NCBI GenBank assembly: GCA_040386515.1
Contig: JAZKFG010000005.1
Coordinates: 97,077-151,410 of the forward strand
Length of the DNA stretch: 54,334 nucleotides
Source of the DNA: Patescibacteria group bacterium
GTDB taxonomy: Bacteria; Patescibacteriota; Minisyncoccia; Phycocordibacterales; CAIZLB01
Direction: 5' to 3'
Made by a program: the position numbers and the translations under genes. Position 1 is the first letter of the stretch, and the number at the start of each line of letters is the position of its first letter. The notes below the pieces were generated by a model. That model was not told where the DNA came from. It saw only the letters and a list, made by a program, of their open reading frames with translations, and did no database searches. Below are positions 1 through 54,334 of this stretch, piece by piece.

Positions 1-592
1 GACGGAAATCACCATCCATTCTACATGCTGATAATTTATCTCTTATTTCTTTTTCTAAATCTTTTTTAAGGACATGTACATACGATATAAAATCAATTTG
101 ACTTATATGTCCTTTTTGAAATTTTATTGTGTCGTTTTGATTTTCCTGCAATGTCTTTTTAATATTTGGAGAAGAATATTTTGGATATGGATATGTAAAT
201 GAACCGACAAATGTCTGAACCACTTCTTTCATTTGCTCTTCTGTTATATTTTCTGGAGAAATTGTATCTTTTATTAAACCCAATACATCACCAGTATCAG
301 TAGACAAGCCGAACAGAACTTCTATTTCATATATTTTATTTGATGCTGCAATCTTTCCTTTTTCTTCCATGTTTCCACTCCAAAGAACATGCATCCAACC
401 TTCGGCCATAGGATCAAGTCGGCCAACATATGTACACCGAGCCAATTCTTCTGGCAATAAAAAAGCTGAGAAAGATTTAACCACCTGCAGCGGTGTATAC
501 CCCACCTTCTTATACACACATGCACATTGAGTATGCACAAAGTTTAATGAATCGTATGAGTCTGAATGTTTAAGTATTGGTGTTATTTCCAT
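1..592 (-). CDS. truB: tRNA pseudouridine(55) synthase TruB, partial (runs off window edge; absent from ORF track)
   Basis: Manual translation from ATG at 592: MEITPILKHSDSYDSLNFVHTQCACVYKKVGYTPLQVVKSF...YVGRLDPMAEGWMHVLW...KIYEIEVLFGLSTDTGDVLGLI; GRLDPMAEG matches the TruB catalytic motif (GTLDPxAxG) and KxY...G..TDT.D..G is TruB-typical. Confidence 0.85.
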   Translation of the reverse strand, partial: MEITPILKHSDSYDSLNFVHTQCACVYKKVGYTPLQVVKSFSAFLLPEELARCTYVGRLDPMAEGWMHVLWSGNMEEKGKIAASNKIYEIEVLFGLSTDTGDVLGLIKDTISPENITEEQMKEVVQTFVGSFTYPYPKYSSPNIKKTLQENQNDTIKFQKGHISQIDFISYVHVLKKDLEKEIRDKLSACRMDGDFR

Positions 593-641
593 TTTTTTAT
601 TGTAACTTATAATTTATGTTTCTTACGAAATTTTTACAAAC

Positions 642-678
642 AAAAAACATCACTTCGTGATGGACGGTGATGTTTTTT
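642..678 (-). terminator. Intrinsic terminator after rplS
   Basis: AAAAAACATCAC-N13-GTGATGTTTTTT inverted repeat with A/T tails. Confidence 0.7.
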
Positions 679-692
679 GTTTGTAAAAATTA

Positions 693-1157
693 TTATTTTG
701 ATGTATCAGCGTCTTCAATTGCCTTTACTTCATCCATATCAACCTCTATCTCTGAATCATCTAGAAGGTCATTGTCTGGTGCTGCAACTAGTGGAGCTTT
801 TTCTCCTCGAATCATTTGCATTTTTAGACGCTTGTTAATCTCTTTAACAGCTTTGTCTTTAATATAGTAAAGCTTTGCTCGTCGAACTTTAGATCGCTTA
901 ACAACTTCCACTTTATCAATCATTGGAGAATATAGAGGGAAAATTCTTTCTACTCCATATCCGTTTGAAGACTTTCGTACAGTAAATGTACCTCCAGCTT
1001 CAGTTCCATGTTTTCGGGCAAGAATCATACCTTCAAAGATCTGGATTCGAGTTTTACCCTTTTCCTGAATCTTCTGGTGTACACGTACAGTATCACCTGT
1101 TCGCATATCTATTGCCTTTCTTGTTGATTTATCTAATTGTGACAGTGTTATAGCCAT
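693..1157 (-). CDS. rplS: 50S ribosomal protein L19 with acidic C-terminal extension
   Basis: [51 protein letters not shown]; start moved to ATG 1157 (MAITL). Confidence 0.97.
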
Positions 1158-1202
1158 AGCGTATGTTGTAACATATTTCAGGTTTACAATCAAGTAGTTT
1201 AC

Positions 1203-1946
1203 CTATAGTGAGTATTTCTGACAAACCTGAACAAAGTCTTCAGGCAGCGGAGCCGAAAAAGTTCTTTCATTTCCCTTAGCATCAAAGAAACGTATATTCT
1301 CGGCATGAAGAGCCTGACGAGTAAAACCAAGGACTTTTGGATGATTAGCCATATATAACGGATCCCCTACAATACCATGATGAATATGCTTCATATGCAC
1401 ACGAATCTGGTGAGTTCTCCCTGTTTTAGGCTTAAGTGACATATATGAAAATCTTGGCAAATGAGGCGTAACTTCATCATCTGTCTCAAATTGAGTTAAT
1501 GTCTCATAAAATGTAACAGCGTCTCTCATTTCCCCTCGGGCAAATCGGCCAGTAACATATTTACGGAAATCAGAGCCACTTCGTCCAATAGCACTATTGA
1601 TTACCCCTTTCTTATCATTATCTTTAAGCCAACCCCACACAAATGCTTTATATTCCTTCTCTATAATATGGTCTTGAAACTGCTTTTTAATATTTTCAAA
1701 AAACTCTTGCGTACGGGCAATAACCATTACTCCTGATGTATCAGCATCAAGTCGATGCACAATACCAGATCGCTCCATATTACCCTCTGTCTCACCTACT
1801 CCTTTAATTTCAGGGTACAACTTGAGCACCTCTTCACACACACTACTTACATGCTTAGTTTTTGATTTTCCATCGCCGTGTGTAATAAGTCCAGCAGGTT
1901 TTGAAATAATTATAAAATCCTTTTCTTCATGGAGTACAGTTATCAT
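1203..1946 (-). CDS. RluA-family pseudouridine synthase (no S4 domain)
   Basis: KPAGL, GIVHRLDADTSG, TGRTHQIRVH, GDPLY, RQALHA motifs. Confidence 0.93.
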   Translation of the reverse strand: MITVLHEEKDFIIISKPAGLITHGDGKSKTKHVSSVCEEVLKLYPEIKGVGETEGNMERSGIVHRLDADTSGVMVIARTQEFFENIKKQFQDHIIEKEYKAFVWGWLKDNDKKGVINSAIGRSGSDFRKYVTGRFARGEMRDAVTFYETLTQFETDDEVTPHLPRFSYMSLKPKTGRTHQIRVHMKHIHHGIVGDPLYMANHPKVLGFTRQALHAENIRFFDAKGNERTFSAPLPEDFVQVCQKYSL

Positions 1947-1954
1947 ATAGATAG

Positions 1955-2344
1955 TTATACTTGTATCCCTTCACTTTGCAATAGGTCTCGCTTCATTTGG
2001 CTGCCCCATCTATACTCTCCAATCTTTCCATCGCTTCGAATAACGCGGTGGCATGGTATGAGAATAGCTATGTTATTTCGAGCAATTGCACTAGCCACAG
2101 CTCGTACCGCAGTAGGCATTCCTATCATTTCAGCTACCTGACTATATGTTTTAGTTTGCCCCTTCTTTATCTTAAGAAGAGCTTTCCATACCTTTTGTTG
2201 AAATGGAGTACCTTGCATATCAAATGCATAGAGTTCAGGAGTTTCGAAATTTATCACTTCTGCTCCTTTAACTTTGTTCGGTACTATATCAAGAACTGAA
2301 ATTCCCTTGTCTGTTTTTGTGAGTGTGTAGTTATATGCCTTCAT
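1955..2344 (-). CDS. ogt: Methylated-DNA-protein cysteine methyltransferase
   Basis: GTPFQQKVW, AVRAVA, IPCHRVI active-site motif. Confidence 0.93.
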   Translation of the reverse strand: MKAYNYTLTKTDKGISVLDIVPNKVKGAEVINFETPELYAFDMQGTPFQQKVWKALLKIKKGQTKTYSQVAEMIGMPTAVRAVASAIARNNIAILIPCHRVIRSDGKIGEYRWGSQMKRDLLQSEGIQV

Positions 2345-2374
2345 ATGTATAGAGTGTATATCATTTATATAAAT

Positions 2375-2416
2375 AAAAAAACCGGTATCGAAGAGTTTAA
2401 GGGTCTTCGATACCGG
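2375..2416 (-). terminator. Intrinsic terminator of small orphan unit
   Basis: Perfect 13-bp stem CCGGTATCGAAGA/TCTTCGATACCGG, U-tract on minus strand. Confidence 0.8.
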
Positions 2417-2433
2417 CGAGGATTGGTGATCCT

Positions 2434-2499
2434 CTATTTTGGGGTTGAGGTTCGGGTTTTTTTGGTTTTTGGTTTTGGTGTGTGCTTGCTAGACACCAT
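2434..2499 (-). CDS. Putative 21-aa basic peptide MVSSKHTPKPKTKKTRTSTPK (or sRNA)
   Basis: ATG-initiated ORF between a consensus promoter (2548-2575) and a terminator (2375-2416). Confidence 0.35.
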   Translation of the reverse strand: MVSSKHTPKPKTKKTRTSTPK

Positions 2500-2547
2500 C
2501 AACCAAAGGTTAGTCCAGATACCGACTTTCCTCTGATCAACCTATGT

Positions 2548-2575
2548 ATTATACCATTTCTATATTTTAAGTCAA
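2548..2575 (-). promoter_or_regulatory. Sigma70 promoter TTGACT-N16-TATAAT with extended -10 TG
   Basis: Minus strand ttgacttaaaatatagaaatggtataat. Confidence 0.75.
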
Positions 2576-2593
2576 GTACCCTACTTCCAAACT

Positions 2594-3286
2594 TTATCCC
2601 CTTTTCACCTTCACTCCAAAACTTTTTTCTTCATCACTCAAATGTTCTACTGCATATCTCCACATTGTCCTTGGCATTTCTTTATAATGAATTCTTAAAA
2701 ACTTTATTAATTCTTCTTTTGAACATCTTTTTCCAACTTCTCTAAGCATCCATCCAACTGCTTTATGCATAAGATCTTGTGTATCACCCATTAACAATTC
2801 AGCCAGTTTAAAAGTCATACTGCTATCACCTTTCATTATATATGCATGCGTTGCCACAATAGCAATTCTTCTTTCCCACATATTTTCCGACTTTGCTAAC
2901 TTAGTATAAAATCTCAAATCCGTATTCTTTATATATTCCCCTACTATTTCTCGAGCGCTTTGATCAACTAAGTCCCAATTATTTACATACTGAGTATTTC
3001 TCATAAACACATCAAATGCCTCTTTCTTATTTTTCCATTCAATCAAAAGAAATAGCGCTGCCAATCTAAACTCATGTTCTTTAGAGTGTAATAATTTTTC
3101 AATATCTTCTAACGATAAATCTGTATACCTCTTTACAGTCTTTCTTGTCTCCGGAACAGTAATACCGATAAATGTATCGTGTGCACTATATTGTCCAATG
3201 CCTGTTTTAAAAAATCTCTGTGAAGCAATAGCTTTTACAGGGGATGCATATGTTTGTAATTCTTTTTTGATAGCTGTAAGTGACAT
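2594..3286 (-). CDS. DNA alkylation repair protein (AlkD-like HEAT-repeat glycosylase)
   Basis: FFKTG.GQY...D.FIGI.VP, VNNWDLVD, WERRIAIVAT, HKAVGWMLREVGK; start at ATG 3286. Confidence 0.9.
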   Translation of the reverse strand: MSLTAIKKELQTYASPVKAIASQRFFKTGIGQYSAHDTFIGITVPETRKTVKRYTDLSLEDIEKLLHSKEHEFRLAALFLLIEWKNKKEAFDVFMRNTQYVNNWDLVDQSAREIVGEYIKNTDLRFYTKLAKSENMWERRIAIVATHAYIMKGDSSMTFKLAELLMGDTQDLMHKAVGWMLREVGKRCSKEELIKFLRIHYKEMPRTMWRYAVEHLSDEEKSFGVKVKRG

Positions 3287-3322
3287 TGCTCTAAGTATAG
3301 CAAATCGTATATACTTCAAAAC

Positions 3323-3964
3323 ATGTTAGCTATCATCTCAACCATATTAAGTATTGCCATTCTTGAGCTTATGCTCAGTGTGGACAATGCACTTGTTAAT
3401 GCTTCTCTCGCCGAAGAGCTTCCTCCAAAGCTTCAAAAGAAAGCTATTTATGCAGGTATTGGTATAGGGGCATTATTCCGAATCGTTTGTTTATTCTTGG
3501 CTTCTATTATTATTGAAAATCCAATTATTAAGATTATTGGAGGGCTTTATCTTATATGGCTTGCCTACGATCACTTCTTTCGAACAAAGAAAGATGATAA
3601 AGAATTAAAGAAGCATCCTCACTTCGGAAAAGTAATTGCCCAAATTGCAGCAGCAGATCTTGTATTTAGTATTGATAATGTTGTTGGTGCAATTGGCATA
3701 TCAAGCCATTTTTCATATGTAGTCTTTGGAGTGCTAGTTGGAATTATTACTATGCTTTTTGTGACACCTATTATGCTTACGCTTATGAGCAAGTTTCCAA
3801 CGCTTATAAAAACAGCATACGGAATTATTGCCTACGTAGGGATATCTATACTTATAGAAGCATCTACACATCACCATATTCCTGAGTTTGCTACATTTAT
3901 TTTTATTCTCGTTGCTGTACTTGCAACTGTTCGATACGACAGAAAGAGATTATCTTTTAAATAG
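3323..3964 (+). CDS. TerC-family integral membrane protein
   Basis: LELMLSVDNALV and ADLVFSIDNVVGA motifs, multiple TM helices. Confidence 0.88.
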   Translation: MLAIISTILSIAILELMLSVDNALVNASLAEELPPKLQKKAIYAGIGIGALFRIVCLFLASIIIENPIIKIIGGLYLIWLAYDHFFRTKKDDKELKKHPHFGKVIAQIAAADLVFSIDNVVGAIGISSHFSYVVFGVLVGIITMLFVTPIMLTLMSKFPTLIKTAYGIIAYVGISILIEASTHHHIPEFATFIFILVAVLATVRYDRKRLSFK

Positions 3965-4300
3965 TCGAGGGTTGTGCATCTTTTTGTACTGACCACTAAG
4001 AAGAATTATGAAAAGGATTGGGAGAATATAAGCTGGTACATTTTTATACCCAGTTGCAAGCCCCAGTATATCTACAAGAATTGTAATTAAAATATACAAT
4101 TCGAGTCCGCGCTTTTCCATACTCCACAACCATAGTGCTGAAATAAGATATGAAAAAGAAATTAATATTGTTGCCCATGAACTCCATGGAGCCGGATACA
4201 ACTGCGGTGAAGCTTGTACAATTCCAATAATAAAACCAACTGAACCTATAAAAATAAATAAACCAAGTATTGTAACAAGAGGAGAGCTTTTAACTTTCAT
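3950..4300 (-). CDS. Small 4-TM membrane protein, unknown function
   Basis: Hydrophobic 116-aa ORF with TATACT-N6-ATG start. Confidence 0.7.
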   Translation of the reverse strand: MKVKSSPLVTILGLFIFIGSVGFIIGIVQASPQLYPAPWSSWATILISFSYLISALWLWSMEKRGLELYILITILVDILGLATGYKNVPAYILPILFIILLSGQYKKMHNPRLFKR

Positions 4301-4324
4301 ACTGTAAGTATATTGCCAATGTCT

Positions 4325-6394
4325 TTATTTTTCAATAACAGCTCTTGTTTTTGGACCAAAAGTTCCAGAAGCAGGTACTATGTTGTTTTTCTTTTGAAAT
4401 TTCATGAGGGCGATTTGTGTGGCCTTTCCAAACAATGTTGTCTCCTTTCCTTTTGATCCTGGACCAGTACTAGCAACAGCATATCCATGCATGTTTAAAT
4501 ATTTTTGTAATAATTTTACATCTTCGCCGATTTTTCCAATCAATAAATCTCGGGTGAAATCGGTTTTTGTATTCTTTACTGGCGCTGGATTGGCCTGCAC
4601 AGGATGCAGTGTCGGTACAGGTACAACATAACTCGGATCAATCCCTGAACCTCCAGAAGATATACGCACTGTTGGATATACAATAGGAGGAAGAGTGTTT
4701 TGTATTGTAATTGTTATAGGAGCTGATGTTGCATAATTAACCGCATCATCTCGAGCTACTGCCTGAATTGTATGAGCACCGTCTGAAACCAAAGCTGTAT
4801 TCCAAATGATTGAATACGGTGCCGTTATATCTTCAGAACCAATCAATACATTTCCATCAAGCATGAATTGTATTCCGCTTACTCCTACATTGTCAGAAGA
4901 TGAAGCAGTAATCGTGATGCTTGATGATACAGTTCCATTATTCGTAGGCGAGGTAATTTCCACAACTGGCGCCAATATATCTGTTGATGAGCTGACTACT
5001 TGATTTATAAATATTTCTGCTGGCAAACGATATGTACTGCTGTCAGTTGGCATATTTACACCAACCCCTGCTGAACCTGAAGCCAGTGAAACGGTTGTTG
5101 CACCAACAGGCGTATTAGCAAGGGTTAGTTTAATTTGATTGCCAGTAATACGTGTCGATGAGGCAATTGTTGTAGTCCCATTGCTATCAGATACAGAAAA
5201 TCCGCCTGTTGTATTTATTGGAAGCAAAGGCAACGACTCGTCTGTAAATGTGAGTATGATTTGCTTGGCTGTTGTTCCCCATTTTGCCGAAACTAGCCGA
5301 GGACCTCTGCCGTCTGTTCCTCCATACATGCCCGCATCCATACTTGCCCAAAATCTATCTGCAAATATTTGAAGATCATCATTTGTTTTAAAATGTAAAT
5401 TGTCACCCCCATCATTGGCCAAGTTTACATCTGGATATGCAGCACCTCCAATTACATGTGAGTTATTATTCCAAGCATCGATTTGTGCCAAACGAATTGC
5501 ATCAGTAGATGTTGCAACATTGGCAGAATTTGCAATTTGCCCTACAACTGTTTTTACGCCAAAGTCAGTAAATATTGTATCTACCATGGTATTAAGATAT
5601 CCAAGATATGTTGCTCGAAGCATGTGATTTGCCACATCAGTTTCTCCTTGGAAAAATAATATTGCCTTAACTCCTCCGACAGCATTAATTCTTCTATACA
5701 TTGATCCATATAAAGTTGAAGTAGCGTAGGCTGGTTGCCATTCTGTAATAGAGGTTCCTCCTTTTGAACCCGTGACGAATGCAACAGGCACATTTGTCTT
5801 AGCCATAATTCGAGTTGCAACGAGTGGCCACAGAGACCCTGAAGCTGACACACCGTCACTTGATATACTATCTACTCTATTTACATTAGAATCTGTTGGA
5901 TCAATCAACTCTTTCCATTGATCATCATTTCCAAAAAGTGCAGCTTTCAAGGTTGGGTGCGTATATACTTGATTATTAAATCCACGACCACTAAAGTTGC
6001 TCTGTCCTGCAATAAAATACACATCTCCCACGCCAACATATGCAGTCGATGTTGAAATTGTTGTGTCATTTACAAAACGAACACTTAATAATCCTTGTCC
6101 TGTTGATTGGTTAGTCAATGAGCCAGAAAAAGTACCTCCTGTTGGGGAAGCTACAATAGTTGCATATGCCCCGTCGTTCCAACTTGCTTCGATGGCTGTC
6201 GGAGTCCCTGTATACGTACCTGAAATAGTAATTGTCGCTTTATTGAGATTATCCCGCTGAACAACCTGATATGACTTTGGGGTTGAAATAGTAATTATTT
6301 CCCCTGCTGCGACAACATTTTTAGACAAGAAAATCTGAGAGATGAGTGCTACATATAAAAATACGAATTGGAATTTATTGAACATGGATAGCAT
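4325..6394 (-). CDS. Secreted sialate O-acetylesterase (SASA/SGNH)-like protein with Ig-like and C-terminal peptidoglycan-binding domains
   Basis: Signal peptide; AGQSN, GGTSI..W, FFQGETD, D.LHF motifs; Big-type repeat (SDNVGVSGIQF..DG...EDITAPYS..WNT); C-terminal RDL..G..GEDV..LQ.YLN...FGPKTR; start 6394 or 6385. Confidence 0.8.
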   Translation of the reverse strand: MLSMFNKFQFVFLYVALISQIFLSKNVVAAGEIITISTPKSYQVVQRDNLNKATITISGTYTGTPTAIEASWNDGAYATIVASPTGGTFSGSLTNQSTGQGLLSVRFVNDTTISTSTAYVGVGDVYFIAGQSNFSGRGFNNQVYTHPTLKAALFGNDDQWKELIDPTDSNVNRVDSISSDGVSASGSLWPLVATRIMAKTNVPVAFVTGSKGGTSITEWQPAYATSTLYGSMYRRINAVGGVKAILFFQGETDVANHMLRATYLGYLNTMVDTIFTDFGVKTVVGQIANSANVATSTDAIRLAQIDAWNNNSHVIGGAAYPDVNLANDGGDNLHFKTNDDLQIFADRFWASMDAGMYGGTDGRGPRLVSAKWGTTAKQIILTFTDESLPLLPINTTGGFSVSDSNGTTTIASSTRITGNQIKLTLANTPVGATTVSLASGSAGVGVNMPTDSSTYRLPAEIFINQVVSSSTDILAPVVEITSPTNNGTVSSSITITASSSDNVGVSGIQFMLDGNVLIGSEDITAPYSIIWNTALVSDGAHTIQAVARDDAVNYATSAPITITIQNTLPPIVYPTVRISSGGSGIDPSYVVPVPTLHPVQANPAPVKNTKTDFTRDLLIGKIGEDVKLLQKYLNMHGYAVASTGPGSKGKETTLFGKATQIALMKFQKKNNIVPASGTFGPKTRAVIEK

Positions 6395-6582
6395 AACTAT
6401 AATATGTAGGAAAATAGTTAGCAAATTGATTATTTTCCAAGAAATGTTACAGTTCAAACGTGGAAATCAAAACTCTATAGAAAACCCTGACGCATATTTC
6501 GTGCACAATTAGGACGTAGAAATCTCCCACAAACACATACAAGAAAGCTAGAATTTTTACTAACATAAATATTACATCTTAT

Positions 6583-6747
6583 ATGTCAGACATTGACTAC
6601 AACAAATATCACGAGGATTCACTTAAGCACTGGAGAAGTTGGGGTTCTTGGTTTAGCTGGGGATCTGCTACAGGCTTGAGTATTTTCTTTATCAGTTTAG
6701 GAATCTTTATTGTACTGTTACGGTACGCTTGGATTCTTGGAAGATAG
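6583..6747 (+). CDS. Small single-TM protein, 54 aa (below ORF-track cutoff)
   Basis: MSDIDYNKYHEDSLKHWRSWGSWFSWGSATGLSIFFISLGIFIVLLRYAWILGR; followed by terminator 6752-6778. Confidence 0.65.
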   Translation: MSDIDYNKYHEDSLKHWRSWGSWFSWGSATGLSIFFISLGIFIVLLRYAWILGR

Positions 6748-6751
6748 ATTG

Positions 6752-6778
6752 AGAGACCACCTTAACGGGTGGTTTTTT
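6752..6778 (+). terminator. Intrinsic terminator
   Basis: ACCACC-ttaacg-GGTGGT followed by T-run. Confidence 0.7.
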
Positions 6779-6820
6779 AATTTGCTATACTTAATACATA
6801 TTAATTAATCAATACAACAT

Positions 6821-7243
6821 ATGTTACCAATCACTTTACTTTCAGTACTTTTAGCAGCTATTGCATCATTTATTTTAGGTTTTTTATTTCATGGACCAAT
6901 ATCAGGAAAGCTGTGGATGAAGCTTGCCAATATTGTACCAACTGGCAATGAGAAACTTGCAGACATGATTCCGCAAATGATTTGGAATTTTATTATAAAT
7001 TTATTTACTGCATACGGACTAGCTGTAGTGTATGTATTTGCCTCAACTTCAACTCTTACAAATGGAGGAGGAGTTGGAACTGGTATTATGTGTGGAATAT
7101 TAGTATGGGCAGGATTTCTTGCACCAGCTACATCAGTTGAAGTTATTTGGCTTAAGAGACCATTTAAACTTTGGCTATTTGAAGCCGTGTGTTCATTTAT
7201 TGTGATGATTGCAATGGGGGCTATTATTGGGTGGATGCTTTAG
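6821..7243 (+). CDS. DUF1761-like membrane protein
   Basis: VLLAAIASFILGFLFHGP..GKLWMKL N-terminus, 4 TM. Confidence 0.75.
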   Translation: MLPITLLSVLLAAIASFILGFLFHGPISGKLWMKLANIVPTGNEKLADMIPQMIWNFIINLFTAYGLAVVYVFASTSTLTNGGGVGTGIMCGILVWAGFLAPATSVEVIWLKRPFKLWLFEAVCSFIVMIAMGAIIGWML

Positions 7244-7279
7244 GAAATAAAAAAACACTGAGCTAACAGTCCATCACTG

Positions 7280-7341
7280 AAAATTACAAATGAAAAAATC
7301 TGCCGTCTATCACGAATGCAGATTTTTTCATTTGTAATTTT
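7280..7341. repeat. Perfect 24-bp inverted repeat with 14-nt loop between convergent genes
   Basis: AAAATTACAAATGAAAAAATCTGC (7280-7303) / GCAGATTTTTTCATTTGTAATTTT (7318-7341). Confidence 0.85.
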
Positions 7342-7350
7342 TCAATTAGA

Positions 7351-7746
7351 TTATTCTGCTCTGTGGCCGAATTCTTCGTCTTCAGTATCTGCGTCGGCGT
7401 CTGCTTTTGTTTCGTGTATTCTTCCATCAATATGGTTTGCTGGAGCATATACTGTCCAGATTTTCAAAGCAGATTCTCCAGTGTTAAGAATGTTGTGCTT
7501 TACTCCAGGTGCTACCACTACCACTGATCCTGCAGTGATCTCTGTCTCTTCTCCATCAAGAACAGCTTTTCCATTTCCACTTTCAATATATAATGTTTGC
7601 TCAACGTGAGGATGAGTCTCCTCTCCTATCTCCCCATCAACCGTTATATTCATAGTTACAAGCTGGCTTTTTGGTCCTGTATACAGAACAGTTCGGAAAT
7701 TTGTATTATCTTCAGTAATTTTTTTGATGTTGTGTATGTATGACAT
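7351..7746 (-). CDS. Cupin domain protein
   Basis: EIGEETHPHVEQ..YIESG, PGVKHNILNTG, TVYAPANH. Confidence 0.88.
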   Translation of the reverse strand: MSYIHNIKKITEDNTNFRTVLYTGPKSQLVTMNITVDGEIGEETHPHVEQTLYIESGNGKAVLDGEETEITAGSVVVVAPGVKHNILNTGESALKIWTVYAPANHIDGRIHETKADADADTEDEEFGHRAE

Positions 7747-7785
7747 ATTTTTAGTATATCAGATATATATTAAATCAATGTGAAG

Positions 7786-8352
7786 CTATTGCTTTAACTG
7801 TAACATACAGAAATTCTTTCCTAAATATGTACTTGTTGCCCCGCCTAAACAGTCAGCGGGCGTGATTGTATTTTTCTCAATAAACCAATGGAGAATTGGT
7901 CCTTGAATACCTCCCCAAGCATGAACAGGGTCAGCATACATATATGAATCCATTCGTCCCGCTATATCGTTTAATGGATCATCGGGTAATGTTTTCATAT
8001 ATGGTGTGAGTGCCGCATCAACAGTAGGACAGCCAACGTATCCATTCAAGAAACACATTCCTCCGTCTTTTGTAGGAGCAGATGGAGATCCGTGCCCTAT
8101 ACAATAGAAGTCTGTTGCCTTACCTGCAACTACACATGAAGCAGTCATAGGAAAGTTTCCACCATTATCCAACGAGTAAGCCAAGAAAGCATTTCTAAGA
8201 GTACGAGCATCACTTGTTCTCTCTGCATCTCGTGCTTTTGATCGAGCAGCAGAAAGCGAGGTTAAGACTATTGAACTCAAAAGACTGATAATAGCAATTA
8301 CTACTAGTAGTTCGATTAATGTGAATCCTTTACGTAGGTTAGAAACTTTCAT
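7786..8352 (-). CDS. Type IV pilin / pseudopilin-like protein
   Basis: Prepilin motif KG|FTLIELLVVIAII, ARSKARDAER; Cys-rich variable C-terminus. Confidence 0.9.
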   Translation of the reverse strand: MKVSNLRKGFTLIELLVVIAIISLLSSIVLTSLSAARSKARDAERTSDARTLRNAFLAYSLDNGGNFPMTASCVVAGKATDFYCIGHGSPSAPTKDGGMCFLNGYVGCPTVDAALTPYMKTLPDDPLNDIAGRMDSYMYADPVHAWGGIQGPILHWFIEKNTITPADCLGGATSTYLGKNFCMLQLKQ

Positions 8353-8391
8353 GCGATATAAACATTATACATTTTCTGATAGACTTTAAAA

Positions 8392-8820
8392 ATGACTTAC
8401 GATTATAGAAAGCAAAAAATAGTAGCTGTTATTAATGAAAACCTACCGACATGGCAAATGCTTAATGTAATAGGCCACCTATCAATAAGCCTTGGTGCAC
8501 ATAAAGATGAGGATCTAATGGGGGAAAGTATTTTGATTGACGCATCTAATATAGAGCATAAAGGTATCGCTCGATACGGATTTATAATTAAAAAAGGTAG
8601 TACTGAGAATATTCGAGATATTTTGAAAAATGCTAAAGATACCAAGGAAATTACAGTTATAGATTTTCCAAGAGAAATGCTTGAGATTTCAGATGATGAT
8701 TCTTTGGTTGAGTCTATGAGTAAAAAAGAAGAAAAGGACTTTGAGTATTTTGGCATTCTTATATATGGCCCGTCGGAGACTGTGAATAGGCTTACTAAAG
8801 GTGTGGTGATGTTTTCTTAA
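8392..8820 (+). CDS. DUF2000-like (PTH2-fold) protein
   Basis: KIVAVI...LPTWQMLNVIGHL, DAS...H.GI, EYFGILIYGP...VNRLTK pattern. Confidence 0.7.
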   Translation: MTYDYRKQKIVAVINENLPTWQMLNVIGHLSISLGAHKDEDLMGESILIDASNIEHKGIARYGFIIKKGSTENIRDILKNAKDTKEITVIDFPREMLEISDDDSLVESMSKKEEKDFEYFGILIYGPSETVNRLTKGVVMFS

Positions 8821-9235
8821 GCAGAGTTATTAGTTGTGGAATATCACTTTCATTAAAATGAACAAAACTATTTTTAATATCTTTACCTTCAGTAAGTTCA
8901 CTTATTTTGTACATTGCCCAGTTACAAAAACTAGTTATATATCCTTTTGATATAGTAAAGACACTTTCAGACGGAATATATAATATGTAAGAATCTTTAC
9001 CATTTTTACTCACCTTTCCTACTTTGCCAAAATTATTTACAGCTTTTAACTCTATACGAGTTTTAGTTTTTACCTCAGCTATACCTATAATATATGTCGG
9101 CTTTTCTTTTTCTATTAATGCTTCAAACTTTTTAAAATCCTCTTTTAATTTTCCAAATGTAAATAAACATATTCCTTCATTTGTAAATATAGGAATATGT
9201 TTATTAGTCCGGAAAGTATAGAAAAGTGTTTTCAT
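8795..9235 (-). CDS. Short pyroglutamyl-peptidase (C15)-like protein
   Basis: P.YIIGIA...RIE..AVN, TSFCN, SFVH give a Glu/Cys/His arrangement like Pcp. Confidence 0.55.
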   Translation of the reverse strand: MKTLFYTFRTNKHIPIFTNEGICLFTFGKLKEDFKKFEALIEKEKPTYIIGIAEVKTKTRIELKAVNNFGKVGKVSKNGKDSYILYIPSESVFTISKGYITSFCNWAMYKISELTEGKDIKNSFVHFNESDIPQLITLLKKTSPHL

Positions 9236-9239
9236 CTGT

Positions 9240-10997
9240 TTAGTCTAGCTTTTGCTTTTCCCACAATTCAAAGAATCTGCCTTTTTTCTTATACAACTCA
9301 TCAAAGTTTCCCTGCTCGATAATCTTTCCTCCTTCCATTACCAGAATTTTATCCATTTCCTTTATGGTAGTCAGACGGTGAGCAATAACAATAGCGGTAA
9401 CTGATTGAAAGAATTTATGCAATGAATCCTGAATCTTTTCTTCAGACTCAACATCGAGGTGAGATGTTGCTTCATCAAGCAGAAGCAATTGAGGCTCTTT
9501 GAAAATTGCTCGAGCAACTCCGATTCTTTGCTTCTCTCCACCAGAGAGCTTTATTCCCTTTTCACCGATTTGCGTATCAACTCCTTGAGGAAGTTTTTGC
9601 GCAAAATCAGTTACGTGTGCAACAGTGAGCGCTTGTGCAAATAATTTCTCATCATCCTCTCTTTCAAAATTTGATAATGTAATATTGTTACGCAGTGAAA
9701 AGTTGAATACTTCAGTTTCTTGCAGCACAACTGCAGCATGCTTAAAGTAATCGATTTTACTGATTGTACGAAGCGGCACATAATCTATTAATATTTCTCC
9801 ATCATAATTTTCCCGCTCTTTAAGAAGAAGTTTAAATAGCGTAGATTTACCAGCTCCAGAAAGCCCCATAATTCCAATCTTTTCTCCACGTGAAATTGTA
9901 AAAGATACATCATCGAGAACTTTTTTCTCACCATATGAAAATGATACATTCTTTACTTCTATTTCTTTCCACTCTTTAGGCATTGAAACTTTTCCTTCTT
10001 CGATATCACTAATAGGAGCAATATGTAAAATATCAACCATTCTACCAATATCCTGTTTCTTTACCGCAAACTCCTGAGAAACATCAGCCATTCTTGTAAC
10101 TACTTCTAGTACATTAGAAAAATATCCATAAAAGAGTACCAGGAATCCAACATTATATTGTCCGTTCATAATGCCCCAGCCAATATATGACATAATTGCA
10201 ATACGAAATAGTTGTCCTAATCCATGCTTTACTGCTCCGCCTGATTGATACCAAAATACTCTTCTGCTTATTAATGGAAATAGTTCTGCACCAATGTCTG
10301 ACAGCTTTTGTGAAATAGGTTTAGCCATAGACATAACTTTCACACTTCGAATATTATTTGCAGATTCAAAGATAAGTCCTGAAAATTCTTCATCTTTTAT
10401 ATTTTCAGTTTTTTTAGCCTTAGACGCAGTGCGTGTGTAATACACTGACATCAAAAAATAAAGCACTAAAAACACAAGCGTCAGTATTCCTATTATTCTG
10501 TCAAAACGAGAAATAATAAATATCGCTCCAACAAAACCAACAATCATTTCGATAAATGGACCTATGGCCATTCTAATCATCTGGTTAAGACTCTCACTCC
10601 CTCTGTCAATTCTTTTTACCTTATTTCCAGTATTCTCTTTTTCATGCCAAGCAATATCCAGCAAGAACATGTGTCGTATGGTCCGTAATTGGACATCAAT
10701 CTTTATTTTCTCTGCAATAGGAAAAGCGATAGAGTTTGCGTAATACACAAATACAATGAACACAAAGATTACCAGTGAGAGCGTTGTAATAATATGCCAG
10801 AAAGGCAGTATTGATTCTCCAACAGTATACGTTGTAAAAAATGTAGTAATGGCAGCAAGTGCATATGTTGGGTACAGCCATATTGCATGAGCAAAAATAC
10901 GCATACATGCAGCTAAAAAGAAACGTCCTTTATATGGTTGCATGAAATCATACAAATCTCGAAGTAGCGCTGAGGTTGAGTACATTTCTTTTTTCAT
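9240..10997 (-). CDS. ABC exporter, fused TMD + ATPase
   Basis: GLSGAGKST, LSGGEKQR, LLLDEATS, IAHRLTT; N-terminal TM domain. Confidence 0.93.
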   Translation of the reverse strand: MKKEMYSTSALLRDLYDFMQPYKGRFFLAACMRIFAHAIWLYPTYALAAITTFFTTYTVGESILPFWHIITTLSLVIFVFIVFVYYANSIAFPIAEKIKIDVQLRTIRHMFLLDIAWHEKENTGNKVKRIDRGSESLNQMIRMAIGPFIEMIVGFVGAIFIISRFDRIIGILTLVFLVLYFLMSVYYTRTASKAKKTENIKDEEFSGLIFESANNIRSVKVMSMAKPISQKLSDIGAELFPLISRRVFWYQSGGAVKHGLGQLFRIAIMSYIGWGIMNGQYNVGFLVLFYGYFSNVLEVVTRMADVSQEFAVKKQDIGRMVDILHIAPISDIEEGKVSMPKEWKEIEVKNVSFSYGEKKVLDDVSFTISRGEKIGIMGLSGAGKSTLFKLLLKERENYDGEILIDYVPLRTISKIDYFKHAAVVLQETEVFNFSLRNNITLSNFEREDDEKLFAQALTVAHVTDFAQKLPQGVDTQIGEKGIKLSGGEKQRIGVARAIFKEPQLLLLDEATSHLDVESEEKIQDSLHKFFQSVTAIVIAHRLTTIKEMDKILVMEGGKIIEQGNFDELYKKKGRFFELWEKQKLD

Positions 10998-11037
10998 AAA
11001 GAAATTATGACATATTTAAAGCTTTACTGCTTTTACC

Positions 11038-11065
11038 AAAAAACACCCTTATTAAGGGTGTTTTT
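11038..11065 (-). terminator. Intrinsic terminator (ACACCC-type)
   Basis: AAAAAACACCCTT-at-TAAGGGTGTTTTT. Confidence 0.75.
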
Positions 11066-11072
11066 CTCTTAT

Positions 11073-11951
11073 TTACTTTCCTTCATACGCCCGCTCCAAC
11101 TCTGCTATATCAAATTTTTTCATTTTAAGAAATGCTTGCGTTACTCGAGCAACTTGCTCCTCAGTCCCTTCCTTCATCATTTTGTCCATTATTGATGGAA
11201 CGATTTGCCATGACACACCAAACTGATCCTTCAACCAGCCACATTGCTCTGACTCAGAAACTGCTGAAAGCTTCCAGTAATGATCAATTTCCTCCTGTGT
11301 ATCACAATTTACAATAAGAGAAACTGCTTCGTTAAATACAAACTCGTGAGGACCTGAACTATCCATTGCAATAAAATGCTGGTCTCCTAGCATAAACCGA
11401 CCATGCTTAATAAATCCCTCTGTGTCACCTTCTCCTTTTTCATATGTTGAAATCATTTCTATTTTTGAATTTGGAAATAAACCAATATATGTTTCAATTG
11501 CTGACTTTGCCTTTCCTGAAAATTCTTTTGTAAACATTAATGCAGGAGTAATTTTTTGTGCCATTTGGTGATTCTCGCTCAATGATAGCTGCCAAGTTAA
11601 TCCATACTTATCTTTTACCCATCCGTACTTTGTTGCCCATGGATATGTATCGTATGGCATGAGGGCTTCACCTCCATCTATAAGTGCGTCCCAAACTTTT
11701 TTGATTTCTTCCTCTGTATCGAAAACTACAAAGAGAGATATGGCTGGGTTAAATTTGAAATACGGTCCTGCACTGATGGCCTGATACTCTTGCCCTGCTA
11801 ATGTGAAGTGAACGATGTCACAATCACCTGAAGGTGTATCTTTGATTGTACGTATATTAGTTACCTCTGAGTTTGGAAATAGTGATGTATAAAACTTTGT
11901 TGCTTCTACGGCCTGGGTGTCAAACCATAGGTGTGGGTTTATTTTTTGCAT
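11073..11951 (-). CDS. VOC/PhnB-like protein (3-demethylubiquinone-9 3-methyltransferase family), tandem domains
   Basis: QKINPHLWFD, FNPAISLFV, YGWVKDKYGLTWQL, CGWLKDQFGVSWQIVP. Confidence 0.88.
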   Translation of the reverse strand: MQKINPHLWFDTQAVEATKFYTSLFPNSEVTNIRTIKDTPSGDCDIVHFTLAGQEYQAISAGPYFKFNPAISLFVVFDTEEEIKKVWDALIDGGEALMPYDTYPWATKYGWVKDKYGLTWQLSLSENHQMAQKITPALMFTKEFSGKAKSAIETYIGLFPNSKIEMISTYEKGEGDTEGFIKHGRFMLGDQHFIAMDSSGPHEFVFNEAVSLIVNCDTQEEIDHYWKLSAVSESEQCGWLKDQFGVSWQIVPSIMDKMMKEGTEEQVARVTQAFLKMKKFDIAELERAYEGK

Positions 11952-11969
11952 GGTTATATTATACCACCC

Positions 11970-12710
11970 TCACTTATTCCAATGTAATAGCTTCCTTTCG
12001 ATGAGAATGAAAAATAAGTTTAGTCCATATCCGAGTATTCCTGATAAAATAATGACCGCATACATTAAAGGGATATCGTAAGTTATTTGTGCATCTATTA
12101 TTTTCCTACCTAATCCAAATGTAGTTCCAATAAACATTTCAGTTACAATAATAACCATAAGTGACATACTAGCTGCACTTCGTAATCCTATAAATGTTTG
12201 AGGTAGACTTTCCCAGAATAAAATCCATCTAAAGATCTGGGTTTTTGTGGCACCCATTATCTGTGCAGCTAATATTCTAGACTTTTTCGCATGAATAACA
12301 CCATAGGCGGTATTAAATATAATTATGAGCATTGCAGAAAATGCCGCAACAGCAATCTTTGAAATATCCGTTATTCCAAATATAAGTAGAAATAGCGGAA
12401 ATAACGCAGTGGCTGGAGTAGATCGAAAGAAATCAATTACGAATTCAAACATGCTATATATCTTTTTTGAATAACCAAGAAACAATCCAAGCGGCAAACC
12501 TATAATGCTAGCAATTAAGAATGATATAAAAACTCTGCCTACTGTTGGAAATAAATCAGAAAAAATAGAACCTTCACTTACAATCTCAATTATTTTTTGA
12601 GCTATACGTATAGGATTAGGAAGAAAGAATGTATCTATAATTTTTAAGCTAGATAATAACAGCCATACTACGCCTATCAGTATCGGACCGATGAGAATTT
12701 CTTTTTTCAT
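11970..12710 (-). CDS. NitT/TauT-family ABC permease
   Basis: DFFRSTPATALFPL, EAA-like AAQIMGAT, IIVTEM...GLG. Confidence 0.9.
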   Translation of the reverse strand: MKKEILIGPILIGVVWLLLSSLKIIDTFFLPNPIRIAQKIIEIVSEGSIFSDLFPTVGRVFISFLIASIIGLPLGLFLGYSKKIYSMFEFVIDFFRSTPATALFPLFLLIFGITDISKIAVAAFSAMLIIIFNTAYGVIHAKKSRILAAQIMGATKTQIFRWILFWESLPQTFIGLRSAASMSLMVIIVTEMFIGTTFGLGRKIIDAQITYDIPLMYAVIILSGILGYGLNLFFILIERKLLHWNK

Positions 12711-13456
12711 ATATTAATAGTTTTTTGAAATGATTCAAGGATTTTGTTTTTTAACGCATGTGCTTCAGCGGATGTAACAGATTGTACAGTTCTCGGATAC
12801 GCTATTGGGTTATGTATTTTCTCAGTAACAATAGTTGGCTTTTTTGAAAATATCAAAACTGTATCTGCCAAATGAACAGCCTCTTCAATATTGTGAGTGA
12901 TAAGTAAAATCGTTGGTTTAAAACGCAAAAAGTATCTTTGCAAATGATTTCTGAGCAACAGATTATTCTCATAATCCAATGCAGAAAAAGGTTCATCAAT
13001 AAGTAGAACTTTTGGCTCAGTGATTAACGCTCTCATAAATGCCAAAATCTGTTGTTGTCCCCCACTTAATTCATATGAATACCCTGTACGATTAAATTTA
13101 AATTCGAATATGCTTTCTAGTACTTTAATCCTTTCCTCAATCTCTTCTTTAGTTTTATGTTGAATCTGTAAGGGTAAGGCAATGTTTTCATAATTAGTTC
13201 TCCATGGTAAAAGTGACTCTCTGTAGTTTTGAAATATATAACTAAGATCAAAACGATTAGAGTTTGATATATACATATTTCCCCCATCCTTTATCAGTAC
13301 TCCAGAAAGAAGATTTAGCAGTGTAGACTTCCCTGAACCATTGGGACCAAATATTGCGGTTATTTTACCCTCTTCAATATCTACATTAAAGTCTGAAAAT
13401 ATCTCTGTATTTTTAAATGACTTCTTAAGGTGTTTTACAGATATTGCCTTACGCAT
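12707..13456 (-). CDS. NitT/TauT-family ABC ATPase
   Basis: GPNGSGKST, LLPWRT, LSGGQQQ, DEPFSALD. Confidence 0.9.
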   Translation of the reverse strand: MRKAISVKHLKKSFKNTEIFSDFNVDIEEGKITAIFGPNGSGKSTLLNLLSGVLIKDGGNMYISNSNRFDLSYIFQNYRESLLPWRTNYENIALPLQIQHKTKEEIEERIKVLESIFEFKFNRTGYSYELSGGQQQILAFMRALITEPKVLLIDEPFSALDYENNLLLRNHLQRYFLRFKPTILLITHNIEEAVHLADTVLIFSKKPTIVTEKIHNPIAYPRTVQSVTSAEAHALKNKILESFQKTINI

Positions 13457-14454
13457 TATTTTACAATCGGTGAATACAATAAATTCTTAAAATCTATTTT
13501 TCCATCAATCACTTTATATGTTGTAAATAAATCCATAAACTTTTGAGCACCGTTTATATCTTGATCGGTAAGCTTGTCATACATTCTAAATCTCGATATT
13601 GGCACTTGGGCGATAATACCGTCATCAATAGATAAATACTTTTTAAGATAAGGACGGGCAACATTTGTATCTGCATTAATCTCTTCAATAGCACGATCAA
13701 ATACATGCAATACTTTTTCTGTTGTTTTAGGATTTTTCTCTGCAAATTCAATTCTTAATATTCCCGCTCCTCCGTAAAAAGGATTCGAAACATATTTAGT
13801 TGTGAAATGATCAACCAACTCTACTCCTATATTATTTTTCTTTATAACTGTAGGAATGGGTTCAATGGCTATTAAGGCATCAACCTGTCCTGACGCTAAA
13901 GCTTGTGTCTGGAGATTTATAGGTAAATCAACAAGTACAACGTCCTTTCCTGCGATTAAGTTATTTTGTGCCAGAAAATATTTTGCAACAGTTTGCCATT
14001 GAATACTCCCTGTTAGAATTCCAAGCTTTTTCCCTTTTAGGTCTGCTATGGTTTTTATAGTACTTGCACTTTTTACCAAAATTGAATCATTTTGAATAAC
14101 ATCATCACCTCCTGACAAGCTATATATTTTTAACTTGTTTGGATTTTTAAAATCAGCAATAGCAACTATCCCTGTTGCCCCTCCCGGAGATGTGAAATCA
14201 ACCTGACCCTGTAAAAGCGCATCTATAATCTGGCTTGGTGATTGAAACGGTATAAGTTCAACCTCTAATCCTGCTTCCTTAAAATACCCTTTCTCTTCAG
14301 CTAAATATAATGGCGATCCATGCACCAGAGGCAAATAAGCAATTCGAACTTTCGTCGTTTCAATTGCCACAACTTCTTTCTTTGAAATTGCGTAACATAT
14401 TCCCACTATAACGAGTATGCAAACTAAAATTAAAGCTGTTGTTTTTTTATTCAT
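13456..14454 (-). CDS. NitT/TauT (SsuA/THI5-like) substrate-binding protein
   Basis: LYLAEEKGYFKEAGLEVE, IADLKGKKLG, ALASGQVDA..AIEP; start at ATG 14454 (MNKKTT). Confidence 0.88.
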   Translation of the reverse strand: MNKKTTALILVCILVIVGICYAISKKEVVAIETTKVRIAYLPLVHGSPLYLAEEKGYFKEAGLEVELIPFQSPSQIIDALLQGQVDFTSPGGATGIVAIADFKNPNKLKIYSLSGGDDVIQNDSILVKSASTIKTIADLKGKKLGILTGSIQWQTVAKYFLAQNNLIAGKDVVLVDLPINLQTQALASGQVDALIAIEPIPTVIKKNNIGVELVDHFTTKYVSNPFYGGAGILRIEFAEKNPKTTEKVLHVFDRAIEEINADTNVARPYLKKYLSIDDGIIAQVPISRFRMYDKLTDQDINGAQKFMDLFTTYKVIDGKIDFKNLLYSPIVK

Positions 14455-14492
14455 ATATAGACTATATGGACTAAAGAATAATGTGTAAATAG

Positions 14493-14532
14493 TGTCGTAC
14501 AGTATTGACAACATGTGTGAAAGCAGTAAGAT
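14493..14532 (+). promoter_or_regulatory. Divergent promoter region with candidate operator TGTC-N10-GACA overlapping TTGACA-N16-TAAGAT
   Basis: tgtcgtacagtattgaca in the 84-bp gap between the ABC operon and the TrmB gene. Confidence 0.45.
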
Positions 14533-14538
14533 GAAATA

Positions 14539-15354
14539 ATGATTAATACTCAACTTGCAGCCATAGGCTTAAAAGATGATGAAACAAGAACATTTCTCTT
14601 TCTCTTAGAATTCCCTAATCAGACTGCAGGAACAATAGCTAAGAAGACTGGAATATCTCGTACTTCCCTTTACGGATACTTGAAGAATCTCCAAGAAAAA
14701 GGATTTATTACACAGTCTCAGAAAAATGGCGTGAAAACCTTTTCAACAACATCAAAAGAAAAAATCGATATTGCATTTGATGAACAGATAAAAGAAATCA
14801 ATCAAGCCAAGAATGCGTTACAGGATGCATTTACAGAAATACAGAAAGGAAATAAGCTCAGTTCAAATCCAAAACTTCAAATATTTGAAGGCAAGAAAGA
14901 AATGCAGCATCTCACTCGTGATCTGTTGTTACATAGAAATATTGAGTCTCAGTCGTATTGGCCTATTAAATCAATGCTTGAAACTTTAGGCGATTCTTTC
15001 TTTAAAGAATTCAATAAGGAGAGAGTTAAGAGAAATATTTATATTGACGCTATTTGGCCAGAGAAACAAAGCGTTGATATGAAAAAATACCCTTTCATGG
15101 GTACTGGCGGAGATTTTCTTCGAGAGGTTCGAATCGCTCCAAAAGAAATTGATTTTTCTATGGGGTATTGGATATATGGGAATAAGGTTTCTTTTGTTTC
15201 TTCAAAGAAGAGTAACTTTGGTTTTATTATTGAGAGTCAGGAATTTGCTAATATGATGGCTTCGCAGTTTAAGGTTATGTGGAAGTTGTCTAAGAAAGTT
15301 GATGTTTCTGAGAAAGATTCGAAGAAGTTGTTTGATGATATGATGCAGGGGTAA
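14539..15354 (+). CDS. TrmB-family transcriptional regulator
   Basis: N-terminal wHTH (IGL...E...FL.LL, IAKKTGISRTSLY..LKNL.EKG), FEGK, C-terminal IYGNKV..SSK...GFIIES. Confidence 0.88.
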   Translation: MINTQLAAIGLKDDETRTFLFLLEFPNQTAGTIAKKTGISRTSLYGYLKNLQEKGFITQSQKNGVKTFSTTSKEKIDIAFDEQIKEINQAKNALQDAFTEIQKGNKLSSNPKLQIFEGKKEMQHLTRDLLLHRNIESQSYWPIKSMLETLGDSFFKEFNKERVKRNIYIDAIWPEKQSVDMKKYPFMGTGGDFLREVRIAPKEIDFSMGYWIYGNKVSFVSSKKSNFGFIIESQEFANMMASQFKVMWKLSKKVDVSEKDSKKLFDDMMQG

Positions 15355-15358
15355 TAGT

Positions 15359-16384
15359 TTATATATTCCACCATTCCTCCTGTACAAAATCCTTACCCAT
15401 CCCATACACCTCCCCAATCTTCGGAGCCACAGTTTTAAAAGGCATATCTTTTGCTGCAACAAAAACTCGTTTAATAGAATCATTCCAAGAATTCAGCGAC
15501 AATGTAAACTTTGCCCAGTGTACTGGAAATAAAACTTTAGCTTTCAGATCAAGTGCAGCTTGAGCTGTCTGCTCTGGAAACATATGTATAAGAGACCAAT
15601 CTTTTCCATACTGACCACACTCAAGAAATGCAATATCGAATGGACCGCACATATCCCCTGTCTTTTTAAATTGTCCGTCGTATCCAGAATCTCCACCAAT
15701 AAATATTTTATATCCATCAAAAGATAAAACATATGCACTCCACAGAGTTTTGTTTCTGTTAAATGTTCTGCCTGAAAAATGTCTGGCTGGAATTGAAATT
15801 ATTTCAAATGAATCAATTGTGCATTTCTCATCCCAATCTAATTCTGTAATTATACTTTCATCAAATCCCCAATATATGAAATGAGAACGAACTCCTAGTG
15901 CACACACAATTTTCTTTATTTTACTTTTAATTTTGCAGAGAGTTTTAAAATCTAAGTGATCATAGTGGTCATGTGAAATTATAAGTAAATCAATTTCTGG
16001 CATATCATCGGCTCCATATACATTTGTTCCTTTAAAAGGTTTTCCAAAGAATGAAACTGGTGATGCATTTCCAAAGACAGGGTCAACGAGAATGCGTTTT
16101 GATTTTGTTGTTATGAGAAATGAAGAATGCCCAAACCATACCACTTCTGGAGTATCACCTTTCAAACTTTTCAAATCTGTTTTGATTGTTGGTAGTGCGG
16201 TTAAAGGAGCAGTGTCTTTTGGTTTATTGATAAACTCTTTGATCATGCGAAAAAATGAACCGTTTTCAAGAGTAACTTCTGTTGGTTCAATGTTCGTAAA
16301 TACTCCATTTTGAAAATGGAGTGATTGAGAGATTTTATCTCCGAGTTTTTGGAATGGGTTTTGTCCGAGGACTTTGAGGGGCAT
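15359..16384 (-). CDS. MBL-fold metallohydrolase (RomA/NAPE-PLD-like)
   Basis: WFGHSS, ISHDHYDHLD, PARHFSGR, GGDSGY, PVHWAKF; start ATG 16384. Confidence 0.9.
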   Translation of the reverse strand: MPLKVLGQNPFQKLGDKISQSLHFQNGVFTNIEPTEVTLENGSFFRMIKEFINKPKDTAPLTALPTIKTDLKSLKGDTPEVVWFGHSSFLITTKSKRILVDPVFGNASPVSFFGKPFKGTNVYGADDMPEIDLLIISHDHYDHLDFKTLCKIKSKIKKIVCALGVRSHFIYWGFDESIITELDWDEKCTIDSFEIISIPARHFSGRTFNRNKTLWSAYVLSFDGYKIFIGGDSGYDGQFKKTGDMCGPFDIAFLECGQYGKDWSLIHMFPEQTAQAALDLKAKVLFPVHWAKFTLSLNSWNDSIKRVFVAAKDMPFKTVAPKIGEVYGMGKDFVQEEWWNI

Positions 16385-16463
16385 AGATGTATGGTAGCAG
16401 ATTTTTAGTAATGTTATATAAATTACAACTACATAGTATATATGGAAGTGGTATGATGTATAT

Positions 16464-17228
16464 ATGAAAAAACATTTTAATACAGGCTTCTCAGCAATTA
16501 TGCTCATAATCTTAATTGCACTTATTGGAGCAGGAGCATATTACGCAGGAACTCAAAATTCAATGGTGAAAACAACCCCTATTACTAATACTCAAACTAA
16601 CGAAACTACACCTCTAGAAACTTCTACTACATCATCGAATACAAATATTCCAATTGAAGTATCTTCAAATAAAAAAACTTATACATCGAATATATATAAT
16701 GTGTCTTTTGAACTTCCAAAGGACTTATATGTATACGAAAAGTTAGCCTTTAGTTTTTATGACTTTTCACTCCTCAAATCTTCAACTCGGCCAAAAGAAA
16801 GAACAGCAGGATGCGAATGTGATAGTGATGTATACGGATCTACTATAACCATTAGTGTACGTGACTTAATGAGTTCTAAAGAAGAGGCAATTAAATTCGG
16901 AGGCAGTGTATATAATTACTCTGGTGTGACTCAACAAATGCTTAACGAGGAAAACACTAAAACAGAGGCATACCCACCTGCAATCGAAGCAGCAAAGAAA
17001 GCTAACGTTACATTCGGAAAAAATATTGTAAACATTAATGCAAATGGTCTTAAGGTTGTTAGACAATATAGTTTTAGCGAACTTAATGGTGACAGAGTTA
17101 CAGTAACTTATAACATATATGTAAAAGACAAATTGTACACGATTGCGATCGGAAGCAATAAATCTTATAACAAGGAGGATGATAATACTCTTAAAGATAT
17201 TGCTGCATCGTTTAAAGCAGTAAATTAA
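16464..17228 (+). CDS. Membrane-anchored surface protein with pilin-like leader, possible PsbP-like fold
   Basis: MKKHFNTG|FSAIMLIILI, Thr-rich linker, KTY.S..YNVSFELP. Confidence 0.6.
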   Translation: MKKHFNTGFSAIMLIILIALIGAGAYYAGTQNSMVKTTPITNTQTNETTPLETSTTSSNTNIPIEVSSNKKTYTSNIYNVSFELPKDLYVYEKLAFSFYDFSLLKSSTRPKERTAGCECDSDVYGSTITISVRDLMSSKEEAIKFGGSVYNYSGVTQQMLNEENTKTEAYPPAIEAAKKANVTFGKNIVNINANGLKVVRQYSFSELNGDRVTVTYNIYVKDKLYTIAIGSNKSYNKEDDNTLKDIAASFKAVN

Positions 17229-17232
17229 TTAG

Positions 17233-17258
17233 CAAAAATCACCCATTAGGGTGTTTTT
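17233..17258. terminator. Bidirectional terminator
   Basis: CAAAAATCACCC-atta-GGGTGTTTTTG. Confidence 0.65.
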
Positions 17259-17263
17259 GTTTT

Positions 17264-17362
17264 GCGGAGACGGAGGGATTCGAAGCTTACAGCTTCAGTA
17301 CACCTTTGCGGTTTTATTCGAAGCATAGCCCCTCAAAAACATCGCAAAGCTTTTCGAATCCC
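17264..17362 (-). repeat. 21-bp direct duplicate of the tRNA-Ser 3' end within a structured ~100-nt element
   Basis: GCGGAGACGGAGGGATTCGAA at 17264-17284 is identical to 17405-17425; GGGATTCGAA (17275) pairs with TTCGAATCCC (17353). Confidence 0.85.
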
Positions 17363-17405
17363 AAAAATCCTACGGATTTTTAATTTTAAAGTATTATAAC
17401 ATCAG

Positions 17406-17493
17406 CGGAGACGGAGGGATTCGAACCCTCGGTACCTTTAAAGGGTACGCCTCTTTAGCAAAGAGGTAGATTAAACCACTCTCCCACGTCTCC
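17406..17493 (-). tRNA. tRNA-Ser(GCT)
   Basis: GGAGACG/CGTCTCC acceptor, anticodon arm CCTCT-TTGCTAA-AGAGG, long variable arm, GAGGG-TTCGAAT-CCCTC T arm, G73; CCA not encoded. Confidence 0.96.
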
Positions 17494-17516
17494 AATAGCA
17501 TTATGTATAACACAGC

Positions 17517-18209
17517 CTATCCTTTTATTCTATATTCATTCATGGTGTTATGTGCAAATCTCGTAGGCTCAGGCAATCTATGCTTTTTTACACAATGCTT
17601 AATAATCTCAATAGACTCATCAAGGGTAATCATATTTCCAGGAGAAATAAATACAGGCTTTACATTTTTCTTAGTCCTGAGGGCTGCCCCTATCACCTCT
17701 CCAGTATATTTATCATGCATGTATGAAAAATCTCCAAAGTTATTTCCAGGCTCTTCATACTCACCTGTTAAGACACTCTTAGCACAGCCAATTGTTGGAA
17801 TACCAAGCTCTAATCCTAAGTGCACTGCAATACCAAGTCTTCGTGGATGTGCAATTCCTACCCCATCAACCACAAGCACATCAGGTTTTGTTTTCAATTC
17901 CTTCCATGCTTTCAAGAGCATTGGAATTTCTCGAAATGAAAGCAACCCTGGAATATATGGAAATCCGATGACATCTTTTACCACAGCATGATCAATCATC
18001 TCTAAATTTTCATAATCTAACACTACAAAGCCTGCATACCCATCTTTAGCAAACATATTCATACTGACATCTGCCCCACCTATTAATCGTATCGGCTTAT
18101 TGTACGGAACGATATTGACCTTGGCACGAAGATCTTTTTGTATTTCTATTGCTTCTTTTGGGGTGACATTCCACATATGAGGAGTATAATGAAAAATGGA
18201 GTCGGACAT
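17517..18209 (-). CDS. nfi: Endonuclease V
   Basis: GGADVS, FPYIPGLLSFRE, VDGVGIAHPRRLGIA, TIGCAKS, RLPEPTR.AH. Confidence 0.95.
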   Translation of the reverse strand: MSDSIFHYTPHMWNVTPKEAIEIQKDLRAKVNIVPYNKPIRLIGGADVSMNMFAKDGYAGFVVLDYENLEMIDHAVVKDVIGFPYIPGLLSFREIPMLLKAWKELKTKPDVLVVDGVGIAHPRRLGIAVHLGLELGIPTIGCAKSVLTGEYEEPGNNFGDFSYMHDKYTGEVIGAALRTKKNVKPVFISPGNMITLDESIEIIKHCVKKHRLPEPTRFAHNTMNEYRIKG

Positions 18210-18243
18210 TATTATTAATTAATTTAAGAATACATTAATACAT

Positions 18244-18738
18244 ATGAAAAAGACAACTAAAACAAACCTTAGAGATTTACTGATTCAGAAAATAAATGCT
18301 CTCTATGATATTGAGCAAACACTGGTAAAGGCACTGCCTAAAATGGCTACTGCCGCTAAAGATAAAGATTTAAAAGAAGGATTTAAGGCTCACCTTGTTG
18401 AAACTAAAAATCACGTTAAGCGATTGGAGCAAGCTTCTAAAATTCTCGGTGTAAAACCTAAAGCATTAAAGTCAGAAGCAATACGAGGATTGGTAAAAGA
18501 TGGTGAATGGGTTATTAAAAACGTAAAGCCGACTAATGCAATGAATGCAAATCTAGCCAGAGCTGCAGAATATGTTGAGCATTATGAAATGGCAGGATAT
18601 ATTGCCGCTATTGATTGGGCTACGACGCTTGAGGAAATGGATGTGGTTGATTTGTTAACTGCAACATTACAAGAGGAACAAGCAGCTGACGATACGCTTA
18701 GAACAGTTGGAAATGAATTAGATAAAGTTATTGCCTAA
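18244..18738 (+). CDS. Ferritin-like DUF892 (YciF-family) protein
   Basis: LYDIEQ.L.KALPKMA, HL.ET..HV.RLE, VEHYEMAGY, TLQEE..AD. Confidence 0.9.
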   Translation: MKKTTKTNLRDLLIQKINALYDIEQTLVKALPKMATAAKDKDLKEGFKAHLVETKNHVKRLEQASKILGVKPKALKSEAIRGLVKDGEWVIKNVKPTNAMNANLARAAEYVEHYEMAGYIAAIDWATTLEEMDVVDLLTATLQEEQAADDTLRTVGNELDKVIA

Positions 18739-18740
18739 AG

Positions 18741-18765
18741 AAAAACACCCGAAAGGGTGTTTTTT
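18741..18765 (+). terminator. Intrinsic terminator (ACACCC-GAAA-GGGTGT)
   Basis: AAAAACACCC-GAAA-GGGTGTTTTTT. Confidence 0.85.
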
Positions 18766-18826
18766 ACATTTGCATTTATATATAAAAAATGTTTTAGTAT
18801 GGACTGGTCTCTAACCCAATGTATCT

Positions 18827-19399
18827 ATGATCTTTAAAATTCTGTTTCTCTCTCTTTGCCTAGTTAACATTTCCAAGGGCAATGTTTTCCAACTTCAAAA
18901 CCCTGGCCTTCCTGAAAGGCTTATGTCGGATGTTGGCGGCGAATATAAAATCACCGTTAAAAGTATTACTGCGAATCGTGTCATTTTCATGATTAAACCC
19001 AAGAAAGGATTTGACTGGTGTGAACTTCAAATCGCCGTGCCCGACGGAGAGGAGTTGGATGTTGGTGAATATGAAGCTGCAGTAAACTATTCTTCTGCAC
19101 GTATTGCAAAACCCATGCTCCAACTGCTCGATAATAAAGGAATGTATTCATTTATCGGTGGAGACATCGACATTGAAGAATGGGGGCGAAATGAAAAAGG
19201 TAAACTAATAAAAGCCTCAATTAACTTCACCCACCAGATCCCAGGATCCACCATGATTACTGGACAACTCCGTTTCAACTCTGTGATGTCTGACAAAGCT
19301 CGCCGGCCAACATGGAAAACATATGCCACAATTGGCGGCTTTGTTTTACTTATCCTTATCTTGGTAGGAGCAGTTGCCAAGAATACGAGAAAAACCTGA
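18827..19399 (+). CDS. Secreted, C-terminally anchored protein; paralog 1 of 3 (G.LRFNS family)
   Basis: Signal peptide, L..G.Y..A..Y, ITGQLRFNS, C-terminal TM + basic tail; own terminator 19421-19464. Confidence 0.75.
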   Translation: MIFKILFLSLCLVNISKGNVFQLQNPGLPERLMSDVGGEYKITVKSITANRVIFMIKPKKGFDWCELQIAVPDGEELDVGEYEAAVNYSSARIAKPMLQLLDNKGMYSFIGGDIDIEEWGRNEKGKLIKASINFTHQIPGSTMITGQLRFNSVMSDKARRPTWKTYATIGGFVLLILILVGAVAKNTRKT

Positions 19400-19420
19400 A
19401 GGTTGAGTCGCTTAGGCTCG

Positions 19421-19464
19421 AAACTCCCGTGCGCGTTCCATTACGCGCACGGGGTTTATTTTTT
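19421..19464 (+). terminator. GC-rich terminator of cassette
   Basis: CCCGTGCGCGT-tccatt-ACGCGCACGGG then T-rich tail. Confidence 0.8.
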
Positions 19465-19516
19465 ATATAAAATATGGCATAGTGAAAAAGTCAAAACACC
19501 TCAACCCTCTGTAATC

Positions 19517-20110
19517 ATGAACCTATTGAAATACATTCTGCTTCTTCTTGTTCTTTCGACCTCTCGCGGCGAAACGACTTACCTCCGCTTCGATGACAAC
19601 TTTGCCAACAACTTCGCTCCGGAAGGAGGCACCAAAGAAGTCTCCAGAGTTACAGGATACACTGGCACAATAAGCAGTAGTTCCAAAAACTCAGTGACGA
19701 TTCAGTTTACTTCACCAGGGAAAAATTCCTTCGTGGTAAGCCTTGCTGCTCCAATAGGAAAAGATCTTGAAGTCACTGACTATCCTGATGCTAACAAACT
19801 TGGCAAAGGTACTATCAATTTCTTCGAGGAAAATAAACCATCTATTCCCAAAGAAGGATGGTTTAAAATTCTCGAGATTGAACGCGGACCCTTGGGTCAA
19901 ATCACTTCCCTTGCTGCAGAGTTTCAACACATCGGTAAGAGAGATGGATACGTTGTAGTAAACGGATCGCTACGGTTTAATTCTTCAGTACCACCCTACA
20001 TCGAGAATGAACCAATGTATATTGATTGGAAGACAATATGGATTGTTCTTCTAATTCTTGCAGGGCTTATATTTTGGCTCTATAGGATTTTGAAAATGAA
20101 GCGAAAATAG
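19517..20110 (+). CDS. Secreted, C-terminally anchored protein; paralog 2 of 3
   Basis: Start ATG 19517 (MNLLKYILLLLVL); SLAAP.G..LE...Y, GWFKILEIE, VNGSLRFNSSVP, TM + KMKRK. Confidence 0.75.
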   Translation: MNLLKYILLLLVLSTSRGETTYLRFDDNFANNFAPEGGTKEVSRVTGYTGTISSSSKNSVTIQFTSPGKNSFVVSLAAPIGKDLEVTDYPDANKLGKGTINFFEENKPSIPKEGWFKILEIERGPLGQITSLAAEFQHIGKRDGYVVVNGSLRFNSSVPPYIENEPMYIDWKTIWIVLLILAGLIFWLYRILKMKRK

Positions 20111-20130
20111 GTACCGCTTAATGTTCCTTT

Positions 20131-20170
20131 GTCTCCTGGATGTGCCTTTACGGCCGCCAGGGGGCTTTTT
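20131..20170 (+). terminator. Bulged GC-rich terminator
   Basis: CTCCTGG..GCC-tttac-GGC..CCAGGGG then T-run. Confidence 0.7.
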
Positions 20171-20178
20171 ATGTACTA

Positions 20179-20207
20179 TTGCTTTTATATTTGACTTATG
20201 GTATAAT
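20179..20207 (+). promoter_or_regulatory. Sigma70 promoter TTGCTT-N17-TATAAT (extended -10)
   Basis: ttgcttttatatttgacttatggtataat. Confidence 0.7.
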
Positions 20208-20255
20208 ATAGGAAGGTTAACTCAGACCTTTCACAACAATCCACCACTCTGACTT

Positions 20256-20807
20256 ATGACAACTCAGCTTTTCTCTGCCTTCTTCTTCCTGCTTTCCCTC
20301 TGTGGCGCCGCCAAGGCTACCACACTCTTGACCTTAGACAGTCAGACTCGTGACCTTTCCACCGGCCATGTTTTGGTTGCTGATTGGTTCGGGAGAGAGA
20401 TTCCAAAGAATACTTTGGATATTTATCTTCAGACTGACCAACAGTCGCTGACGGAATTGATTCTGGCGGCACCTTACGGTTTCGAACTCAAAGCAGGACT
20501 TTACACCGGCGCAGTGCAATACATTGCGCCCGCCGATTTGATTAACGATCAAATCACACTGCCTTCATTGGCATTGTGGATTGATGGCAAACCTATCCAG
20601 GTTGCAAAAGGATCCTCCTTCCAAGTTTTGGAAATTGAATGGGCTTCCAATGGTCGCCCACTACGTGCAGCTATCGACTTTCAAATTATTCAAGGAGCAG
20701 ATGCTCCTCTGAATGGAAGTCTTCGGTTCAATTCTACTGTCCCTGAACCTTCTGTTTCTCTTTTCTTCGTCGGCACAGTTCTACTGTCCCTTCGTCGGAA
20801 GCGCTAA
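20256..20807 (+). CDS. PEP-CTERM sorting-domain protein; paralog 3 of 3
   Basis: Signal peptide ending AKA; LAAP.G..L..G.Y.GA..Y, FQVLEIE, LNGSLRFNST-VPEPS-hydrophobic-RRKR. Confidence 0.85.
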   Translation: MTTQLFSAFFFLLSLCGAAKATTLLTLDSQTRDLSTGHVLVADWFGREIPKNTLDIYLQTDQQSLTELILAAPYGFELKAGLYTGAVQYIAPADLINDQITLPSLALWIDGKPIQVAKGSSFQVLEIEWASNGRPLRAAIDFQIIQGADAPLNGSLRFNSTVPEPSVSLFFVGTVLLSLRRKR

Positions 20808-20836
20808 TCACCGCATGTGATAAAAAACTCAAACGT

Positions 20837-20874
20837 CCCCTGCCTGCACATTGTGCTGGCGGGGGTTATTTTTT
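20837..20874 (+). terminator. Bulged GC-rich terminator
   Basis: CCCCTGCC-T-GCAC-att-GTGC-T-GGCGGGG then TTATTTTTT. Confidence 0.7.
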
Positions 20875-20911
20875 GCAAAACTTTTCTCCATATACTAGAG
20901 TACTCATATAC

Positions 20912-21727
20912 ATGCAGAAGTTTCTCATCCTCCTTCATACATATTACGTGCAAAACAAAAGAGAGTCTTTACCGTGGAGAAAAACCAAAGACACATATCA
21001 CATTCTTTTGTCTGAAATAATGCTTCAGCAAACTCAAGTTTCAAGAGTGCTTGTAAAGTATGATGAATTTTTAAAAAGATTTCCAACAGTGCAGAGCCTA
21101 GCCTCTGCCCCACTTCGTGACGTCCTCACGCTTTGGCAAGGACTAGGATATAACAGACGAGCAAAGTTTTTACACGAAGCAAGTAAAATATTAAACACTG
21201 CAACAAAAAAAGATTTAGCAGATTATACATTTCTCAAATCGCTTCCTGGAGTTGGACAATCTACTGCCGGAGCGGTTTTAGTATTTACACAAAACAAGCC
21301 AATTGTATTTATCGAAACAAATATTCGTGCAGTACTCATGCATCACTTTTTTAAAGACAGTGAAAAAGTATCTGATAAAGAAATCGCCACAGTACTGGAG
21401 AAGTTATTAAATAACCTAGGAGATAAATTTACTCCTAGAGAGTTTTACTATGCACTCTACGATTATGGTACACATTTAAAAAATACATTAGGCAAAGAGA
21501 AAAAAGCTTTGCACACCAAAAGTAAGCATTACGTTAAACAAAGTACGTTCACAGGATCAAGACGTCAGCTTCGTGCATTTATTTTAAAAACATTTTTGGA
21601 AATGAAAGACAGTAAAAAATTAGCACAGAAAGTGAAGAACACCTTACCTACACCCTTACACAAATATACCCCTCAAGATATTGAAGGGCTTATTCGTGAT
21701 TTGAAAAATGAAGGTTTTTTTGAGTAA
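20912..21727 (+). CDS. mutY: A/G-specific adenine glycosylase, short Fe-S-less MutY type
   Basis: LPWR, SEIMLQQTQV, WQGLGYNRRA, LPGVG..TA, IETNI; no C-terminal Cys cluster; start ATG 20912. Confidence 0.85.
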   Translation: MQKFLILLHTYYVQNKRESLPWRKTKDTYHILLSEIMLQQTQVSRVLVKYDEFLKRFPTVQSLASAPLRDVLTLWQGLGYNRRAKFLHEASKILNTATKKDLADYTFLKSLPGVGQSTAGAVLVFTQNKPIVFIETNIRAVLMHHFFKDSEKVSDKEIATVLEKLLNNLGDKFTPREFYYALYDYGTHLKNTLGKEKKALHTKSKHYVKQSTFTGSRRQLRAFILKTFLEMKDSKKLAQKVKNTLPTPLHKYTPQDIEGLIRDLKNEGFFE

Positions 21728-21729
21728 TA

Positions 21730-24700
21730 TTACTCCACCCCAAACTTTGTCTTAATAAACTGTTTCGTCAGCGGACCAAAGAATCCAACAGAAGGATATA
21801 TCTTGTAATACTTCTGGAATCTGATTAATGCATTCTTTGTAGCAGGACCGAATAGAGTTGTTTCCTTTCCTTTAGATCCAGCTCCAGATTTAGCAACGGT
21901 GAATCCTTGTCTGTTTAAGAATTGTTGTAATGCAAGTACATCATTTCCTTTTGCATTTGCTTTAAGATCTCTTGGAAAGAGAATACCTGATGAAGTTGTA
22001 GTATTAGATGATGTAGGAGTTTGAACTGCAACGTATGTAATCACACAAGTCTTAGTTTCTGCATTACATGTGTACACTGGCACAGTTGTCTCCGTTGATG
22101 ATGCAGTTGTTGGAGCAACATATGGAGTACCACTTGTACTTCCGCCACCTCCACCGCTGCTTCTGGTAGGGGTTGGGGTTACTGGAGTTGCTGCAGGCAC
22201 AAATGTTTTCTCTGTAGAAGTTGCTGAATAAGTTAGCGTAGTACTTGCACCATATGCCTGAACGGTATAGTAATATGTTTGCCCAAGTGTAAGTCCTGTT
22301 AATGTTGTAGACAGTGTATTGCCTGCATCAACTGTAGCTGTATAATTTCCTGATGTGGTTCCATATCTTACATTGTATCCAGCAATCTCAGATGTTCCAG
22401 TTGGAATCGCATCGAAAGTTGCTAAATTATCCCAAGAAATTGTTGCGCCAGTTTCTGTTGCAACTGCATTTGTATTTTTAGGACTGATTAATGATAATGC
22501 CCAGAGTCGTGACATTATTGTATATCCTGTTGGAGTCGGATGAATTGGCGGAGTGTCTATATACAATTCAGGGTGTTCGAAGAAGTACGAGTTGAAGTTA
22601 GGACCGGCTCCATATCCCCCGCTCGTAACTAAGTTCTTCAAAGGCTGTATATAGGTCTGCACGTCAGGACGAGATCCTGCATACAATGGCAGTCCGAGAT
22701 ATATCGATGAAGCTGGTGCACCAAAATTATTTTTAATATTTGTTGCAATAGTATTTATATTGGCAACCAGTGTTGTAGTAGAGGTGTTATCATTTGTACC
22801 AAGCAGGACAAACCATTTATTTGGATGCAAAGAATTAATTCGGGCATTCCATGTTGTACTTGCCATTGGACTTGAACCATACCCTGCTGCTGTATATCCA
22901 CCGTATCCTTCATTTAAAATAAATACAGGATAATTATTATATGCAGTTAACTCGTTGTTAAGTTCTGGCATCCAACTTTTAAAATACTGTGGCTGTTGCA
23001 TTGACCACTGACAATAGTTTCTTCCGTCAGATGATACAGTTCCAGGGAGCGCTTGTGTCCAATCAGTTAATTCGCCTGATGCAATACAACTTGAACTTGC
23101 AATACCACCTGCACCTTTTGTGATTGAGTCACCGATTGCAATATAAATATCTCCAATACCAATATTGGTTGCCTGATCGTGATTAGAAGCACCAGCAACA
23201 ATGTTATTACCACTATCAACTACATATGCATCAAGCACATATGTCCCCTTTGCAAGGCTTGTAAATGCATAGTTATACGGTGCCGCCATATCATATCCAA
23301 CTCGCTCTGTAGACAAACCTTGATTCAAGACAAATTTTACTCCACCTCCAACAGGCGTTGATGATGCCTCAATTCCAGCAGATACATTTAAAGTTGTACT
23401 TGTTTGAATATACGGAATATATACAGTATTTCCTTTTTGATCTGAATATGAAATCGTGGCAACTGAACTACTTGCCGCCACACTTCGTGCAGGCGATGTG
23501 ATTCGAAGTGCCGAAGTCTGTGGAGTAATAAGAGCGTTGATCATATTGCTTTCTACTTTCTGTCTATCAGAATCTGAAAGCACTCCATTGTAGACAATAA
23601 ATTCAGAAATAGTTCCTTTGTAAAAGAAATTACTTAAAAGAGTAACATTACTTCCTATAACAAAAGTTCCGCTCACTGTATTTGAACCTGCATTTCCTGA
23701 AACAACATTTACTCCATTCACATACATTTCTGAATTTGCAGAATTAAATACCATAGAAGAAACTTCTGTAGCGTGTGGCGTTACCCGAGTTGTTGGAGTC
23801 AAAAATGTTCCAGCATACATTCCTGCATTGCCTCCAGGGACACTGTCTGCACCATTATATTGAAACAAGGCTCGATTTGGAGTTATACCCATTTCAAATA
23901 GTCTTGAATTTATTTGTGTCTGTACATCTGCAGTGTTGGTAAGCACAACTGTAAATGGTTGATTAATTGATGCACTCATTGAGCCCGCCAAATAATGATT
24001 AGATCCATTGAAATTAATTGCCGCTCTGCCAGTACTGCCAGAAGTAATAAGTGAACCATTAGTTACAATTGCAGGCTGAACCGATGTTGTTGCCTGTTGC
24101 ATATTAAGTGCATTACCAGATTGGTCATACCATACTTTTACAACTGCATTTACTCCTGATACAAAATCCGAAAGCACAGTCGATGTTGATACTCCAGATG
24201 TGACTGTCACAGGTGAAGAACTTGAAAGATATCCTGAAGCATCTGCATATACATCTGCTTCGTCATTTCCGGTTCTTCGAATTTTTATAAGCGGTCCAAC
24301 ATATGATGGAACAAGCTGTCGAAGTCCATACGCGTATTTTGCATTTGATACACCTAAAGCAGTTGACGATGTTGGACATGCTCCAGTTGTAAATGTAGTG
24401 TCAGAAGAAGTTGCTGTGCCAACACCATTAATAGCAAAAGCTTGGGCATGGTAGAGCGTATTGCACGTAAGGCCAGTAGCAGTCAGTGAAAAAGACCCTG
24501 TGCTAAATGTTCCAGTGGCAGTTATGGTAGATCCGTATGCTGTTGTGGTACCAAAATTAAAACCTCTCGTACTAGCAATAGTGGTTGCCCCACCACCTGT
24601 ATTTGTAATACTTCCATTTAATACTGCAGACGAATCAAGAAGCGAAGATGCAGATTGAATAGTTACTGTTGGGGTAGTTGTAGCTACTTCAACTACATAA

Positions 24701-25593
24701 TAATCTCTTTCATCGAATTCAACTATTTGTCGATTGGCATCTGTTAGCGCACTGTCATAAATAAGTATTTCAGAAATTGCGCCTTTAAAGAGGAAGTTTG
24801 TACTTGTTCCCACATTATATGCATTTCCAATATAAACTCCCCCGTTAACCACGTTAGTTCCTGTGCCACCTGTTGCTGTACTATTTCCATTTACCCAAAG
24901 TTGTGACAATGGTGTTGCAAATAGCATAGTCATAACTCGAGTTGACCATGTAAGCTGTATCGAACTAGAAAGAAATGTTCCTGCATACATTCCTGAAGCT
25001 GGCTGATATAGCGCACGATTTGGATTATTTCCAATTTCTATCATACGAGCAGACGCATTACCTTGTATAATAGATGAAGTAGAAACTGTAAAAATTGTAA
25101 ATGGCTGTGACATCGTTATGGTCGATGTAGATTCCAGATAGCTACTTGATCCATTAAAATATATCTGTGGTCGTTGGTTAGGACCTGTAGTTAGAATTAC
25201 CCCTGACGCAATAATTGAAGGCTGGGCCGTAGTTGACGCTTGCGAAACATCCGATGTCCCAATTTGGTCATACCATATACTAACTACAGCGTTTGTAGTT
25301 GATGTAGCAAATTGAGAAAGTATTGTTGAAGTTGCAGTTCCAGATACAACCGTTATTGGTGAGGAAGATGAAAAGTTTCCCTGAGCATCAGGATACACAT
25401 CTGCTTGGTCATTCCCTGTTCTTCTAATTCGAACGAGGGGATTTGTATACGATGCTTTTACCTTTCGGAGACTGTACGCATGCGTTGCTCCAGAAACTGT
25501 GTCTGTGACAGCCGCATCAGTTGGTTTGTAAAATATTCCACAGAGAGTAATTGCAAATATACCTATAAGGATTTTATGAGTTCTAGATATCAT
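21730..25593 (-). CDS. Large surface protein: two ConA/arabinofuranosidase-B-like lectin domains, SGNH hydrolase, FN3, peptidoglycan-binding domain
   Basis: Duplicated AY.LR....Y..PL..IRR.GND.ADVY...WYDQ; GDSIT, NEGYGG, LGTND, IHPT; GYNVRYGTTSG.Y FN3; C-terminal GNDVLALQQFLN...FFGPLT. Confidence 0.8.
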   Translation of the reverse strand: MISRTHKILIGIFAITLCGIFYKPTDAAVTDTVSGATHAYSLRKVKASYTNPLVRIRRTGNDQADVYPDAQGNFSSSSPITVVSGTATSTILSQFATSTTNAVVSIWYDQIGTSDVSQASTTAQPSIIASGVILTTGPNQRPQIYFNGSSSYLESTSTITMSQPFTIFTVSTSSIIQGNASARMIEIGNNPNRALYQPASGMYAGTFLSSSIQLTWSTRVMTMLFATPLSQLWVNGNSTATGGTGTNVVNGGVYIGNAYNVGTSTNFLFKGAISEILIYDSALTDANRQIVEFDERDYYVVEVATTTPTVTIQSASSLLDSSAVLNGSITNTGGGATTIASTRGFNFGTTTAYGSTITATGTFSTGSFSLTATGLTCNTLYHAQAFAINGVGTATSSDTTFTTGACPTSSTALGVSNAKYAYGLRQLVPSYVGPLIKIRRTGNDEADVYADASGYLSSSSPVTVTSGVSTSTVLSDFVSGVNAVVKVWYDQSGNALNMQQATTSVQPAIVTNGSLITSGSTGRAAINFNGSNHYLAGSMSASINQPFTVVLTNTADVQTQINSRLFEMGITPNRALFQYNGADSVPGGNAGMYAGTFLTPTTRVTPHATEVSSMVFNSANSEMYVNGVNVVSGNAGSNTVSGTFVIGSNVTLLSNFFYKGTISEFIVYNGVLSDSDRQKVESNMINALITPQTSALRITSPARSVAASSSVATISYSDQKGNTVYIPYIQTSTTLNVSAGIEASSTPVGGGVKFVLNQGLSTERVGYDMAAPYNYAFTSLAKGTYVLDAYVVDSGNNIVAGASNHDQATNIGIGDIYIAIGDSITKGAGGIASSSCIASGELTDWTQALPGTVSSDGRNYCQWSMQQPQYFKSWMPELNNELTAYNNYPVFILNEGYGGYTAAGYGSSPMASTTWNARINSLHPNKWFVLLGTNDNTSTTTLVANINTIATNIKNNFGAPASSIYLGLPLYAGSRPDVQTYIQPLKNLVTSGGYGAGPNFNSYFFEHPELYIDTPPIHPTPTGYTIMSRLWALSLISPKNTNAVATETGATISWDNLATFDAIPTGTSEIAGYNVRYGTTSGNYTATVDAGNTLSTTLTGLTLGQTYYYTVQAYGASTTLTYSATSTEKTFVPAATPVTPTPTRSSGGGGGSTSGTPYVAPTTASSTETTVPVYTCNAETKTCVITYVAVQTPTSSNTTTSSGILFPRDLKANAKGNDVLALQQFLNRQGFTVAKSGAGSKGKETTLFGPATKNALIRFQKYYKIYPSVGFFGPLTKQFIKTKFGVE

Positions 25594-25724
25594 ACTTGTA
25601 TTATATATTATTTAACGAATAATAGACGAGAAAAGAGAAACGAAACACATTCGTTGAGAGTTAAGAATTGATTGAGATAATTCTTCTTTAACTTCTAATA
25701 TAGAAAATAAAGAGATAGGCCCTT

Positions 25725-25753
25725 AGTATAGAATGTTTTTCTGCGAGATGCAA
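25725..25753 (-). promoter_or_regulatory. Promoter TTGCAT-N17-TATACT, identical copy 1
   Basis: 29-bp exact repeat AGTATAGAATGTTTTTCTGCGAGATGCAA, also at 29804-29832. Confidence 0.75.
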
Positions 25754-25800
25754 CAAAACAACCCCTCATTTTACTGAAGGGTTGTATGCATTTTAGAAAA

Positions 25801-28800
25801 TTACTGAACTCCAAACTTCGTCTTAATAAACTGTTTCGTCAGCGGACCAAAGAATCCCACAGATGGATATATCTTGTAATACTTTTGGAACCTGATTAAT
25901 GCATTTTTAGTAGCAGGACCAAAGAGTGTTGTTTCTTTACCTTTAGATCCAGCTCCAGATTTAGCTACTGTAAATCCTTGTCGGTTAAGGAATTGTTGAA
26001 GTGCAAGTACATCATTTCCTTTTACTCCTAACTTAAGGTCTCGAGTAAACATCACTGATCCTGAAGGAGAGGAGGTGGCTGGGGTTTGAACTGCAACATA
26101 CGTAATCACACATGTTTTAGTTTCTGCATTACATGTATACACTGGCACCATTGTTTGAGTTAATGATGCAGTTGTTGGTGCAACATATGGAGTACCACTT
26201 GTACTTCCGCCTCCTCCACCTGAGTAGCTAACAGATGTTGCTGGTGTAGTTATAGGTGTTGCAGATGTTACAAATGACTGCTCATCTGACGAGGCGCTAT
26301 TTGAAGATGCGTCGCCGGACCCAACTACATAATAGTATCGCGTTCCCGGAGCGAGACCCGTTAGCATAACGGTATGCGTCGCGACAAACGTCAGATCAGA
26401 CGTAGTTGCCATATACATATTTAGTCCTGACACCGTTCCATATGCAGTTCTCGAGGTTGCTACCTCATTTGTATCCCACGTAATCGTTACAGAAGTCCCT
26501 GTGGGAGTAGCGACAACATTTGAAATGACTGGTGGCGTCTGATCGAGCGTGATTGCCTTATCAAAAGATACGAGCCAGTTAGATAAATCATTCCCATACA
26601 ATGATGGTGCGGTATCGCTGTCTCGAATATTACCTCGAGCAGATCCTGATATGTGTGCGCCAGGAGTTGCGCCAGGAGTTCCTGTGTATGCATATCGAAG
26701 CCTTTGATTTGAACCTGTAGGCACGCCGCTTAGAGTAACCTTTACTATATCGGTTCCGAGCAATTCGACGCTTGAGATGGTAGCGCTTGAAGTGGTATCA
26801 AAATATTCAAAACCAAAATTAACTTTTACGTCTACTTTTGTCGTATCGATTACAAGCGATCCTACCGGCACATTCATGCGCGCATAAATAACATTTCCAT
26901 TTCTCGTAATTGCTTTCGGACTCAACGGCACCCAAGGCTGATTATCAATCAAAACTTTTTTCATAACCTTTGCGTAATATTCTCCGAGCCATCGATAACT
27001 TGTGTTTATTAAGTGAGCCTGTGAACCTGTTGTATCGTAATTGAAAATATATTTCGGTGTTACCATATACATTCGTGTTGGGAATGATTCAGAGGCAGCA
27101 AGCTGAGCAGATGGAATTGCACTTGTTGCCTGATTGTATCCAGTAAATGACATCATTTGATCGGTAAACATAGGGATATCTGTACTTTGTCCAGTGATAG
27201 CTTTTATATCAGTGTTGTAATCACTCTGGAGTTGCAAAATGTCTGCAGCATATGTGTTTGCACCTCCTGCTGCAATTAAGTTATGATCTGCTTCTCCATG
27301 AATAAGAACTGTTCCGAGAACACTGTATGGTTCTCCAAGTGCAGCTGTTGAATTTTTCACAGAAGTAATATGTGCAAGACTATTTGCATATGTTGTTGCA
27401 CTTCCATTTTTCTTAATCACACTGTATGCTCCGCCGTTAAATCCACTTCTACTTAATACAAACGATGTATCAGGCACTCCGCCTATAAGAGATGTCATAG
27501 AGTTAGCGAGCGCGCTGTTAATAGTTTCTGTCGGAGTAGTTGATGAAGTTAAGTTAATTGAGTCTTCCATAAGTGGAATGAGAGATCCTCCGCTTGGCAT
27601 AACGTTATTATACGGTTGAGTCACTGTTAGAGCTGGAGCACCGAATGCACCGAGAGACAAACTTTGTCCTGTTACTGCAATAGAATAATATGGCGAGTTT
27701 TGAGGAGTAGTTGAAGCAAGATTTGAAACCGATGAGGTTCCCACTCCGTTTACCGCTGTTACTCTAAAGTTATAATTCGTGCCATTTGTAAGACCTGTAA
27801 CTAAAGTTGTCGTTGCAGCCGATGTTCCGTCTGCATATACACTATATGATCCTGCTCCTGATTTGTATTCGATAATATAATCGGTAATAGTTGAGTTAAT
27901 ACTATTTGGTTCAGTCCAACTTAATAATGCTTTTCCATTTCCTCGCACTGCTGTTACATTATTAATAGCTGAAGGAATTGTTCCTGTCATGTTTGCCCCA
28001 CTTACCATAACATTATCAACTGATGTTATTCTGCTTATCGAATTAGCATTTGATGTCATAACAAAAACTTTTTTGTTATCAAATGTTCCGCCAGCAATTG
28101 TGTTTGTTGCACTAGCCAACATATCGACATTATCTCCAACATCGTCAAAGTCACCATCATTATTTACATCTTGATACACTTTAAAAGTTACGCCTGATGT
28201 ATTGCCAGGAAGAATTTGTACTTTATACAGCTTGTTCGCGACATAACTTACGCCAGTATCATATGTCGTGCTCGCATACACTCCTGCATTCGAATAAAAC
28301 AAATAGATGCGTCCGTTGTTGAAGAAGTTCAAGAAATACGCTGAGCCTGTTCCACCTTCAGCTGCAAACCAGTTATAATCTCCCCAACCAATAGCATTGT
28401 TTTGGGTCGTATTATTTACCTTTGTAATAACTTCTACTGTAAGGTTTGTGCCTCGAGCATATGAAGATTTAGTCTCAATACCATCTGTCCATGCACCTGC
28501 TGAGGCATTTCCAATTGCCGCAAAGCCGTTTAACACATTTACATTGCTACCCAAATCATGTTTGGTCCATACCGTTAAATCAAGCGCCGAGCCTGGAAAT
28601 TGATCGTTAAGCTGCTGAGAAATAATAGTTGATGTCGCAGAAGAGGATCCTGTTCCTATTGCGTTTACCGCCGCAACCCTGAAGTCATATGCTGTTCCAT
28701 TTATAAGATTAGAAACTGTTGCAAATGTATTTGTATTTACCCCATCATTTGCAGTTGTCCATGTAGAACTTGCAGTTGCTTTATAATCAACAATATAATC

Positions 28801-29661
28801 TGTGATTGCTGAATTTCCATCAGCTGGAGCCGTCCATGACAATCGAACCGCTGTGCTTGAAGCAGTTCCATTCACACTGGTCGGAACACTTGGCGGAGTT
28901 GAACTTGCAATTACAGTTAACGGATATTCCAAACCTGCTCCAGAGTTATATAGAGACGTTCGTTCACCTGAAGATAAAACTCTTTTCCAAAATCCAACAG
29001 CATCAACTCTTCCCTGCATGAATCCTGTTGATCCTGCATTTACAGAACCAACAAGAAATGCAGTTGTTGAGTCAAACACACCCGCTGTAACAGATGCACT
29101 ATCAACCGTACCATTGTTAACCTGGATATTAACAGTATCGTTTACTGAATCATGCCATGCAGTGACAAAGTACCATGTGTTAAGCGAAGGTGATCCGAAA
29201 CTGTTTGCAAATAAATTCCCTTCTACAGTTGTTCCATCAGAACTTGTTGTAAATGAGAACCTGTCAGAACTTGAAATGTAAATCAAGTCATATTCTCTTC
29301 CACTTCCGACAGAGGAATTCCATTTTGAAACAATTGCTCTGTTTGCAGTTTTATCAGTTAAATATACCCAACCTGAAATAGTGAAATCAATATTACCTGA
29401 ACTGAGGGCGGTATTGTCTGTAATTGATAAATAGTTTGCACCCGTAAAAAGTGCAGCGTTGCTGATAATACCTGCTGCGGAAGAAACCGTTCCTCCCTGT
29501 TCTGTCAGAGTGTTTGAGCCTATAGAACTTGCACGCGATCCGCTCGTTTCATTAAGATTCCAAAAACCCATAAGGTTATCAGTCAGAGCAGCATGCGTTA
29601 ATAATGGCGTGCAGAGAAAAAGCACAGTGCACATGAAAAGATATTTTGCTTTAGAGAACAT
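25801..29661 (-). CDS. Large surface protein: LamG, FN3 repeats, SASA/SGNH-like esterase, peptidoglycan-binding domain
   Basis: Signal peptide, LamG (GFWNLNE, DFTISGWV, WYFV), FN3 (LSWTAP...ITDY.V.YK), TGQSLS/HGEAD/AHL esterase motifs, C-terminus nearly identical to the 21730 protein. Confidence 0.8.
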   Translation of the reverse strand: MFSKAKYLFMCTVLFLCTPLLTHAALTDNLMGFWNLNETSGSRASSIGSNTLTEQGGTVSSAAGIISNAALFTGANYLSITDNTALSSGNIDFTISGWVYLTDKTANRAIVSKWNSSVGSGREYDLIYISSSDRFSFTTSSDGTTVEGNLFANSFGSPSLNTWYFVTAWHDSVNDTVNIQVNNGTVDSASVTAGVFDSTTAFLVGSVNAGSTGFMQGRVDAVGFWKRVLSSGERTSLYNSGAGLEYPLTVIASSTPPSVPTSVNGTASSTAVRLSWTAPADGNSAITDYIVDYKATASSTWTTANDGVNTNTFATVSNLINGTAYDFRVAAVNAIGTGSSSATSTIISQQLNDQFPGSALDLTVWTKHDLGSNVNVLNGFAAIGNASAGAWTDGIETKSSYARGTNLTVEVITKVNNTTQNNAIGWGDYNWFAAEGGTGSAYFLNFFNNGRIYLFYSNAGVYASTTYDTGVSYVANKLYKVQILPGNTSGVTFKVYQDVNNDGDFDDVGDNVDMLASATNTIAGGTFDNKKVFVMTSNANSISRITSVDNVMVSGANMTGTIPSAINNVTAVRGNGKALLSWTEPNSINSTITDYIIEYKSGAGSYSVYADGTSAATTTLVTGLTNGTNYNFRVTAVNGVGTSSVSNLASTTPQNSPYYSIAVTGQSLSLGAFGAPALTVTQPYNNVMPSGGSLIPLMEDSINLTSSTTPTETINSALANSMTSLIGGVPDTSFVLSRSGFNGGAYSVIKKNGSATTYANSLAHITSVKNSTAALGEPYSVLGTVLIHGEADHNLIAAGGANTYAADILQLQSDYNTDIKAITGQSTDIPMFTDQMMSFTGYNQATSAIPSAQLAASESFPTRMYMVTPKYIFNYDTTGSQAHLINTSYRWLGEYYAKVMKKVLIDNQPWVPLSPKAITRNGNVIYARMNVPVGSLVIDTTKVDVKVNFGFEYFDTTSSATISSVELLGTDIVKVTLSGVPTGSNQRLRYAYTGTPGATPGAHISGSARGNIRDSDTAPSLYGNDLSNWLVSFDKAITLDQTPPVISNVVATPTGTSVTITWDTNEVATSRTAYGTVSGLNMYMATTSDLTFVATHTVMLTGLAPGTRYYYVVGSGDASSNSASSDEQSFVTSATPITTPATSVSYSGGGGGSTSGTPYVAPTTASLTQTMVPVYTCNAETKTCVITYVAVQTPATSSPSGSVMFTRDLKLGVKGNDVLALQQFLNRQGFTVAKSGAGSKGKETTLFGPATKNALIRFQKYYKIYPSVGFFGPLTKQFIKTKFGVQ

Positions 29662-29803
29662 AATGTAATTATATAGTATTTAGTTATTATTGAATAAGAA
29701 ATTAAAACCTGGAGAGTTGCACAAACAAATTTATATTCAAACACCGGCTGGATTGTATACCTTCTATACTGCAAGTATGCAGTAATTCAGTAGCAAGATT
29801 TTA

Positions 29804-29832
29804 AGTATAGAATGTTTTTCTGCGAGATGCAA
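29804..29832 (-). promoter_or_regulatory. Promoter TTGCAT-N17-TATACT, identical copy 2
   Basis: Exact match to 25725-25753. Confidence 0.75.
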
Positions 29833-29863
29833 TATGCTAAAATGCACAGTGAACCAATACCGT

Positions 29864-30043
29864 ATGAAAATTCCCGTTCCTTTTCAAATGCCACCCACTA
29901 TTGCTAACCCCTCCCCTTCGCATACATTATGTGTCGGACCAGGTGTTCGCACACCAAAAGAAAAACCTTCTCTATTTTCGCTGAGAAAGTTTCTTGGTCA
30001 GATTCACCACTCTGCAAAAGTTGGTGAATTCCTTCCTTTATGA
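29864..30043 (+). CDS. Putative small orphan protein (59 aa) or sRNA
   Basis: Extended -10 TGcTAAAAT at about 29835, ORF MKIPVPFQMPP...EFLPL, terminator CTCAGCCCT/AGGACTGAG + T-run at 30056-30090. Confidence 0.35.
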   Translation: MKIPVPFQMPPTIANPSPSHTLCVGPGVRTPKEKPSLFSLRKFLGQIHHSAKVGEFLPL

Positions 30044-30088
30044 AAACCTTACCATTCTCAGCCCTCCCCCAGGACTGAGTCTTATTTT

Positions 30089-30427
30089 TTATTTATCCTT
30101 AAAAATCTTCAACAGCACAATATTTACCAGCGTCAGCACAATAGAAAACAAAATCGCATTCAAAAATCCAGTCACTTCAAATCCAGGAACAACTGCACTG
30201 GCAAGCAATATAAGCAATCCATTTATAATAAATGTAAACAAACCGAGAGTTGCTATATTTACAGGTAAAGTTAAAAGAAGAAGCACAGGTCTAAGAATTG
30301 CATTCACAAACCCAATAACAATGGCTGCAATAAGCGCTCCAACTAAACCTACCTGAGATCCAGGCACAATAAATGCAGTAATACCAATAGCTATTGCGGA
30401 TATAATCCATGTCATAAGTAATGTCAT
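30089..30427 (-). CDS. Phage holin family (YvlD/DUF360-like) membrane protein
   Basis: VNAILRPVLLLLTLPVNIATLGLFTFIING, VVPGFEV.GF; start 30427. Confidence 0.85.
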   Translation of the reverse strand: MTLLMTWIISAIAIGITAFIVPGSQVGLVGALIAAIVIGFVNAILRPVLLLLTLPVNIATLGLFTFIINGLLILLASAVVPGFEVTGFLNAILFSIVLTLVNIVLLKIFKDK

Positions 30428-30473
30428 GTAATCAATGGTACTCCTTATATAAAGAGTATACAATACCCTCTAT

Positions 30474-32753
30474 ATGGATCCCTTCACTAAACGCCCGCTT
30501 AAAGACATTGTTCGTCTAACCAAACACCAACTCCCTGCTCTCAAGAAGCTTGGTATAGAGACAGTTGGTGATATGTTGTATCATTTTCCAGTTCGATACG
30601 GAAATAGTTTTAGTGCTATGTATATTATTGATGCCGAAGCTGATGGAGCTGGGACATTTTTCGGAATACTTGAAAAAGTCGAATCAGGCAGTTCATACAA
30701 ATCCCACATGCCTATGGTTACAGCCAATCTTGTTGATGAGTCTGGGAAAATAAAGCTAACTTGGTTTAATCAAATATACATTGGCAAAATGTTTAAAGAT
30801 GGCGACACTGTAAGAGTAACAGGAACTGTAAAAGAGCAAAGTGGTAAGTTAAGTCTTTTGAATCCAACTATTGAAAAAACCAAAGAAACTCCACTTGTTA
30901 CAGGAACTAATCTTTTCGGTGAGCAGAAAGAAGCATTGTTCATGCCTATATATAGAGAGAGTAAAGGCTTAACGTCTAACTTTATATATCACGCAATAAA
31001 AAAGATTTGCTCGCACCCTGATTTTGCAACTATTCCAGACCCTATTCCTGAAGACATTCGATCTCAATACAAGCTTCCCTCTTTGCAGTCAGCCTTGATA
31101 TGGATTCATATGCCTAAAAAAGAATCTGATGCAGACGCTGCAAAGAAAAGATTTTCATTTGAAGAAATATTTTACATACAGCTTGGAAATGCACAAAGAA
31201 GAAAAGAAGCTGCCGAAGCATCAGCATATTCATTTTCAAATCTTGACAATGCACTTGACGAGTTCAGGTCACATCTTAGTTTTGATTTAACAGATGCGCA
31301 AGAGCGAGCTATAGAATCAATCATTGCAGATTTTAGAAAAACACATCCAATGTCTCGTCTTCTTGAAGGAGATGTGGGATCTGGGAAAACTGCAGTGGCA
31401 GCGGCTGCATCATATGCAATTGTCTCATCGCGAGTGAAAAGCATGCGCGAGGGCGACCATGCGCATTCACGGCTTCAAGTCGCATATATGGCTCCAACAG
31501 AGATTTTGGCAAAGCAGCATTATGAATCATTTACACAGCTTTTTAGTAAGCTTCCTATAACAATAGGCCTTATCACAGGATCAGGGTGTAAAAAGTTTCC
31601 ATCTAAAATGGCGCTTGCTAATAATAAATTTGGTACAGATATTTCTAAGTCACAGTTTTTGAAATGGGTGGCCGCTGGAGAAATATCAATTATTATCGGA
31701 ACTCATGCGCTTATTCAAAAATCTATTGTCTTTAAAGATTTGGCTTTTGTGATTATTGATGAGCAGCATAGATTCGGAACAAAGCAGCGACAAAAGCTAG
31801 CGCAAAAACATATTGTACCTGAAGAAGTAAAGAAGGCTCAACTAAAAAAAGATGCGCTTCGTGTAACAAAAAGAATCGCATACGTTGATAACAAGTTGCA
31901 GCATAATTTTCCTCAGGTTATTCAAACACCTCACCTACTCTCTATGACTGCAACTCCAATTCCCCGAACTCTTGCTCTGACTATGTATGGTGATCTTGAT
32001 TTATCTATTGTTGATCAAATGCCATCAGGAAGAAAGCCTATTATCACTGAACTTATTACTGAAGCGCAACGTAAAGATATGTATGCATTTATAAATGCAC
32101 AGTTACGTGAGGGACGACAAGCATATGTTATCTGTGCACGTATTGCCGATCCGGATCCGGATCTTATGAATAAGCTTGTTCTGAAGTCAGTGCAGGAAGA
32201 AGCTATACGATTAAAAAAGAATGAATTGAAAGATTGGAAAATAGGAATACTGCACAGCAAAATGAAACCAGCCGAGAAAGATAAAATCATGGCGGAATTT
32301 TTGGCACACAAAATAGATGTGCTCGTTGCTACATCAGTAGTTGAGGTTGGAGTAAACGTTCCGAACTCTACTCTTATTGTGATTGAAGGAGCGGATAGAT
32401 TTGGATTGTCACAATTGCACCAGCTTAGAGGGCGTGTTATTCGAGGAAATCATCAGGCATACTGTTACCTTTGCACTCAAACTGTAAGTACAAAAAGTAT
32501 TGAACGATTGACTGCTCTTAAGAATGCCAAAAATGGATTCGAGCTTGCTGAGCTTGATTTGAAAATGAGAGGTGCTGGAGAATTATATGGAGATGTTCAG
32601 TGGGGATTGTCTGATATTGGAATGGAGGCTATTAAGAATTTGAAAATGGTTGAGGCTGCCAGAAATGCTGCTGCCAAAATAGTTGAGGGTGATTTACTTG
32701 AGCCGCATATGGAGGAGAGATTGAAGCTTGGTGATAAGGTGCATATGGAATAG
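30474..32753 (+). CDS. recG: ATP-dependent DNA helicase RecG
   Basis: RLLEGDVGSGKT, MAPTEILA.QH, IIDEQHRFG, MTATPIRT-like MTATPIPRTL, FGLSQLHQLRGRV. Confidence 0.96.
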   Translation: MDPFTKRPLKDIVRLTKHQLPALKKLGIETVGDMLYHFPVRYGNSFSAMYIIDAEADGAGTFFGILEKVESGSSYKSHMPMVTANLVDESGKIKLTWFNQIYIGKMFKDGDTVRVTGTVKEQSGKLSLLNPTIEKTKETPLVTGTNLFGEQKEALFMPIYRESKGLTSNFIYHAIKKICSHPDFATIPDPIPEDIRSQYKLPSLQSALIWIHMPKKESDADAAKKRFSFEEIFYIQLGNAQRRKEAAEASAYSFSNLDNALDEFRSHLSFDLTDAQERAIESIIADFRKTHPMSRLLEGDVGSGKTAVAAAASYAIVSSRVKSMREGDHAHSRLQVAYMAPTEILAKQHYESFTQLFSKLPITIGLITGSGCKKFPSKMALANNKFGTDISKSQFLKWVAAGEISIIIGTHALIQKSIVFKDLAFVIIDEQHRFGTKQRQKLAQKHIVPEEVKKAQLKKDALRVTKRIAYVDNKLQHNFPQVIQTPHLLSMTATPIPRTLALTMYGDLDLSIVDQMPSGRKPIITELITEAQRKDMYAFINAQLREGRQAYVICARIADPDPDLMNKLVLKSVQEEAIRLKKNELKDWKIGILHSKMKPAEKDKIMAEFLAHKIDVLVATSVVEVGVNVPNSTLIVIEGADRFGLSQLHQLRGRVIRGNHQAYCYLCTQTVSTKSIERLTALKNAKNGFELAELDLKMRGAGELYGDVQWGLSDIGMEAIKNLKMVEAARNAAAKIVEGDLLEPHMEERLKLGDKVHME

Positions 32754-32794
32754 CTTTAAGCATGTTCATGAGAAATTCATGTTAACATTAAAAC

Positions 32795-33955
32795 ATGCAA
32801 TCTAACTTAAAAACTCAATATCCATTGAGTCCGAAAAAATTAACAAAGAAGATGTTAGCATCAGCTATACCCTTCTTTATACTGGCAATGATTATAGGAA
32901 TTCCAGGAGCAATGGGAATTCAGGCGCTTACCTCACCAGGCAGCGATATCATGATGACATTAATTTTTGGCATACTTGGCGGACTTTTCGCATTTGCCAT
33001 TATCATGTTTATATATAGTCTATATATTAAATATTATATAAAGACATATTATTATTCAGACGACGAAGATTTCTTAACTATTAAAAAAGGTGTATTTGCA
33101 CCAACTGAAATTCATGTGCAATATCTTAAAATTCAAGACGTGTTTGTTGATCAGGATATTCTTGATAGAATTTTAGGAATTTATGATGTGCATATTTCTA
33201 GTGCAACATATTCATCAGGAATTGAAGCGCATATTGATGGAGTAGATAAAGCAGGTGCAGATGGACTTAAAAATCTTTTCCTTGGTAAAATGAAGCGTTC
33301 TTCAAACGGTTCACAGAGTCAGCAATTTGTAGCAGCACCTACTTCTGTTGATCAAAGCACAGATTCAACAACATCAACAAATGAACCTGTGAAAGCAATG
33401 TTCTCATCACCTATTTCAAGTTCTGTGTATGGACTTAGTAGTAACTGGTGGGTTAGTGAATTGGTTAAGCTAGCCATTGGCTCAGTAACAACTCCCTTTT
33501 TTATCACTTTATGGTTTGTCTTTCGAGAAAGCGACAACATGACATCAGGCTTTTGGAAATTTGCGCTTATAATCTGGTTTAGTGTTTTTGTTATTTTTGT
33601 TATCTATCGATCACTCTATTTATTTCTTTGGAAAAAGCATTATACGTATAACTTTGGCGAAGAATATATTTACATGAAAGTTGGAGTGCTCAGTGTTTCA
33701 GAAAAGAATATGGGATATAACACTATTCAGGACGTTAAAGTAAATCAGTCTTTTATCGACCGAATATTTGGAGTAGCTGATGTGATTATTGAAAATGCAT
33801 CGCCTAACATTGTTATGACTAGCAGAAATCAAGAAATTCCTGCTGGAGCAAATGGAATTGTCATTGAAGGTTTACAACTTGCTGATGCACAAAAAGTTGC
33901 AGAAGAAGTAAAGAAAGTTACACTTAGCAAATCAACTAATACAAAAGGAATATAA
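32795..33955 (+). CDS. Membrane protein with two bacterial PH (bPH_2) domains
   Basis: Twice I.KGV....E....Y..IQDV.V.Q..LDRI.G..DV.I..A, each after TM helices. Confidence 0.82.
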   Translation: MQSNLKTQYPLSPKKLTKKMLASAIPFFILAMIIGIPGAMGIQALTSPGSDIMMTLIFGILGGLFAFAIIMFIYSLYIKYYIKTYYYSDDEDFLTIKKGVFAPTEIHVQYLKIQDVFVDQDILDRILGIYDVHISSATYSSGIEAHIDGVDKAGADGLKNLFLGKMKRSSNGSQSQQFVAAPTSVDQSTDSTTSTNEPVKAMFSSPISSSVYGLSSNWWVSELVKLAIGSVTTPFFITLWFVFRESDNMTSGFWKFALIIWFSVFVIFVIYRSLYLFLWKKHYTYNFGEEYIYMKVGVLSVSEKNMGYNTIQDVKVNQSFIDRIFGVADVIIENASPNIVMTSRNQEIPAGANGIVIEGLQLADAQKVAEEVKKVTLSKSTNTKGI

Positions 33956-33959
33956 TTAT

Positions 33960-34535
33960 ATGAAAGCATTTGGAATCATTATTATTGTTGCGTGTTTGGC
34001 ACTTAACATATTCATCGGATTATTTTTATTTGGAAAAAGTATAGAGACTACAATTGCAAATGAAAGGACATCAACTTCTACTGCCACACTTTCGTATGCT
34101 GCGTATGGTTTCAGTATGCAATTTCCTGCAGGATATGAAAAAATGGCAGAACTACCTGGTGACAATATGGTTGATGCATTTGCATATAGAAATGGAAAAG
34201 CTGTTAATCCAGTACTTCAAATATACGTATCACCAAATGCAACTGAAGCAGACCCAATGACAAGTCAGGAATATAAAGAATTGAGCAGTAAAAGCATAAC
34301 AAAAAACACAGGAGTTGAATATATTGATGGAGGAATTGCCACATCAACACAAGGCATTAAAATGTATTACGATACAATCCTTGAAACTGACGATGCAGCA
34401 CCGAATAAACAAAAGTTGTATACATTTTATATAAACGGCAATGCAATAATGTTACTTTGGGTGGATGAGCCAGGACAGTTTGACGCATCCCTTCCAGACT
34501 TTGAGAAGATTGTCAGTTCGGTTGCTAAGATATAA
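33960..34535 (+). CDS. Membrane-anchored extracytoplasmic protein, PsbP-like
   Basis: N-terminal TM, YGFSMQFPAGY, C-terminal FEKIVSS. Confidence 0.6.
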   Translation: MKAFGIIIIVACLALNIFIGLFLFGKSIETTIANERTSTSTATLSYAAYGFSMQFPAGYEKMAELPGDNMVDAFAYRNGKAVNPVLQIYVSPNATEADPMTSQEYKELSSKSITKNTGVEYIDGGIATSTQGIKMYYDTILETDDAAPNKQKLYTFYINGNAIMLLWVDEPGQFDASLPDFEKIVSSVAKI

Positions 34536-34541
34536 TATACG

Positions 34542-34571
34542 AAAAAACACAGGGAGTTCCCTGTGTTTTTT
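34542..34571. terminator. Bidirectional terminator
   Basis: AAAAAACACAGGG-agtt-CCCTGTGTTTTTT. Confidence 0.85.
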
Positions 34572-34576
34572 ACTTG

Positions 34577-34649
34577 TGCAAACACTTGGATTCGAACCAA
34601 GGACCGGTCGTGTATAAGACGACTGCTCTACCGACTGAGCTATGCTTGC
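34577..34649 (-). tRNA. tRNA-Ile(TAT)
   Basis: GCAAGCA/TGTTTGC acceptor, GCTC D stem, GTCGT-CTTATAC-ACGAC anticodon arm, CTTGG-TTCGAAT-CCAAG T arm, A73. Confidence 0.92.
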
Positions 34650-34726
34650 GTAAGGTGAATATACCACACTTTATATGTGTAATCAAAAGCTGTATGTGCT
34701 GTAGATAATGTAGTAGTATTGTATAT

Positions 34727-35401
34727 ATGAAAGAAGGATTTACACCAAAAGAAATATCAGAAGAAGAATTAACAGCAATAGAGCGCCTCTTTCGAGATGG
34801 TGTTGATAGACTAGGAATTGACATCGATGAATATAGAAAAATATGTGAAGCAGATGAGGATGCTAAGGAATTATTCGAAGATATGGTTGATAAATGCTTG
34901 GACTACACTGTTGATGTAAGTAATATGGAAAGGCACGCACGAGAACAACCTCATTCAGATATAGAGGATAGTGAAGCAATTTCTAACAAAAGAAAAATAA
35001 CACACAACGCGACCGTTGATCGTATTAATATTTTCGCTAGATATTTTAGCAAAAAATTTGGTAAAAGATCTTTTGTGACTTGGGATGGAAATGATAGATT
35101 TCGATATGGAATATTTGCAATTAATTTAACATTAAATTTATTTAAAAATAAGATTTTAGTTGATTTAATTAAAGAAAAAAATGCAAGTGCAGAAATAGAT
35201 ACATCAAGCCTTAGAGAATCAGCAACAGCACAGGAATTATTAGTATTAGATTATGTAGATATTCTTTGTATTGCAGAAAAAGAAGATAGACCTCTATTGG
35301 ATGAAGAAAAATCAAAGCTGTCACAAATTGAAGCAGAATTAAATCAAACTGCAGACAAAATTCTCGGAGCATTTCATCAAATATATATCAGAAGATATTA
35401 A
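34727..35401 (+). CDS. Hypothetical helical protein (possible DUF3232-like motif)
   Basis: 224-aa ORF; RKITHNATVDRINIFARY...DR..YG.FA. Confidence 0.6.
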   Translation: MKEGFTPKEISEEELTAIERLFRDGVDRLGIDIDEYRKICEADEDAKELFEDMVDKCLDYTVDVSNMERHAREQPHSDIEDSEAISNKRKITHNATVDRINIFARYFSKKFGKRSFVTWDGNDRFRYGIFAINLTLNLFKNKILVDLIKEKNASAEIDTSSLRESATAQELLVLDYVDILCIAEKEDRPLLDEEKSKLSQIEAELNQTADKILGAFHQIYIRRY

Positions 35402-35403
35402 TC

Positions 35404-36339
35404 TTATCTCCCCTTCCGGTGAAAATTCTTATGCACCTCATGCAAATGTCTATCCGTCACATGCGTATACACTTGCGTAGTTGTAATATTTGAATGACCT
35501 AAAAGTGCCTGCACAGAACGTAGATCAGCTCCATTTGAAAGTAAATCAGTAGCAAAACAATGTCGTAACACGTGAGGTGTTACTTTTTTTGTTATACCAG
35601 CCATAACCGCATATCGCTTTACAATTCTTTCAATAGTTCTTCTATCTAATCCTTCATATGAATCTTTATTTTTCATCTTTTTCTTTTCATCAGCAAGTGG
35701 AACAAATAGCGCATCGGACATATCTTTTCTTGCTTTTAAATATTCCTTAACAGCATGCTTTGCCTCTTCAGATAAAAACACTACTCTTACCTTTCCTCCT
35801 TTTCCTCGTATTGAAAATTCATCTCTATGTAAATCCAAATCAGATGTAAGTGAACACAATTCAGACACACGAAGTCCTGTTGAAAATAAAAGCTCAAGCA
35901 CTGCTTTGCCTCTCCATTTTCTCTCTTCATCTTTTTCTTTATCAGGCGCCTCTAACAGTCTTTTTAATTCTTCTGCTGAAATAATATCAACTGTTCTCGG
36001 TTCTACTTTAGCTAATTCTATTTGATCTGATGCGAGTGATGTGTGTCCGCGTTTTGCCAACATTTTTAAAAAGCTTCTGATAGCAATAAGATAATAGTTC
36101 TGAGTTTTCTTTTTAATAGTTGTTTGTGTTTGTCTGTTATTCCCTGTTACCTGCCGATTAAGCCATAGACGAAATTCTCGGAGCTTTTCAGGAGTAATGT
36201 CTTTTGGTTCTTGAAATTTACCATGGTTTAAAAAAACAGTCAGATAGTGATCGTAATTCTGCACTGTTCGTATTGCTCGTCCTTTTTCTATTTCTATATA
36301 TTCTAGAAACTCTTGCTTTAAACTTTGAATTGAGGCCAT
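35404..36339 (-). CDS. XerC/XerD-family tyrosine recombinase
   Basis: FLEYIEIEKG...TV.NY, LFSTGLRVSEL, GKGGKVR, TPHVLRHCFATDLL.NGADLRSVQ.LLGHS...TTQVYTHV. Confidence 0.93.
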   Translation of the reverse strand: MASIQSLKQEFLEYIEIEKGRAIRTVQNYDHYLTVFLNHGKFQEPKDITPEKLREFRLWLNRQVTGNNRQTQTTIKKKTQNYYLIAIRSFLKMLAKRGHTSLASDQIELAKVEPRTVDIISAEELKRLLEAPDKEKDEERKWRGKAVLELLFSTGLRVSELCSLTSDLDLHRDEFSIRGKGGKVRVVFLSEEAKHAVKEYLKARKDMSDALFVPLADEKKKMKNKDSYEGLDRRTIERIVKRYAVMAGITKKVTPHVLRHCFATDLLSNGADLRSVQALLGHSNITTTQVYTHVTDRHLHEVHKNFHRKGR

Positions 36340-36362
36340 TGGGTGTAGTATATCATTTTAGG

Positions 36363-36403
36363 AAAATAAAAAACCCGGCTGCCAAGGTGGCAAACACGGG
36401 TCC
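36363..36403 (-). terminator. Bulged terminator of orphan cassette
   Basis: Minus: ACCCG-tgtt-TGCCA-cct-TGGCA-gc-CGGGT-TTTTATTTT. Confidence 0.7.
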
Positions 36404-36437
36404 GAGGATAATCTTGATTTTAGAGGCAAATTTTTAA

Positions 36438-36680
36438 TTATACCTTTTTCTTTCGCTCCAAAAGATGAGCGCCAAATACCGCCGCAGTCAAGCCCACAAG
36501 TTGATACTGAGCCATTCTTCCCGGAGTAAGGCCGAATATTATTTCTGGTGCGATTCTATCACCAAACTCATCAATCCGTTCCCCTGCCGTCAAATTGGCA
36601 AAAAAAGAGAAACCAAGAGGGCTAAGGAGCGTACCGACAACAGCAAGCCCAATAAGAGAAACAAGAATTTTTTTATTCAT
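36438..36680 (-). CDS. Small 2-TM orphan protein
   Basis: Start ATG 36680 (MNKKILVSL); upstream TTGACT-N17-CAATAT promoter; own terminator. Confidence 0.6.
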   Translation of the reverse strand: MNKKILVSLIGLAVVGTLLSPLGFSFFANLTAGERIDEFGDRIAPEIIFGLTPGRMAQYQLVGLTAAVFGAHLLERKKKV

Positions 36681-36765
36681 AGAGAAGGAGCGTTTATACA
36701 ACAAAGACACTTGTCGTATAAGCACATATTGCCACATAAGGGATTTATAGTCAATACATTATGTA

Positions 36766-36802
36766 AAAACACCCTGTGCCAGTGTGTGTGGCCCAGGGTT
36801 AA
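36766..36802 (-). terminator. Bulged terminator of orphan cassette
   Basis: Minus: ACCCTG-g-GCCA-cacacac-TGGC-a-CAGGGT-GTTTTT. Confidence 0.7.
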
Positions 36803-36837
36803 GGTTTTTGTAAATCAATCAAAATGAGGATTTACTC

Positions 36838-37203
36838 TCAGGGGTCCAACACCTCATCATCTATCGGTGCGGGCCGGTTTTTACTGCTTTTTCTTGCAGC
36901 AAGCACGATTAACCAACCGAAGAGCACCAGAAGAAGAAGCCCTCCAATAGGATTGAGAATATTACGTATGATAGGATTATTACTTGATGTTCCCCCATAA
37001 TCGTAAGAGACGTTGTTGATCGGTTCCATTTTGGACATAGGCAAGGTAGACTCGCCCACGGTCATAATCTTCATTCCAACTCGGTAAGGATTGGTGGATT
37101 CCGTGATCACACCGTTTATAACAACGTCACGCGTGACAGTATTAGCATGAACCGAGGTAAGGAAGTTCGAAAGGGCAAAAATGAAAAGGATTAAAAATTT
37201 CAT
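36838..37203 (-). CDS. Secreted orphan protein with C-terminal TM anchor
   Basis: Start ATG 37203 (MKFLILFIFALSNFLTSVHA signal); TM + ARKSSKNR. Confidence 0.65.
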   Translation of the reverse strand: MKFLILFIFALSNFLTSVHANTVTRDVVINGVITESTNPYRVGMKIMTVGESTLPMSKMEPINNVSYDYGGTSSNNPIIRNILNPIGGLLLLVLFGWLIVLAARKSSKNRPAPIDDEVLDP

Positions 37204-37220
37204 AAAGTTCAAAGTTGAAA

Positions 37221-37523
37221 TTAACGATTTTCTCCTCCGTAAATGGAATCGCTCACGATGTGGCGACGAGTGGGTCTGATTTTCCACAGAAGACAACCTG
37301 CGCTCACGATTAATGCAGCAGCAATGATCCAAGAGCTCAAGTCAGGCTCGTCGTCTTCATTCGCCTCGTACCCATCGGGCACTGACGCATGAGGAATGTT
37401 GACCGGGACAGCGTTGGGATTCATGGCCGCAACAATAGCCGGCGCAGGACTGTTCTTCTCCGCCTTGGCAGGGATCATAAACATGGTGGACAAGGAGATT
37501 CCGAAAACGCAAAGAATTTTCAT
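37221..37523 (-). CDS. Secreted orphan protein with VPDG...TM...basic tail
   Basis: Signal peptide ending AKA; SVPDG, acidic linker, TM, KIRPTRR; GC3-rich codons. Confidence 0.65.
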   Translation of the reverse strand: MKILCVFGISLSTMFMIPAKAEKNSPAPAIVAAMNPNAVPVNIPHASVPDGYEANEDDEPDLSSWIIAAALIVSAGCLLWKIRPTRRHIVSDSIYGGENR

Positions 37524-37587
37524 AGTGATTAAGTGTTAAGGTCTGAATGGTGGTATTTTTTGGCAGCAAAAGATTTTGCCACACAAA

Positions 37588-37619
37588 AACACTATATCAC
37601 GTGATATAGTGTTAGTCAA
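37588..37619 (-). promoter_or_regulatory. Perfect 26-bp palindrome within TTGACT-N17-TATAGT promoter (possibly also the ftsH terminator)
   Basis: AACACTATATCAC|GTGATATAGTGTT at 37588-37613. Confidence 0.7.
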
Positions 37620-37634
37620 TTATCTATAAGAACC

Positions 37635-39494
37635 CTACTTAATAATCTCAATCCCTTCCTTCACCAAAATAGCCTCATATTCAGCCTGCTCAAGAGTTTC
37701 AAACTCAACCAATGCCTTAGCCACTGCGTCCAATGCACTTCTCTTCTCCTCTATAATCTTAAGCGCTCTTTCGTATGCATGCTTCATAATTTTTGAAACT
37801 TCAGAGTCAATCAACTCTCCAGTCTTTTCACTAAATGCATTGTCCTCCACTCCATTTCCAAACATAGTTTTTCCACCTCCTGGAAGCAGCGCCATTGCTC
37901 CAATCTCATCAGACATACCGTACTTCGTTACCATATCCCGTGCCATAGCTGAAGCAACTTGCAAATCATTAGAAGGACCAGTTGTTATATCTCCAAAAAT
38001 AGTTTTCTCAACAACATATCCCCCAAGAGAAACTGCAATGTCATCCAGGAACTCATTTTTAGATTGTGTCTTTCTTTCAACTCCCGGAAGCTTAAGCATA
38101 TATCCAAGTGCTCGGCCTCTCGAAATAATAGAAATCTTATGCACAGGATCAGCATGCTTTAAAATAGTTGAAACAATTGCATGGCCTGCTTCATGATAGG
38201 CTGTTAATTCTTTTTCTTTTACAGTTAATGCATGTGTCTGTCGAACTGGACCAAGCATTACTTTTTCAACTGATCGTACAAGATCATGCTGTGATACTTC
38301 TGTGTGTCCTTCTCGTGCTGCAAGTATTGCCGCTTCATTCATAAGACTATGAAGATCTGCTCCAGAAAATCCAGGAGTTCTCTCAGCGATAGTTTCTAGT
38401 CGAGTATCTTCTGCAAGCGGCTTATTCTTTGCATGCACTTTCAAAATCTCTACTCTATCTTTTCGATCAGGCAATTCTACATTCACTCGTCTATCAAATC
38501 GTCCAGGTCGTAATAGTGCAGGATCAAGTACATCAGGTCTGTTTGTGGCAGCCATAACAATAACTGCTTCTGCAGGTTCGAATCCATCCATTTCAACAAG
38601 GATTTGATTGAGTGTCTGTTCTCGCTCATCATTTCCTCCTCCCATTCCAACTCCTCTGACTCGTCCTACCGCATCAATCTCATCTATGAAAATAATAGCA
38701 GGGGCCGATGCTCGAGCTACCTTAAACATATCTCGCACTCTCGATGCCCCAACTCCTACAAATAATTCCACAAACTCTGATCCTGATATAGAAAAGAAAG
38801 AAACATTGGCCTCACCTGCTACGGCTCGTGCTAACAATGTCTTTCCTGTTCCAGGCGCTCCCATAAGCAATATTCCTTTTGGAATACGTGCTCCGATATC
38901 TAGAAACTTTTTAGGATTTTTAAGAAAATCTACAACCTCTTCAAGCTCATGCTTTGCTTCTTTTGCTCCAGCCACATCTTTAAAAGTAATCTTTTGCTTT
39001 TGTCCTTCTGGATGCATCATGCGCGCTCGTGAATTTCCAAAAGCCATTGCCCCACTTGGTCCACGTGACTGTCGTGAAAAGAACCATAGAATTGCTAGGA
39101 AAAATAATATTGGCAATAAGAATGGAAATATTGCACTTAGCCAATATCCTGCCCCTGATTCAGTTTTAACTTCAAATGGAATTGCTGCAAGCTTTTCTTT
39201 GTTCACACCCATATTTGTCAATGTCTCTGTCAATGATGACTGATCTTCTTTTTTACTAGTCTTTTTTGTGCCGTCTGTATACTCTATATCAATAGTATTA
39301 GCAGTTGTTTGAATACGAGCAACTTTATCAGCTTGAATATCCTGCACTATTTGGTTCAAGGCAATCTCTTTAGAATCATCATTCGTTCCGAACAAATCCT
39401 GTGCAAGAATAATGATAAGGAAAATAAGCACCAATCCAAATATATTTTTGGCTAGAATATTTTTTACGCTTTGCGGTTTTTTTGTGGCTTTCAT
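37635..39494 (-). CDS. ftsH: ATP-dependent zinc metalloprotease FtsH
   Basis: Two [44 protein letters not shown]. Confidence 0.97.
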
Positions 39495-39592
39495 ATACGG
39501 ATAATAACATATTTAACAAGTCGGCGAAGACTGATTGAAATATGAAATAAATATGCACCTCGGGTGTATACTATATCTATAACGTAAATATT

Positions 39593-41461
39593 ATGAAATA
39601 CATATCATCTCAACTCTCAAAAGTTAAAAATTTATTTACAAACAAAGTCTTTCCCTACGCCAAAACGCATAAAATCATAGCAGCCATAGCAGTTCTCGTA
39701 ATCCTTATTGGAGGATATGTAAGTGCTAAGGCTGTTTTTGGTAAAAGTGGAGAGACTCAATATATTCTTGCTCGAGTAACCCGAGGCAATATAGAGACAA
39801 CTATTGCAGGAACTGGGCAGGTTGCTGCAACTAATCAAATAGACATTAAGGCTAAAGTGTCTGGTGACATTACGTATATTGGCGCTAAAGCTGGGCAAAC
39901 CATGAAAGCTGGTGATGTTATTGCAAGAATTAATACAAGTGATATTAGTATTTCCCTGCAAAGCGCTCGATTGTCACTGCAAAAGCTTACAACAGTGGAT
40001 CAAACCTCCCTTACCCAATCTCAAAACTCTCTTGCCAGTGCGCAGCAATCAAAAGCCGATGCAGAATCAAGTGTACTTAAAGCATATGAGTCAGCAAAGA
40101 TTTCACTTTCAACTGCATACCTAGATGTTCCTGATGTTGTGGCAAGTATGAATGATTTATTCTATGACGAGACAGGTTTTTTAAATGACAGAAACACAGC
40201 CATTAATAATGGCAACACTAAATCATATAGAGATGATGCAGGAGTATCTTTCGACACAGCCAAAGTATCAATCGAATCTGCACAGAATACTTTTAGAATG
40301 AATACTCAGACAACTGATCAAGATAAAATAGAAGCAATGATTGACGAAACATATGCCTCAGTATCTAAAGTTGCAGATGCACTTAAGAAGACAAAAATTG
40401 CTGTTGATCGTGTGAAAGATTCTTTGACTACTGGTCAAAATACAACTGCTGCCAATACTGCAGTAAGCAATGTTGCGAGTTGGACATCAAAAGTTAATAG
40501 TCATTTGAGTGATTTGCTTTCTGCCAAATCAGCAATTGCTTCTGCAAAAAACAATGTAACTGCGGCTGACCGAACAATTGCCGAAAGAAAAAATGGCTTA
40601 ACTGATACATTAAACGGAAGTGACGCACTGGATATTCGTTCTCAGCAATTGAATGTACAGCAAAAAGAAATGGAATATGCAAAATATACTATTCGAGCGC
40701 CGTTCGATGGAATACTTGCAAGTCTTAATGTTAAAAAGGGAGACGAGGCAGGAAGTGCGACAATTGGTACATTTATCACAAAACAAAAAATAGCAGAGAT
40801 TACCTTGAACGAAATAGATGCAGCCAATGTGCTCGTTGGTCAGCCTGCAACTATTACCTTTGATGCTATTGATGGACTTGTTGCCACAGGAACTGTTGCC
40901 AATATCGATCTTGTAGGAACTGTGACACAAGGAGTTGTAAACTATACGGCCCAAATTGCATTCGATGTTGAAGATCCAAGAATCAAGCCAGGCATGAGTG
41001 TGAGTGCAACTATTATTACATCAAGTAAAAAAGATGTGCTGATTGTTCCGAGCGCTGCAGTTAAAACAAGAGCAGGTTCTTCATATGTTGAAGTTGCTAC
41101 AATGAATGCCGGTGGCATAGGTGTGAGAAATGCATCAAGCGCAGGAGCTGGTAATGGAAATAGAATGCGAAATGCATCATCGACCGCGTCATCTACATTT
41201 ACAGGACGAACCTTCCAAAGCCAGACTGCAGTATCACTCCCTACCCCGCCGGTTCAAGTTACAGTTGAAGTAGGTGCGACAAATAATACGCAGACAGAAA
41301 TTATAAGCGGATTAACTGAGGGACAATTTGTAGTTTCAAAAATTGTAACAAGTACATCTACTGCAAAAACTGCAGCACCTGCTGGTAGAGGATTGTTTGG
41401 AGGCGGAGCAACACGAGGAGCTGCAGGTGGTGCAGGAGCAACGAGAGCATTTACACGATAA
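39593..41461 (+). CDS. MacA-like membrane fusion (adaptor) protein
   Basis: V.RGNI..TI.GTG, IKAKVSG.I, long coiled coil, IRAPFDG, IKPGMSVSA, EIISGL.EG. Confidence 0.88.
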   Translation: MKYISSQLSKVKNLFTNKVFPYAKTHKIIAAIAVLVILIGGYVSAKAVFGKSGETQYILARVTRGNIETTIAGTGQVAATNQIDIKAKVSGDITYIGAKAGQTMKAGDVIARINTSDISISLQSARLSLQKLTTVDQTSLTQSQNSLASAQQSKADAESSVLKAYESAKISLSTAYLDVPDVVASMNDLFYDETGFLNDRNTAINNGNTKSYRDDAGVSFDTAKVSIESAQNTFRMNTQTTDQDKIEAMIDETYASVSKVADALKKTKIAVDRVKDSLTTGQNTTAANTAVSNVASWTSKVNSHLSDLLSAKSAIASAKNNVTAADRTIAERKNGLTDTLNGSDALDIRSQQLNVQQKEMEYAKYTIRAPFDGILASLNVKKGDEAGSATIGTFITKQKIAEITLNEIDAANVLVGQPATITFDAIDGLVATGTVANIDLVGTVTQGVVNYTAQIAFDVEDPRIKPGMSVSATIITSSKKDVLIVPSAAVKTRAGSSYVEVATMNAGGIGVRNASSAGAGNGNRMRNASSTASSTFTGRTFQSQTAVSLPTPPVQVTVEVGATNNTQTEIISGLTEGQFVVSKIVTSTSTAKTAAPAGRGLFGGGATRGAAGGAGATRAFTR

Positions 41462-41476
41462 TCACTCACATCATAT

Positions 41477-42190
41477 ATGATTGAAATAAAAGACATTACA
41501 AAAACATATACAAGTGGTGTTGAGCCTTTTCAAGCAGTTAAAGGAGTAAGTTTTGTTATTGAAGATGGAGAGTTTGTTGCCATCATGGGACCGTCAGGAT
41601 CAGGTAAATCAACTCTTATGCATATTCTTGGTGCACTTGATACACCAACGACAGGAACATATCTTCTTGATGGTAAAGATGTATCTACATATAATCAGGA
41701 TGAATTGGCTTTAATTCGCCGAGATAAAATCGGTTTTGTATTTCAAGCATTTAACTTGCTTCCACGAACGTCAGCTATTCGAAATGTTATGCTCCCTCTT
41801 ATATATGCCGAAGTGGATGAAGAAGATAGACACGAGCGTGCTGCATCTGCCCTCATTGCATCTGGACTTGATGAACAGCATTTTAATAATTTATCAAATC
41901 AATTGTCCGGTGGACAGATTCAGCGTGTTGCTATTGCCCGTGCCCTTGTAAATAATCCAAGTCTTATCTTAGCCGATGAGCCAACTGGAAATCTTGATTC
42001 CAGAACTGGTGAAATCGTACTTGGTACTTTTGAAACATTAAATAAAAAACATGGACGAACAATTATTTTAATTACGCACGAGCGAGACGTTGCCGAACAT
42101 GCGGACCGAATTATTTTTATAAAAGACGGAGTGATTCTTGAAGATTCACGAACTCATTCTAAGCGAACTGTACATCATCATGCGAACTAA
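41477..42190 (+). CDS. MacB/LolD-type ABC ATPase
   Basis: GPSGSGKST, IGFVFQAFNLL, LSGGQIQR, LADEPTGNLD. Confidence 0.93.
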   Translation: MIEIKDITKTYTSGVEPFQAVKGVSFVIEDGEFVAIMGPSGSGKSTLMHILGALDTPTTGTYLLDGKDVSTYNQDELALIRRDKIGFVFQAFNLLPRTSAIRNVMLPLIYAEVDEEDRHERAASALIASGLDEQHFNNLSNQLSGGQIQRVAIARALVNNPSLILADEPTGNLDSRTGEIVLGTFETLNKKHGRTIILITHERDVAEHADRIIFIKDGVILEDSRTHSKRTVHHHAN

Positions 42191-43403
42191 AGACATATTA
42201 AGCGAAACATATACTGCCCTATCAGCCAATAAAGTGCGATCAGGTTTAACAATGCTTGGAATTGTCATCGGTATTAGTTCTGTGATTTCTATGGTCTCTA
42301 TCGGACAAGGCGCACAAGCAACTATTGAATCAAGTATTCAGTCTATAGGATCAAACCTTATTATCATTACCCCTGGTGCGCAGCGTGGTGCTGGTATACA
42401 AGTAAGTGCCGGCCGTGGATCGTCGCGAACATTAACACAAGAAGATGCAGAAGCATTGGCAACAGATATGCCGCTTGCAAATGCAGTTGCAGCAGAGCTT
42501 GGCGGACGATATCAGATTACAACTAAAGGGAAAAATACAAACACAACAGTTACTGGAACAACTGAAAGTTATCCAACTGTAAGAAATTTACAAATTGATA
42601 CAGGTTCATTTATTACCGATGCACAAGTAAAAAGTTTAGCTCGCGTTGCAGTGCTAGGGCCTACAACAGTAACTGATCTTTTTGGAGAAGGAGTGGATCC
42701 TATTGGACAAACAATACGAATTAAAAATGTTGTCTTTACTGTAGTTGGCGTAACAAAAGCAAAAGGAGGATCAGGATTTGGAAGTCAGGATGATGTAGTC
42801 TTCATTCCCCTCTCGAGCGCACAAAAGTTTTTAGCTGGAGAAGATTATGTTTCAACTATTAGTGTGCAGGCAAAAGACGCAGAGAGTATGACAGAACTAC
42901 AAAGTGCTATTACTGAAGAACTTATGGACAGACATAATATAAAAGAAAATGCGGCAGCGGACTTTAGTATTTTAAATCAGGCAGATATTGTGGCAACAGC
43001 ATCAAGTGTGACAGGTACATTTACATTACTTCTTGCGGCAGTGGCAGGTATATCACTCGTTGTAGGCGGAATTGGAATTATGAATATGATGCTTACGACC
43101 GTAACAGAAAGAACTCGTGAGATTGGATTGCGTAAGGCTATCGGAGCAACACGAAAAGATATTAGTAAGCAATTTTTAATTGAGGCAATTATTTTGACAT
43201 GTGTTGGCGGATTGATTGGAATTATTTTAGGATCACTTATTTCGTGGGGAATAAATTATTCTGGAATATTGAAAACTTCTGTTTCTTTTGGCTCTGTTGC
43301 ATTGGCGTTTGGCGTGTCTACTGCTATTGGAATTGTCTTTGGATATTACCCTGCGAGACGGGCGGCACAGCTGAATCCTATTGAGGCATTGAGGTATGAG
43401 TAA
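42180..43403 (+). CDS. MacB/FtsX-type ABC permease
   Basis: RS.LTMLGIVIGI, ISL.VGGIGIMN.ML..VTERTREIG.RKAIGA, YPARRAA.LNPIEALRYE; start ATG 42180. Confidence 0.93.
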   Translation: MRTKDILSETYTALSANKVRSGLTMLGIVIGISSVISMVSIGQGAQATIESSIQSIGSNLIIITPGAQRGAGIQVSAGRGSSRTLTQEDAEALATDMPLANAVAAELGGRYQITTKGKNTNTTVTGTTESYPTVRNLQIDTGSFITDAQVKSLARVAVLGPTTVTDLFGEGVDPIGQTIRIKNVVFTVVGVTKAKGGSGFGSQDDVVFIPLSSAQKFLAGEDYVSTISVQAKDAESMTELQSAITEELMDRHNIKENAAADFSILNQADIVATASSVTGTFTLLLAAVAGISLVVGGIGIMNMMLTTVTERTREIGLRKAIGATRKDISKQFLIEAIILTCVGGLIGIILGSLISWGINYSGILKTSVSFGSVALAFGVSTAIGIVFGYYPARRAAQLNPIEALRYE

Positions 43404-43487
43404 AGTAAGCGTTTGACTTATATGTCCACTGGCTGCATTATGGAGCTTGGCTCAAGTTAGCAACGTACAACTTAACCATATTGCACC

Positions 43488-44147
43488 ATGAACAACATTC
43501 CGACTAAAACCATTTGTCCTGCTGTATTTCGCATGTTTAGAAATGCCAACGGGTCTTTCAGTTTTTTACTTGTCTGGGCATCTACCCCGATTATGCTCTC
43601 AATCACAGGATATCTTTTTCCTTTCCATGCAAAACCTGGAAAGCCTGGAGGATCAATTTCCTATTCACTGCCTGAAAAAGGCAACCCTAAAATGTCAGCT
43701 GATTATATTGCCTTTACATACATAGGAAGGAGAATCGATTTTGAAGACAATACTTTATACGCAGGCCTTATAGGATATGAGGCTAATGCATCGCAGCCAC
43801 ATCTGATTTGTGCATGCCCATTTGAGAATTGGCTTAACTTTCAGAAGCAAGTCGCTTACACAGGAGACAATGTTCGTGCGTATCAAAATCCTGAATATGT
43901 CACTCTCTACGAGGTTAATTGGTACGGTGGAATAGAGATTCTAGGTAATCCTACTGGCATAGTGAATCAGATCTGCACACAATGGGGAGGCAATGATCCT
44001 CGTGAATGTCTTAAGGAAGACAAGGATATACAATGGAGAAAATACGAAGATGGAAAATTCAAACCCTGTCCTTGCCCTGAACTTCCAGAACCCCACGAGC
44101 GAGCAGTGCAAGTTGGAAAAATTCTGGAAGCCAGAAATAAAAAATAA
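43488..44147 (+). CDS. Orphan protein in promoter-ORF-terminator cassette
   Basis: 219-aa ORF; TTGACT-N17-CATTAT at 43413-43441; terminator CCTGCAG..GCCG/CGGC-CTGCAGG at 44171-44208. Confidence 0.65.
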   Translation: MNNIPTKTICPAVFRMFRNANGSFSFLLVWASTPIMLSITGYLFPFHAKPGKPGGSISYSLPEKGNPKMSADYIAFTYIGRRIDFEDNTLYAGLIGYEANASQPHLICACPFENWLNFQKQVAYTGDNVRAYQNPEYVTLYEVNWYGGIEILGNPTGIVNQICTQWGGNDPRECLKEDKDIQWRKYEDGKFKPCPCPELPEPHERAVQVGKILEARNKK

Positions 44148-44229
44148 TAATCCCCACCCTCTCCAATCATCCTGCAGCGCCGTCCCGGCCTGCAGGAGAT
44201 TTTATTTTATAATGTGCTATAAATACCCT

Positions 44230-44703
44230 ATGTCTTTGGTATTAAACAGAAAAGTAAGATTCAACTACGAAATACTTCAAAAATTTGAGGTAGGTATTGT
44301 GCTGCAAGGGGTTGAAGTAAAAGCAGTTCGAGGAGGACATATGTCACTCGATGGAGCTCATGTAAGTTTGCTGCCTAAGATTATTTCTATAAAAAAAGGA
44401 GCGCATAGATTGTCACTGATTGGAGCCACTATTACTCCCCTTCAGCCCATGAATGTGCCGGCAGGATATGAACCAGTTGGAGTACGACAGCTTTTGATGA
44501 AGGAAAAGGAAATGGATAATCTTGAAAAGGAGATGAAAAATAAAGGAATTACAATTGTTCCCCTTTCTGTGTTTGCCAAGCGAGGATTGATTAAGATTGA
44601 AATTGCACTTGTGCGAGGAAAGAAGAAGTTTGATAAGCGAGAGACGTTAAAGAAGAAAGATGCTAAGAGAGAGATTGATAGAGTGTTGAAGGGTGGTAAG
44701 TAA
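44230..44703 (+). CDS. smpB: SsrA-binding protein
   Basis: NRKVRFNYEI...E.GIVLQGVEVKAVR.G, R.LL....E, TIVPL, K.EIALVRGKK.FDKR; start ATG 44230. Confidence 0.95.
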   Translation: MSLVLNRKVRFNYEILQKFEVGIVLQGVEVKAVRGGHMSLDGAHVSLLPKIISIKKGAHRLSLIGATITPLQPMNVPAGYEPVGVRQLLMKEKEMDNLEKEMKNKGITIVPLSVFAKRGLIKIEIALVRGKKKFDKRETLKKKDAKREIDRVLKGGK

Positions 44704-44750
44704 TATCCCCTAGGTTCATACGTTGACATACATGGTATACTACCAAACAC

Positions 44751-45157
44751 GGGGATGACCGGTTTTGATATATGAACTTTAAACATACGTGCGCCATCGA
44801 GTATTCTCACAACCTCGTAAAAGCGTGAGAAACCTTAAGTGCATCTGCACGAAAAGCCGTTGCTAGTCCATTCGTTGGATTTAGTAGCTTCGCTTTCGCA
44901 TCAGCTCGAGCCTAACCTCGAGTGCGCATCTACTGTTTATTTACCTTGCGTAGATAGATAGGTGTAATACAGCAAGGTCCGACATAAAAACGTGTTTCGG
45001 TTTTATGTTTAGATTACGAAACTAGTTCGCATACTGTTCTGTTGATCTTAAAGGTATGAGGGCGAATGTATTCCTTCGGGAGTATAAAGATTATCTACAT
45101 GTCGTAGATTCGTATGTTTTACTCATATAGACGAGGGTTCGATTCCCTCCATCTCCA
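44751..45157 (+). ncRNA. ssrA: tmRNA; predicted tag (A)ASARKAVASPFVGFSSFAFASARA* at 44841-44915
   Basis: 5' GGGGATG pairs with 3' CATCTCC-A including G3-U; T arm GAGGG-TTCGATT-CCCTC; downstream of smpB; TAAGT-GCA resume context; stop inside a CTCGAG hairpin. Confidence 0.93.
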
Positions 45158-45161
45158 CAAA

Positions 45162-45190
45162 TTGACAACATATATAAAATGATATATAAT
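45162..45190 (+). promoter_or_regulatory. Perfect sigma70 promoter TTGACA-N17-TATAAT, cassette 1
   Basis: Starts 3 nt after tmRNA ...TCCAC. Confidence 0.85.
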
Positions 45191-45267
45191 ATATTCATGG
45201 TGAATGTTCGGTATGGCTCAAAAACCTTTACTCATAGAGCTTTTTGAGCCCTATCGGCACTACCTAT

Positions 45268-45645
45268 ATGAAAAACAAAGTTCTTATTGTTGACGATGAA
45301 GAGCGACCACGGAAGCACCACCGACTCATCCTAGAAGAAGACCTCCCAGGTATGGTTGAAACACTTACTGCGGCGACCCTTGAAGAGGCAAACAGACTGT
45401 TCGACGAAAACAAGGACGACCTGATCCTGGTCGTGATGGATGCCTGCCTTGAAGGATCACGCCCCGACACTCTCCCCCTCGTTCACCGAATGAGGAAAGA
45501 AGGGTTTAAAGGCAAGATCATCGCAAACAGTTCGATGCCCGAATACCAACAGACACTCCTCAACGCCGGATGCGATCAAGCCTCCAGCGGAAAAAATGAA
45601 CTCGAGGATGACATCGTGGAGATCGTCAAAAATCTCCTGCAATAG
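45268..45645 (+). CDS. Single-domain response regulator (receiver), cassette 1
   Basis: VLIVDDE, VVMD phosphoacceptor, IIANSS, GK; C-ending codon bias unlike flanking core genes; start ATG 45268. Confidence 0.8.
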   Translation: MKNKVLIVDDEERPRKHHRLILEEDLPGMVETLTAATLEEANRLFDENKDDLILVVMDACLEGSRPDTLPLVHRMRKEGFKGKIIANSSMPEYQQTLLNAGCDQASSGKNELEDDIVEIVKNLLQ

Positions 45646-45740
45646 CACGGCGAAGCACCTGTAGACTCAGATTCTTAGAGCTTTCAAAAAACATCTATCC
45701 CTCTGTGGCTCTGGGTGTGTTTTTATTTACATGTGTATTC

Positions 45741-45793
45741 AAAAATCCCAACAATACTGAAAACTGGTTCGATAAAATCCCTATCCTGTCCAC
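45741..45793 (+). repeat. 53-bp cassette-boundary repeat R1 (tmRNA-3'-like att site)
   Basis: aaaaatcccaacaatactgaaaactggttcgataaaatccctatcctgtccac; ungapped 43/53 identity with R2. Confidence 0.85.
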
Positions 45794-45795
45794 AA

Positions 45796-45824
45796 TTGAC
45801 ACAATATAAATTATATTATACATT
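45796..45824 (+). promoter_or_regulatory. Promoter TTGACA-N17-TACATT, cassette 2
   Basis: Begins 2 nt after R1. Confidence 0.7.
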
Positions 45825-45892
45825 CACATAGTCGTTGAAGAAATCGACCTTAAACAACTTCCGTATAGCGAAAACGATACCGCCACAGCACA

Positions 45893-46474
45893 ATGAAGAC
45901 ACTGAAGCCAGAAGTAGTCCTTGAAATTGTAGTTCATCCTACAGGAGGACGAACCGCTTATAATAGTTATCGGTTCCAAGAAAGCGACGGAGCATTTATG
46001 GATTTAATAAGGCTGGAGGATTCCATTTATTCTAAATTTAGAACGACGAGTTTACATCATGGGTTTATAGTTTGCATAATCGGATATTCTCTCCCTAAAT
46101 TTGGTGCACCGAATGGAGTCAGTCGAAGAGAAGTTACCTCAACGCTTCGCTACCTTCAATTAAACTCTCCGAGTTCTGTTGAAACGTTGTTAATCGCCTC
46201 CCAGGTAGCCAGATCATATGAGTTCAACAACCTGATACTGGAGCATGACGGCAGACCAATTGTTGCAACAACACCGTTCCATCCTGAAGCACCAACTTAT
46301 TTTGAATTCGGAATGGCAATGGATACAACAAGTCCTTATCAATATTTTTTCCGAAAGCCCCATAGGGAAGTGGGTGGTGCTACTAAAATTTATTTTGGTG
46401 AGTATGAAGCAACACAATCTAACCAAATGTGGTTAAGGAATAACCCCTTCATTGTTGGCATTAAAGCAACTTAA
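45893..46474 (+). CDS. Orphan protein, cassette 2
   Basis: 193-aa ORF between promoter and terminator; no family recognised. Confidence 0.65.
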   Translation: MKTLKPEVVLEIVVHPTGGRTAYNSYRFQESDGAFMDLIRLEDSIYSKFRTTSLHHGFIVCIIGYSLPKFGAPNGVSRREVTSTLRYLQLNSPSSVETLLIASQVARSYEFNNLILEHDGRPIVATTPFHPEAPTYFEFGMAMDTTSPYQYFFRKPHREVGGATKIYFGEYEATQSNQMWLRNNPFIVGIKAT

Positions 46475-46481
46475 TCTCTTT

Positions 46482-46534
46482 CCCCCACAAGAAAAGTCCT
46501 CACAGACTTCACATCTTGTGGGGGCTTTTCTTTT
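46482..46534 (+). terminator. Conserved terminator motif, copy A
   Basis: GAAAAGTCCTCACA-GACTTCACATCT-TGTGGGGGCTTTTC-TTTT. Confidence 0.8.
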
Positions 46535-46548
46535 ATAAATGGTTACAA

Positions 46549-46601
46549 ATAAATTTCAATAGTACTGCAAATTGGTTCGATAAAATTCCCACCCTGTCCA
46601 C
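46549..46601 (+). repeat. 53-bp cassette-boundary repeat R2
   Basis: ataaatttcaatagtactgcaaattggttcgataaaattcccaccctgtccac; last 17 nt match the tmRNA 3' end at 14/17. Confidence 0.85.
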
Positions 46602-46659
46602 CATTTGTAAAATAACCTTATTTTGTAAGGTTATTTTCGTTATTTAGGGTGTAATACAC

Positions 46660-46688
46660 TTGACATCAATCACTACTTATGATATACT
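46660..46688 (+). promoter_or_regulatory. Promoter TTGACA-N17-TATACT (extended -10), cassette 3
   Basis: ttgacatcaatcactacttatgatatact. Confidence 0.8.
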
Positions 46689-46805
46689 TATATCTGTTAG
46701 TCAAGTACTTTAAAAGGTTAAGCTTGGAATGGAAATCATAATCAACTTGCAGTAAACGCATGCGGATTATTATCCTTCCTACCACGCTTAACCAATCAAA
46801 AATTT

Positions 46806-47045
46806 ATGAACAGACTCGCTATTGAAGCTGCCCTTGTCGAGCTGAAAGCCCAGCAATCCCAACAACTTGGAGAAGCCAGGACTCAGGCCATTGAGGCGGC
46901 ACTCATGAAACTGAACGAGTTGGCACCGGCCGACATCAATCGAACCGTTGGTCCGATCCGCCAATTCATCCACAGTGGTGACACATGTGATATTGTCATC
47001 ACAATTCAACCCTGCATTTTTAATGTAGTGGTTGACTGGAAATAA
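46806..47045 (+). CDS. Small orphan protein, cassette 3
   Basis: 79-aa ORF with internal repeat AIEAAL.(E/K)L twice; GC3-rich. Confidence 0.6.
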   Translation: MNRLAIEAALVELKAQQSQQLGEARTQAIEAALMKLNELAPADINRTVGPIRQFIHSGDTCDIVITIQPCIFNVVVDWK

Positions 47046-47057
47046 TCAACTTCACAC

Positions 47058-47110
47058 GCCTCCGCAAGAAAGCCCTCACGGACTTTACATCTTGTGAGGG
47101 CTTTTCTTTT
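47058..47110 (+). terminator. Conserved terminator motif, copy B
   Basis: AAAGCCCTCAC-GGACTTTACATCTT-GTGAGGGCTTT-TCTTTT. Confidence 0.8.
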
Positions 47111-47126
47111 ATACATATACAGACTG

Positions 47127-47179
47127 ATAAATCTTAATAATTCGAAAAACCAGTTTGATAAAATTCCTACCCTGTCCAC
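47127..47179 (+). repeat. 53-bp cassette-boundary repeat R3
   Basis: ataaatcttaataattcgaaaaaccagtttgataaaattcctaccctgtccac; aligns ungapped to R1/R2. Confidence 0.8.
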
Positions 47180-47182
47180 TGT

Positions 47183-47266
47183 TTGACTAATCCTATCAAT
47201 TTACCTATTATTAATCCCGGGTGGTAAGTCCAAGAAAAAATCGTCCTGCGGGACGGTTTTTATTTT
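47183..47266 (+). other. Empty cassette: promoter TTGACT-N17-TATTAT followed almost directly by a terminator (~45-nt transcript)
   Basis: Promoter 47183-47211; AAAATCGTCC-tgcg-GGACGGTTTT-TATTTT at 47237-47266; no ORF. Confidence 0.55.
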
Positions 47267-47357
47267 ATAAATTTCAATACAGATTTTATACTTTCTTACA
47301 ATTTAATTTAACCCTATTCATATAAACTATTCCCATGTCAGATGTTTGGTAGATTTC

Positions 47358-47433
47358 TGACATAGGCATGTTAATGGTTTAGCATCCTGGATTTACCACT
47401 CAAGATAAGCGAGTTCGATTCTCGTCATGTCCA
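47358..47433 (+). pseudogene. Degenerate tRNA-like element
   Basis: Good T arm GCGAG-TTCGATT-CTCGT, D arm ATGT-taatggttta-GCAT, mismatched acceptor TGACATA/CATGTCC, anticodon stem with one mismatch and 8-nt loop TTTACCAC. Confidence 0.55.
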
Positions 47434-47485
47434 TTATAATTTGATAATACCCACCCAATACTATATTATTGACTCTTAACTCAAT

Positions 47486-48142
47486 ATGCAGAAAATCATC
47501 ATCACCGGCAGTAAAGGAATAATAGGAACAATTCTCACACAAGGATTACAAGAAAGTTATGAAATCACAGGTTTAGATTTACCTGAAGCGGATCTAACTG
47601 AAATTCAAACTTTAATTAAAGTAGCTGAAGGAAAATCAGCTATCATTCATTTAGCCTGGGATACACATGCGGGAGACAATATAAACCTGCAAAATCATCG
47701 TATGTTCAAAAACGTGTATCAAGCAGCATTAGACTTTAATATCCCTCGAGTAATTATCGCCAGCTCTGTTCATGCTGATGGTTTCTTATCTCATGATGAA
47801 TCAAGATTATTGTCTCCAAACGAAGCACCTACTCCAAACAGTACGTACGGTGTTAATAAAATAGCCATGGAGACAATGGGAGAGTATTTTGCTGCCCAAG
47901 GTTTAGAAGTAGTGTGCATTCGCTTCGGTGGAGTTTCTCATAACAATGAACCACGACAAGGAGAAAAAGAAGGCCTTGTATTTCTAGATCAGAGAGATAC
48001 TGTTTCACTTATTAAAGCAATTCTGTCTGCAGAAGTTATTCCTAATAATTTTATAGTTCTCTACGCAGTATCTGATAATGCAGGAATAATACATGACATC
48101 AGCAACCCTTTTGGTTGGGTGCCGAAATATGGTCTTCGATAA
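47486..48142 (+). CDS. NAD-dependent epimerase/dehydratase (uronate dehydrogenase-like)
   Basis: ITGSKGIIG, IIHLA, IIASSVHA, YGVNK; promoter TTGATA-N17-TATTAT at 47441-47469. Confidence 0.85.
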   Translation: MQKIIITGSKGIIGTILTQGLQESYEITGLDLPEADLTEIQTLIKVAEGKSAIIHLAWDTHAGDNINLQNHRMFKNVYQAALDFNIPRVIIASSVHADGFLSHDESRLLSPNEAPTPNSTYGVNKIAMETMGEYFAAQGLEVVCIRFGGVSHNNEPRQGEKEGLVFLDQRDTVSLIKAILSAEVIPNNFIVLYAVSDNAGIIHDISNPFGWVPKYGLR

Positions 48143-48186
48143 ATAACTTCATAGAGATTTAATCTTCACAGGAGTATAATTAAACT

Positions 48187-48324
48187 ATGAAAAAACAACA
48201 AGCACCAATCAACAAAAGACAATTGGCACGAAAGTTGGATCACATAGTTATGCCTGCGCGATACGACGGGGTAACACGAAGTGCACGAACGATTGCACAA
48301 GTTAAAAAAGGTAAAGGTAAATAA
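48187..48324 (+). CDS. Small basic protein, 45 aa (below ORF-track cutoff)
   Basis: TATAAT-N6-ATG; MKKQQAPINKRQLARKLDHIVMPARYDGVTRSARTIAQVKKGKGK; terminator follows. Confidence 0.55.
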   Translation: MKKQQAPINKRQLARKLDHIVMPARYDGVTRSARTIAQVKKGKGK

Positions 48325-48326
48325 TT

Positions 48327-48350
48327 AAAAAACACCCGAGAGGGTGTTTT
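48327..48350. terminator. Bidirectional terminator (ACACCC-GAGA-GGGTGT)
   Basis: AAAAAACACCC-GAGA-GGGTGTTTT between convergent genes. Confidence 0.85.
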
Positions 48351-48355
48351 ACTAT

Positions 48356-49168
48356 TTATCTTCCTAATACTTCGACAATCTTTTCCAAAATATTATCAGG
48401 ATTCACCAATGCCTTCACAAGGAAATCTGCACCAAGTGCTGTAGCCTTTTTCTGATCCTCAACCTGACTAAAGTTTGATAGCACAATCACATGCATATCT
48501 TTTGTCTCAGGATCTTTTCGAATCACCTCAAGCACTTCAAATCCATTAATTCCTGGAAGCAACACATCAAGCAATACAAGATCAGGTTTTTGCTTTTTAA
48601 GTTCAGTTAGAGCGTCCTCCCCTGTTGCAGCGTATGCCACGTCTACATTTTTATCTCGCAGTCGAGTAGAAAGTATACTTCCAAGGAAGGTATCGTCTTC
48701 AACCAGGAGAAGTCTTTTGCCAATCAAGATATCAAAACTATCTGCAGTAACATCAACTGACAATTGATGCGATATTGCATCATGAGTAGCAGCAGGTGCT
48801 GTATCACCAAGAATCAATCTCACTTTATCAATAATACTCTGTGTAGTAATATCAGACTTAATCATAAAGTCTACAATTCCCATTTGTTTAATATCAGCAA
48901 TGCTTGCAGGATTCAAAGAGTTAGAAAGTGCAAGAACTGGAATATTTGTGATGGCAGGGTTTTCTTTTTTCTGATGAAGAACTTCAATACCATTTACAAT
49001 TGGCAAGAATACATCAAGCAAAATCAAATCTGGCAGCATTTCGCAAATACACGTATACCCTTTTGCTCCGTCGCGAACTAGTTCTGTTTGATATCCGGCT
49101 GTCTGCAATTTTTGAACAAGCACATCTCCAAGAACAAGATCGTCTTCAATAATAAGAATTTTTTTCAT
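48356..49168 (-). CDS. Response regulator with two receiver domains and no output domain
   Basis: ILIIEDD..PDLILLD..LSN..IKS and LLLVEDD..PDLVLLD..LSN..VKA. Confidence 0.9.
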   Translation of the reverse strand: MKKILIIEDDLVLGDVLVQKLQTAGYQTELVRDGAKGYTCICEMLPDLILLDVFLPIVNGIEVLHQKKENPAITNIPVLALSNSLNPASIADIKQMGIVDFMIKSDITTQSIIDKVRLILGDTAPAATHDAISHQLSVDVTADSFDILIGKRLLLVEDDTFLGSILSTRLRDKNVDVAYAATGEDALTELKKQKPDLVLLDVLLPGINGFEVLEVIRKDPETKDMHVIVLSNFSQVEDQKKATALGADFLVKALVNPDNILEKIVEVLGR

Positions 49169-49183
49169 AGTATACAGTATATT

Positions 49184-50023
49184 TTATACATTAGACTCTA
49201 TCGGTGCTACTGGCAGTGTCACAAAAAATGTTGTACCACTTCCCTCAGCACTCTCAAACCATATTTTTCCTCCATGTCGTTCAACAACCTCCTTGGCAAT
49301 AAAGAGGCCGAGGCCAGATCCAACCGTGTCTACTCGAATAGCATTTCCAGCTCGGAAGAATTTTGTAAATATATGAATCTTTTGTGAATCTGGAATTCCT
49401 ATTCCTGAATCTGTGAAAGACATTTGAACAGAATCACCTTCAATACGCGCTGAGATTTTCACTGTCCCGCCTATGGTTGTATATTTAATAGCGTTTTCTA
49501 TGAGGTTTTGAAATACACCCCGAAGCTTTACTGCATCACCTCGAATACGTATAACTGGCGATAAATCCATTTCCAATGAAATCTTTCGAGCATCAACAAG
49601 CGCCTGCAACTCTGCAGCAACAGCTTTGACACTTTCTGTGACATCAACTTGATCAAACAACACTTGATATTTACCTGATTGAATATGATCTACCTCGAGC
49701 AAATCATTTACAAGGGCAATGAGCCGATCAGTACTGTCTGATGCTTTTTTAATAAAGTTCTTACGATCAAATTCATCACGAAATTCATCATGCAAAAGCA
49801 TGTGCATAATCCACTTAATAGCTGAAAGTGGTGTTCGAAGCTGGTGAGCAGCAATAGAGATAAATTCTGACTTTCGAATATCGAGAGCCTTAAGCTGTTC
49901 ATTCGCTCTGGTTAGAGCAAGATCTCGACGAATAAGAAGCTTAGCAGACTCGTGCTGTTCTGAAAGCACATTTTTAAGTTGTGCTTCGAGTTCTTCAACT
50001 TTTTTCTGTAAATCTGGATTCAT
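49184..50023 (-). CDS. Soluble histidine kinase (HisKA + HATPase), no sensor domain
   Basis: AAHQLRTPL, NLIENAIKYT, DSGIGIP, GSGLGL, GSGTTF. Confidence 0.92.
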   Translation of the reverse strand: MNPDLQKKVEELEAQLKNVLSEQHESAKLLIRRDLALTRANEQLKALDIRKSEFISIAAHQLRTPLSAIKWIMHMLLHDEFRDEFDRKNFIKKASDSTDRLIALVNDLLEVDHIQSGKYQVLFDQVDVTESVKAVAAELQALVDARKISLEMDLSPVIRIRGDAVKLRGVFQNLIENAIKYTTIGGTVKISARIEGDSVQMSFTDSGIGIPDSQKIHIFTKFFRAGNAIRVDTVGSGLGLFIAKEVVERHGGKIWFESAEGSGTTFFVTLPVAPIESNV

Positions 50024-50042
50024 ATAATATGTATGTTACGGA

Positions 50043-51239
50043 TTATGCCAGCGCTGCAATCACCACTGTTTCATTATGGAAAGCAGAATTACATTTTTCA
50101 ATATTCTTAACTTCACCATTCATTGGAGCCTGCTCGCCATATGTATAGAAGCCAATAAGCGGAACTTCTCTACCTAACACTTCTTGAATAGCTGAGATTT
50201 CCTCTCCTGATCGCTGGCCAAAAAGCTTATTTCGTCCAATACAGTTAAAGATAATAATTGCTTGTGGTAACTTCCCGTCAAGCTGTTCAAGAGCATTTTG
50301 CGCAGCGAGCTTTGCCACCTTGATTGCTTCTTCAACACTACCAATCATAAGGCGAATATCAGATCCTTCTGGAAGCTCAGCAGCACATGTGATTGAACCA
50401 TTTGCATCAACAGAAAGCGGGTCACGAATAAGAAGTTCATCACTTCCCTCAACTCGAAGTCCGATCGGATATGTAATAGCAAGTTTTGCCAATGTCTCAG
50501 TCTTAAGAGCAGCCGCTTCTTCCGCACCAAAATAATCTTCATATATTTTAATAGCAGGCTTTCCATCTACCTCATGCAACACTCCACCCTCTGACTTTGT
50601 TACTTTCATTGGCGCTCCAACTGGAATCCATCCGTGCTTTACTCCAATACCTATTTTAAAATCACCACTAAGCCCCAGTCCTACAACACTATCTGTATGT
50701 ACTGTGTCATTTAAATACTGATATGTCTTTTTAAATTGAAAATCATCTCCTGATGCACCGCCCACAACTGGAAAATGGTCACCAAGTGATTCAAGAACTC
50801 CTCGCACTGTGTCTGCCCCATTTCCATTCAACACATCTGGAAACATAAGAAAAGATTTAAGAGCATCACCTGCTTGGGCTTTAATAATATCTGCAACACT
50901 TTTTCCTGCCTCATGTGGACCTTTTGAAACTGGTGTTGCTGACACTGCTGCATAAAACTTAATGTCAGGTGCAGACATAACCATAACTACAATTGAGTTT
51001 CTATCTGTTGGACCAGCTGTACTTATTTCCCCAGCTGTTGATGAACCTACGAGAAGAGCATCACCACTGACTGAGCGAATACCTTTGAGCATTTCTTCTT
51101 GGGCATATTTTGATGAGGCAAACACAATTACTGCATCTGGCTTATTCCCAAGTCTATTAATAGCATCCTGGCATGCTGATGCTCCTGCTAAAAATGAATC
51201 TTCTCCATACCCTACTCCAACAGATGATCGTAATGACAT
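50043..51239 (-). CDS. FIST-domain (NosP-like) sensory protein
   Basis: VGSSTAGEI, PVVGGASGD, HGW.P.G, E.DGKPA, FNCIGR, GFYTYGEQ, FHNETVV. Confidence 0.92.
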   Translation of the reverse strand: MSLRSSVGVGYGEDSFLAGASACQDAINRLGNKPDAVIVFASSKYAQEEMLKGIRSVSGDALLVGSSTAGEISTAGPTDRNSIVVMVMSAPDIKFYAAVSATPVSKGPHEAGKSVADIIKAQAGDALKSFLMFPDVLNGNGADTVRGVLESLGDHFPVVGGASGDDFQFKKTYQYLNDTVHTDSVVGLGLSGDFKIGIGVKHGWIPVGAPMKVTKSEGGVLHEVDGKPAIKIYEDYFGAEEAAALKTETLAKLAITYPIGLRVEGSDELLIRDPLSVDANGSITCAAELPEGSDIRLMIGSVEEAIKVAKLAAQNALEQLDGKLPQAIIIFNCIGRNKLFGQRSGEEISAIQEVLGREVPLIGFYTYGEQAPMNGEVKNIEKCNSAFHNETVVIAALA

Positions 51240-51374
51240 AAGTTTTATTTTATTTACTGTTAATATGGGTTTAGTATATCAAATTAAGGTAGCATACACA
51301 TGCGATTGACAAAAAAATAATAAAAGCTACTCTTATTCGAGGACAACTTACCAACCTGAACGAACTTACCTTTT

Positions 51375-52067
51375 ATGAAAAATAAGAAAACCGCCTTTAT
51401 CACCGGCGCTAACCGCGGACTTGGCCTTGGATTTGTTCAAGTTTTACTTGAGCGGAACTATACTGTTTTTGGCGGAACCAGAGAAATCTCCGATTCCCTC
51501 TTGGAGCACCCCAATCTTCATTGGCTGGAGTGTGATGTAACCAAGAATCCATCCATTCGCTGCGCCTTTGCAACGATTCAAGAACAAGTCGGCTCACTTT
51601 CACTGCTTATCAACAATGCAGGAATTAAGAGTAACTTGGTTAAAAAATCTGGGGAATTATTGAACCTTAACAAGGACAGTTTCCTAAATATCCTTGATAT
51701 CAATCTGGTCAGTCCAGCAATGGTCATTAAAATTATGTCACCGCTTCTAATCGAAGATCCGAGTTACATAATACAAGTTTCAAGCGCTCGAGCCTCACAC
51801 TTTAAAACACCACAAAAAACAGAGGTGGATATTGGGTATGATACGAGTAAAGCAGCATTACTCATGCTTACAGCCTGTTGTGTTTCTGAATTACCTACCG
51901 CCAGAATTATGTCAGTAAACCCTGGCGCTGTGAAAACAGACATGAATCCTAATGGAAAGAATAGCCCCAGGGATAGGGCGGAAGAAATTATTCTTTTAAC
52001 CGAAAACTGGCAGCCTGAATATCAAGGTGGTTTCGTAAAACACGACGGAGGTTTACACCCGCTTTAA
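51375..52067 (+). CDS. Short-chain dehydrogenase/reductase
   Basis: ITGANRGLG, INNAG, VSS, YDTSKAA, VNPGAVKTDM; promoter TTGACA-N16-TACTCT at 51306. Confidence 0.88.
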   Translation: MKNKKTAFITGANRGLGLGFVQVLLERNYTVFGGTREISDSLLEHPNLHWLECDVTKNPSIRCAFATIQEQVGSLSLLINNAGIKSNLVKKSGELLNLNKDSFLNILDINLVSPAMVIKIMSPLLIEDPSYIIQVSSARASHFKTPQKTEVDIGYDTSKAALLMLTACCVSELPTARIMSVNPGAVKTDMNPNGKNSPRDRAEEIILLTENWQPEYQGGFVKHDGGLHPL

Positions 52068-52125
52068 GCCCTTATTACATGAGGAAGTCCTGAAAGACTT
52101 TACATCTTGTAAGGGCTTTTCTCAT
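52068..52125 (+). terminator. Conserved terminator motif, copy C
   Basis: ATGAGGAAGTCCT-gaaaGACTTTACATCTTGTa-AGGGCTTTTCTCAT. Confidence 0.7.
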
Positions 52126-52171
52126 TGACTTATATGGCAAATGTTATACCATGACGCTTAGCACTTTTTAT

Positions 52172-52227
52172 GTTTGAGTAAGGGAATGTATGTCCAACAT
52201 ATAGGATACTCATTTCCCTACTCAAAC
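52172..52227 (+). other. Long bulged hairpin in the 5' leader of an orphan ORF
   Basis: GTTTGAGTA/TACTCAAAC, GGGAATG/CATTTCCC, inner TCC/GGA; downstream of TTGACT-N16-TACCAT (52125-52152). Confidence 0.6.
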
Positions 52228-52241
52228 CACCTATCTCACTT

Positions 52242-52571
52242 ATGAATATATTCTTCAGTTTTAAAGACATACTAATTCAGAACTTGATAACCATGCAGTT
52301 TGCTCTTGATGGTTACTCTGCCACCAAACTATTTAAGGAGTCAGATATTCTCATTACCAACGACGTTGAACTTGCCAAAGCAGACCATGGCAATAGAACA
52401 GTTATTCTGTTACGCATGCCTGATTCTCCTGAAATGACAATCCCTAGCGTGAACAACGTCAATTTCCATTTTATTGATGTTGAAGGCAAAGGCTTCAACG
52501 CCTTTGTCGAAGCTCGACAGATCTTGGATGTCAGGTTTAAAAGAACACAAGAAGCCACTGCACCTGTCTGA
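52242..52571 (+). CDS. Orphan protein in cassette
   Basis: 109-aa ORF followed by terminator ATGCACC...GGTGCAT-TTTT (52598-52632). Confidence 0.6.
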   Translation: MNIFFSFKDILIQNLITMQFALDGYSATKLFKESDILITNDVELAKADHGNRTVILLRMPDSPEMTIPSVNNVNFHFIDVEGKGFNAFVEARQILDVRFKRTQEATAPV

Positions 52572-52652
52572 CAAACCCTGCGAGTTCAACTCTCGCAATG
52601 CACCACCCCCGCGGTCGGTGCATTTTTATTTTCATGCTAAAATGAAATCATC

Positions 52653-53813
52653 ATGAAAAAAATAATATACTCATGCATTATCATATGCACTGTACTTTTA
52701 ACAAACTCAGCGCACGCACAAGAAGCCACAACTTTCTCCCTTGCCGATGGAGTAAAAATATTTAACAAAGCTGTTACAAAAACTCTCCTTAACTCGAAAG
52801 GTGAATTAGCACCTGGCGACAACCCAAAAGAAGTCTATGGATACAAGAGAAATACATTTGATATGTATATTAATGTAGATGTGCAATCTCCTACCCTAAG
52901 TACATCAAGTTTAACTAAAGTACACTCAGTAACAAACTATAAAACTAATCAGACTACAAAAACAAGAATCGAAAGCAGTGCCACAACAATTGCACCAGTC
53001 GTTGCAGGAAAAGAAGGTGACGCCATATTGTTTAGAGTAATTGATAAATATGTTCGAGGAAATCTAACAGAGACATATTTGAGTACTGATGTTGATCAGG
53101 AAAAGGTATACAACATATGGAAAATAAACCCTATTACAGATTTATTTAAAGCAATATTATTACGACAAGGAGTGCCTACAACTTTGTCTAATACTATTAT
53201 TAAAAATATAATAAGTAAAAAATATCTAAAACTAACTGCCGCTGATTTGAAAGCAGGAATATTGCAATCATTAGGAGTTAAGGCTGCAACAATAAATACA
53301 GGCTCAATCGACAAAGAAACTGATTCACTTGATAAAGATATTGCAGGAATGCTTTCTGTAAAACAATATCTTGGCACTGTTAATTATGACGATGTAGAAA
53401 TTCTAACTTCTACTCAAAATAAAGTAACTACAACAAAACTGCATAACCTTGTTCTATCAATTGATTATACAAAATTTGCCCAGTATGCGATAAAAAACAA
53501 AAAGGTTCATACATACACATTTGATGCAGTTCAAGACGGAACAGCAACTGAAGCAGATGTAATCGCAGCATTTAAGAATATATATGAAAATATGGAGGTT
53601 CTAGTGTGGATTGATACAGTAACAAGCGAAGTGAAAGGTTTTGAAATCGAACCATATGGAATAACATATACTTCGCCAAGCGGTATTAAAATTGATATTG
53701 AGATTAGCATGAGTTTAATTGAAGGGCTTACAACTCCAACTGGATATATAGACCCTATTCCAAGCAGGTTTATTACTCTGAAGGAGATTCGAAATATGTT
53801 CTTGAAATACTAA
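52653..53813 (+). CDS. Secreted hypothetical protein
   Basis: Signal peptide ending AHA; 386 aa. Confidence 0.7.
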   Translation: MKKIIYSCIIICTVLLTNSAHAQEATTFSLADGVKIFNKAVTKTLLNSKGELAPGDNPKEVYGYKRNTFDMYINVDVQSPTLSTSSLTKVHSVTNYKTNQTTKTRIESSATTIAPVVAGKEGDAILFRVIDKYVRGNLTETYLSTDVDQEKVYNIWKINPITDLFKAILLRQGVPTTLSNTIIKNIISKKYLKLTAADLKAGILQSLGVKAATINTGSIDKETDSLDKDIAGMLSVKQYLGTVNYDDVEILTSTQNKVTTTKLHNLVLSIDYTKFAQYAIKNKKVHTYTFDAVQDGTATEADVIAAFKNIYENMEVLVWIDTVTSEVKGFEIEPYGITYTSPSGIKIDIEISMSLIEGLTTPTGYIDPIPSRFITLKEIRNMFLKY

Positions 53814-53826
53814 AGAGTAAAGAATC

Positions 53827-53860
53827 AAAAAAAACCGCAGCCATTGTGCCGCGGTTTTTT
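53827..53860. terminator. Bidirectional terminator
   Basis: AAAAAAACCGC...GCGGTTTTTT between convergent genes. Confidence 0.7.
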
Positions 53861-53870
53861 GTTTTACATA

Positions 53871-54275
53871 TTATTTAAAATACTTTTCCAAAATCTCAAA
53901 CCATTCTGTTCCATCATTCGCCTCATGAAAATTATCTTTTGTAACCCAAGAAAACTTATCATGCTCATCGCTAAGCGTTACCTCTCCTGATATATATTCA
54001 CATTCATATCCTACAAGAAAGACTTTCTTTCCATGTAGCTTATGTTCTGGCGGAAATACATTTATCCATGTAGTGAATGGATTTTTAACTTCCACCTCGA
54101 TTCCAGTTTCTTCTCTTACCTCCCGCTTTAATGATTCAATTATATCTAGCTCTCCAATTTGAATTCTTCCTCCTGGAAAATCTAGTCCTTCGATCGGGTC
54201 CCCTAACACAAGCAGCTCATCACCCCTTCTTACAAAAGCTTTTAGTCCAACATAGAACATTTCGTTTTCATCCAT
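53871..54275 (-). CDS. NUDIX hydrolase
   Basis: PGGRIQIGE...SLKREVREETGI Nudix box, LSDEH..FSW. Confidence 0.9.
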   Translation of the reverse strand: MDENEMFYVGLKAFVRRGDELLVLGDPIEGLDFPGGRIQIGELDIIESLKREVREETGIEVEVKNPFTTWINVFPPEHKLHGKKVFLVGYECEYISGEVTLSDEHDKFSWVTKDNFHEANDGTEWFEILEKYFK

Positions 54276-54334
54276 AATTTTATAGTAGCATTTTATCTAA
54301 TTCCAAACTGCCCACTTACTGTTTCTTTCAAAAC

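What the first reader, a model, noticed from the sequence alone, without database searches (positions are those of the whole stretch)
2375..52632. Two gene-expression grammars: leaderless native genes versus ~15 self-contained foreign-style cassettes
Seen: many core genes have a -10 box, often with extended TG, only 6-7 nt before ATG (starts 3286, 3323, 4300, 7746, 8392, 10997, 11951, 14454, 16384, 16464, 25593, 29661, 32795, 36339, 39494, 44230, 54275), implying leaderless mRNA, and end in short ACACCC/GGGTGT-type hairpins. A second class (2375-2575, 18770-20874 x3, 29835-30090, 36363-36754, 36766-37619, 43413-44208, 45162-47266 x4, 51306-52125, 52125-52632) mostly has TTGAC/TTGC-N16-17--10 promoters, 25-120-nt A/C-rich leaders without a Shine-Dalgarno (e.g. 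caacaatccaccactctgacttATG), visibly more C-ending codons, long bulged GC terminators and mostly orphan ORFs. Inference: a portable cassette class with shared design. It may be acquired from, or built for expression in, another cell type such as the host; the PEP-CTERM member points to an exosortase-bearing diderm. Codon bias was judged by eye.
Basis: partly seen in the sequence, partly recalled or inferred. Interest (0 to 1): 0.78.

Follow-up and report, generated by a model that had tools for sequence, protein, structure and literature searches.

The report
Leaderless core genes, GC-rich stand-alone cassettes
This tiny Patescibacteria genome starts most of its own genes directly at the promoter with no mRNA leader or ribosome-binding site, while about one gene in twenty is a GC-richer, fast-changing, stand-alone unit with its own promoter, leader and terminator that looks like swappable accessory cargo of this bacterial group, not genes made for a host cell.

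Summary
A -10 box ends 6-7 nt before the ATG in 35% of genes, against 1-3% at internal ATGs. No Shine-Dalgarno signal exists, and the 16S rRNA of four same-genus genomes lacks the CCUCC anti-SD.

GC3 is a continuum with a heavy tail, not two modes, but expression architecture switches sharply above GC3 0.38 (45 genes). Only 6-8% of these are leaderless, 75% are leadered, and 72-77% have a strong GC-rich terminator. They have more TTGACA-type -35 boxes, C-rich leaders, mostly no Pfam family, and they cluster.

The host or diderm interpretation is not supported. The cassette relatives that carry a name or taxon are mostly Patescibacteria. The PEP-CTERM family occurs only in this genus and family, always GC3-rich, and no exosortase was found. 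Cassettes occupy variable slots where flanking proteins are 80-97% identical and cassette proteins 28-54%. One array follows tmRNA, separated by genus-specific repeat modules.

Best reading: moron-like accessory units of a Patescibacteria-internal flexible gene pool.

This scan has noted the same pattern in at least 15 other Patescibacteria genomes, there with SD-led cassettes. I found no paper describing it.

One claim fails: the ACACCC/GGGTGT "native terminator" has only 5 copies genome-wide.

The parts
3286..54275 (.). Leaderless native genes. Each has a -10 box 6-7 nt before the ATG.
   Evidence: 15 of 17 have TANNNT at 6-7 nt; 10997 has CATAAT and 44230 has TATAAA.
18770..19470 (+). Cassette 1 of 3 tandem paralogues. 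ORF 18827-19399, 190 aa, with a signal peptide, a GQLRFNS motif and a C-terminal TM segment plus basic tail. GC3 is 0.41, and it has its own promoter region and a terminator of dG -25.6.
19471..20180 (+). Cassette 2. ORF 19517/19520-20110, 197 aa, GC3 0.40, terminator dG -20.4. The PEP motif is lost.
20181..20874 (+). Cassette 3. Promoter TTGCTT-17-TGgTATAAT, a leader of about 50 nt rich in A and C, and ORF 20256-20807 (183 aa, GC3 0.45). The ORF ends in VPEP-TM-RRKR, a PEP-CTERM-like tail, and is followed by a GC-rich terminator.
   Evidence: PF07589 E=0.096, 13.3 bits, below the 20.7-bit cut-off
36363..36754 (-). Cassette with ORF 36438-36680/36737 (80-99 aa), a small membrane protein with a C-terminal TM segment plus KKKV. 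GC3 is 0.38 and the terminator dG is -16.3.
36766..37619 (-). Two-gene unit. The promoter TTGACT-17-TATAGT (with TG) lies at 37619-37591 and the leader is about 60 nt. The ORFs are 37221-37523 (100 aa, GC3 0.57) and 36838-37203 (121 aa, GC3 0.48), both with a signal peptide and a C-terminal TM anchor. A terminator lies near 36770-36800. The unit is absent from the same slot in G005.
43413..44208 (+). Cassette with promoter TTGACT-17-CATTAT (43413-43441), ORF 43488-44147 (219 aa, GC3 0.34) and a terminator. Homologues of 25-29% identity lie in the ftsH-smpB interval of G006 (GC3 0.46) and G005 (GC3 0.62).
44751..45160 (+). tmRNA gene (ssrA). Its 3' end and the promoter just downstream are duplicated in degenerate form at 45765-45827.
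45162..45712 (+). tmRNA-array cassette 1. Promoter TTGACA-17-TATAAT (12 of 12), a leader of about 71 nt, and ORF 45268-45645 (125 aa, receiver-domain-like, GC3 0.57).
   Evidence: Response_reg 28.3 bits, below the 30.2-bit cut-off; one other protein in 5.8 billion, 59% identical
45713..46540 (+). Junction unit u1 (tail motif GGTTCGATAAAATCCCTATCCTGTCCAC followed by TTGACA) and cassette 2. The cassette is ORF 45893-46474 (193 aa orphan, GC3 0.33) with an hp terminator at 46493-46540.
   Evidence: 0 of 60 relatives
46521..47116 (+). Junction unit u2 (hp, linker, tail) and cassette 3. The cassette has promoter TTGACA-17-TATACT (46660-46688), ORF 46806-47045 (79 aa, GC3 0.52) and an hp terminator at 47069-47116.
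47099..47266 (+). Junction unit u3 (tail) followed by an empty unit: promoter-like TTGACT-17-TATTAT (47183-47211) and a terminator (47236-47261) with no ORF between them.
51306..52131 (+). Cassette with ORF 51375-52067 (230 aa short-chain dehydrogenase, GC3 0.40). An hp-type terminator lies at 52084-52131.
52125..52632 (+). Cassette with promoter TTGACT-16-TACCAT (52125-52152), a leader of about 83 nt containing CCACC, ORF 52242-52571 (109 aa orphan, GC3 0.42) and a terminator.
2375..2575 (-). Promoter (TTGACT-17-TATAAT), a transcript of about 170 nt, and a terminator hairpin (CCGGTATCGAAGA..TCTTCGATACCGG followed by a T run). There is no ORF longer than about 21 codons on this strand, so it is a possible small RNA or micropeptide unit.
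   Evidence: Read. Rfam has no match at E up to 0.5. No DNA match in 17 genus genomes among the matches listed; 46 further matches were not listed.
29790..30095 (+). Unit with a terminator. The 69-codon ORF 29834-30043 (GC3 0.32) has no family and a doubtful coding character.
35404..36339 (-). Tyrosine recombinase with native codon usage and a leaderless start. It is one of only two such genes in the genome and is probably the Xer-type housekeeping enzyme. It abuts the 36363-37619 cassettes.

Best explanation
The organism is a member of the Patescibacteria with an assembly of about 0.8 Mb. It expresses its resident genes mainly as leaderless mRNAs. An extended -10 promoter with almost no -35 box places the transcription start at or next to the ATG. 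Operon-internal genes and the remaining leadered genes have no Shine-Dalgarno site, which fits a 16S rRNA that, in the genus, has lost the CCUCC anti-SD.

Scattered among the resident genes, and clustered in a few variable slots including the region after tmRNA, are about 45-60 accessory units. Each is an autonomous transcription unit with a sigma70-type promoter (more often with a TTGACA -35 box), a 35-90-nt leader rich in C and A and poor in G, one or occasionally two GC3- and C3-rich ORFs that are usually orphans, and a strong GC-rich intrinsic terminator.

I read these as 'moron-like' units of a flexible gene pool internal to Patescibacteria.
- Some are old residents of hypervariable slots whose alleles diverge or are swapped far faster than their flanks.
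- Some are left behind by integrative elements.
- A minority are imports from SD-using organisms.

Carrying its own promoter, leader and terminator makes a unit expressible and insulated wherever it lands. A leaderless gene, by contrast, needs a promoter positioned to the base.

SHOWN: the motif statistics, the composition, the terminators, the indel and hypervariability pattern, and the taxonomic restriction of relatives.
INFERRED: the actual transcription starts, translation of the SD-less leaders, the mode of transfer, and the reason for the persistent GC-richness.
For: LEADERLESS GRAMMAR. 335 of 855 genes are leaderless, which is 54% of 619 first-in-unit genes.

NO SD. The 16S 3' end reads ...GGATTTATTCAAGT in 4 of 4 same-genus loci fetched.

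ARCHITECTURE SWITCH above GC3 0.38. Terminators. -35 boxes, leaders and C-rich composition. Orphan status: 26 of 36 without a Pfam family against 5 of 40.

CLUSTERING AND POSITION: 10 adjacent pairs of GC3-rich genes against 2.4 expected, with a maximum of 9 in 2000 shuffles. 14 of 45 lie within 5 kb of a contig end against 96 of 757 (p=0.003).

SAME CONTRAST IN OTHER GENUS GENOMES: in loci from nine other genus genomes, 3 of 28 GC3-rich ORFs are leaderless against 27 of 55 (p=6e-4). The median terminator dG is -18.1 against -6.1 (the loci were a biased sample).

VARIABLE SLOTS.

RELATIVES ARE PATESCIBACTERIAL OR LINEAGE-RESTRICTED AND EQUALLY GC3-RICH: the PEP-CTERM family has GC3 0.38-0.71 beside neighbours at 0.19-0.32, and sits at different loci.

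MOBILE-ELEMENT LINK:
- A same-genus genome (G007) has an island of GC3 0.33-0.67 with a large serine integrase (phrog_95, E=4e-53) abutting its tmRNA.
- A GC3-0.48 tyrosine integrase lies at the end of contig C10.
- The tmRNA 3' end plus its downstream promoter is duplicated after the first cassette, with alignment score 45 against a shuffle maximum of 30 in 2000 shuffles.

FOREIGN SUBSET: SD-like motifs occur in 4 of 45 GC3-rich genes against 10 of 757 (p=0.006).

CONCEPTUAL FIT: passages of the GeneMarkS-2 paper read (PMC6028130) describe 'group C' leaderless genomes and 'atypical' genes.
Against: - GC3 is a continuum, not a separate mode. Class membership near GC3 0.34-0.38 is therefore arbitrary.
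- No donor and no transfer event was seen directly.
- Several cassettes sit at the same slot in several species: the c43488 family between ftsH and smpB, and PEP-CTERM genes after typA or after the dCMP-deaminase gene. That fits vertical descent with fast evolution as well as it fits swapping.
- If these genes are vertically inherited, GC3 of 0.5-0.7 has persisted in a 37% GC lineage whose core genes are only about 75% identical at the DNA level. Plain import followed by amelioration does not explain that.
- GC3-rich genes are not enriched near tRNA or tmRNA genes (12 of 45 against 155 of 757 within 3 kb, p=0.34).
- Many native-looking genes of the window also lack DNA-level matches in the genus, so absence of a DNA match does not mark cassettes specifically.
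- The PHROGs library recognises almost none of the cassette proteins.
- Gene calls, start sites, promoters and terminators come from my own simple predictors.
Confidence: 0.6

Rival explanations
1. The cassettes are vertically inherited, fast-evolving lineage-specific genes with no transfer involved. They include several secreted or membrane-anchored proteins. Some local process keeps up their high GC3 and C3: GC-biased gene conversion at recombination hot spots, or selection on the mRNA.
For: - Same-slot homologues occur in several species with conserved flanks.
- GC3 stays high, at 0.38-0.71, across the genus.
- The families are restricted to the genus or family.
- Earlier notes of this scan reached 'old residents' for similar genes (leads only).
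Against: - The same family sits at different loci in different species: after typA, after the dCMP-deaminase gene, or after DUF892.
- Some slots are empty in one species and filled in another.
- The arrays after tmRNA in G000 and G006 share their junction repeats but none of the window's cassette proteins has a homologue there.
- A 47-nt hp terminator is 98% identical between two species whose core genes are 71-79% identical.
- Integrases carry the same composition.
- Four genes carry SD sites that appear useless here.
Confidence: 0.2
2. A dedicated, integron-like cassette system exists. The hp-linker-tail junction modules would be recombination sites at which single-gene units are captured and exchanged next to ssrA, perhaps by the neighbouring tyrosine recombinase.
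For: - Three junction units in one orientation separate single-ORF units after tmRNA.
- G006 has the same kind of array with different genes.
- The tail motif occurs 1-3 times in 5 of 61 genomes and 0 times as a reversed control.
- hp occurs in 5 of 61 genomes from two genera.
- A soil-metagenome contig joins an hp directly to a tail, with unlike sequence on either side.
- A recombinase gene lies 8.4 kb upstream, in conserved synteny.
Against: - Each cassette has its own promoter, unlike integron cassettes.
- No GTTRRRY/RYYYAAC core sequences are seen in hp or tail (read).
- The recombinase has native composition and is one of only two in the genome, so it is probably Xer.
- hp folds as an ordinary terminator followed by a U run.
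- Most GC3-rich units elsewhere in the genome lack both modules.
- Copy numbers are tiny.
Confidence: 0.1
3. One reading: the cassettes were acquired from a host that is a diderm with an exosortase, or are designed to be expressed or processed in such a host.
For: - PEP-CTERM-type tails are present in genomes where no exosortase was found: 0 of 1 for PF09721 and 0 of 41 over the cut-off for TIGR04178.
- The promoters match the general sigma70 consensus.
- Four GC3-rich genes have SD sites.
Against: - Among the cassette relatives that carry a name or taxon, the closest and commonest are Patescibacteria.
- The PEP-CTERM family was found only in this genus and family, with 7 proteins in 5.8 billion.
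- 41 of 45 GC3-rich genes lack an SD site, as expected for genes adapted to a ribosome without an anti-SD.
- The surface-type cassette proteins have ordinary signal peptides and membrane anchors suited to the cell's own envelope.
- No transfer or injection apparatus is linked to them.
Confidence: 0.04
4. The pattern is an artefact. The GC-rich pieces would be assembly or binning chimeras, or non-coding DNA mistaken for genes.
For: - GC3-rich genes are enriched near contig ends.
- The source is a MAG of 13 contigs.
Against: - 31 of 45 lie more than 5 kb from a contig end, and those inspected in the window and on contig C9 sit between native genes.
- Contamination is estimated at 0.3%.
- Independent contigs of one run cover the smpB-tmRNA-cassette junctions without a break (record 1 spans 43400-45853). 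That run may be the source sample.
- Homologous ORFs with the same features occur in other genomes.
- 10 of 36 have Pfam families.
Confidence: 0.02

Closest known systems
GeneMarkS-2 'group C' genomes, meaning bacteria with frequent leaderless transcription such as Actinobacteria and Deinococcus-Thermus (Lomsadze et al. 2018, PMC6028130; passages read)
   Same: A Pribnow box lies 6-8 nt before the start of first genes in operons. A large share of transcription units is leaderless. A minority of 'atypical' genes has deviating composition.
   Different: - In group C the remaining genes use SD sites. Here there are none, and the genus 16S lacks the anti-SD.
- The leaderless share, 54% of first-in-unit genes and up to about 63% with near-misses, is at or above the 25-50% that the paper gives for bacteria.
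- The atypical genes here are GC-richer than the genome, whereas the paper says atypical genes are frequently GC-poorer.
- In the passages I read, the paper's group C counts named only Actinobacteria, Deinococcus-Thermus, Proteobacteria and Firmicutes. I did not see its supplementary tables.
Phage 'morons': autonomous promoter-ORF-terminator units inserted between conserved prophage genes. The concept of Juhala, Hendrix and colleagues is recalled from memory. Earlier notes of this scan use the same comparison.
   Same: Units of one ORF, or occasionally two, with their own promoter and factor-independent terminator. Their composition differs from that of their neighbours, they sit between conserved genes, and they are present or absent between relatives.
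   Different: - Here they sit in a cellular chromosome between housekeeping genes, not in a prophage.
- PHROGs recognises almost none of them.
- Some have stayed in one slot across species.
Genomic islands integrated at the 3' end of ssrA (tmRNA). This is general knowledge, recalled from memory.
   Same: - Accessory genes lie directly after tmRNA.
- A degenerate direct repeat of the tmRNA 3' end lies after the first cassette.
- A same-genus genome has an island carrying a serine integrase at the same site.
   Different: - No integrase lies in the array of this genome.
- The units are only 0.55-0.8 kb, with one gene each.
- The three tail copies share derived features, such as an ATAAAAT insertion in the T-loop-like part, that the functional tmRNA end lacks. 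They are therefore not simply serially displaced tmRNA ends.
Integron gene cassettes and attC sites
   Same: A co-oriented array of single-gene units separated by structured repeats. Gene content is variable between relatives.
   Different: - The cassettes carry their own promoters.
- The repeats lack the attC core sequences.
- No IntI-type integrase with attI and Pc is adjacent.
- See the membership test.
PEP-CTERM/exosortase protein sorting (Haft et al. 2006, PMC1569441; seen only in the search listing)
   Same: The C-terminal motif VPEP, a hydrophobic helix and an Arg-rich end occur in the family to which ORFs 18827, 19520 and 20256 belong.
   Different: - No exosortase was found in this genome or in 40 relatives.
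- Two of the three window paralogues have lost the PEP motif.
- Patescibacteria are generally described as lacking an outer membrane (recalled, not tested here).

Membership tests
Leaderless-type genome (GeneMarkS-2 group C) | A -10 (Pribnow) box localised 6-8 nt upstream of the start codon of first genes in operons | tested here: met
   23% at 6 nt and 12% at 7 nt, against 1-3% at internal ATGs.
Leaderless-type genome (GeneMarkS-2 group C) | A substantial share of operons is leaderless (25-50% in bacteria according to the paper) | tested here: met
   335 leaderless of 619 first-in-unit genes (54%). Prediction only, with no TSS data.
Leaderless-type genome (GeneMarkS-2 group C) | Other genes (operon-internal and leadered) use an SD-type RBS | tested here: not met
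   no SD tetramer exceeds 0.8% at any offset; the anti-SD is absent from the 16S of 4 of 4 genus genomes fetched; no substitute motif was found.
Moron-like autonomous gene unit | Own promoter directly upstream | tested here: inconclusive
   Consensus matches are present. The overall count of promoter-like sites in 36000-54334 is not above shuffles (57 against 49.9 +/- 7.3). Enrichment of good -35 boxes is 13 of 36 against 24 of 140. No TSS data exist.
Moron-like autonomous gene unit | Own factor-independent terminator | tested here: met
   72-77% against 21-36%; 29 of 36 against 38 of 140 (p=9e-9).
Moron-like autonomous gene unit | Composition differs from the flanking genes | tested here: met
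   median GC3 0.42 against 0.26, and C3 0.22 against 0.10.
Moron-like autonomous gene unit | Located inside a prophage between conserved phage genes | tested here: not met
   The flanks are housekeeping genes such as ftsH, smpB, macB and the DUF892 gene. PHROGs hits are nearly absent.
Integron cassette array | An IntI-type tyrosine recombinase adjacent to the array, with attI and Pc | tested here: not met
   The nearest recombinase (35404-36339) lies 8.4 kb away on the far side of ftsH and an ABC operon. It is one of only two in the genome. The IntI-specific insertion was not examined.
Integron cassette array | attC sites with RYYYAAC...GTTRRRY cores and a bulged hairpin | tested here: not met
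   The hp and tail sequences contain no such cores. hp folds as a terminator-like hairpin. No attC covariance model was available.
Integron cassette array | Cassettes are promoterless and co-oriented | tested here: not met
   They are co-oriented, but each has a strong promoter match: 45162, 45796, 46660 and 47183.
PEP-CTERM/exosortase system | C-terminal PEP-CTERM domain (PF07589 / TIGR02595) | tested here: inconclusive
   5 of 11 family members match at E of 0.1 or better, with a best E of 3e-4. The window's ORF 20256 scores 13.3 bits, below the 20.7-bit cut-off. The motif is visible by eye in 9 of 11 members.
PEP-CTERM/exosortase system | An exosortase (EpsH/XrtA family) in the same genome | tested here: not met
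   PF09721 gives 0 matches in this genome, which is 92.7% complete. TIGR04178 gives 0 of 41 genomes over the cut-off. The weak hit examined (G003) lies in a histidine kinase.
ssrA-targeted genomic island | Direct repeat of the tmRNA 3' end at the distal border | tested here: met
   unit u1 aligns with the tmRNA 3' end plus the downstream promoter, scoring 45 against shuffles of mean 16.6 and maximum 30. Units u2 and u3 are not significant on their own.
ssrA-targeted genomic island | An integrase gene inside the island next to ssrA | tested here: not met
   There is none in 45162-47266. One is present in G007.

The most novel reading that the evidence does not exclude
Patescibacteria of this clade, and on this scan's earlier notes many others, may run a genuine two-tier genome. 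The first tier is a leaderless, SD-free core translated by a ribosome that has lost its anti-SD. The second is an actively maintained layer of insulated, GC-rich, leadered one-gene units held in fixed 'slots' and exchanged between lineages by a dedicated mechanism. The conserved hp terminator and the tmRNA-like tail modules would be its recombination or capture sites. This would be a new kind of cassette platform supplying, among other genes, variable surface proteins, including PEP-CTERM-tailed proteins sorted without an exosortase. The persistent GC-richness would be a by-product of that exchange, for example GC-biased gene conversion, or a requirement for leader-dependent translation.
Probability: 0.12. 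Interest if true: 0.75.

Novelty: new variant of a known kind. Interest (0 to 1): 0.45.

Why it matters
1. GENE FINDING AND START-SITE ANNOTATION. Prediction in Patescibacteria MAGs is usually done with SD-based models. A lineage that is more than half leaderless, has no SD sites and has a 16S without an anti-SD will be mis-annotated at many starts. Its GC-rich accessory genes scored poorly under the native dicodon model: my native-trained caller missed ORFs 20256-20807 and 43488-44147.

2. WHERE TO LOOK FOR HOST-INTERACTION GENES. The GC-rich, terminator-insulated units mark the fast-turnover accessory layer. Several in the window are secreted or membrane-anchored proteins. This is where strain-specific factors of these episymbionts are most likely to be found.

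3. AN EVOLUTIONARY PUZZLE. GC3 of 0.4-0.7 persists in homologous cassettes across a 37% GC genus, so either exchange or biased conversion is at work.

4. TRANSLATION INITIATION. Leadered mRNAs without an SD site, in an organism without an anti-SD, give a natural test bed for SD-independent initiation.

I found no paper on any of this in the held library. The searches were: leaderless with Patescibacteria or candidate phyla radiation; Shine-Dalgarno with Patescibacteria; and at least two of PEP-CTERM, exosortase and Parcubacteria.

Tried and rejected
- The search for related loci on the PEP-CTERM family alignments failed because no stretch was conserved enough. I used the search for homologous proteins instead.
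- RSCU principal components: PC1 tracks the native dicodon score (r = -0.68), not GC3 (r = 0.26). It was of no use for separating the classes.
- The exact hp pattern gave 0 hits in JGI metagenome contigs. The tail pattern gave 2 short contigs that added little.
- RNA evidence: no RNA holder was listed for 43400-47400. Only contigs could be laid. They show tmRNA-like pieces and hp/tail pieces in a soil and a wastewater data set, but no transcription starts.
- Own 16S: there is none in the assembly, so the anti-SD statement rests on four same-genus genomes.
- Donor of the SD-bearing ABC transporter on contig C9: 150 best representatives were listed, but the clusters of the 10 I looked up carry no organism names. 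The question stays open.
- Weak exosortase-model hits in G003 and G011: the G003 hit examined lies in a histidine kinase. Both were rejected.
- A leader motif complementary to the altered 16S tail: counts equal those of a reversed control. Rejected.
- Association of GC3-rich genes with tRNA or tmRNA genes genome-wide: not significant.
- DNA-level conservation as a discriminator: many native-looking genes also lack blastn matches in the genus, so I did not use it as a cassette criterion and did not run the middle third of the window.
- Rfam at E up to 0.5 finds no family in any cassette.

Full report
SETTING

The window is G000:C5:97077-151410 of an 803,847-bp assembly in 13 contigs. GC is about 37%. 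Completeness is 92.7% and contamination 0.3%. Table 11 fits: only 10 of 281 long ORFs end in TGA. Earlier notes of this scan and the named relatives of its proteins place the organism in Patescibacteria (Parcubacteria).

No gene finder was available, so I trained a dicodon log-odds caller on ORFs of 300 codons or more. It gave 855 genes covering 89.5% of the genome. All statistics below rest on these calls and on simple motif rules. They are predictions, not measurements.

THE LEADERLESS GRAMMAR IS REAL AND GENOME-WIDE

The other two have one-off variants: CATAAT at 10997 and TATAAA at 44230.

- Across 840 genes, TANNNT ends 6 nt before the first ATG in 23% and 7 nt before it in 12%. Other offsets give 2-10%. 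At 3449 internal in-frame ATGs the values are 1% and 3%.
- The 291 aligned promoters have an extended -10 (TGn at 62% and 57%) and hardly any -35 box. Only 4% of 323 leaderless promoters match TTGACA in 5 of 6 positions or better, against a background of 1.8%.
- With a permissive start rule, 335 genes are leaderless, 223 are operon-internal, 284 are 'leadered/other' and 13 are at contig edges. Of the leadered group that could be scored, 57 have a predicted leader under 5 nt and are probably leaderless too.

There is no Shine-Dalgarno signal. GGAG, GAGG, AGGA and AAGG never exceed 0.8% at any offset from 0 to 29.

The assembly has no 16S gene. In four of four same-genus genomes whose 16S I fetched, the full-length match ends ...GTTCGTGGATTTATTCAAGT. 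From memory, E. coli has GGATCACCTCCTTA at that place, so the CCUCC anti-SD is gone. No leader motif complementary to the new tail is enriched over a reversed control.

The genome has an S1-like protein of 380 aa and four sigma-70-family genes.

This pattern is the known 'group C' type of GeneMarkS-2 (passages of PMC6028130), but without the SD sites that group C genomes use for their other genes.

The 'ACACCC/GGGTGT-type' native terminator is not a grammar. CACCC-N3-7-GGGTG occurs 5 times in the genome. Three near-identical AAAACACCC..GGGTGTTTT hairpins lie in this window (family D14).

THE SECOND CLASS

- Three tandem paralogues lie at 18.8-20.9 kb.
- One single-gene unit and one two-gene unit lie on the minus strand at 36.4-37.6 kb.
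- One unit lies at 43.4-44.2 kb.
- Four units follow tmRNA.
- Two units lie at 51.3-52.6 kb.

Three of the fifteen have no credible ORF: 2375-2575, which is a minus-strand promoter, a 170-nt transcript and a terminator; 29835-30090; and 47183-47261.

Genome-wide, GC3 is unimodal (median 0.26) with a heavy right tail. The observed standard deviation is 0.059 against a binomial 0.028. A two-component mixture is preferred, but its components overlap (means 0.25 and 0.31).

Expression architecture, however, switches sharply. For genes of at least 60 codons:

| GC3 bin | Genes | Leaderless | Leadered | Terminator (dG -8 or better) |
|---|---|---|---|---|
| Five bins up to 0.38 | 757 | 36-52% | 21-43% | 21-36% |
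| 0.38-0.44 | 32 | 6% | 75% | 72% |
| above 0.44 | 13 | 8% | 77% | 77% |

- Terminators of GC3-rich genes are stronger (median -18.6 against -12.8 kcal/mol, p=8e-10) and GC-richer (0.61 against 0.42, p=4e-12).
- Their best promoter matches have a good -35 box in 13 of 36, against 24 of 140 leadered native genes (p=0.02).
- Predicted leaders have a median of 65 nt, and none is under 5 nt.
- The last 30 nt before the ATG are A 34%, C 28%, G 13% and T 25%. In leadered native genes C is 17%.
- CACC/ACCA/CCAC words peak at -11 to -20, at 18-20% of genes per 5-nt bin against 3-6%.
- C3 is doubled, and GC1 and GC2 are slightly raised.
- 26 of 36 have no Pfam family, against 5 of 40 native window genes.
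- They cluster: 10 adjacent pairs against 2.4 expected.
- They lie near contig ends more often (14 of 45 against 96 of 757), but not near tRNA genes.

The same contrast appears in loci from nine other genomes of the genus. There, 3 of 28 GC3-rich ORFs are leaderless against 27 of 55 others. Those loci were chosen around cassettes and tmRNA, so the sample is biased.

WHAT THE CASSETTES ARE

The three paralogues at 18.8-20.9 kb belong to a small family with a signal peptide, a conserved GSLRFNS motif and a C-terminal PEP-CTERM-type tail of VPEP, a helix and RRRR. PF07589 is matched by 5 of 11 members at E of 0.1 or better.

- The family was found in 7 of 17 same-genus genomes, 1 of 19 genomes of other genera of the family, and 0 of 24 other families of the order.
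- Only 7 proteins among 5.8 billion match it, two of them the window's own.
- In every genome it is GC3-rich (0.38-0.71) beside neighbours at 0.19-0.32.
- It sits at different places: after typA, after a dCMP-deaminase gene, and here after a DUF892 gene.
- No exosortase was found in this genome or over the cut-off in 41 genomes. The weak hit examined (G003) is a histidine kinase.

Other cassettes:

- ORF 43488-44147 has homologues of 25-29% identity in the ftsH-smpB interval of G006 and G005, with GC3 0.46 and 0.62.
- The SDR (51375-52067) has a 91%-identical copy on a 1-kb metagenome contig. Otherwise its relatives are 44-49% identical, and the closest two that are named are Parcubacteria and Gottesmanbacteria.
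- The receiver-like ORF 45268-45645 has one other relative in the database.
- ORF 45893-46474 has no relative in 60 related genomes. Its nearest atlas clusters are unnamed and commonest in Minisyncoccota (leads only).

VARIABLE SLOTS

In blastn against 17 genus genomes, the recombinase, ftsH, smpB and tmRNA match at 71-82% identity, but no cassette does. G005 has 66 nt between the recombinase gene and ftsH where this genome has 1.3 kb. It has 12 nt between macB and smpB where this genome has 813 nt.

Where cassettes share a slot between species, flanking proteins are 80-97% identical and cassette proteins 28-54%.

Many native-looking genes also lack DNA matches, so I do not use absence of a DNA match as a criterion.

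THE tmRNA ARRAY

After tmRNA (44751-45160) the four units are separated by three copies of a roughly 130-nt junction. It consists of a hairpin ('hp', AAAGYCCTCACnGACTTYACATCTTGTGRGGGCTTTT), an AT-rich linker and a 'tail' (GGTTCGATAAAATYCCYACCCTGTCCAC) that abuts the next -35 box. hp folds well (z = -5.5) and is followed by a U run, so it is a terminator.

- The first tail, together with the promoter behind it, aligns with the tmRNA 3' end and its downstream promoter. The score is 45 against a shuffle mean of 16.6 and a maximum of 30 in 2000 shuffles. The other two tails are not significant alone. All tails share derived features that the functional tmRNA end lacks.
- The tail motif occurs in 5 of 61 related genomes, 1-3 copies each, with a reversed control of 0. 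It occurs on 2 records among 185,579 species genomes and on 2 metagenome contigs.
- G006 has the same kind of array downstream of its tmRNA, but none of the window's cassette proteins has a homologue there.
- G007 has an 8.5-kb island of GC3 0.33-0.67, with a large serine integrase abutting its tmRNA and an hp plus tail at the far end.
- hp occurs in 5 of 61 genomes from two genera, again after GC3-rich ORFs.
- One 47-nt hp is 98% identical between G000 and a different locus of G006.
- An hp copy also ends the SDR cassette at 52084.

'Shared design' is therefore literally true for a subset of cassettes. Most GC3-rich units elsewhere in the genome have neither module.

ORIGIN

Nothing points to a diderm host.

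- The cassette relatives that carry a name or taxon are mostly Patescibacteria.
- 41 of 45 GC3-rich genes have no SD-like motif. That suits a ribosome without an anti-SD, and argues that most have long lived in this kind of cell.
- Four do have SD-like motifs (4 of 45 against 10 of 757, p=0.006). Three of these are textbook sites on contig C9, at an ABC transporter, a basic 180-aa protein and an acyltransferase-linked gene. They look like imports from SD-using organisms. I could not name a donor.
- A GC3-0.48 tyrosine integrase lies at the end of contig C10.

VERDICT

The host-directed interpretation is not supported.

The best reading is a leaderless, SD-free core plus a moron-like, insulated accessory layer drawn from a flexible gene pool internal to Patescibacteria. 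Part of that layer is long resident in hypervariable slots, and part is linked to integrative elements at ssrA.

Two points remain unexplained:
- why homologous cassettes keep GC3 of 0.4-0.7 across a 37% GC genus;
- what processes PEP-CTERM tails without an exosortase.

This scan has recorded the same 'leaderless core plus GC-rich self-contained cassettes' in at least 15 other Patescibacteria genomes, where the cassettes are SD-led (unchecked notes). The present genome is the SD-less variant.

In the held library I found no paper describing leaderless expression, SD usage or such cassettes in Patescibacteria.
- 'leaderless' with 'Patescibacteria' gave 2 papers, and with 'candidate phyla radiation' 5. 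I read matching passages of three (PMC12641178, PMC12641261, PMC6851277); the others I saw only as listings. None is on this subject.
- 'Shine-Dalgarno' with 'Patescibacteria' gave 3 papers, seen only as listings.
- The supplementary tables of the GeneMarkS-2 paper, which list genomes by group, were not examined and could contain CPR genomes.

Noticed in passing
L056-L059 (16S rRNA loci of four same-genus genomes): The 16S rRNA 3' end reads ...GTTCGTGGATTTATTCAAGT, so the CCUCC anti-Shine-Dalgarno sequence is absent in all four. The window's own assembly has no 16S gene.
   Followed up: partly
window 46493-46540, 47069-47116, 52084-52131; L046, L049, L050, L053: A roughly 50-nt terminator hairpin with a conserved loop (GACTTYACATCTTGTG) follows unrelated GC3-rich ORFs in 5 of 61 genomes from two genera. 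One copy is 98% identical between two species whose core genes are 71-79% identical.
   Followed up: partly
window 17258-17400 (minus strand, downstream of tRNA-Ser 17405-17493): The last 21 nt or so of tRNA-Ser (TTCGAATCCCTCCGTCTCCGC) are repeated about 110 nt downstream, like an integration scar. The stretch 17260-17400 matches many places (75-91% identity) in every genome of the genus, so it is a multi-copy element or tRNA-related repeat.
   Followed up: no
window 47395-47432: A fragment resembling a tRNA 3' end (GCGAGTTCGATTCTCGTCATGTCCA) lies just before the promoter of the epimerase gene at 47486. ARAGORN and Rfam do not call it.
   Followed up: no
window 2375-2575 (minus strand): A promoter (TTGACT-17-TATAAT), a transcript of about 170 nt and a strong terminator, with only a 21-codon Lys/Pro/Thr-rich ORF. 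It may be a small RNA or a micropeptide. There is no Rfam match and no DNA match in the genus among the matches listed.
   Followed up: partly
window 21730-25593 and 25801-29661 (minus strand): Two neighbouring genes of about 1287 aa encode surface proteins with fn3, GDSL or laminin-G, and PG-binding domains. Their 3' (C-terminal) DNA modules are 86-90% identical (families D1 and D3) around different cores.
   Followed up: no
G000:C3:3972-4943 (L020): A second PEP-CTERM-like protein in this genome: 323 aa, GC3 0.56, with a pAdhesive_15 (ice-binding-like adhesin) domain and a tail ...VPETGSSSLLALSLGALMLRRKR. Again there is no exosortase in the genome.
   Followed up: no
G000:C9:9691-11589, 16832-17374, 27981-28592 (L021, L039): Three GC3-rich genes carry textbook Shine-Dalgarno sites (GGAGG or AAGGAGG at 5-9 nt) in a genome that otherwise has none. 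They are probably imports from SD-using bacteria. The donor was not identified.
   Followed up: partly
leaders of GC3-rich genes genome-wide, e.g. window 20225-20255 and 52215-52241: CCACC/ACCACC-type words are concentrated 11-20 nt before the ATG of GC3-rich genes (18-20% per 5-nt bin against 3-6% in native leadered genes). This may be a non-SD initiation element, or only a result of C/A richness.
   Followed up: partly
window 39593-43403 compared with L014 and L015: The native-looking hlyD-ABC-macB operon lies upstream of the c43488 cassette here. It lies downstream of the homologous cassette in G005, and it is missing between ftsH and smpB in G006. The whole ftsH-smpB interval is therefore a rearrangement hot spot.
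   Followed up: partly
L016:10581-12185 (G007): A large serine integrase gene reads into the 3' end of the tmRNA gene on the opposite strand. It marks an integrated element of about 8.5 kb with GC3 0.33-0.67 in a host whose neighbouring native-looking ORFs have GC3 of about 0.22-0.37.
   Followed up: partly

Follow-up and report, generated by a model that had tools for sequence, protein, structure and literature searches.

The DNA downstream of the tmRNA gene ssrA in a member of the Saccharibacteria raises the question of how three short segments, each with a single gene and each ending in a copy of the same repeat, came to lie there in tandem. The window analyzed here, which refers to the whole stretch of 54,334 nucleotides, belongs to a genome of 804 kb that is 92.7% complete (G000), and a first-pass annotation had likened the locus to an integron lacking its integrase. 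On the left, the locus begins with smpB (44227..44703, plus strand; PF01668, 140.9 bits), a conserved flank that is syntenic in G005 and G006, followed by ssrA (44751..45158, plus strand), which was identified by ARAGORN and by Rfam RF00023 (117 bits). Repeat coordinates confirmed three units of 635, 808, and 578 bp downstream of ssrA, all on the plus strand and each with a terminal repeat, here called R. Unit 1 (45159..45793) carries a receiver-domain ORF (45268-45645) behind a consensus promoter (45162-45190) and a 5'UTR hairpin (45209-45256), and it closes with a weak terminator and R1 (45741-45793). Unit 2 (45794..46601) consists of a promoter (45796-45824), an orphan 193-aa ORF (orf193, 45893-46474), a terminator at about 46482-46531, and R2 (46549-46601). 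Unit 3 (46602..47179) contains a hairpin, a promoter (46660-46688), a 79-aa ORF (orf79, 46806-47045), a terminator (47067-47107), and R3 (47127-47179); its hairpin, promoter, and the start of its 5'UTR are common to G006 and G003.

All three units have a promoter-like site of their own, which agrees with the consensus at 10-12 of 12 positions, and a scan of the region returned 13 such sites, compared with 8.5 +/- 3.3 in shuffled sequences. These sites begin 3, 2, and 3 nt past the TCCAC of ssrA, R1, and R3 (45162, 45796, and 47183), which bears out the earlier observation that a -35 hexamer starts 2-3 nt after these ends. The accompanying proposal of a terminator in every unit held for orf193 (-23.5 kcal/mol) and orf79 (-21 kcal/mol), which are followed by strong terminators, but not for the receiver gene, which is followed by no more than a weak stem with a loop of 24 nt. 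The receiver-domain match scored 28.3 bits, below the Pfam cut-off of 30.2. Neither orf193 nor orf79 had a Pfam match, and a search of 201 genomes from the order returned no relative of either, with the exception of four weak orf193 matches (E 2e-4 to 9e-4), all to much longer proteins, and orf193 had no relative at lengths 106-338 in an index of 5.8 billion proteins. PADLOC and PHROGs gave nothing usable for the unit ORFs. Recombination genes were absent from the units in the ORF list and in domain searches. As the first-pass annotation had stated for the array, the ORF list for 45159-47470 is without any recombinase gene, and tblastn of four large serine recombinases (LSRs) against this interval had no match except short LSR tails on R2 and R3. 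Any enzyme acting on the array would therefore have to come from elsewhere.

The three repeats align without gaps over 53 bp, with pairwise identities of 43/53 (R1 and R2, as first reported), 41/53, and 41/53, and a repeat search lengthened the family to 94 nt. Over its final 17 nt, R2 agrees with the tmRNA end at 14 positions, again as previously noted, and with the 5-nt insert allowed the match is 20/23. A genome-wide two-block scan covered 17.7 million window-by-spacer tests, and in it the R2 blocks, self-matches aside, were closest to the ssrA end (20/23, spacer 0) and next closest to the 3' end of a tRNA-Leu gene (19/23); the R1 blocks matched the ssrA end at <18/23. With up to six mismatches allowed, the repeat core has only three copies in the 804-kb genome, all in the array, so R is not a genome-wide repeat. 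Among 50 genomes of the family, all but two R matches (E <= 1e-3) lie 3' of ssrA and in its orientation. The exceptions are a match in G008 on a contig other than that of its ssrA and one in G041, where the stretch examined is without a tmRNA. Nine stretches were matched by a pattern scan of public contigs, six of them true copies (G007, G006, G008, and three short metagenome contigs). The other three were rejected as chance matches, being within coding sequence of unrelated bacteria and without the GGTTC part. The 5-nt spacer was present in every R copy read (G000, G006, G007, G008, G003, G004, the three metagenome copies, and the G214 site), a tally that leaves out the copies in G054 and G046. 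A dif-like Xer site was also considered, by comparison with known dif sequences, and was rejected on the poor fit of the right arm.

Beyond R3, positions 47180-47440 run collinear with the sequence that immediately follows ssrA in G022, and the fourth, ORF-less unit of the first-pass annotation, although real as sequence, is therefore displaced native flank. It consists of the ssrA trailer with its terminator (47180..47266, plus strand; terminator at 47236-47261), which is also collinear with the sequence after the last R in G006, and a tRNA-like element (47364..47436, plus strand; G3:U70, UAC in the anticodon loop, degenerate stems). An intact homolog of this element is found 168 nt after ssrA in G022. 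Going by sequence comparison, the element is an ancestral neighbor of ssrA, not a cassette end. It was also ruled out as an insertion target, as the array sits upstream of it. The inserted DNA lies between an intact ssrA and a same-orientation mimic of its 3' end, with the native trailer after the last R.

Relatives differ in what they carry at this position. Empty sites, with a terminator-like hairpin directly after ssrA, were found in G013, G017, G010, G005, G009, G016, G001, G012, and G014. G003 and G004 share ssrA up to TCCAC (90.6% identity), the last R and terminator (86%), and the downstream gene (78%), and between these shared flanks they contain unrelated genes. A cassette encoding orf225 is second in the G006 array and the first gene after ssrA in G003, and its left end is the same beside R and beside ssrA. 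In this comparison of relatives, which the first-pass annotation had suggested, both the variable content between conserved flanks and the shifted position of orf225 support serial insertion at the 3' end of ssrA, with TCCAC at the junctions, as had been proposed. The reading of R as an att-type site derived from a tDNA-like end is also supported. In assembled Logan contigs from 4 runs, the source run covered the stretch with three contigs (breaks at about 45850 and 47335) and contained no skipping or circular joints, which has no bearing on excision either way. A 2247-nt "skip" in run X3 was discarded because it consisted of 26- and 20-nt matches to the T-arm of another organism.

The 3' end of ssrA is overlapped by LSR genes in relatives. 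The congener G007 encodes a 534-aa LSR with Resolvase and Zn_ribbon_recom domains that is convergent with ssrA, its stop codon falling 38 nt inside ssrA, and three R-type sites lie downstream at 7.6, 8.5, and 10.1 kb, all with a spacer of 5 where spacers of 0-10 were allowed. Eight more genomes of the order (G024, G038, G027, G198, G214, G137, G209, and G090) have LSR homologs overlapping the ssrA 3' end. The 20 LSR-homolog loci returned comprise 7 that overlap ssrA, 9 at a tRNA 3' end, 2 near a tRNA-His gene, and 2 without assignment. In G214, a spacer-5 site (20/23) is located 7.6 kb after ssrA, with an A-rich stretch and a hairpin behind it; a search of 12 kb yielded no attR for the G024 island. 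Database members of the LSR family number more than 1,100 at E <= 1e-30, and their source-given names point to Patescibacteria; no relatives were found in viral contigs with the LSR proteins P0028 or P0062 as queries. The CcrB model matched the G007 LSR and P0028 weakly (58 and 63 bits, against a cut-off of 900 bits). Full-text literature searches returned no paper on ssrA-targeting serine-recombinase elements in Saccharibacteria or Patescibacteria, although large island databases may hold such elements. No cognate LSR was found in the window or in the source genome, where the sole LSR, on contig C2, shares 24% identity and overlaps tRNA-Gln. In G006, four R copies are present but no Resolvase-domain gene (genome 91% complete).

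The reverse strand of R connects the repeat to this family. All 10 of 10 type A and type B copies encode VDR[V/I]GILSN on that strand, and 5 of the 6 variable columns of R are third codon positions of the same frame, a test that is weak alone (about 0.02 for one frame). In type B arms the encoded tail reads NRLKTYLS.FW.YYNSS...LENA and then a stop, and these tails match the C-termini of the LSR proteins P0107 (16/26 identical) and P0062. The type A tail of the window matches the C-terminus of P0028 (10/18 identical). Non-tDNA tails of this kind were present in 3 of 90 LSR homologs with the anchor motif. On the codon-position pattern and the P0028 match, the minus strand of R1 (VDRIGILSNQFSVLL...) appears to be a relic of an LSR C-terminal coding tail in attP configuration, as do the minus strands of R2 and R3. 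They represent the LSR tail as it is read in the unintegrated form. Since the LSR gene spans attP, the reverse strand of R would be such a relic as well as an attachment site, and this coding role would account for the conservation of its ~53 nt.

The best explanation for the array is that R1-R3 are attR-type scars, each the P half-site of the attP of an ssrA-targeting LSR element, an explanation to which we give a probability of about 0.78. Mobile elements would integrate at the ssrA 3' end through an LSR, with the last 23 nt of ssrA (GGTTCGATTCCCTCCATCTCCAC, 45136-45158, plus strand) read as a B-type (attB) half-site, and R would be the element-side half, or P arm, left by each integration. 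Each new insertion at ssrA would displace older material downstream, which would produce the order ssrA, unit 1, unit 2, unit 3, native trailer and terminator, tRNA-like gene, with the trailer (47180..47266) tentatively taken for the B' side of the oldest attR; R scores that fall with increasing distance from ssrA are in keeping with this. The outer motif GGTTCGAT is 5 bp nearer the crossover in ssrA than in R, and the crossover would be in or beside TCCAC. Eleven R copies have G at position -6 and every ssrA has C, a difference that confines the crossover to the final 5 nt or to sequence past them. Such a position is at the limit of the geometry predicted from the Listeria phage integrase (LI), to within about 1 bp. 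The comparisons above document what R is, the LSR family, the 5-bp offset, the insertion of DNA between conserved flanks, and varied content in relatives; we infer further that the exact left junctions of the three recombinase-less units come from LSR-catalyzed events.

Each junction has one good half-site and one half that is unrecognizable. By eye, the right junction halves in the window contain no recognizable B' or P' motif right of TCCAC, which makes the present-day competence of these sites doubtful. The sole suggestive motif in this position among the cases inspected is the true P' arm of G007, on which we base no claim. The units may have been carried with an LSR element and stranded when it excised through a nearer attR, or they may have been integrated in trans, and they are probably immobile now in the source genome because it has no cognate LSR. 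None of the intermediates observed accounts for their sub-kilobase size. One tentative idea, possible but on balance doubtful, is that they are mobilizable single-gene modules, each composed of a promoter, a terminator, and a P-type half-site with the last recombinase codons, which visiting LSRs shuttle in trans or in cis between Saccharibacteria. If so, ssrA would be a platform for gene capture in the manner of an integron, although one built on serine-recombinase chemistry.

An unlikely alternative is that the units are deletion remnants, in which three full LSR islands inserted in turn, lost the recombinase and most of their cargo, and never moved as units. Degraded LSRs do occur beside ssrA, with residues 207-531 kept in a 334-aa frame in G027 and the G038 gene split into two frames. 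The absence of a cognate LSR from G000 would also fit, as would the decay of R copies with distance from ssrA (40.8, 40.0, and 36.7 bits in G000; 38.5, 35.9, 26.7, and 30.1 bits in G006). However, about ten small units in G000, G006, G003, and G004 begin foreign sequence right at TCCAC, and none of them retains an LSR or P' remnant, where variable stubs would be expected; tblastn likewise found no LSR fragments in these four arrays. The orf225 unit, moreover, has the same left end in both of its settings. Random deletion is thus less likely than LSR catalysis as the origin of the left junctions.

The ssrA locus is a known kind of insertion hotspot and not an integron. It is very improbable that a resident recombinase, for example a Xer-like enzyme, moves promoter-bearing cassettes at TCCAC with R as the cassette site, even though every unit holds a single gene and closes with a repeat, no recombinase lies inside the array, and a Xer-like tyrosine recombinase gene lies 9 kb upstream (35404..36339, minus strand; XerD, XerC, and XerA models score highest). 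This gene, mentioned for context and not implicated here, is single-copy in 18 of 18 genomes of the genus, those with empty sites included, and its product scored 131 bits against the 265-bit cut-off of the integron-integrase model TIGR02249. The source genome has two tyrosine recombinases, and the one on contig C10 had no integron-integrase match. R itself does not fold (0 to -1 kcal/mol for R1-R3 on both strands, with 180-200 of 200 shuffles folding at least as well) and is accounted for as an LSR attP arm plus coding tail. With no IntI-type integrase, an unfolded R, and an LSR carried by full-length family members, the original integron analogy does not stand. Still less probable is a non-recombinational role for R, as a regulatory or UP-like element before -35 boxes or as a homology anchor for exchange after DNA uptake, for although a TTGAC/TTGAA box lies 2-3 nt past TCCAC at 5 junctions (junction list plus R3) and conserved promoter and hairpin modules are common to units with different ORFs, R2, G6_a, G7, and others have no following -35 box, the variation in R is that of reverse-strand coding, and R is confined to sites downstream of ssrA and to the far end of an LSR island.

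Read as LSR scars, the repeats would explain a hypervariable spot in a Saccharibacteria genome of ~0.8 Mb, with genes entering at ssrA via one recombinase family. The entering genes are strain-specific orphans here and include CBASS, Shedu, and NERD defense systems in relatives. Because the recombinase gene spans attP, genome sequence directly reveals both a natural attB and the P arm of attP, and such pairs may be useful in mining serine integrases as genome-engineering tools. For annotation, repeats of this type should be labeled att scars and the short reverse-strand ORFs recombinase-tail relics.

Several known systems resemble the array in part. Integrons have a tyrosine integrase, attC sites that fold, and cassettes that mostly lack promoters, and their arrays are made of single-gene units that each close with a recombination site, in some cases with no integrase nearby. 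The present array shares the single-gene units and end sites but not the tyrosine integrase, the folded sites, or the promoterless cassettes. In the staphylococcal cassette chromosome (SCC), a large serine recombinase inserts cassettes of many kilobases at the 3' end of rlmH/orfX; tandem composites with direct repeats occur, and ccr-less pseudo-SCC elements rely on a recombinase in trans. SCC and the present units thus have in common an LSR, the 3' end of a conserved gene, tandem arrangement, and recombinase-less members, whereas the SCC target is not tDNA. Prochlorococcus tycheposons (bioRxiv 10.1101/2020.12.28.424599) insert at tRNA and tmRNA genes, and newcomers push older elements inward, much as older elements would be displaced in the present arrays. 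Their islands contain scattered partial tDNA copies and degraded elements, including fragmented integrases that the present arrays do not have; 910 of 937 tycheposons use tyrosine recombinases, and they carry replication genes (bioRxiv 10.1101/2020.12.28.424599).

Phage large serine integrases provide the model for the half-sites. In PMC3783163, both sites contain an outer motif of 7-9 bp that lies 5 bp closer to the crossover in attB, and the attB copy of the zinc-ribbon-domain motif is shifted 5 bp toward the center relative to attP. The 5-nt insert in R matches this published offset, with R as the P-type and the ssrA end as the B-type half-site, a correspondence drawn from sequence and from a model derived for the Listeria phage integrase (PMC3783163). 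The closest precedent among the sources consulted is the set of ssrA islands in Dehalococcoides. As described in PMC3146451, a serine recombinase of ~540 aa (DsiB) is encoded on the reverse strand by attL with the att repeat inside the gene, and islands without an integration module are discussed as possible cis-mobilizable elements. Both these islands and the present arrays are tandem, lie 3' of ssrA, are bounded by repeats of the ssrA 3' end, and have no integration module in about half of the islands. By description, both also have a reverse-strand recombinase gene of similar length containing the att repeat, and a conserved motif immediately before the repeat that cannot be aligned to ssrA (PMC3146451). 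The Dehalococcoides islands are kilobases long with several genes, whereas the units here are 0.6-0.8 kb with one gene each (PMC3146451). The present arrays differ further in a scar that is unlike ssrA and has a 5-nt insert, a crossover that would fall at the very end (TCCAC), and a Saccharibacteria host.

The genome that carries the window (G000; 804 kb in 13 contigs, 37% G+C, related genomes being given other G numbers) has ssrA, the tmRNA gene, at 44751-45158, called by both ARAGORN and Rfam, with smpB directly upstream. Three units follow it (45159-45793, 45794-46601 and 46602-47179), each closed by a repeat of ~53 nt, R1 to R3 (45741-45793, 46549-46601 and 47127-47179), and from the sequence this array is best explained by three deposits made one after another at ssrA, the newest adjoining the gene. 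The repeat positions and the unit sizes of 635, 808 and 578 bp in the first-pass annotation were correct, with ungapped repeat identities of 43/53, 41/53 and 41/53. The promoter-like sites it described start 3, 2 and 3 nt past the TCCAC that ends ssrA, R1 and R3, and the one after ssrA is a 12/12 consensus match. It had also assigned a terminator to every unit; strong hairpins close units 2 and 3, but that of unit 1 is weak. The receiver domain ascribed to the unit 1 ORF is a Pfam match of 28.3 bits, under the cut-off of 30.2. The ORFs of units 2 and 3 (orf193 and orf79) are orphans as annotated, with no Pfam family and no credible relative among 201 genomes of the order, and a large protein index held no relative of orf193 of comparable length.

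The 5′ leaders of the cassette genes are long and contain strong inverted repeats (45209-45256 and 46709-46800), with arms of 22 nt ahead of the receiver gene and 19 nt ahead of orf79. Three genomes share, after a repeat, a conserved module of AT-rich hairpin, promoter and initial ~20 nt of 5′ UTR (window 46604-46714; locus L037 from 2171 onward; locus L038 5374-5484). The ORFs behind it encode 79, 337 and 240 aa, respectively, a pattern that would fit exchange of cargo downstream of a constant left-end module. Unrelated genes in several genera are followed by a conserved terminator element, AAAGYCCTCAC...GTGRGGGCTTTTCTTTT, which can pair in two alternative ways (window 46494-46531, 47067-47107 and 52082-52122, and loci of G018, G004, G006, G007 and G008).

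The sequence beyond the last repeat (47180-47440) is collinear with that directly 3′ of ssrA in G022, a genome of a different genus, the two sharing in order a TGAC box, TACCTAT, GGTAAG, a terminator and a tRNA-like gene, which lies 185 nt from TCCAC in the window and 168 nt in G022. Its first part also matches sequence past the last repeat of G006. Because this flank directly follows ssrA in G022, 45159-47179 has been inserted between ssrA and its native trailer. What had been taken for a fourth, ORF-less cassette is instead, by its collinearity with G022 and G006, old ssrA flank, and the tRNA-like element within it (47364-47436) is an ancestral neighbour of ssrA, not a cassette end. This element has the alanine identity pair G3:U70, a discriminator A and UAC in the anticodon loop, with mismatches in the first acceptor pair and in the anticodon stem; the G022 homolog is an intact cloverleaf, and G000 has a separate tRNA-Val(tac). 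Outside the window, ARAGORN called a tRNA whose anticodon has two bases (ta) on contig C5 of G000 (84533-84605(-)). Matches of 65 nt to the tRNA-like domain only of the tmRNA model (60-66 bits; loci L062-L064) occur in G009 (C3:7276-7340(-)), G014 (C25:6449-6513(-)) and G001 (C23:5922-5986(+)), each of which also has a normal ssrA; in these elements a G3:U70 pair is present, CCA is encoded at the end, and one additional hairpin stands where the mRNA and pseudoknot region would be.

Each of the other 17 genus genomes contains ssrA, and the repeat is not fixed genus-wide. A 40-column model built from 14 copies and run on 50 genomes of the family matched three times in G000, four times in G006, once each in G004, G007 and G008, and twice in G003, with one additional weak match on another contig of the latter; single, weaker matches were found in other genera (G054, G046 and G041). 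Wherever this could be judged, copies lie downstream of ssrA in ssrA orientation, the exceptions being G008, whose copy and ssrA are on separate contigs, and G041, with no tmRNA within the stretch examined around the copy. In nine genomes of the genus the site is empty (G013, G017, G010, G005, G009, G016, G001, G012 and G014), and an A-rich stretch and a terminator-like hairpin stand immediately 3′ of ssrA. The genes between repeats vary from genome to genome. G003 and G004 align at 90.6% through ssrA, ending at TCCAC, and realign at the last repeat and following hairpin (86%) and a downstream gene (78%); between these shared flanks, G003 has two units (225- and 337-aa ORFs) and G004 one unrelated unit, whose 439-aa ORF runs in the opposite direction. 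In G006 the 225-aa ORF is in the second unit, starting 32 nt past a repeat, while its G003 homolog (53% identical, with alignable leaders) is the first gene after ssrA. Cassette gain, loss and reordering with TCCAC junctions, a comparison that the first-pass annotation had proposed, were found in these relatives. Cargo next to ssrA includes anti-phage genes, namely a NERD nuclease, a weak PIN-like match and a Shedu SduA homolog in G006 (L038 1417-5159) and a CBASS pair of SMODS nucleotidyltransferase and SAVED effector in G007 (L060 6225-8323).

The repeat core is not scattered through the genome, with only three occurrences in G000 at ≤6 mismatches. The whole genome was scanned on both strands with the R2 T-loop block (GGTTCGAT) and the last 15 nt of R2 at spacers of 0-10 (17.7 million tests), and the top non-repeat match was the ssrA 3′ end (20/23, spacer 0), followed by the 3′ ends of tRNA-Leu (19/23) and tRNA-Ser (18/23). 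Similarity to the tmRNA end with a 5-nt insert, as originally noted, holds for the R2 blocks (20/23), but those of R1 score <18/23 on ssrA. By these matches the repeat resembles a tDNA 3′ end, most closely, if only narrowly, that of ssrA, from which it is exactly 5 inserted bases apart.

Each genome of the genus encodes one conserved tyrosine recombinase, those with an empty ssrA site included; Xer models score highest on it, the integron-integrase model reaches 131 bits against a cut-off of 265, and no tyrosine recombinase was found adjoining the ssrA arrays of these genomes. In G007, a 534-aa large serine recombinase (LSR) with Resolvase and zinc-ribbon recombinase domains is convergent with ssrA, its stop codon lying 38 nt within the ssrA 3′ end; the CBASS pair of G007 is part of the cargo of this LSR island. 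Homologs overlap the ssrA 3′ end likewise in eight more genomes (G024; G038, split in two frames; G027, C-terminal 325 residues only; G198, G214, G137, G209 and G090). An LSR search of the 201 genomes of the order gave 20 loci, seven overlapping ssrA and nine the 3′ end of a tRNA gene (Ala in six; Leu, Met and Glu in one each), with two more near a tRNA-His gene and two not classifiable. The family comprises 1,108 proteins at E ≤ 1e-30 among 8,000 candidates scored, and their source-given names are Patescibacteria lineages. The sole LSR of G000 is on another contig (C2:150163-151671(-)), is 24% identical to the G007 enzyme and overlaps the 3′ end of a convergent tRNA-Gln gene (C2:150152-150223(+)), which points to a further island of this element superfamily at a tDNA. 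A LOOT RNA (RF03000, 85 bits) lies within the G214 LSR island beside ssrA (L089 4106-4227).

Scanning downstream of ssrA in G007 with its own ssrA blocks identified three sites 7.6, 8.5 and 10.1 kb past the gene, all with a spacer of 5. G214 has one spacer-5 site (20/23) 7.6 kb past ssrA, followed by an A-rich stretch and hairpin; in G024 and G027 the scan gave nothing better than a weak match at spacer 8 and ordinary tRNA ends. An excerpt of PMC3783163 places the zinc-ribbon-domain motif 5 bp nearer the centre in attB than in attP. On sequence, that offset assigns R to the P-type half-sites and the ssrA end to the B-type ones, and the 5-nt insert, which is present as first described, is this attP/attB difference. 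At position -6 most copies of R are unlike ssrA, and ssrA is nonetheless intact to its end, which would place the crossover in TCCAC or just past it; the geometry in the PMC3783163 excerpt would put its centre at the left border of TCCAC, give or take about one bp.

The reverse strand of R, in the recombinase frame, encodes VDR[V/I]GILSN in 10/10 copies of the two arm classes, A and B, and the variable columns in these 27 nt fall at third codon positions in 5/6 cases, a small count. In the type B arms, found in G007, G008, three metagenome contigs and the G214 site, the frame runs on through NRLKTYLS.FW.YYNSS......LENA to a stop codon. Most of 90 LSR homologs with the anchor motif end in peptides of a reversed tDNA T-arm (...EMGGIEPP...), which is the integrated form. 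Three of the 90 have R-type C-terminal tails: that of P0107 matches the G007 arm at 16/26, P0062 likewise matches, and that of P0028 (VDRVANLSNQF...) matches the type A arm of the window at 10/18. The simplest reading is that these three represent attP before integration. That R is a relic of the LSR coding tail in attP form accounts both for the length of the repeat (~53 nt, 17 codons) and for its conservation across species.

Scores to the R model drop away from ssrA in G006 (38.5, 35.9, 26.7 and 30.1 bits) and slightly in G000 (40.8, 40.0 and 36.7 bits). The order in G007 is ssrA, LSR island, site, 0.96-kb unit, site, 1.6-kb unit, site, a plausible "before" state of a window-like array, from which excision of the LSR island via the nearest site would leave an array like that of the window. 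Random deletion might also be considered for the left junctions of the small units, but no LSR fragments were found in the arrays of G000, G006, G003 and G004 and foreign sequence starts exactly at TCCAC in each small unit, which argues that these junctions were made by the recombinase. The units may have been either carried by an element and then left behind or integrated in trans. Assembled contigs of the sequencing runs showed no recombination at these sites. The right halves of the window junctions have no recognizable half-site and the cognate LSR is absent from G000 (92.7% complete), and for these reasons we expect the window units to be fixed at present.

The integron-like character first proposed does not hold, the array showing none of three integron traits: an integron integrase, a recombination site that folds, and cassettes lacking promoters. 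Full-text literature searches found no paper on ssrA-targeting LSR elements in Saccharibacteria or Patescibacteria, two candidates naming tmRNA solely in an ARAGORN reference. Staphylococcal cassette chromosome (SCC) arrays offer a parallel, and the G007 LSR and P0028 match the CcrB (SCC) model weakly. In Tycheposon islands, as far as the available part of bioRxiv 10.1101/2020.12.28.424599 describes them, new elements push old ones as in the window array, but the recombinases are mostly tyrosine recombinases, unlike the LSRs here. The nearest of the described systems compared here, judging by an excerpt of PMC3146451, is that of the Dehalococcoides ssrA islands, which lie in tandem with ssrA repeats as boundaries; the gene for their ~540-aa serine recombinase is at attL on the reverse strand and contains the repeat. 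The same excerpt reports a conserved motif upstream of the repeat that is not alignable to ssrA, and 15 islands without an integration module, which its authors discuss as possible cis-mobilizable elements.
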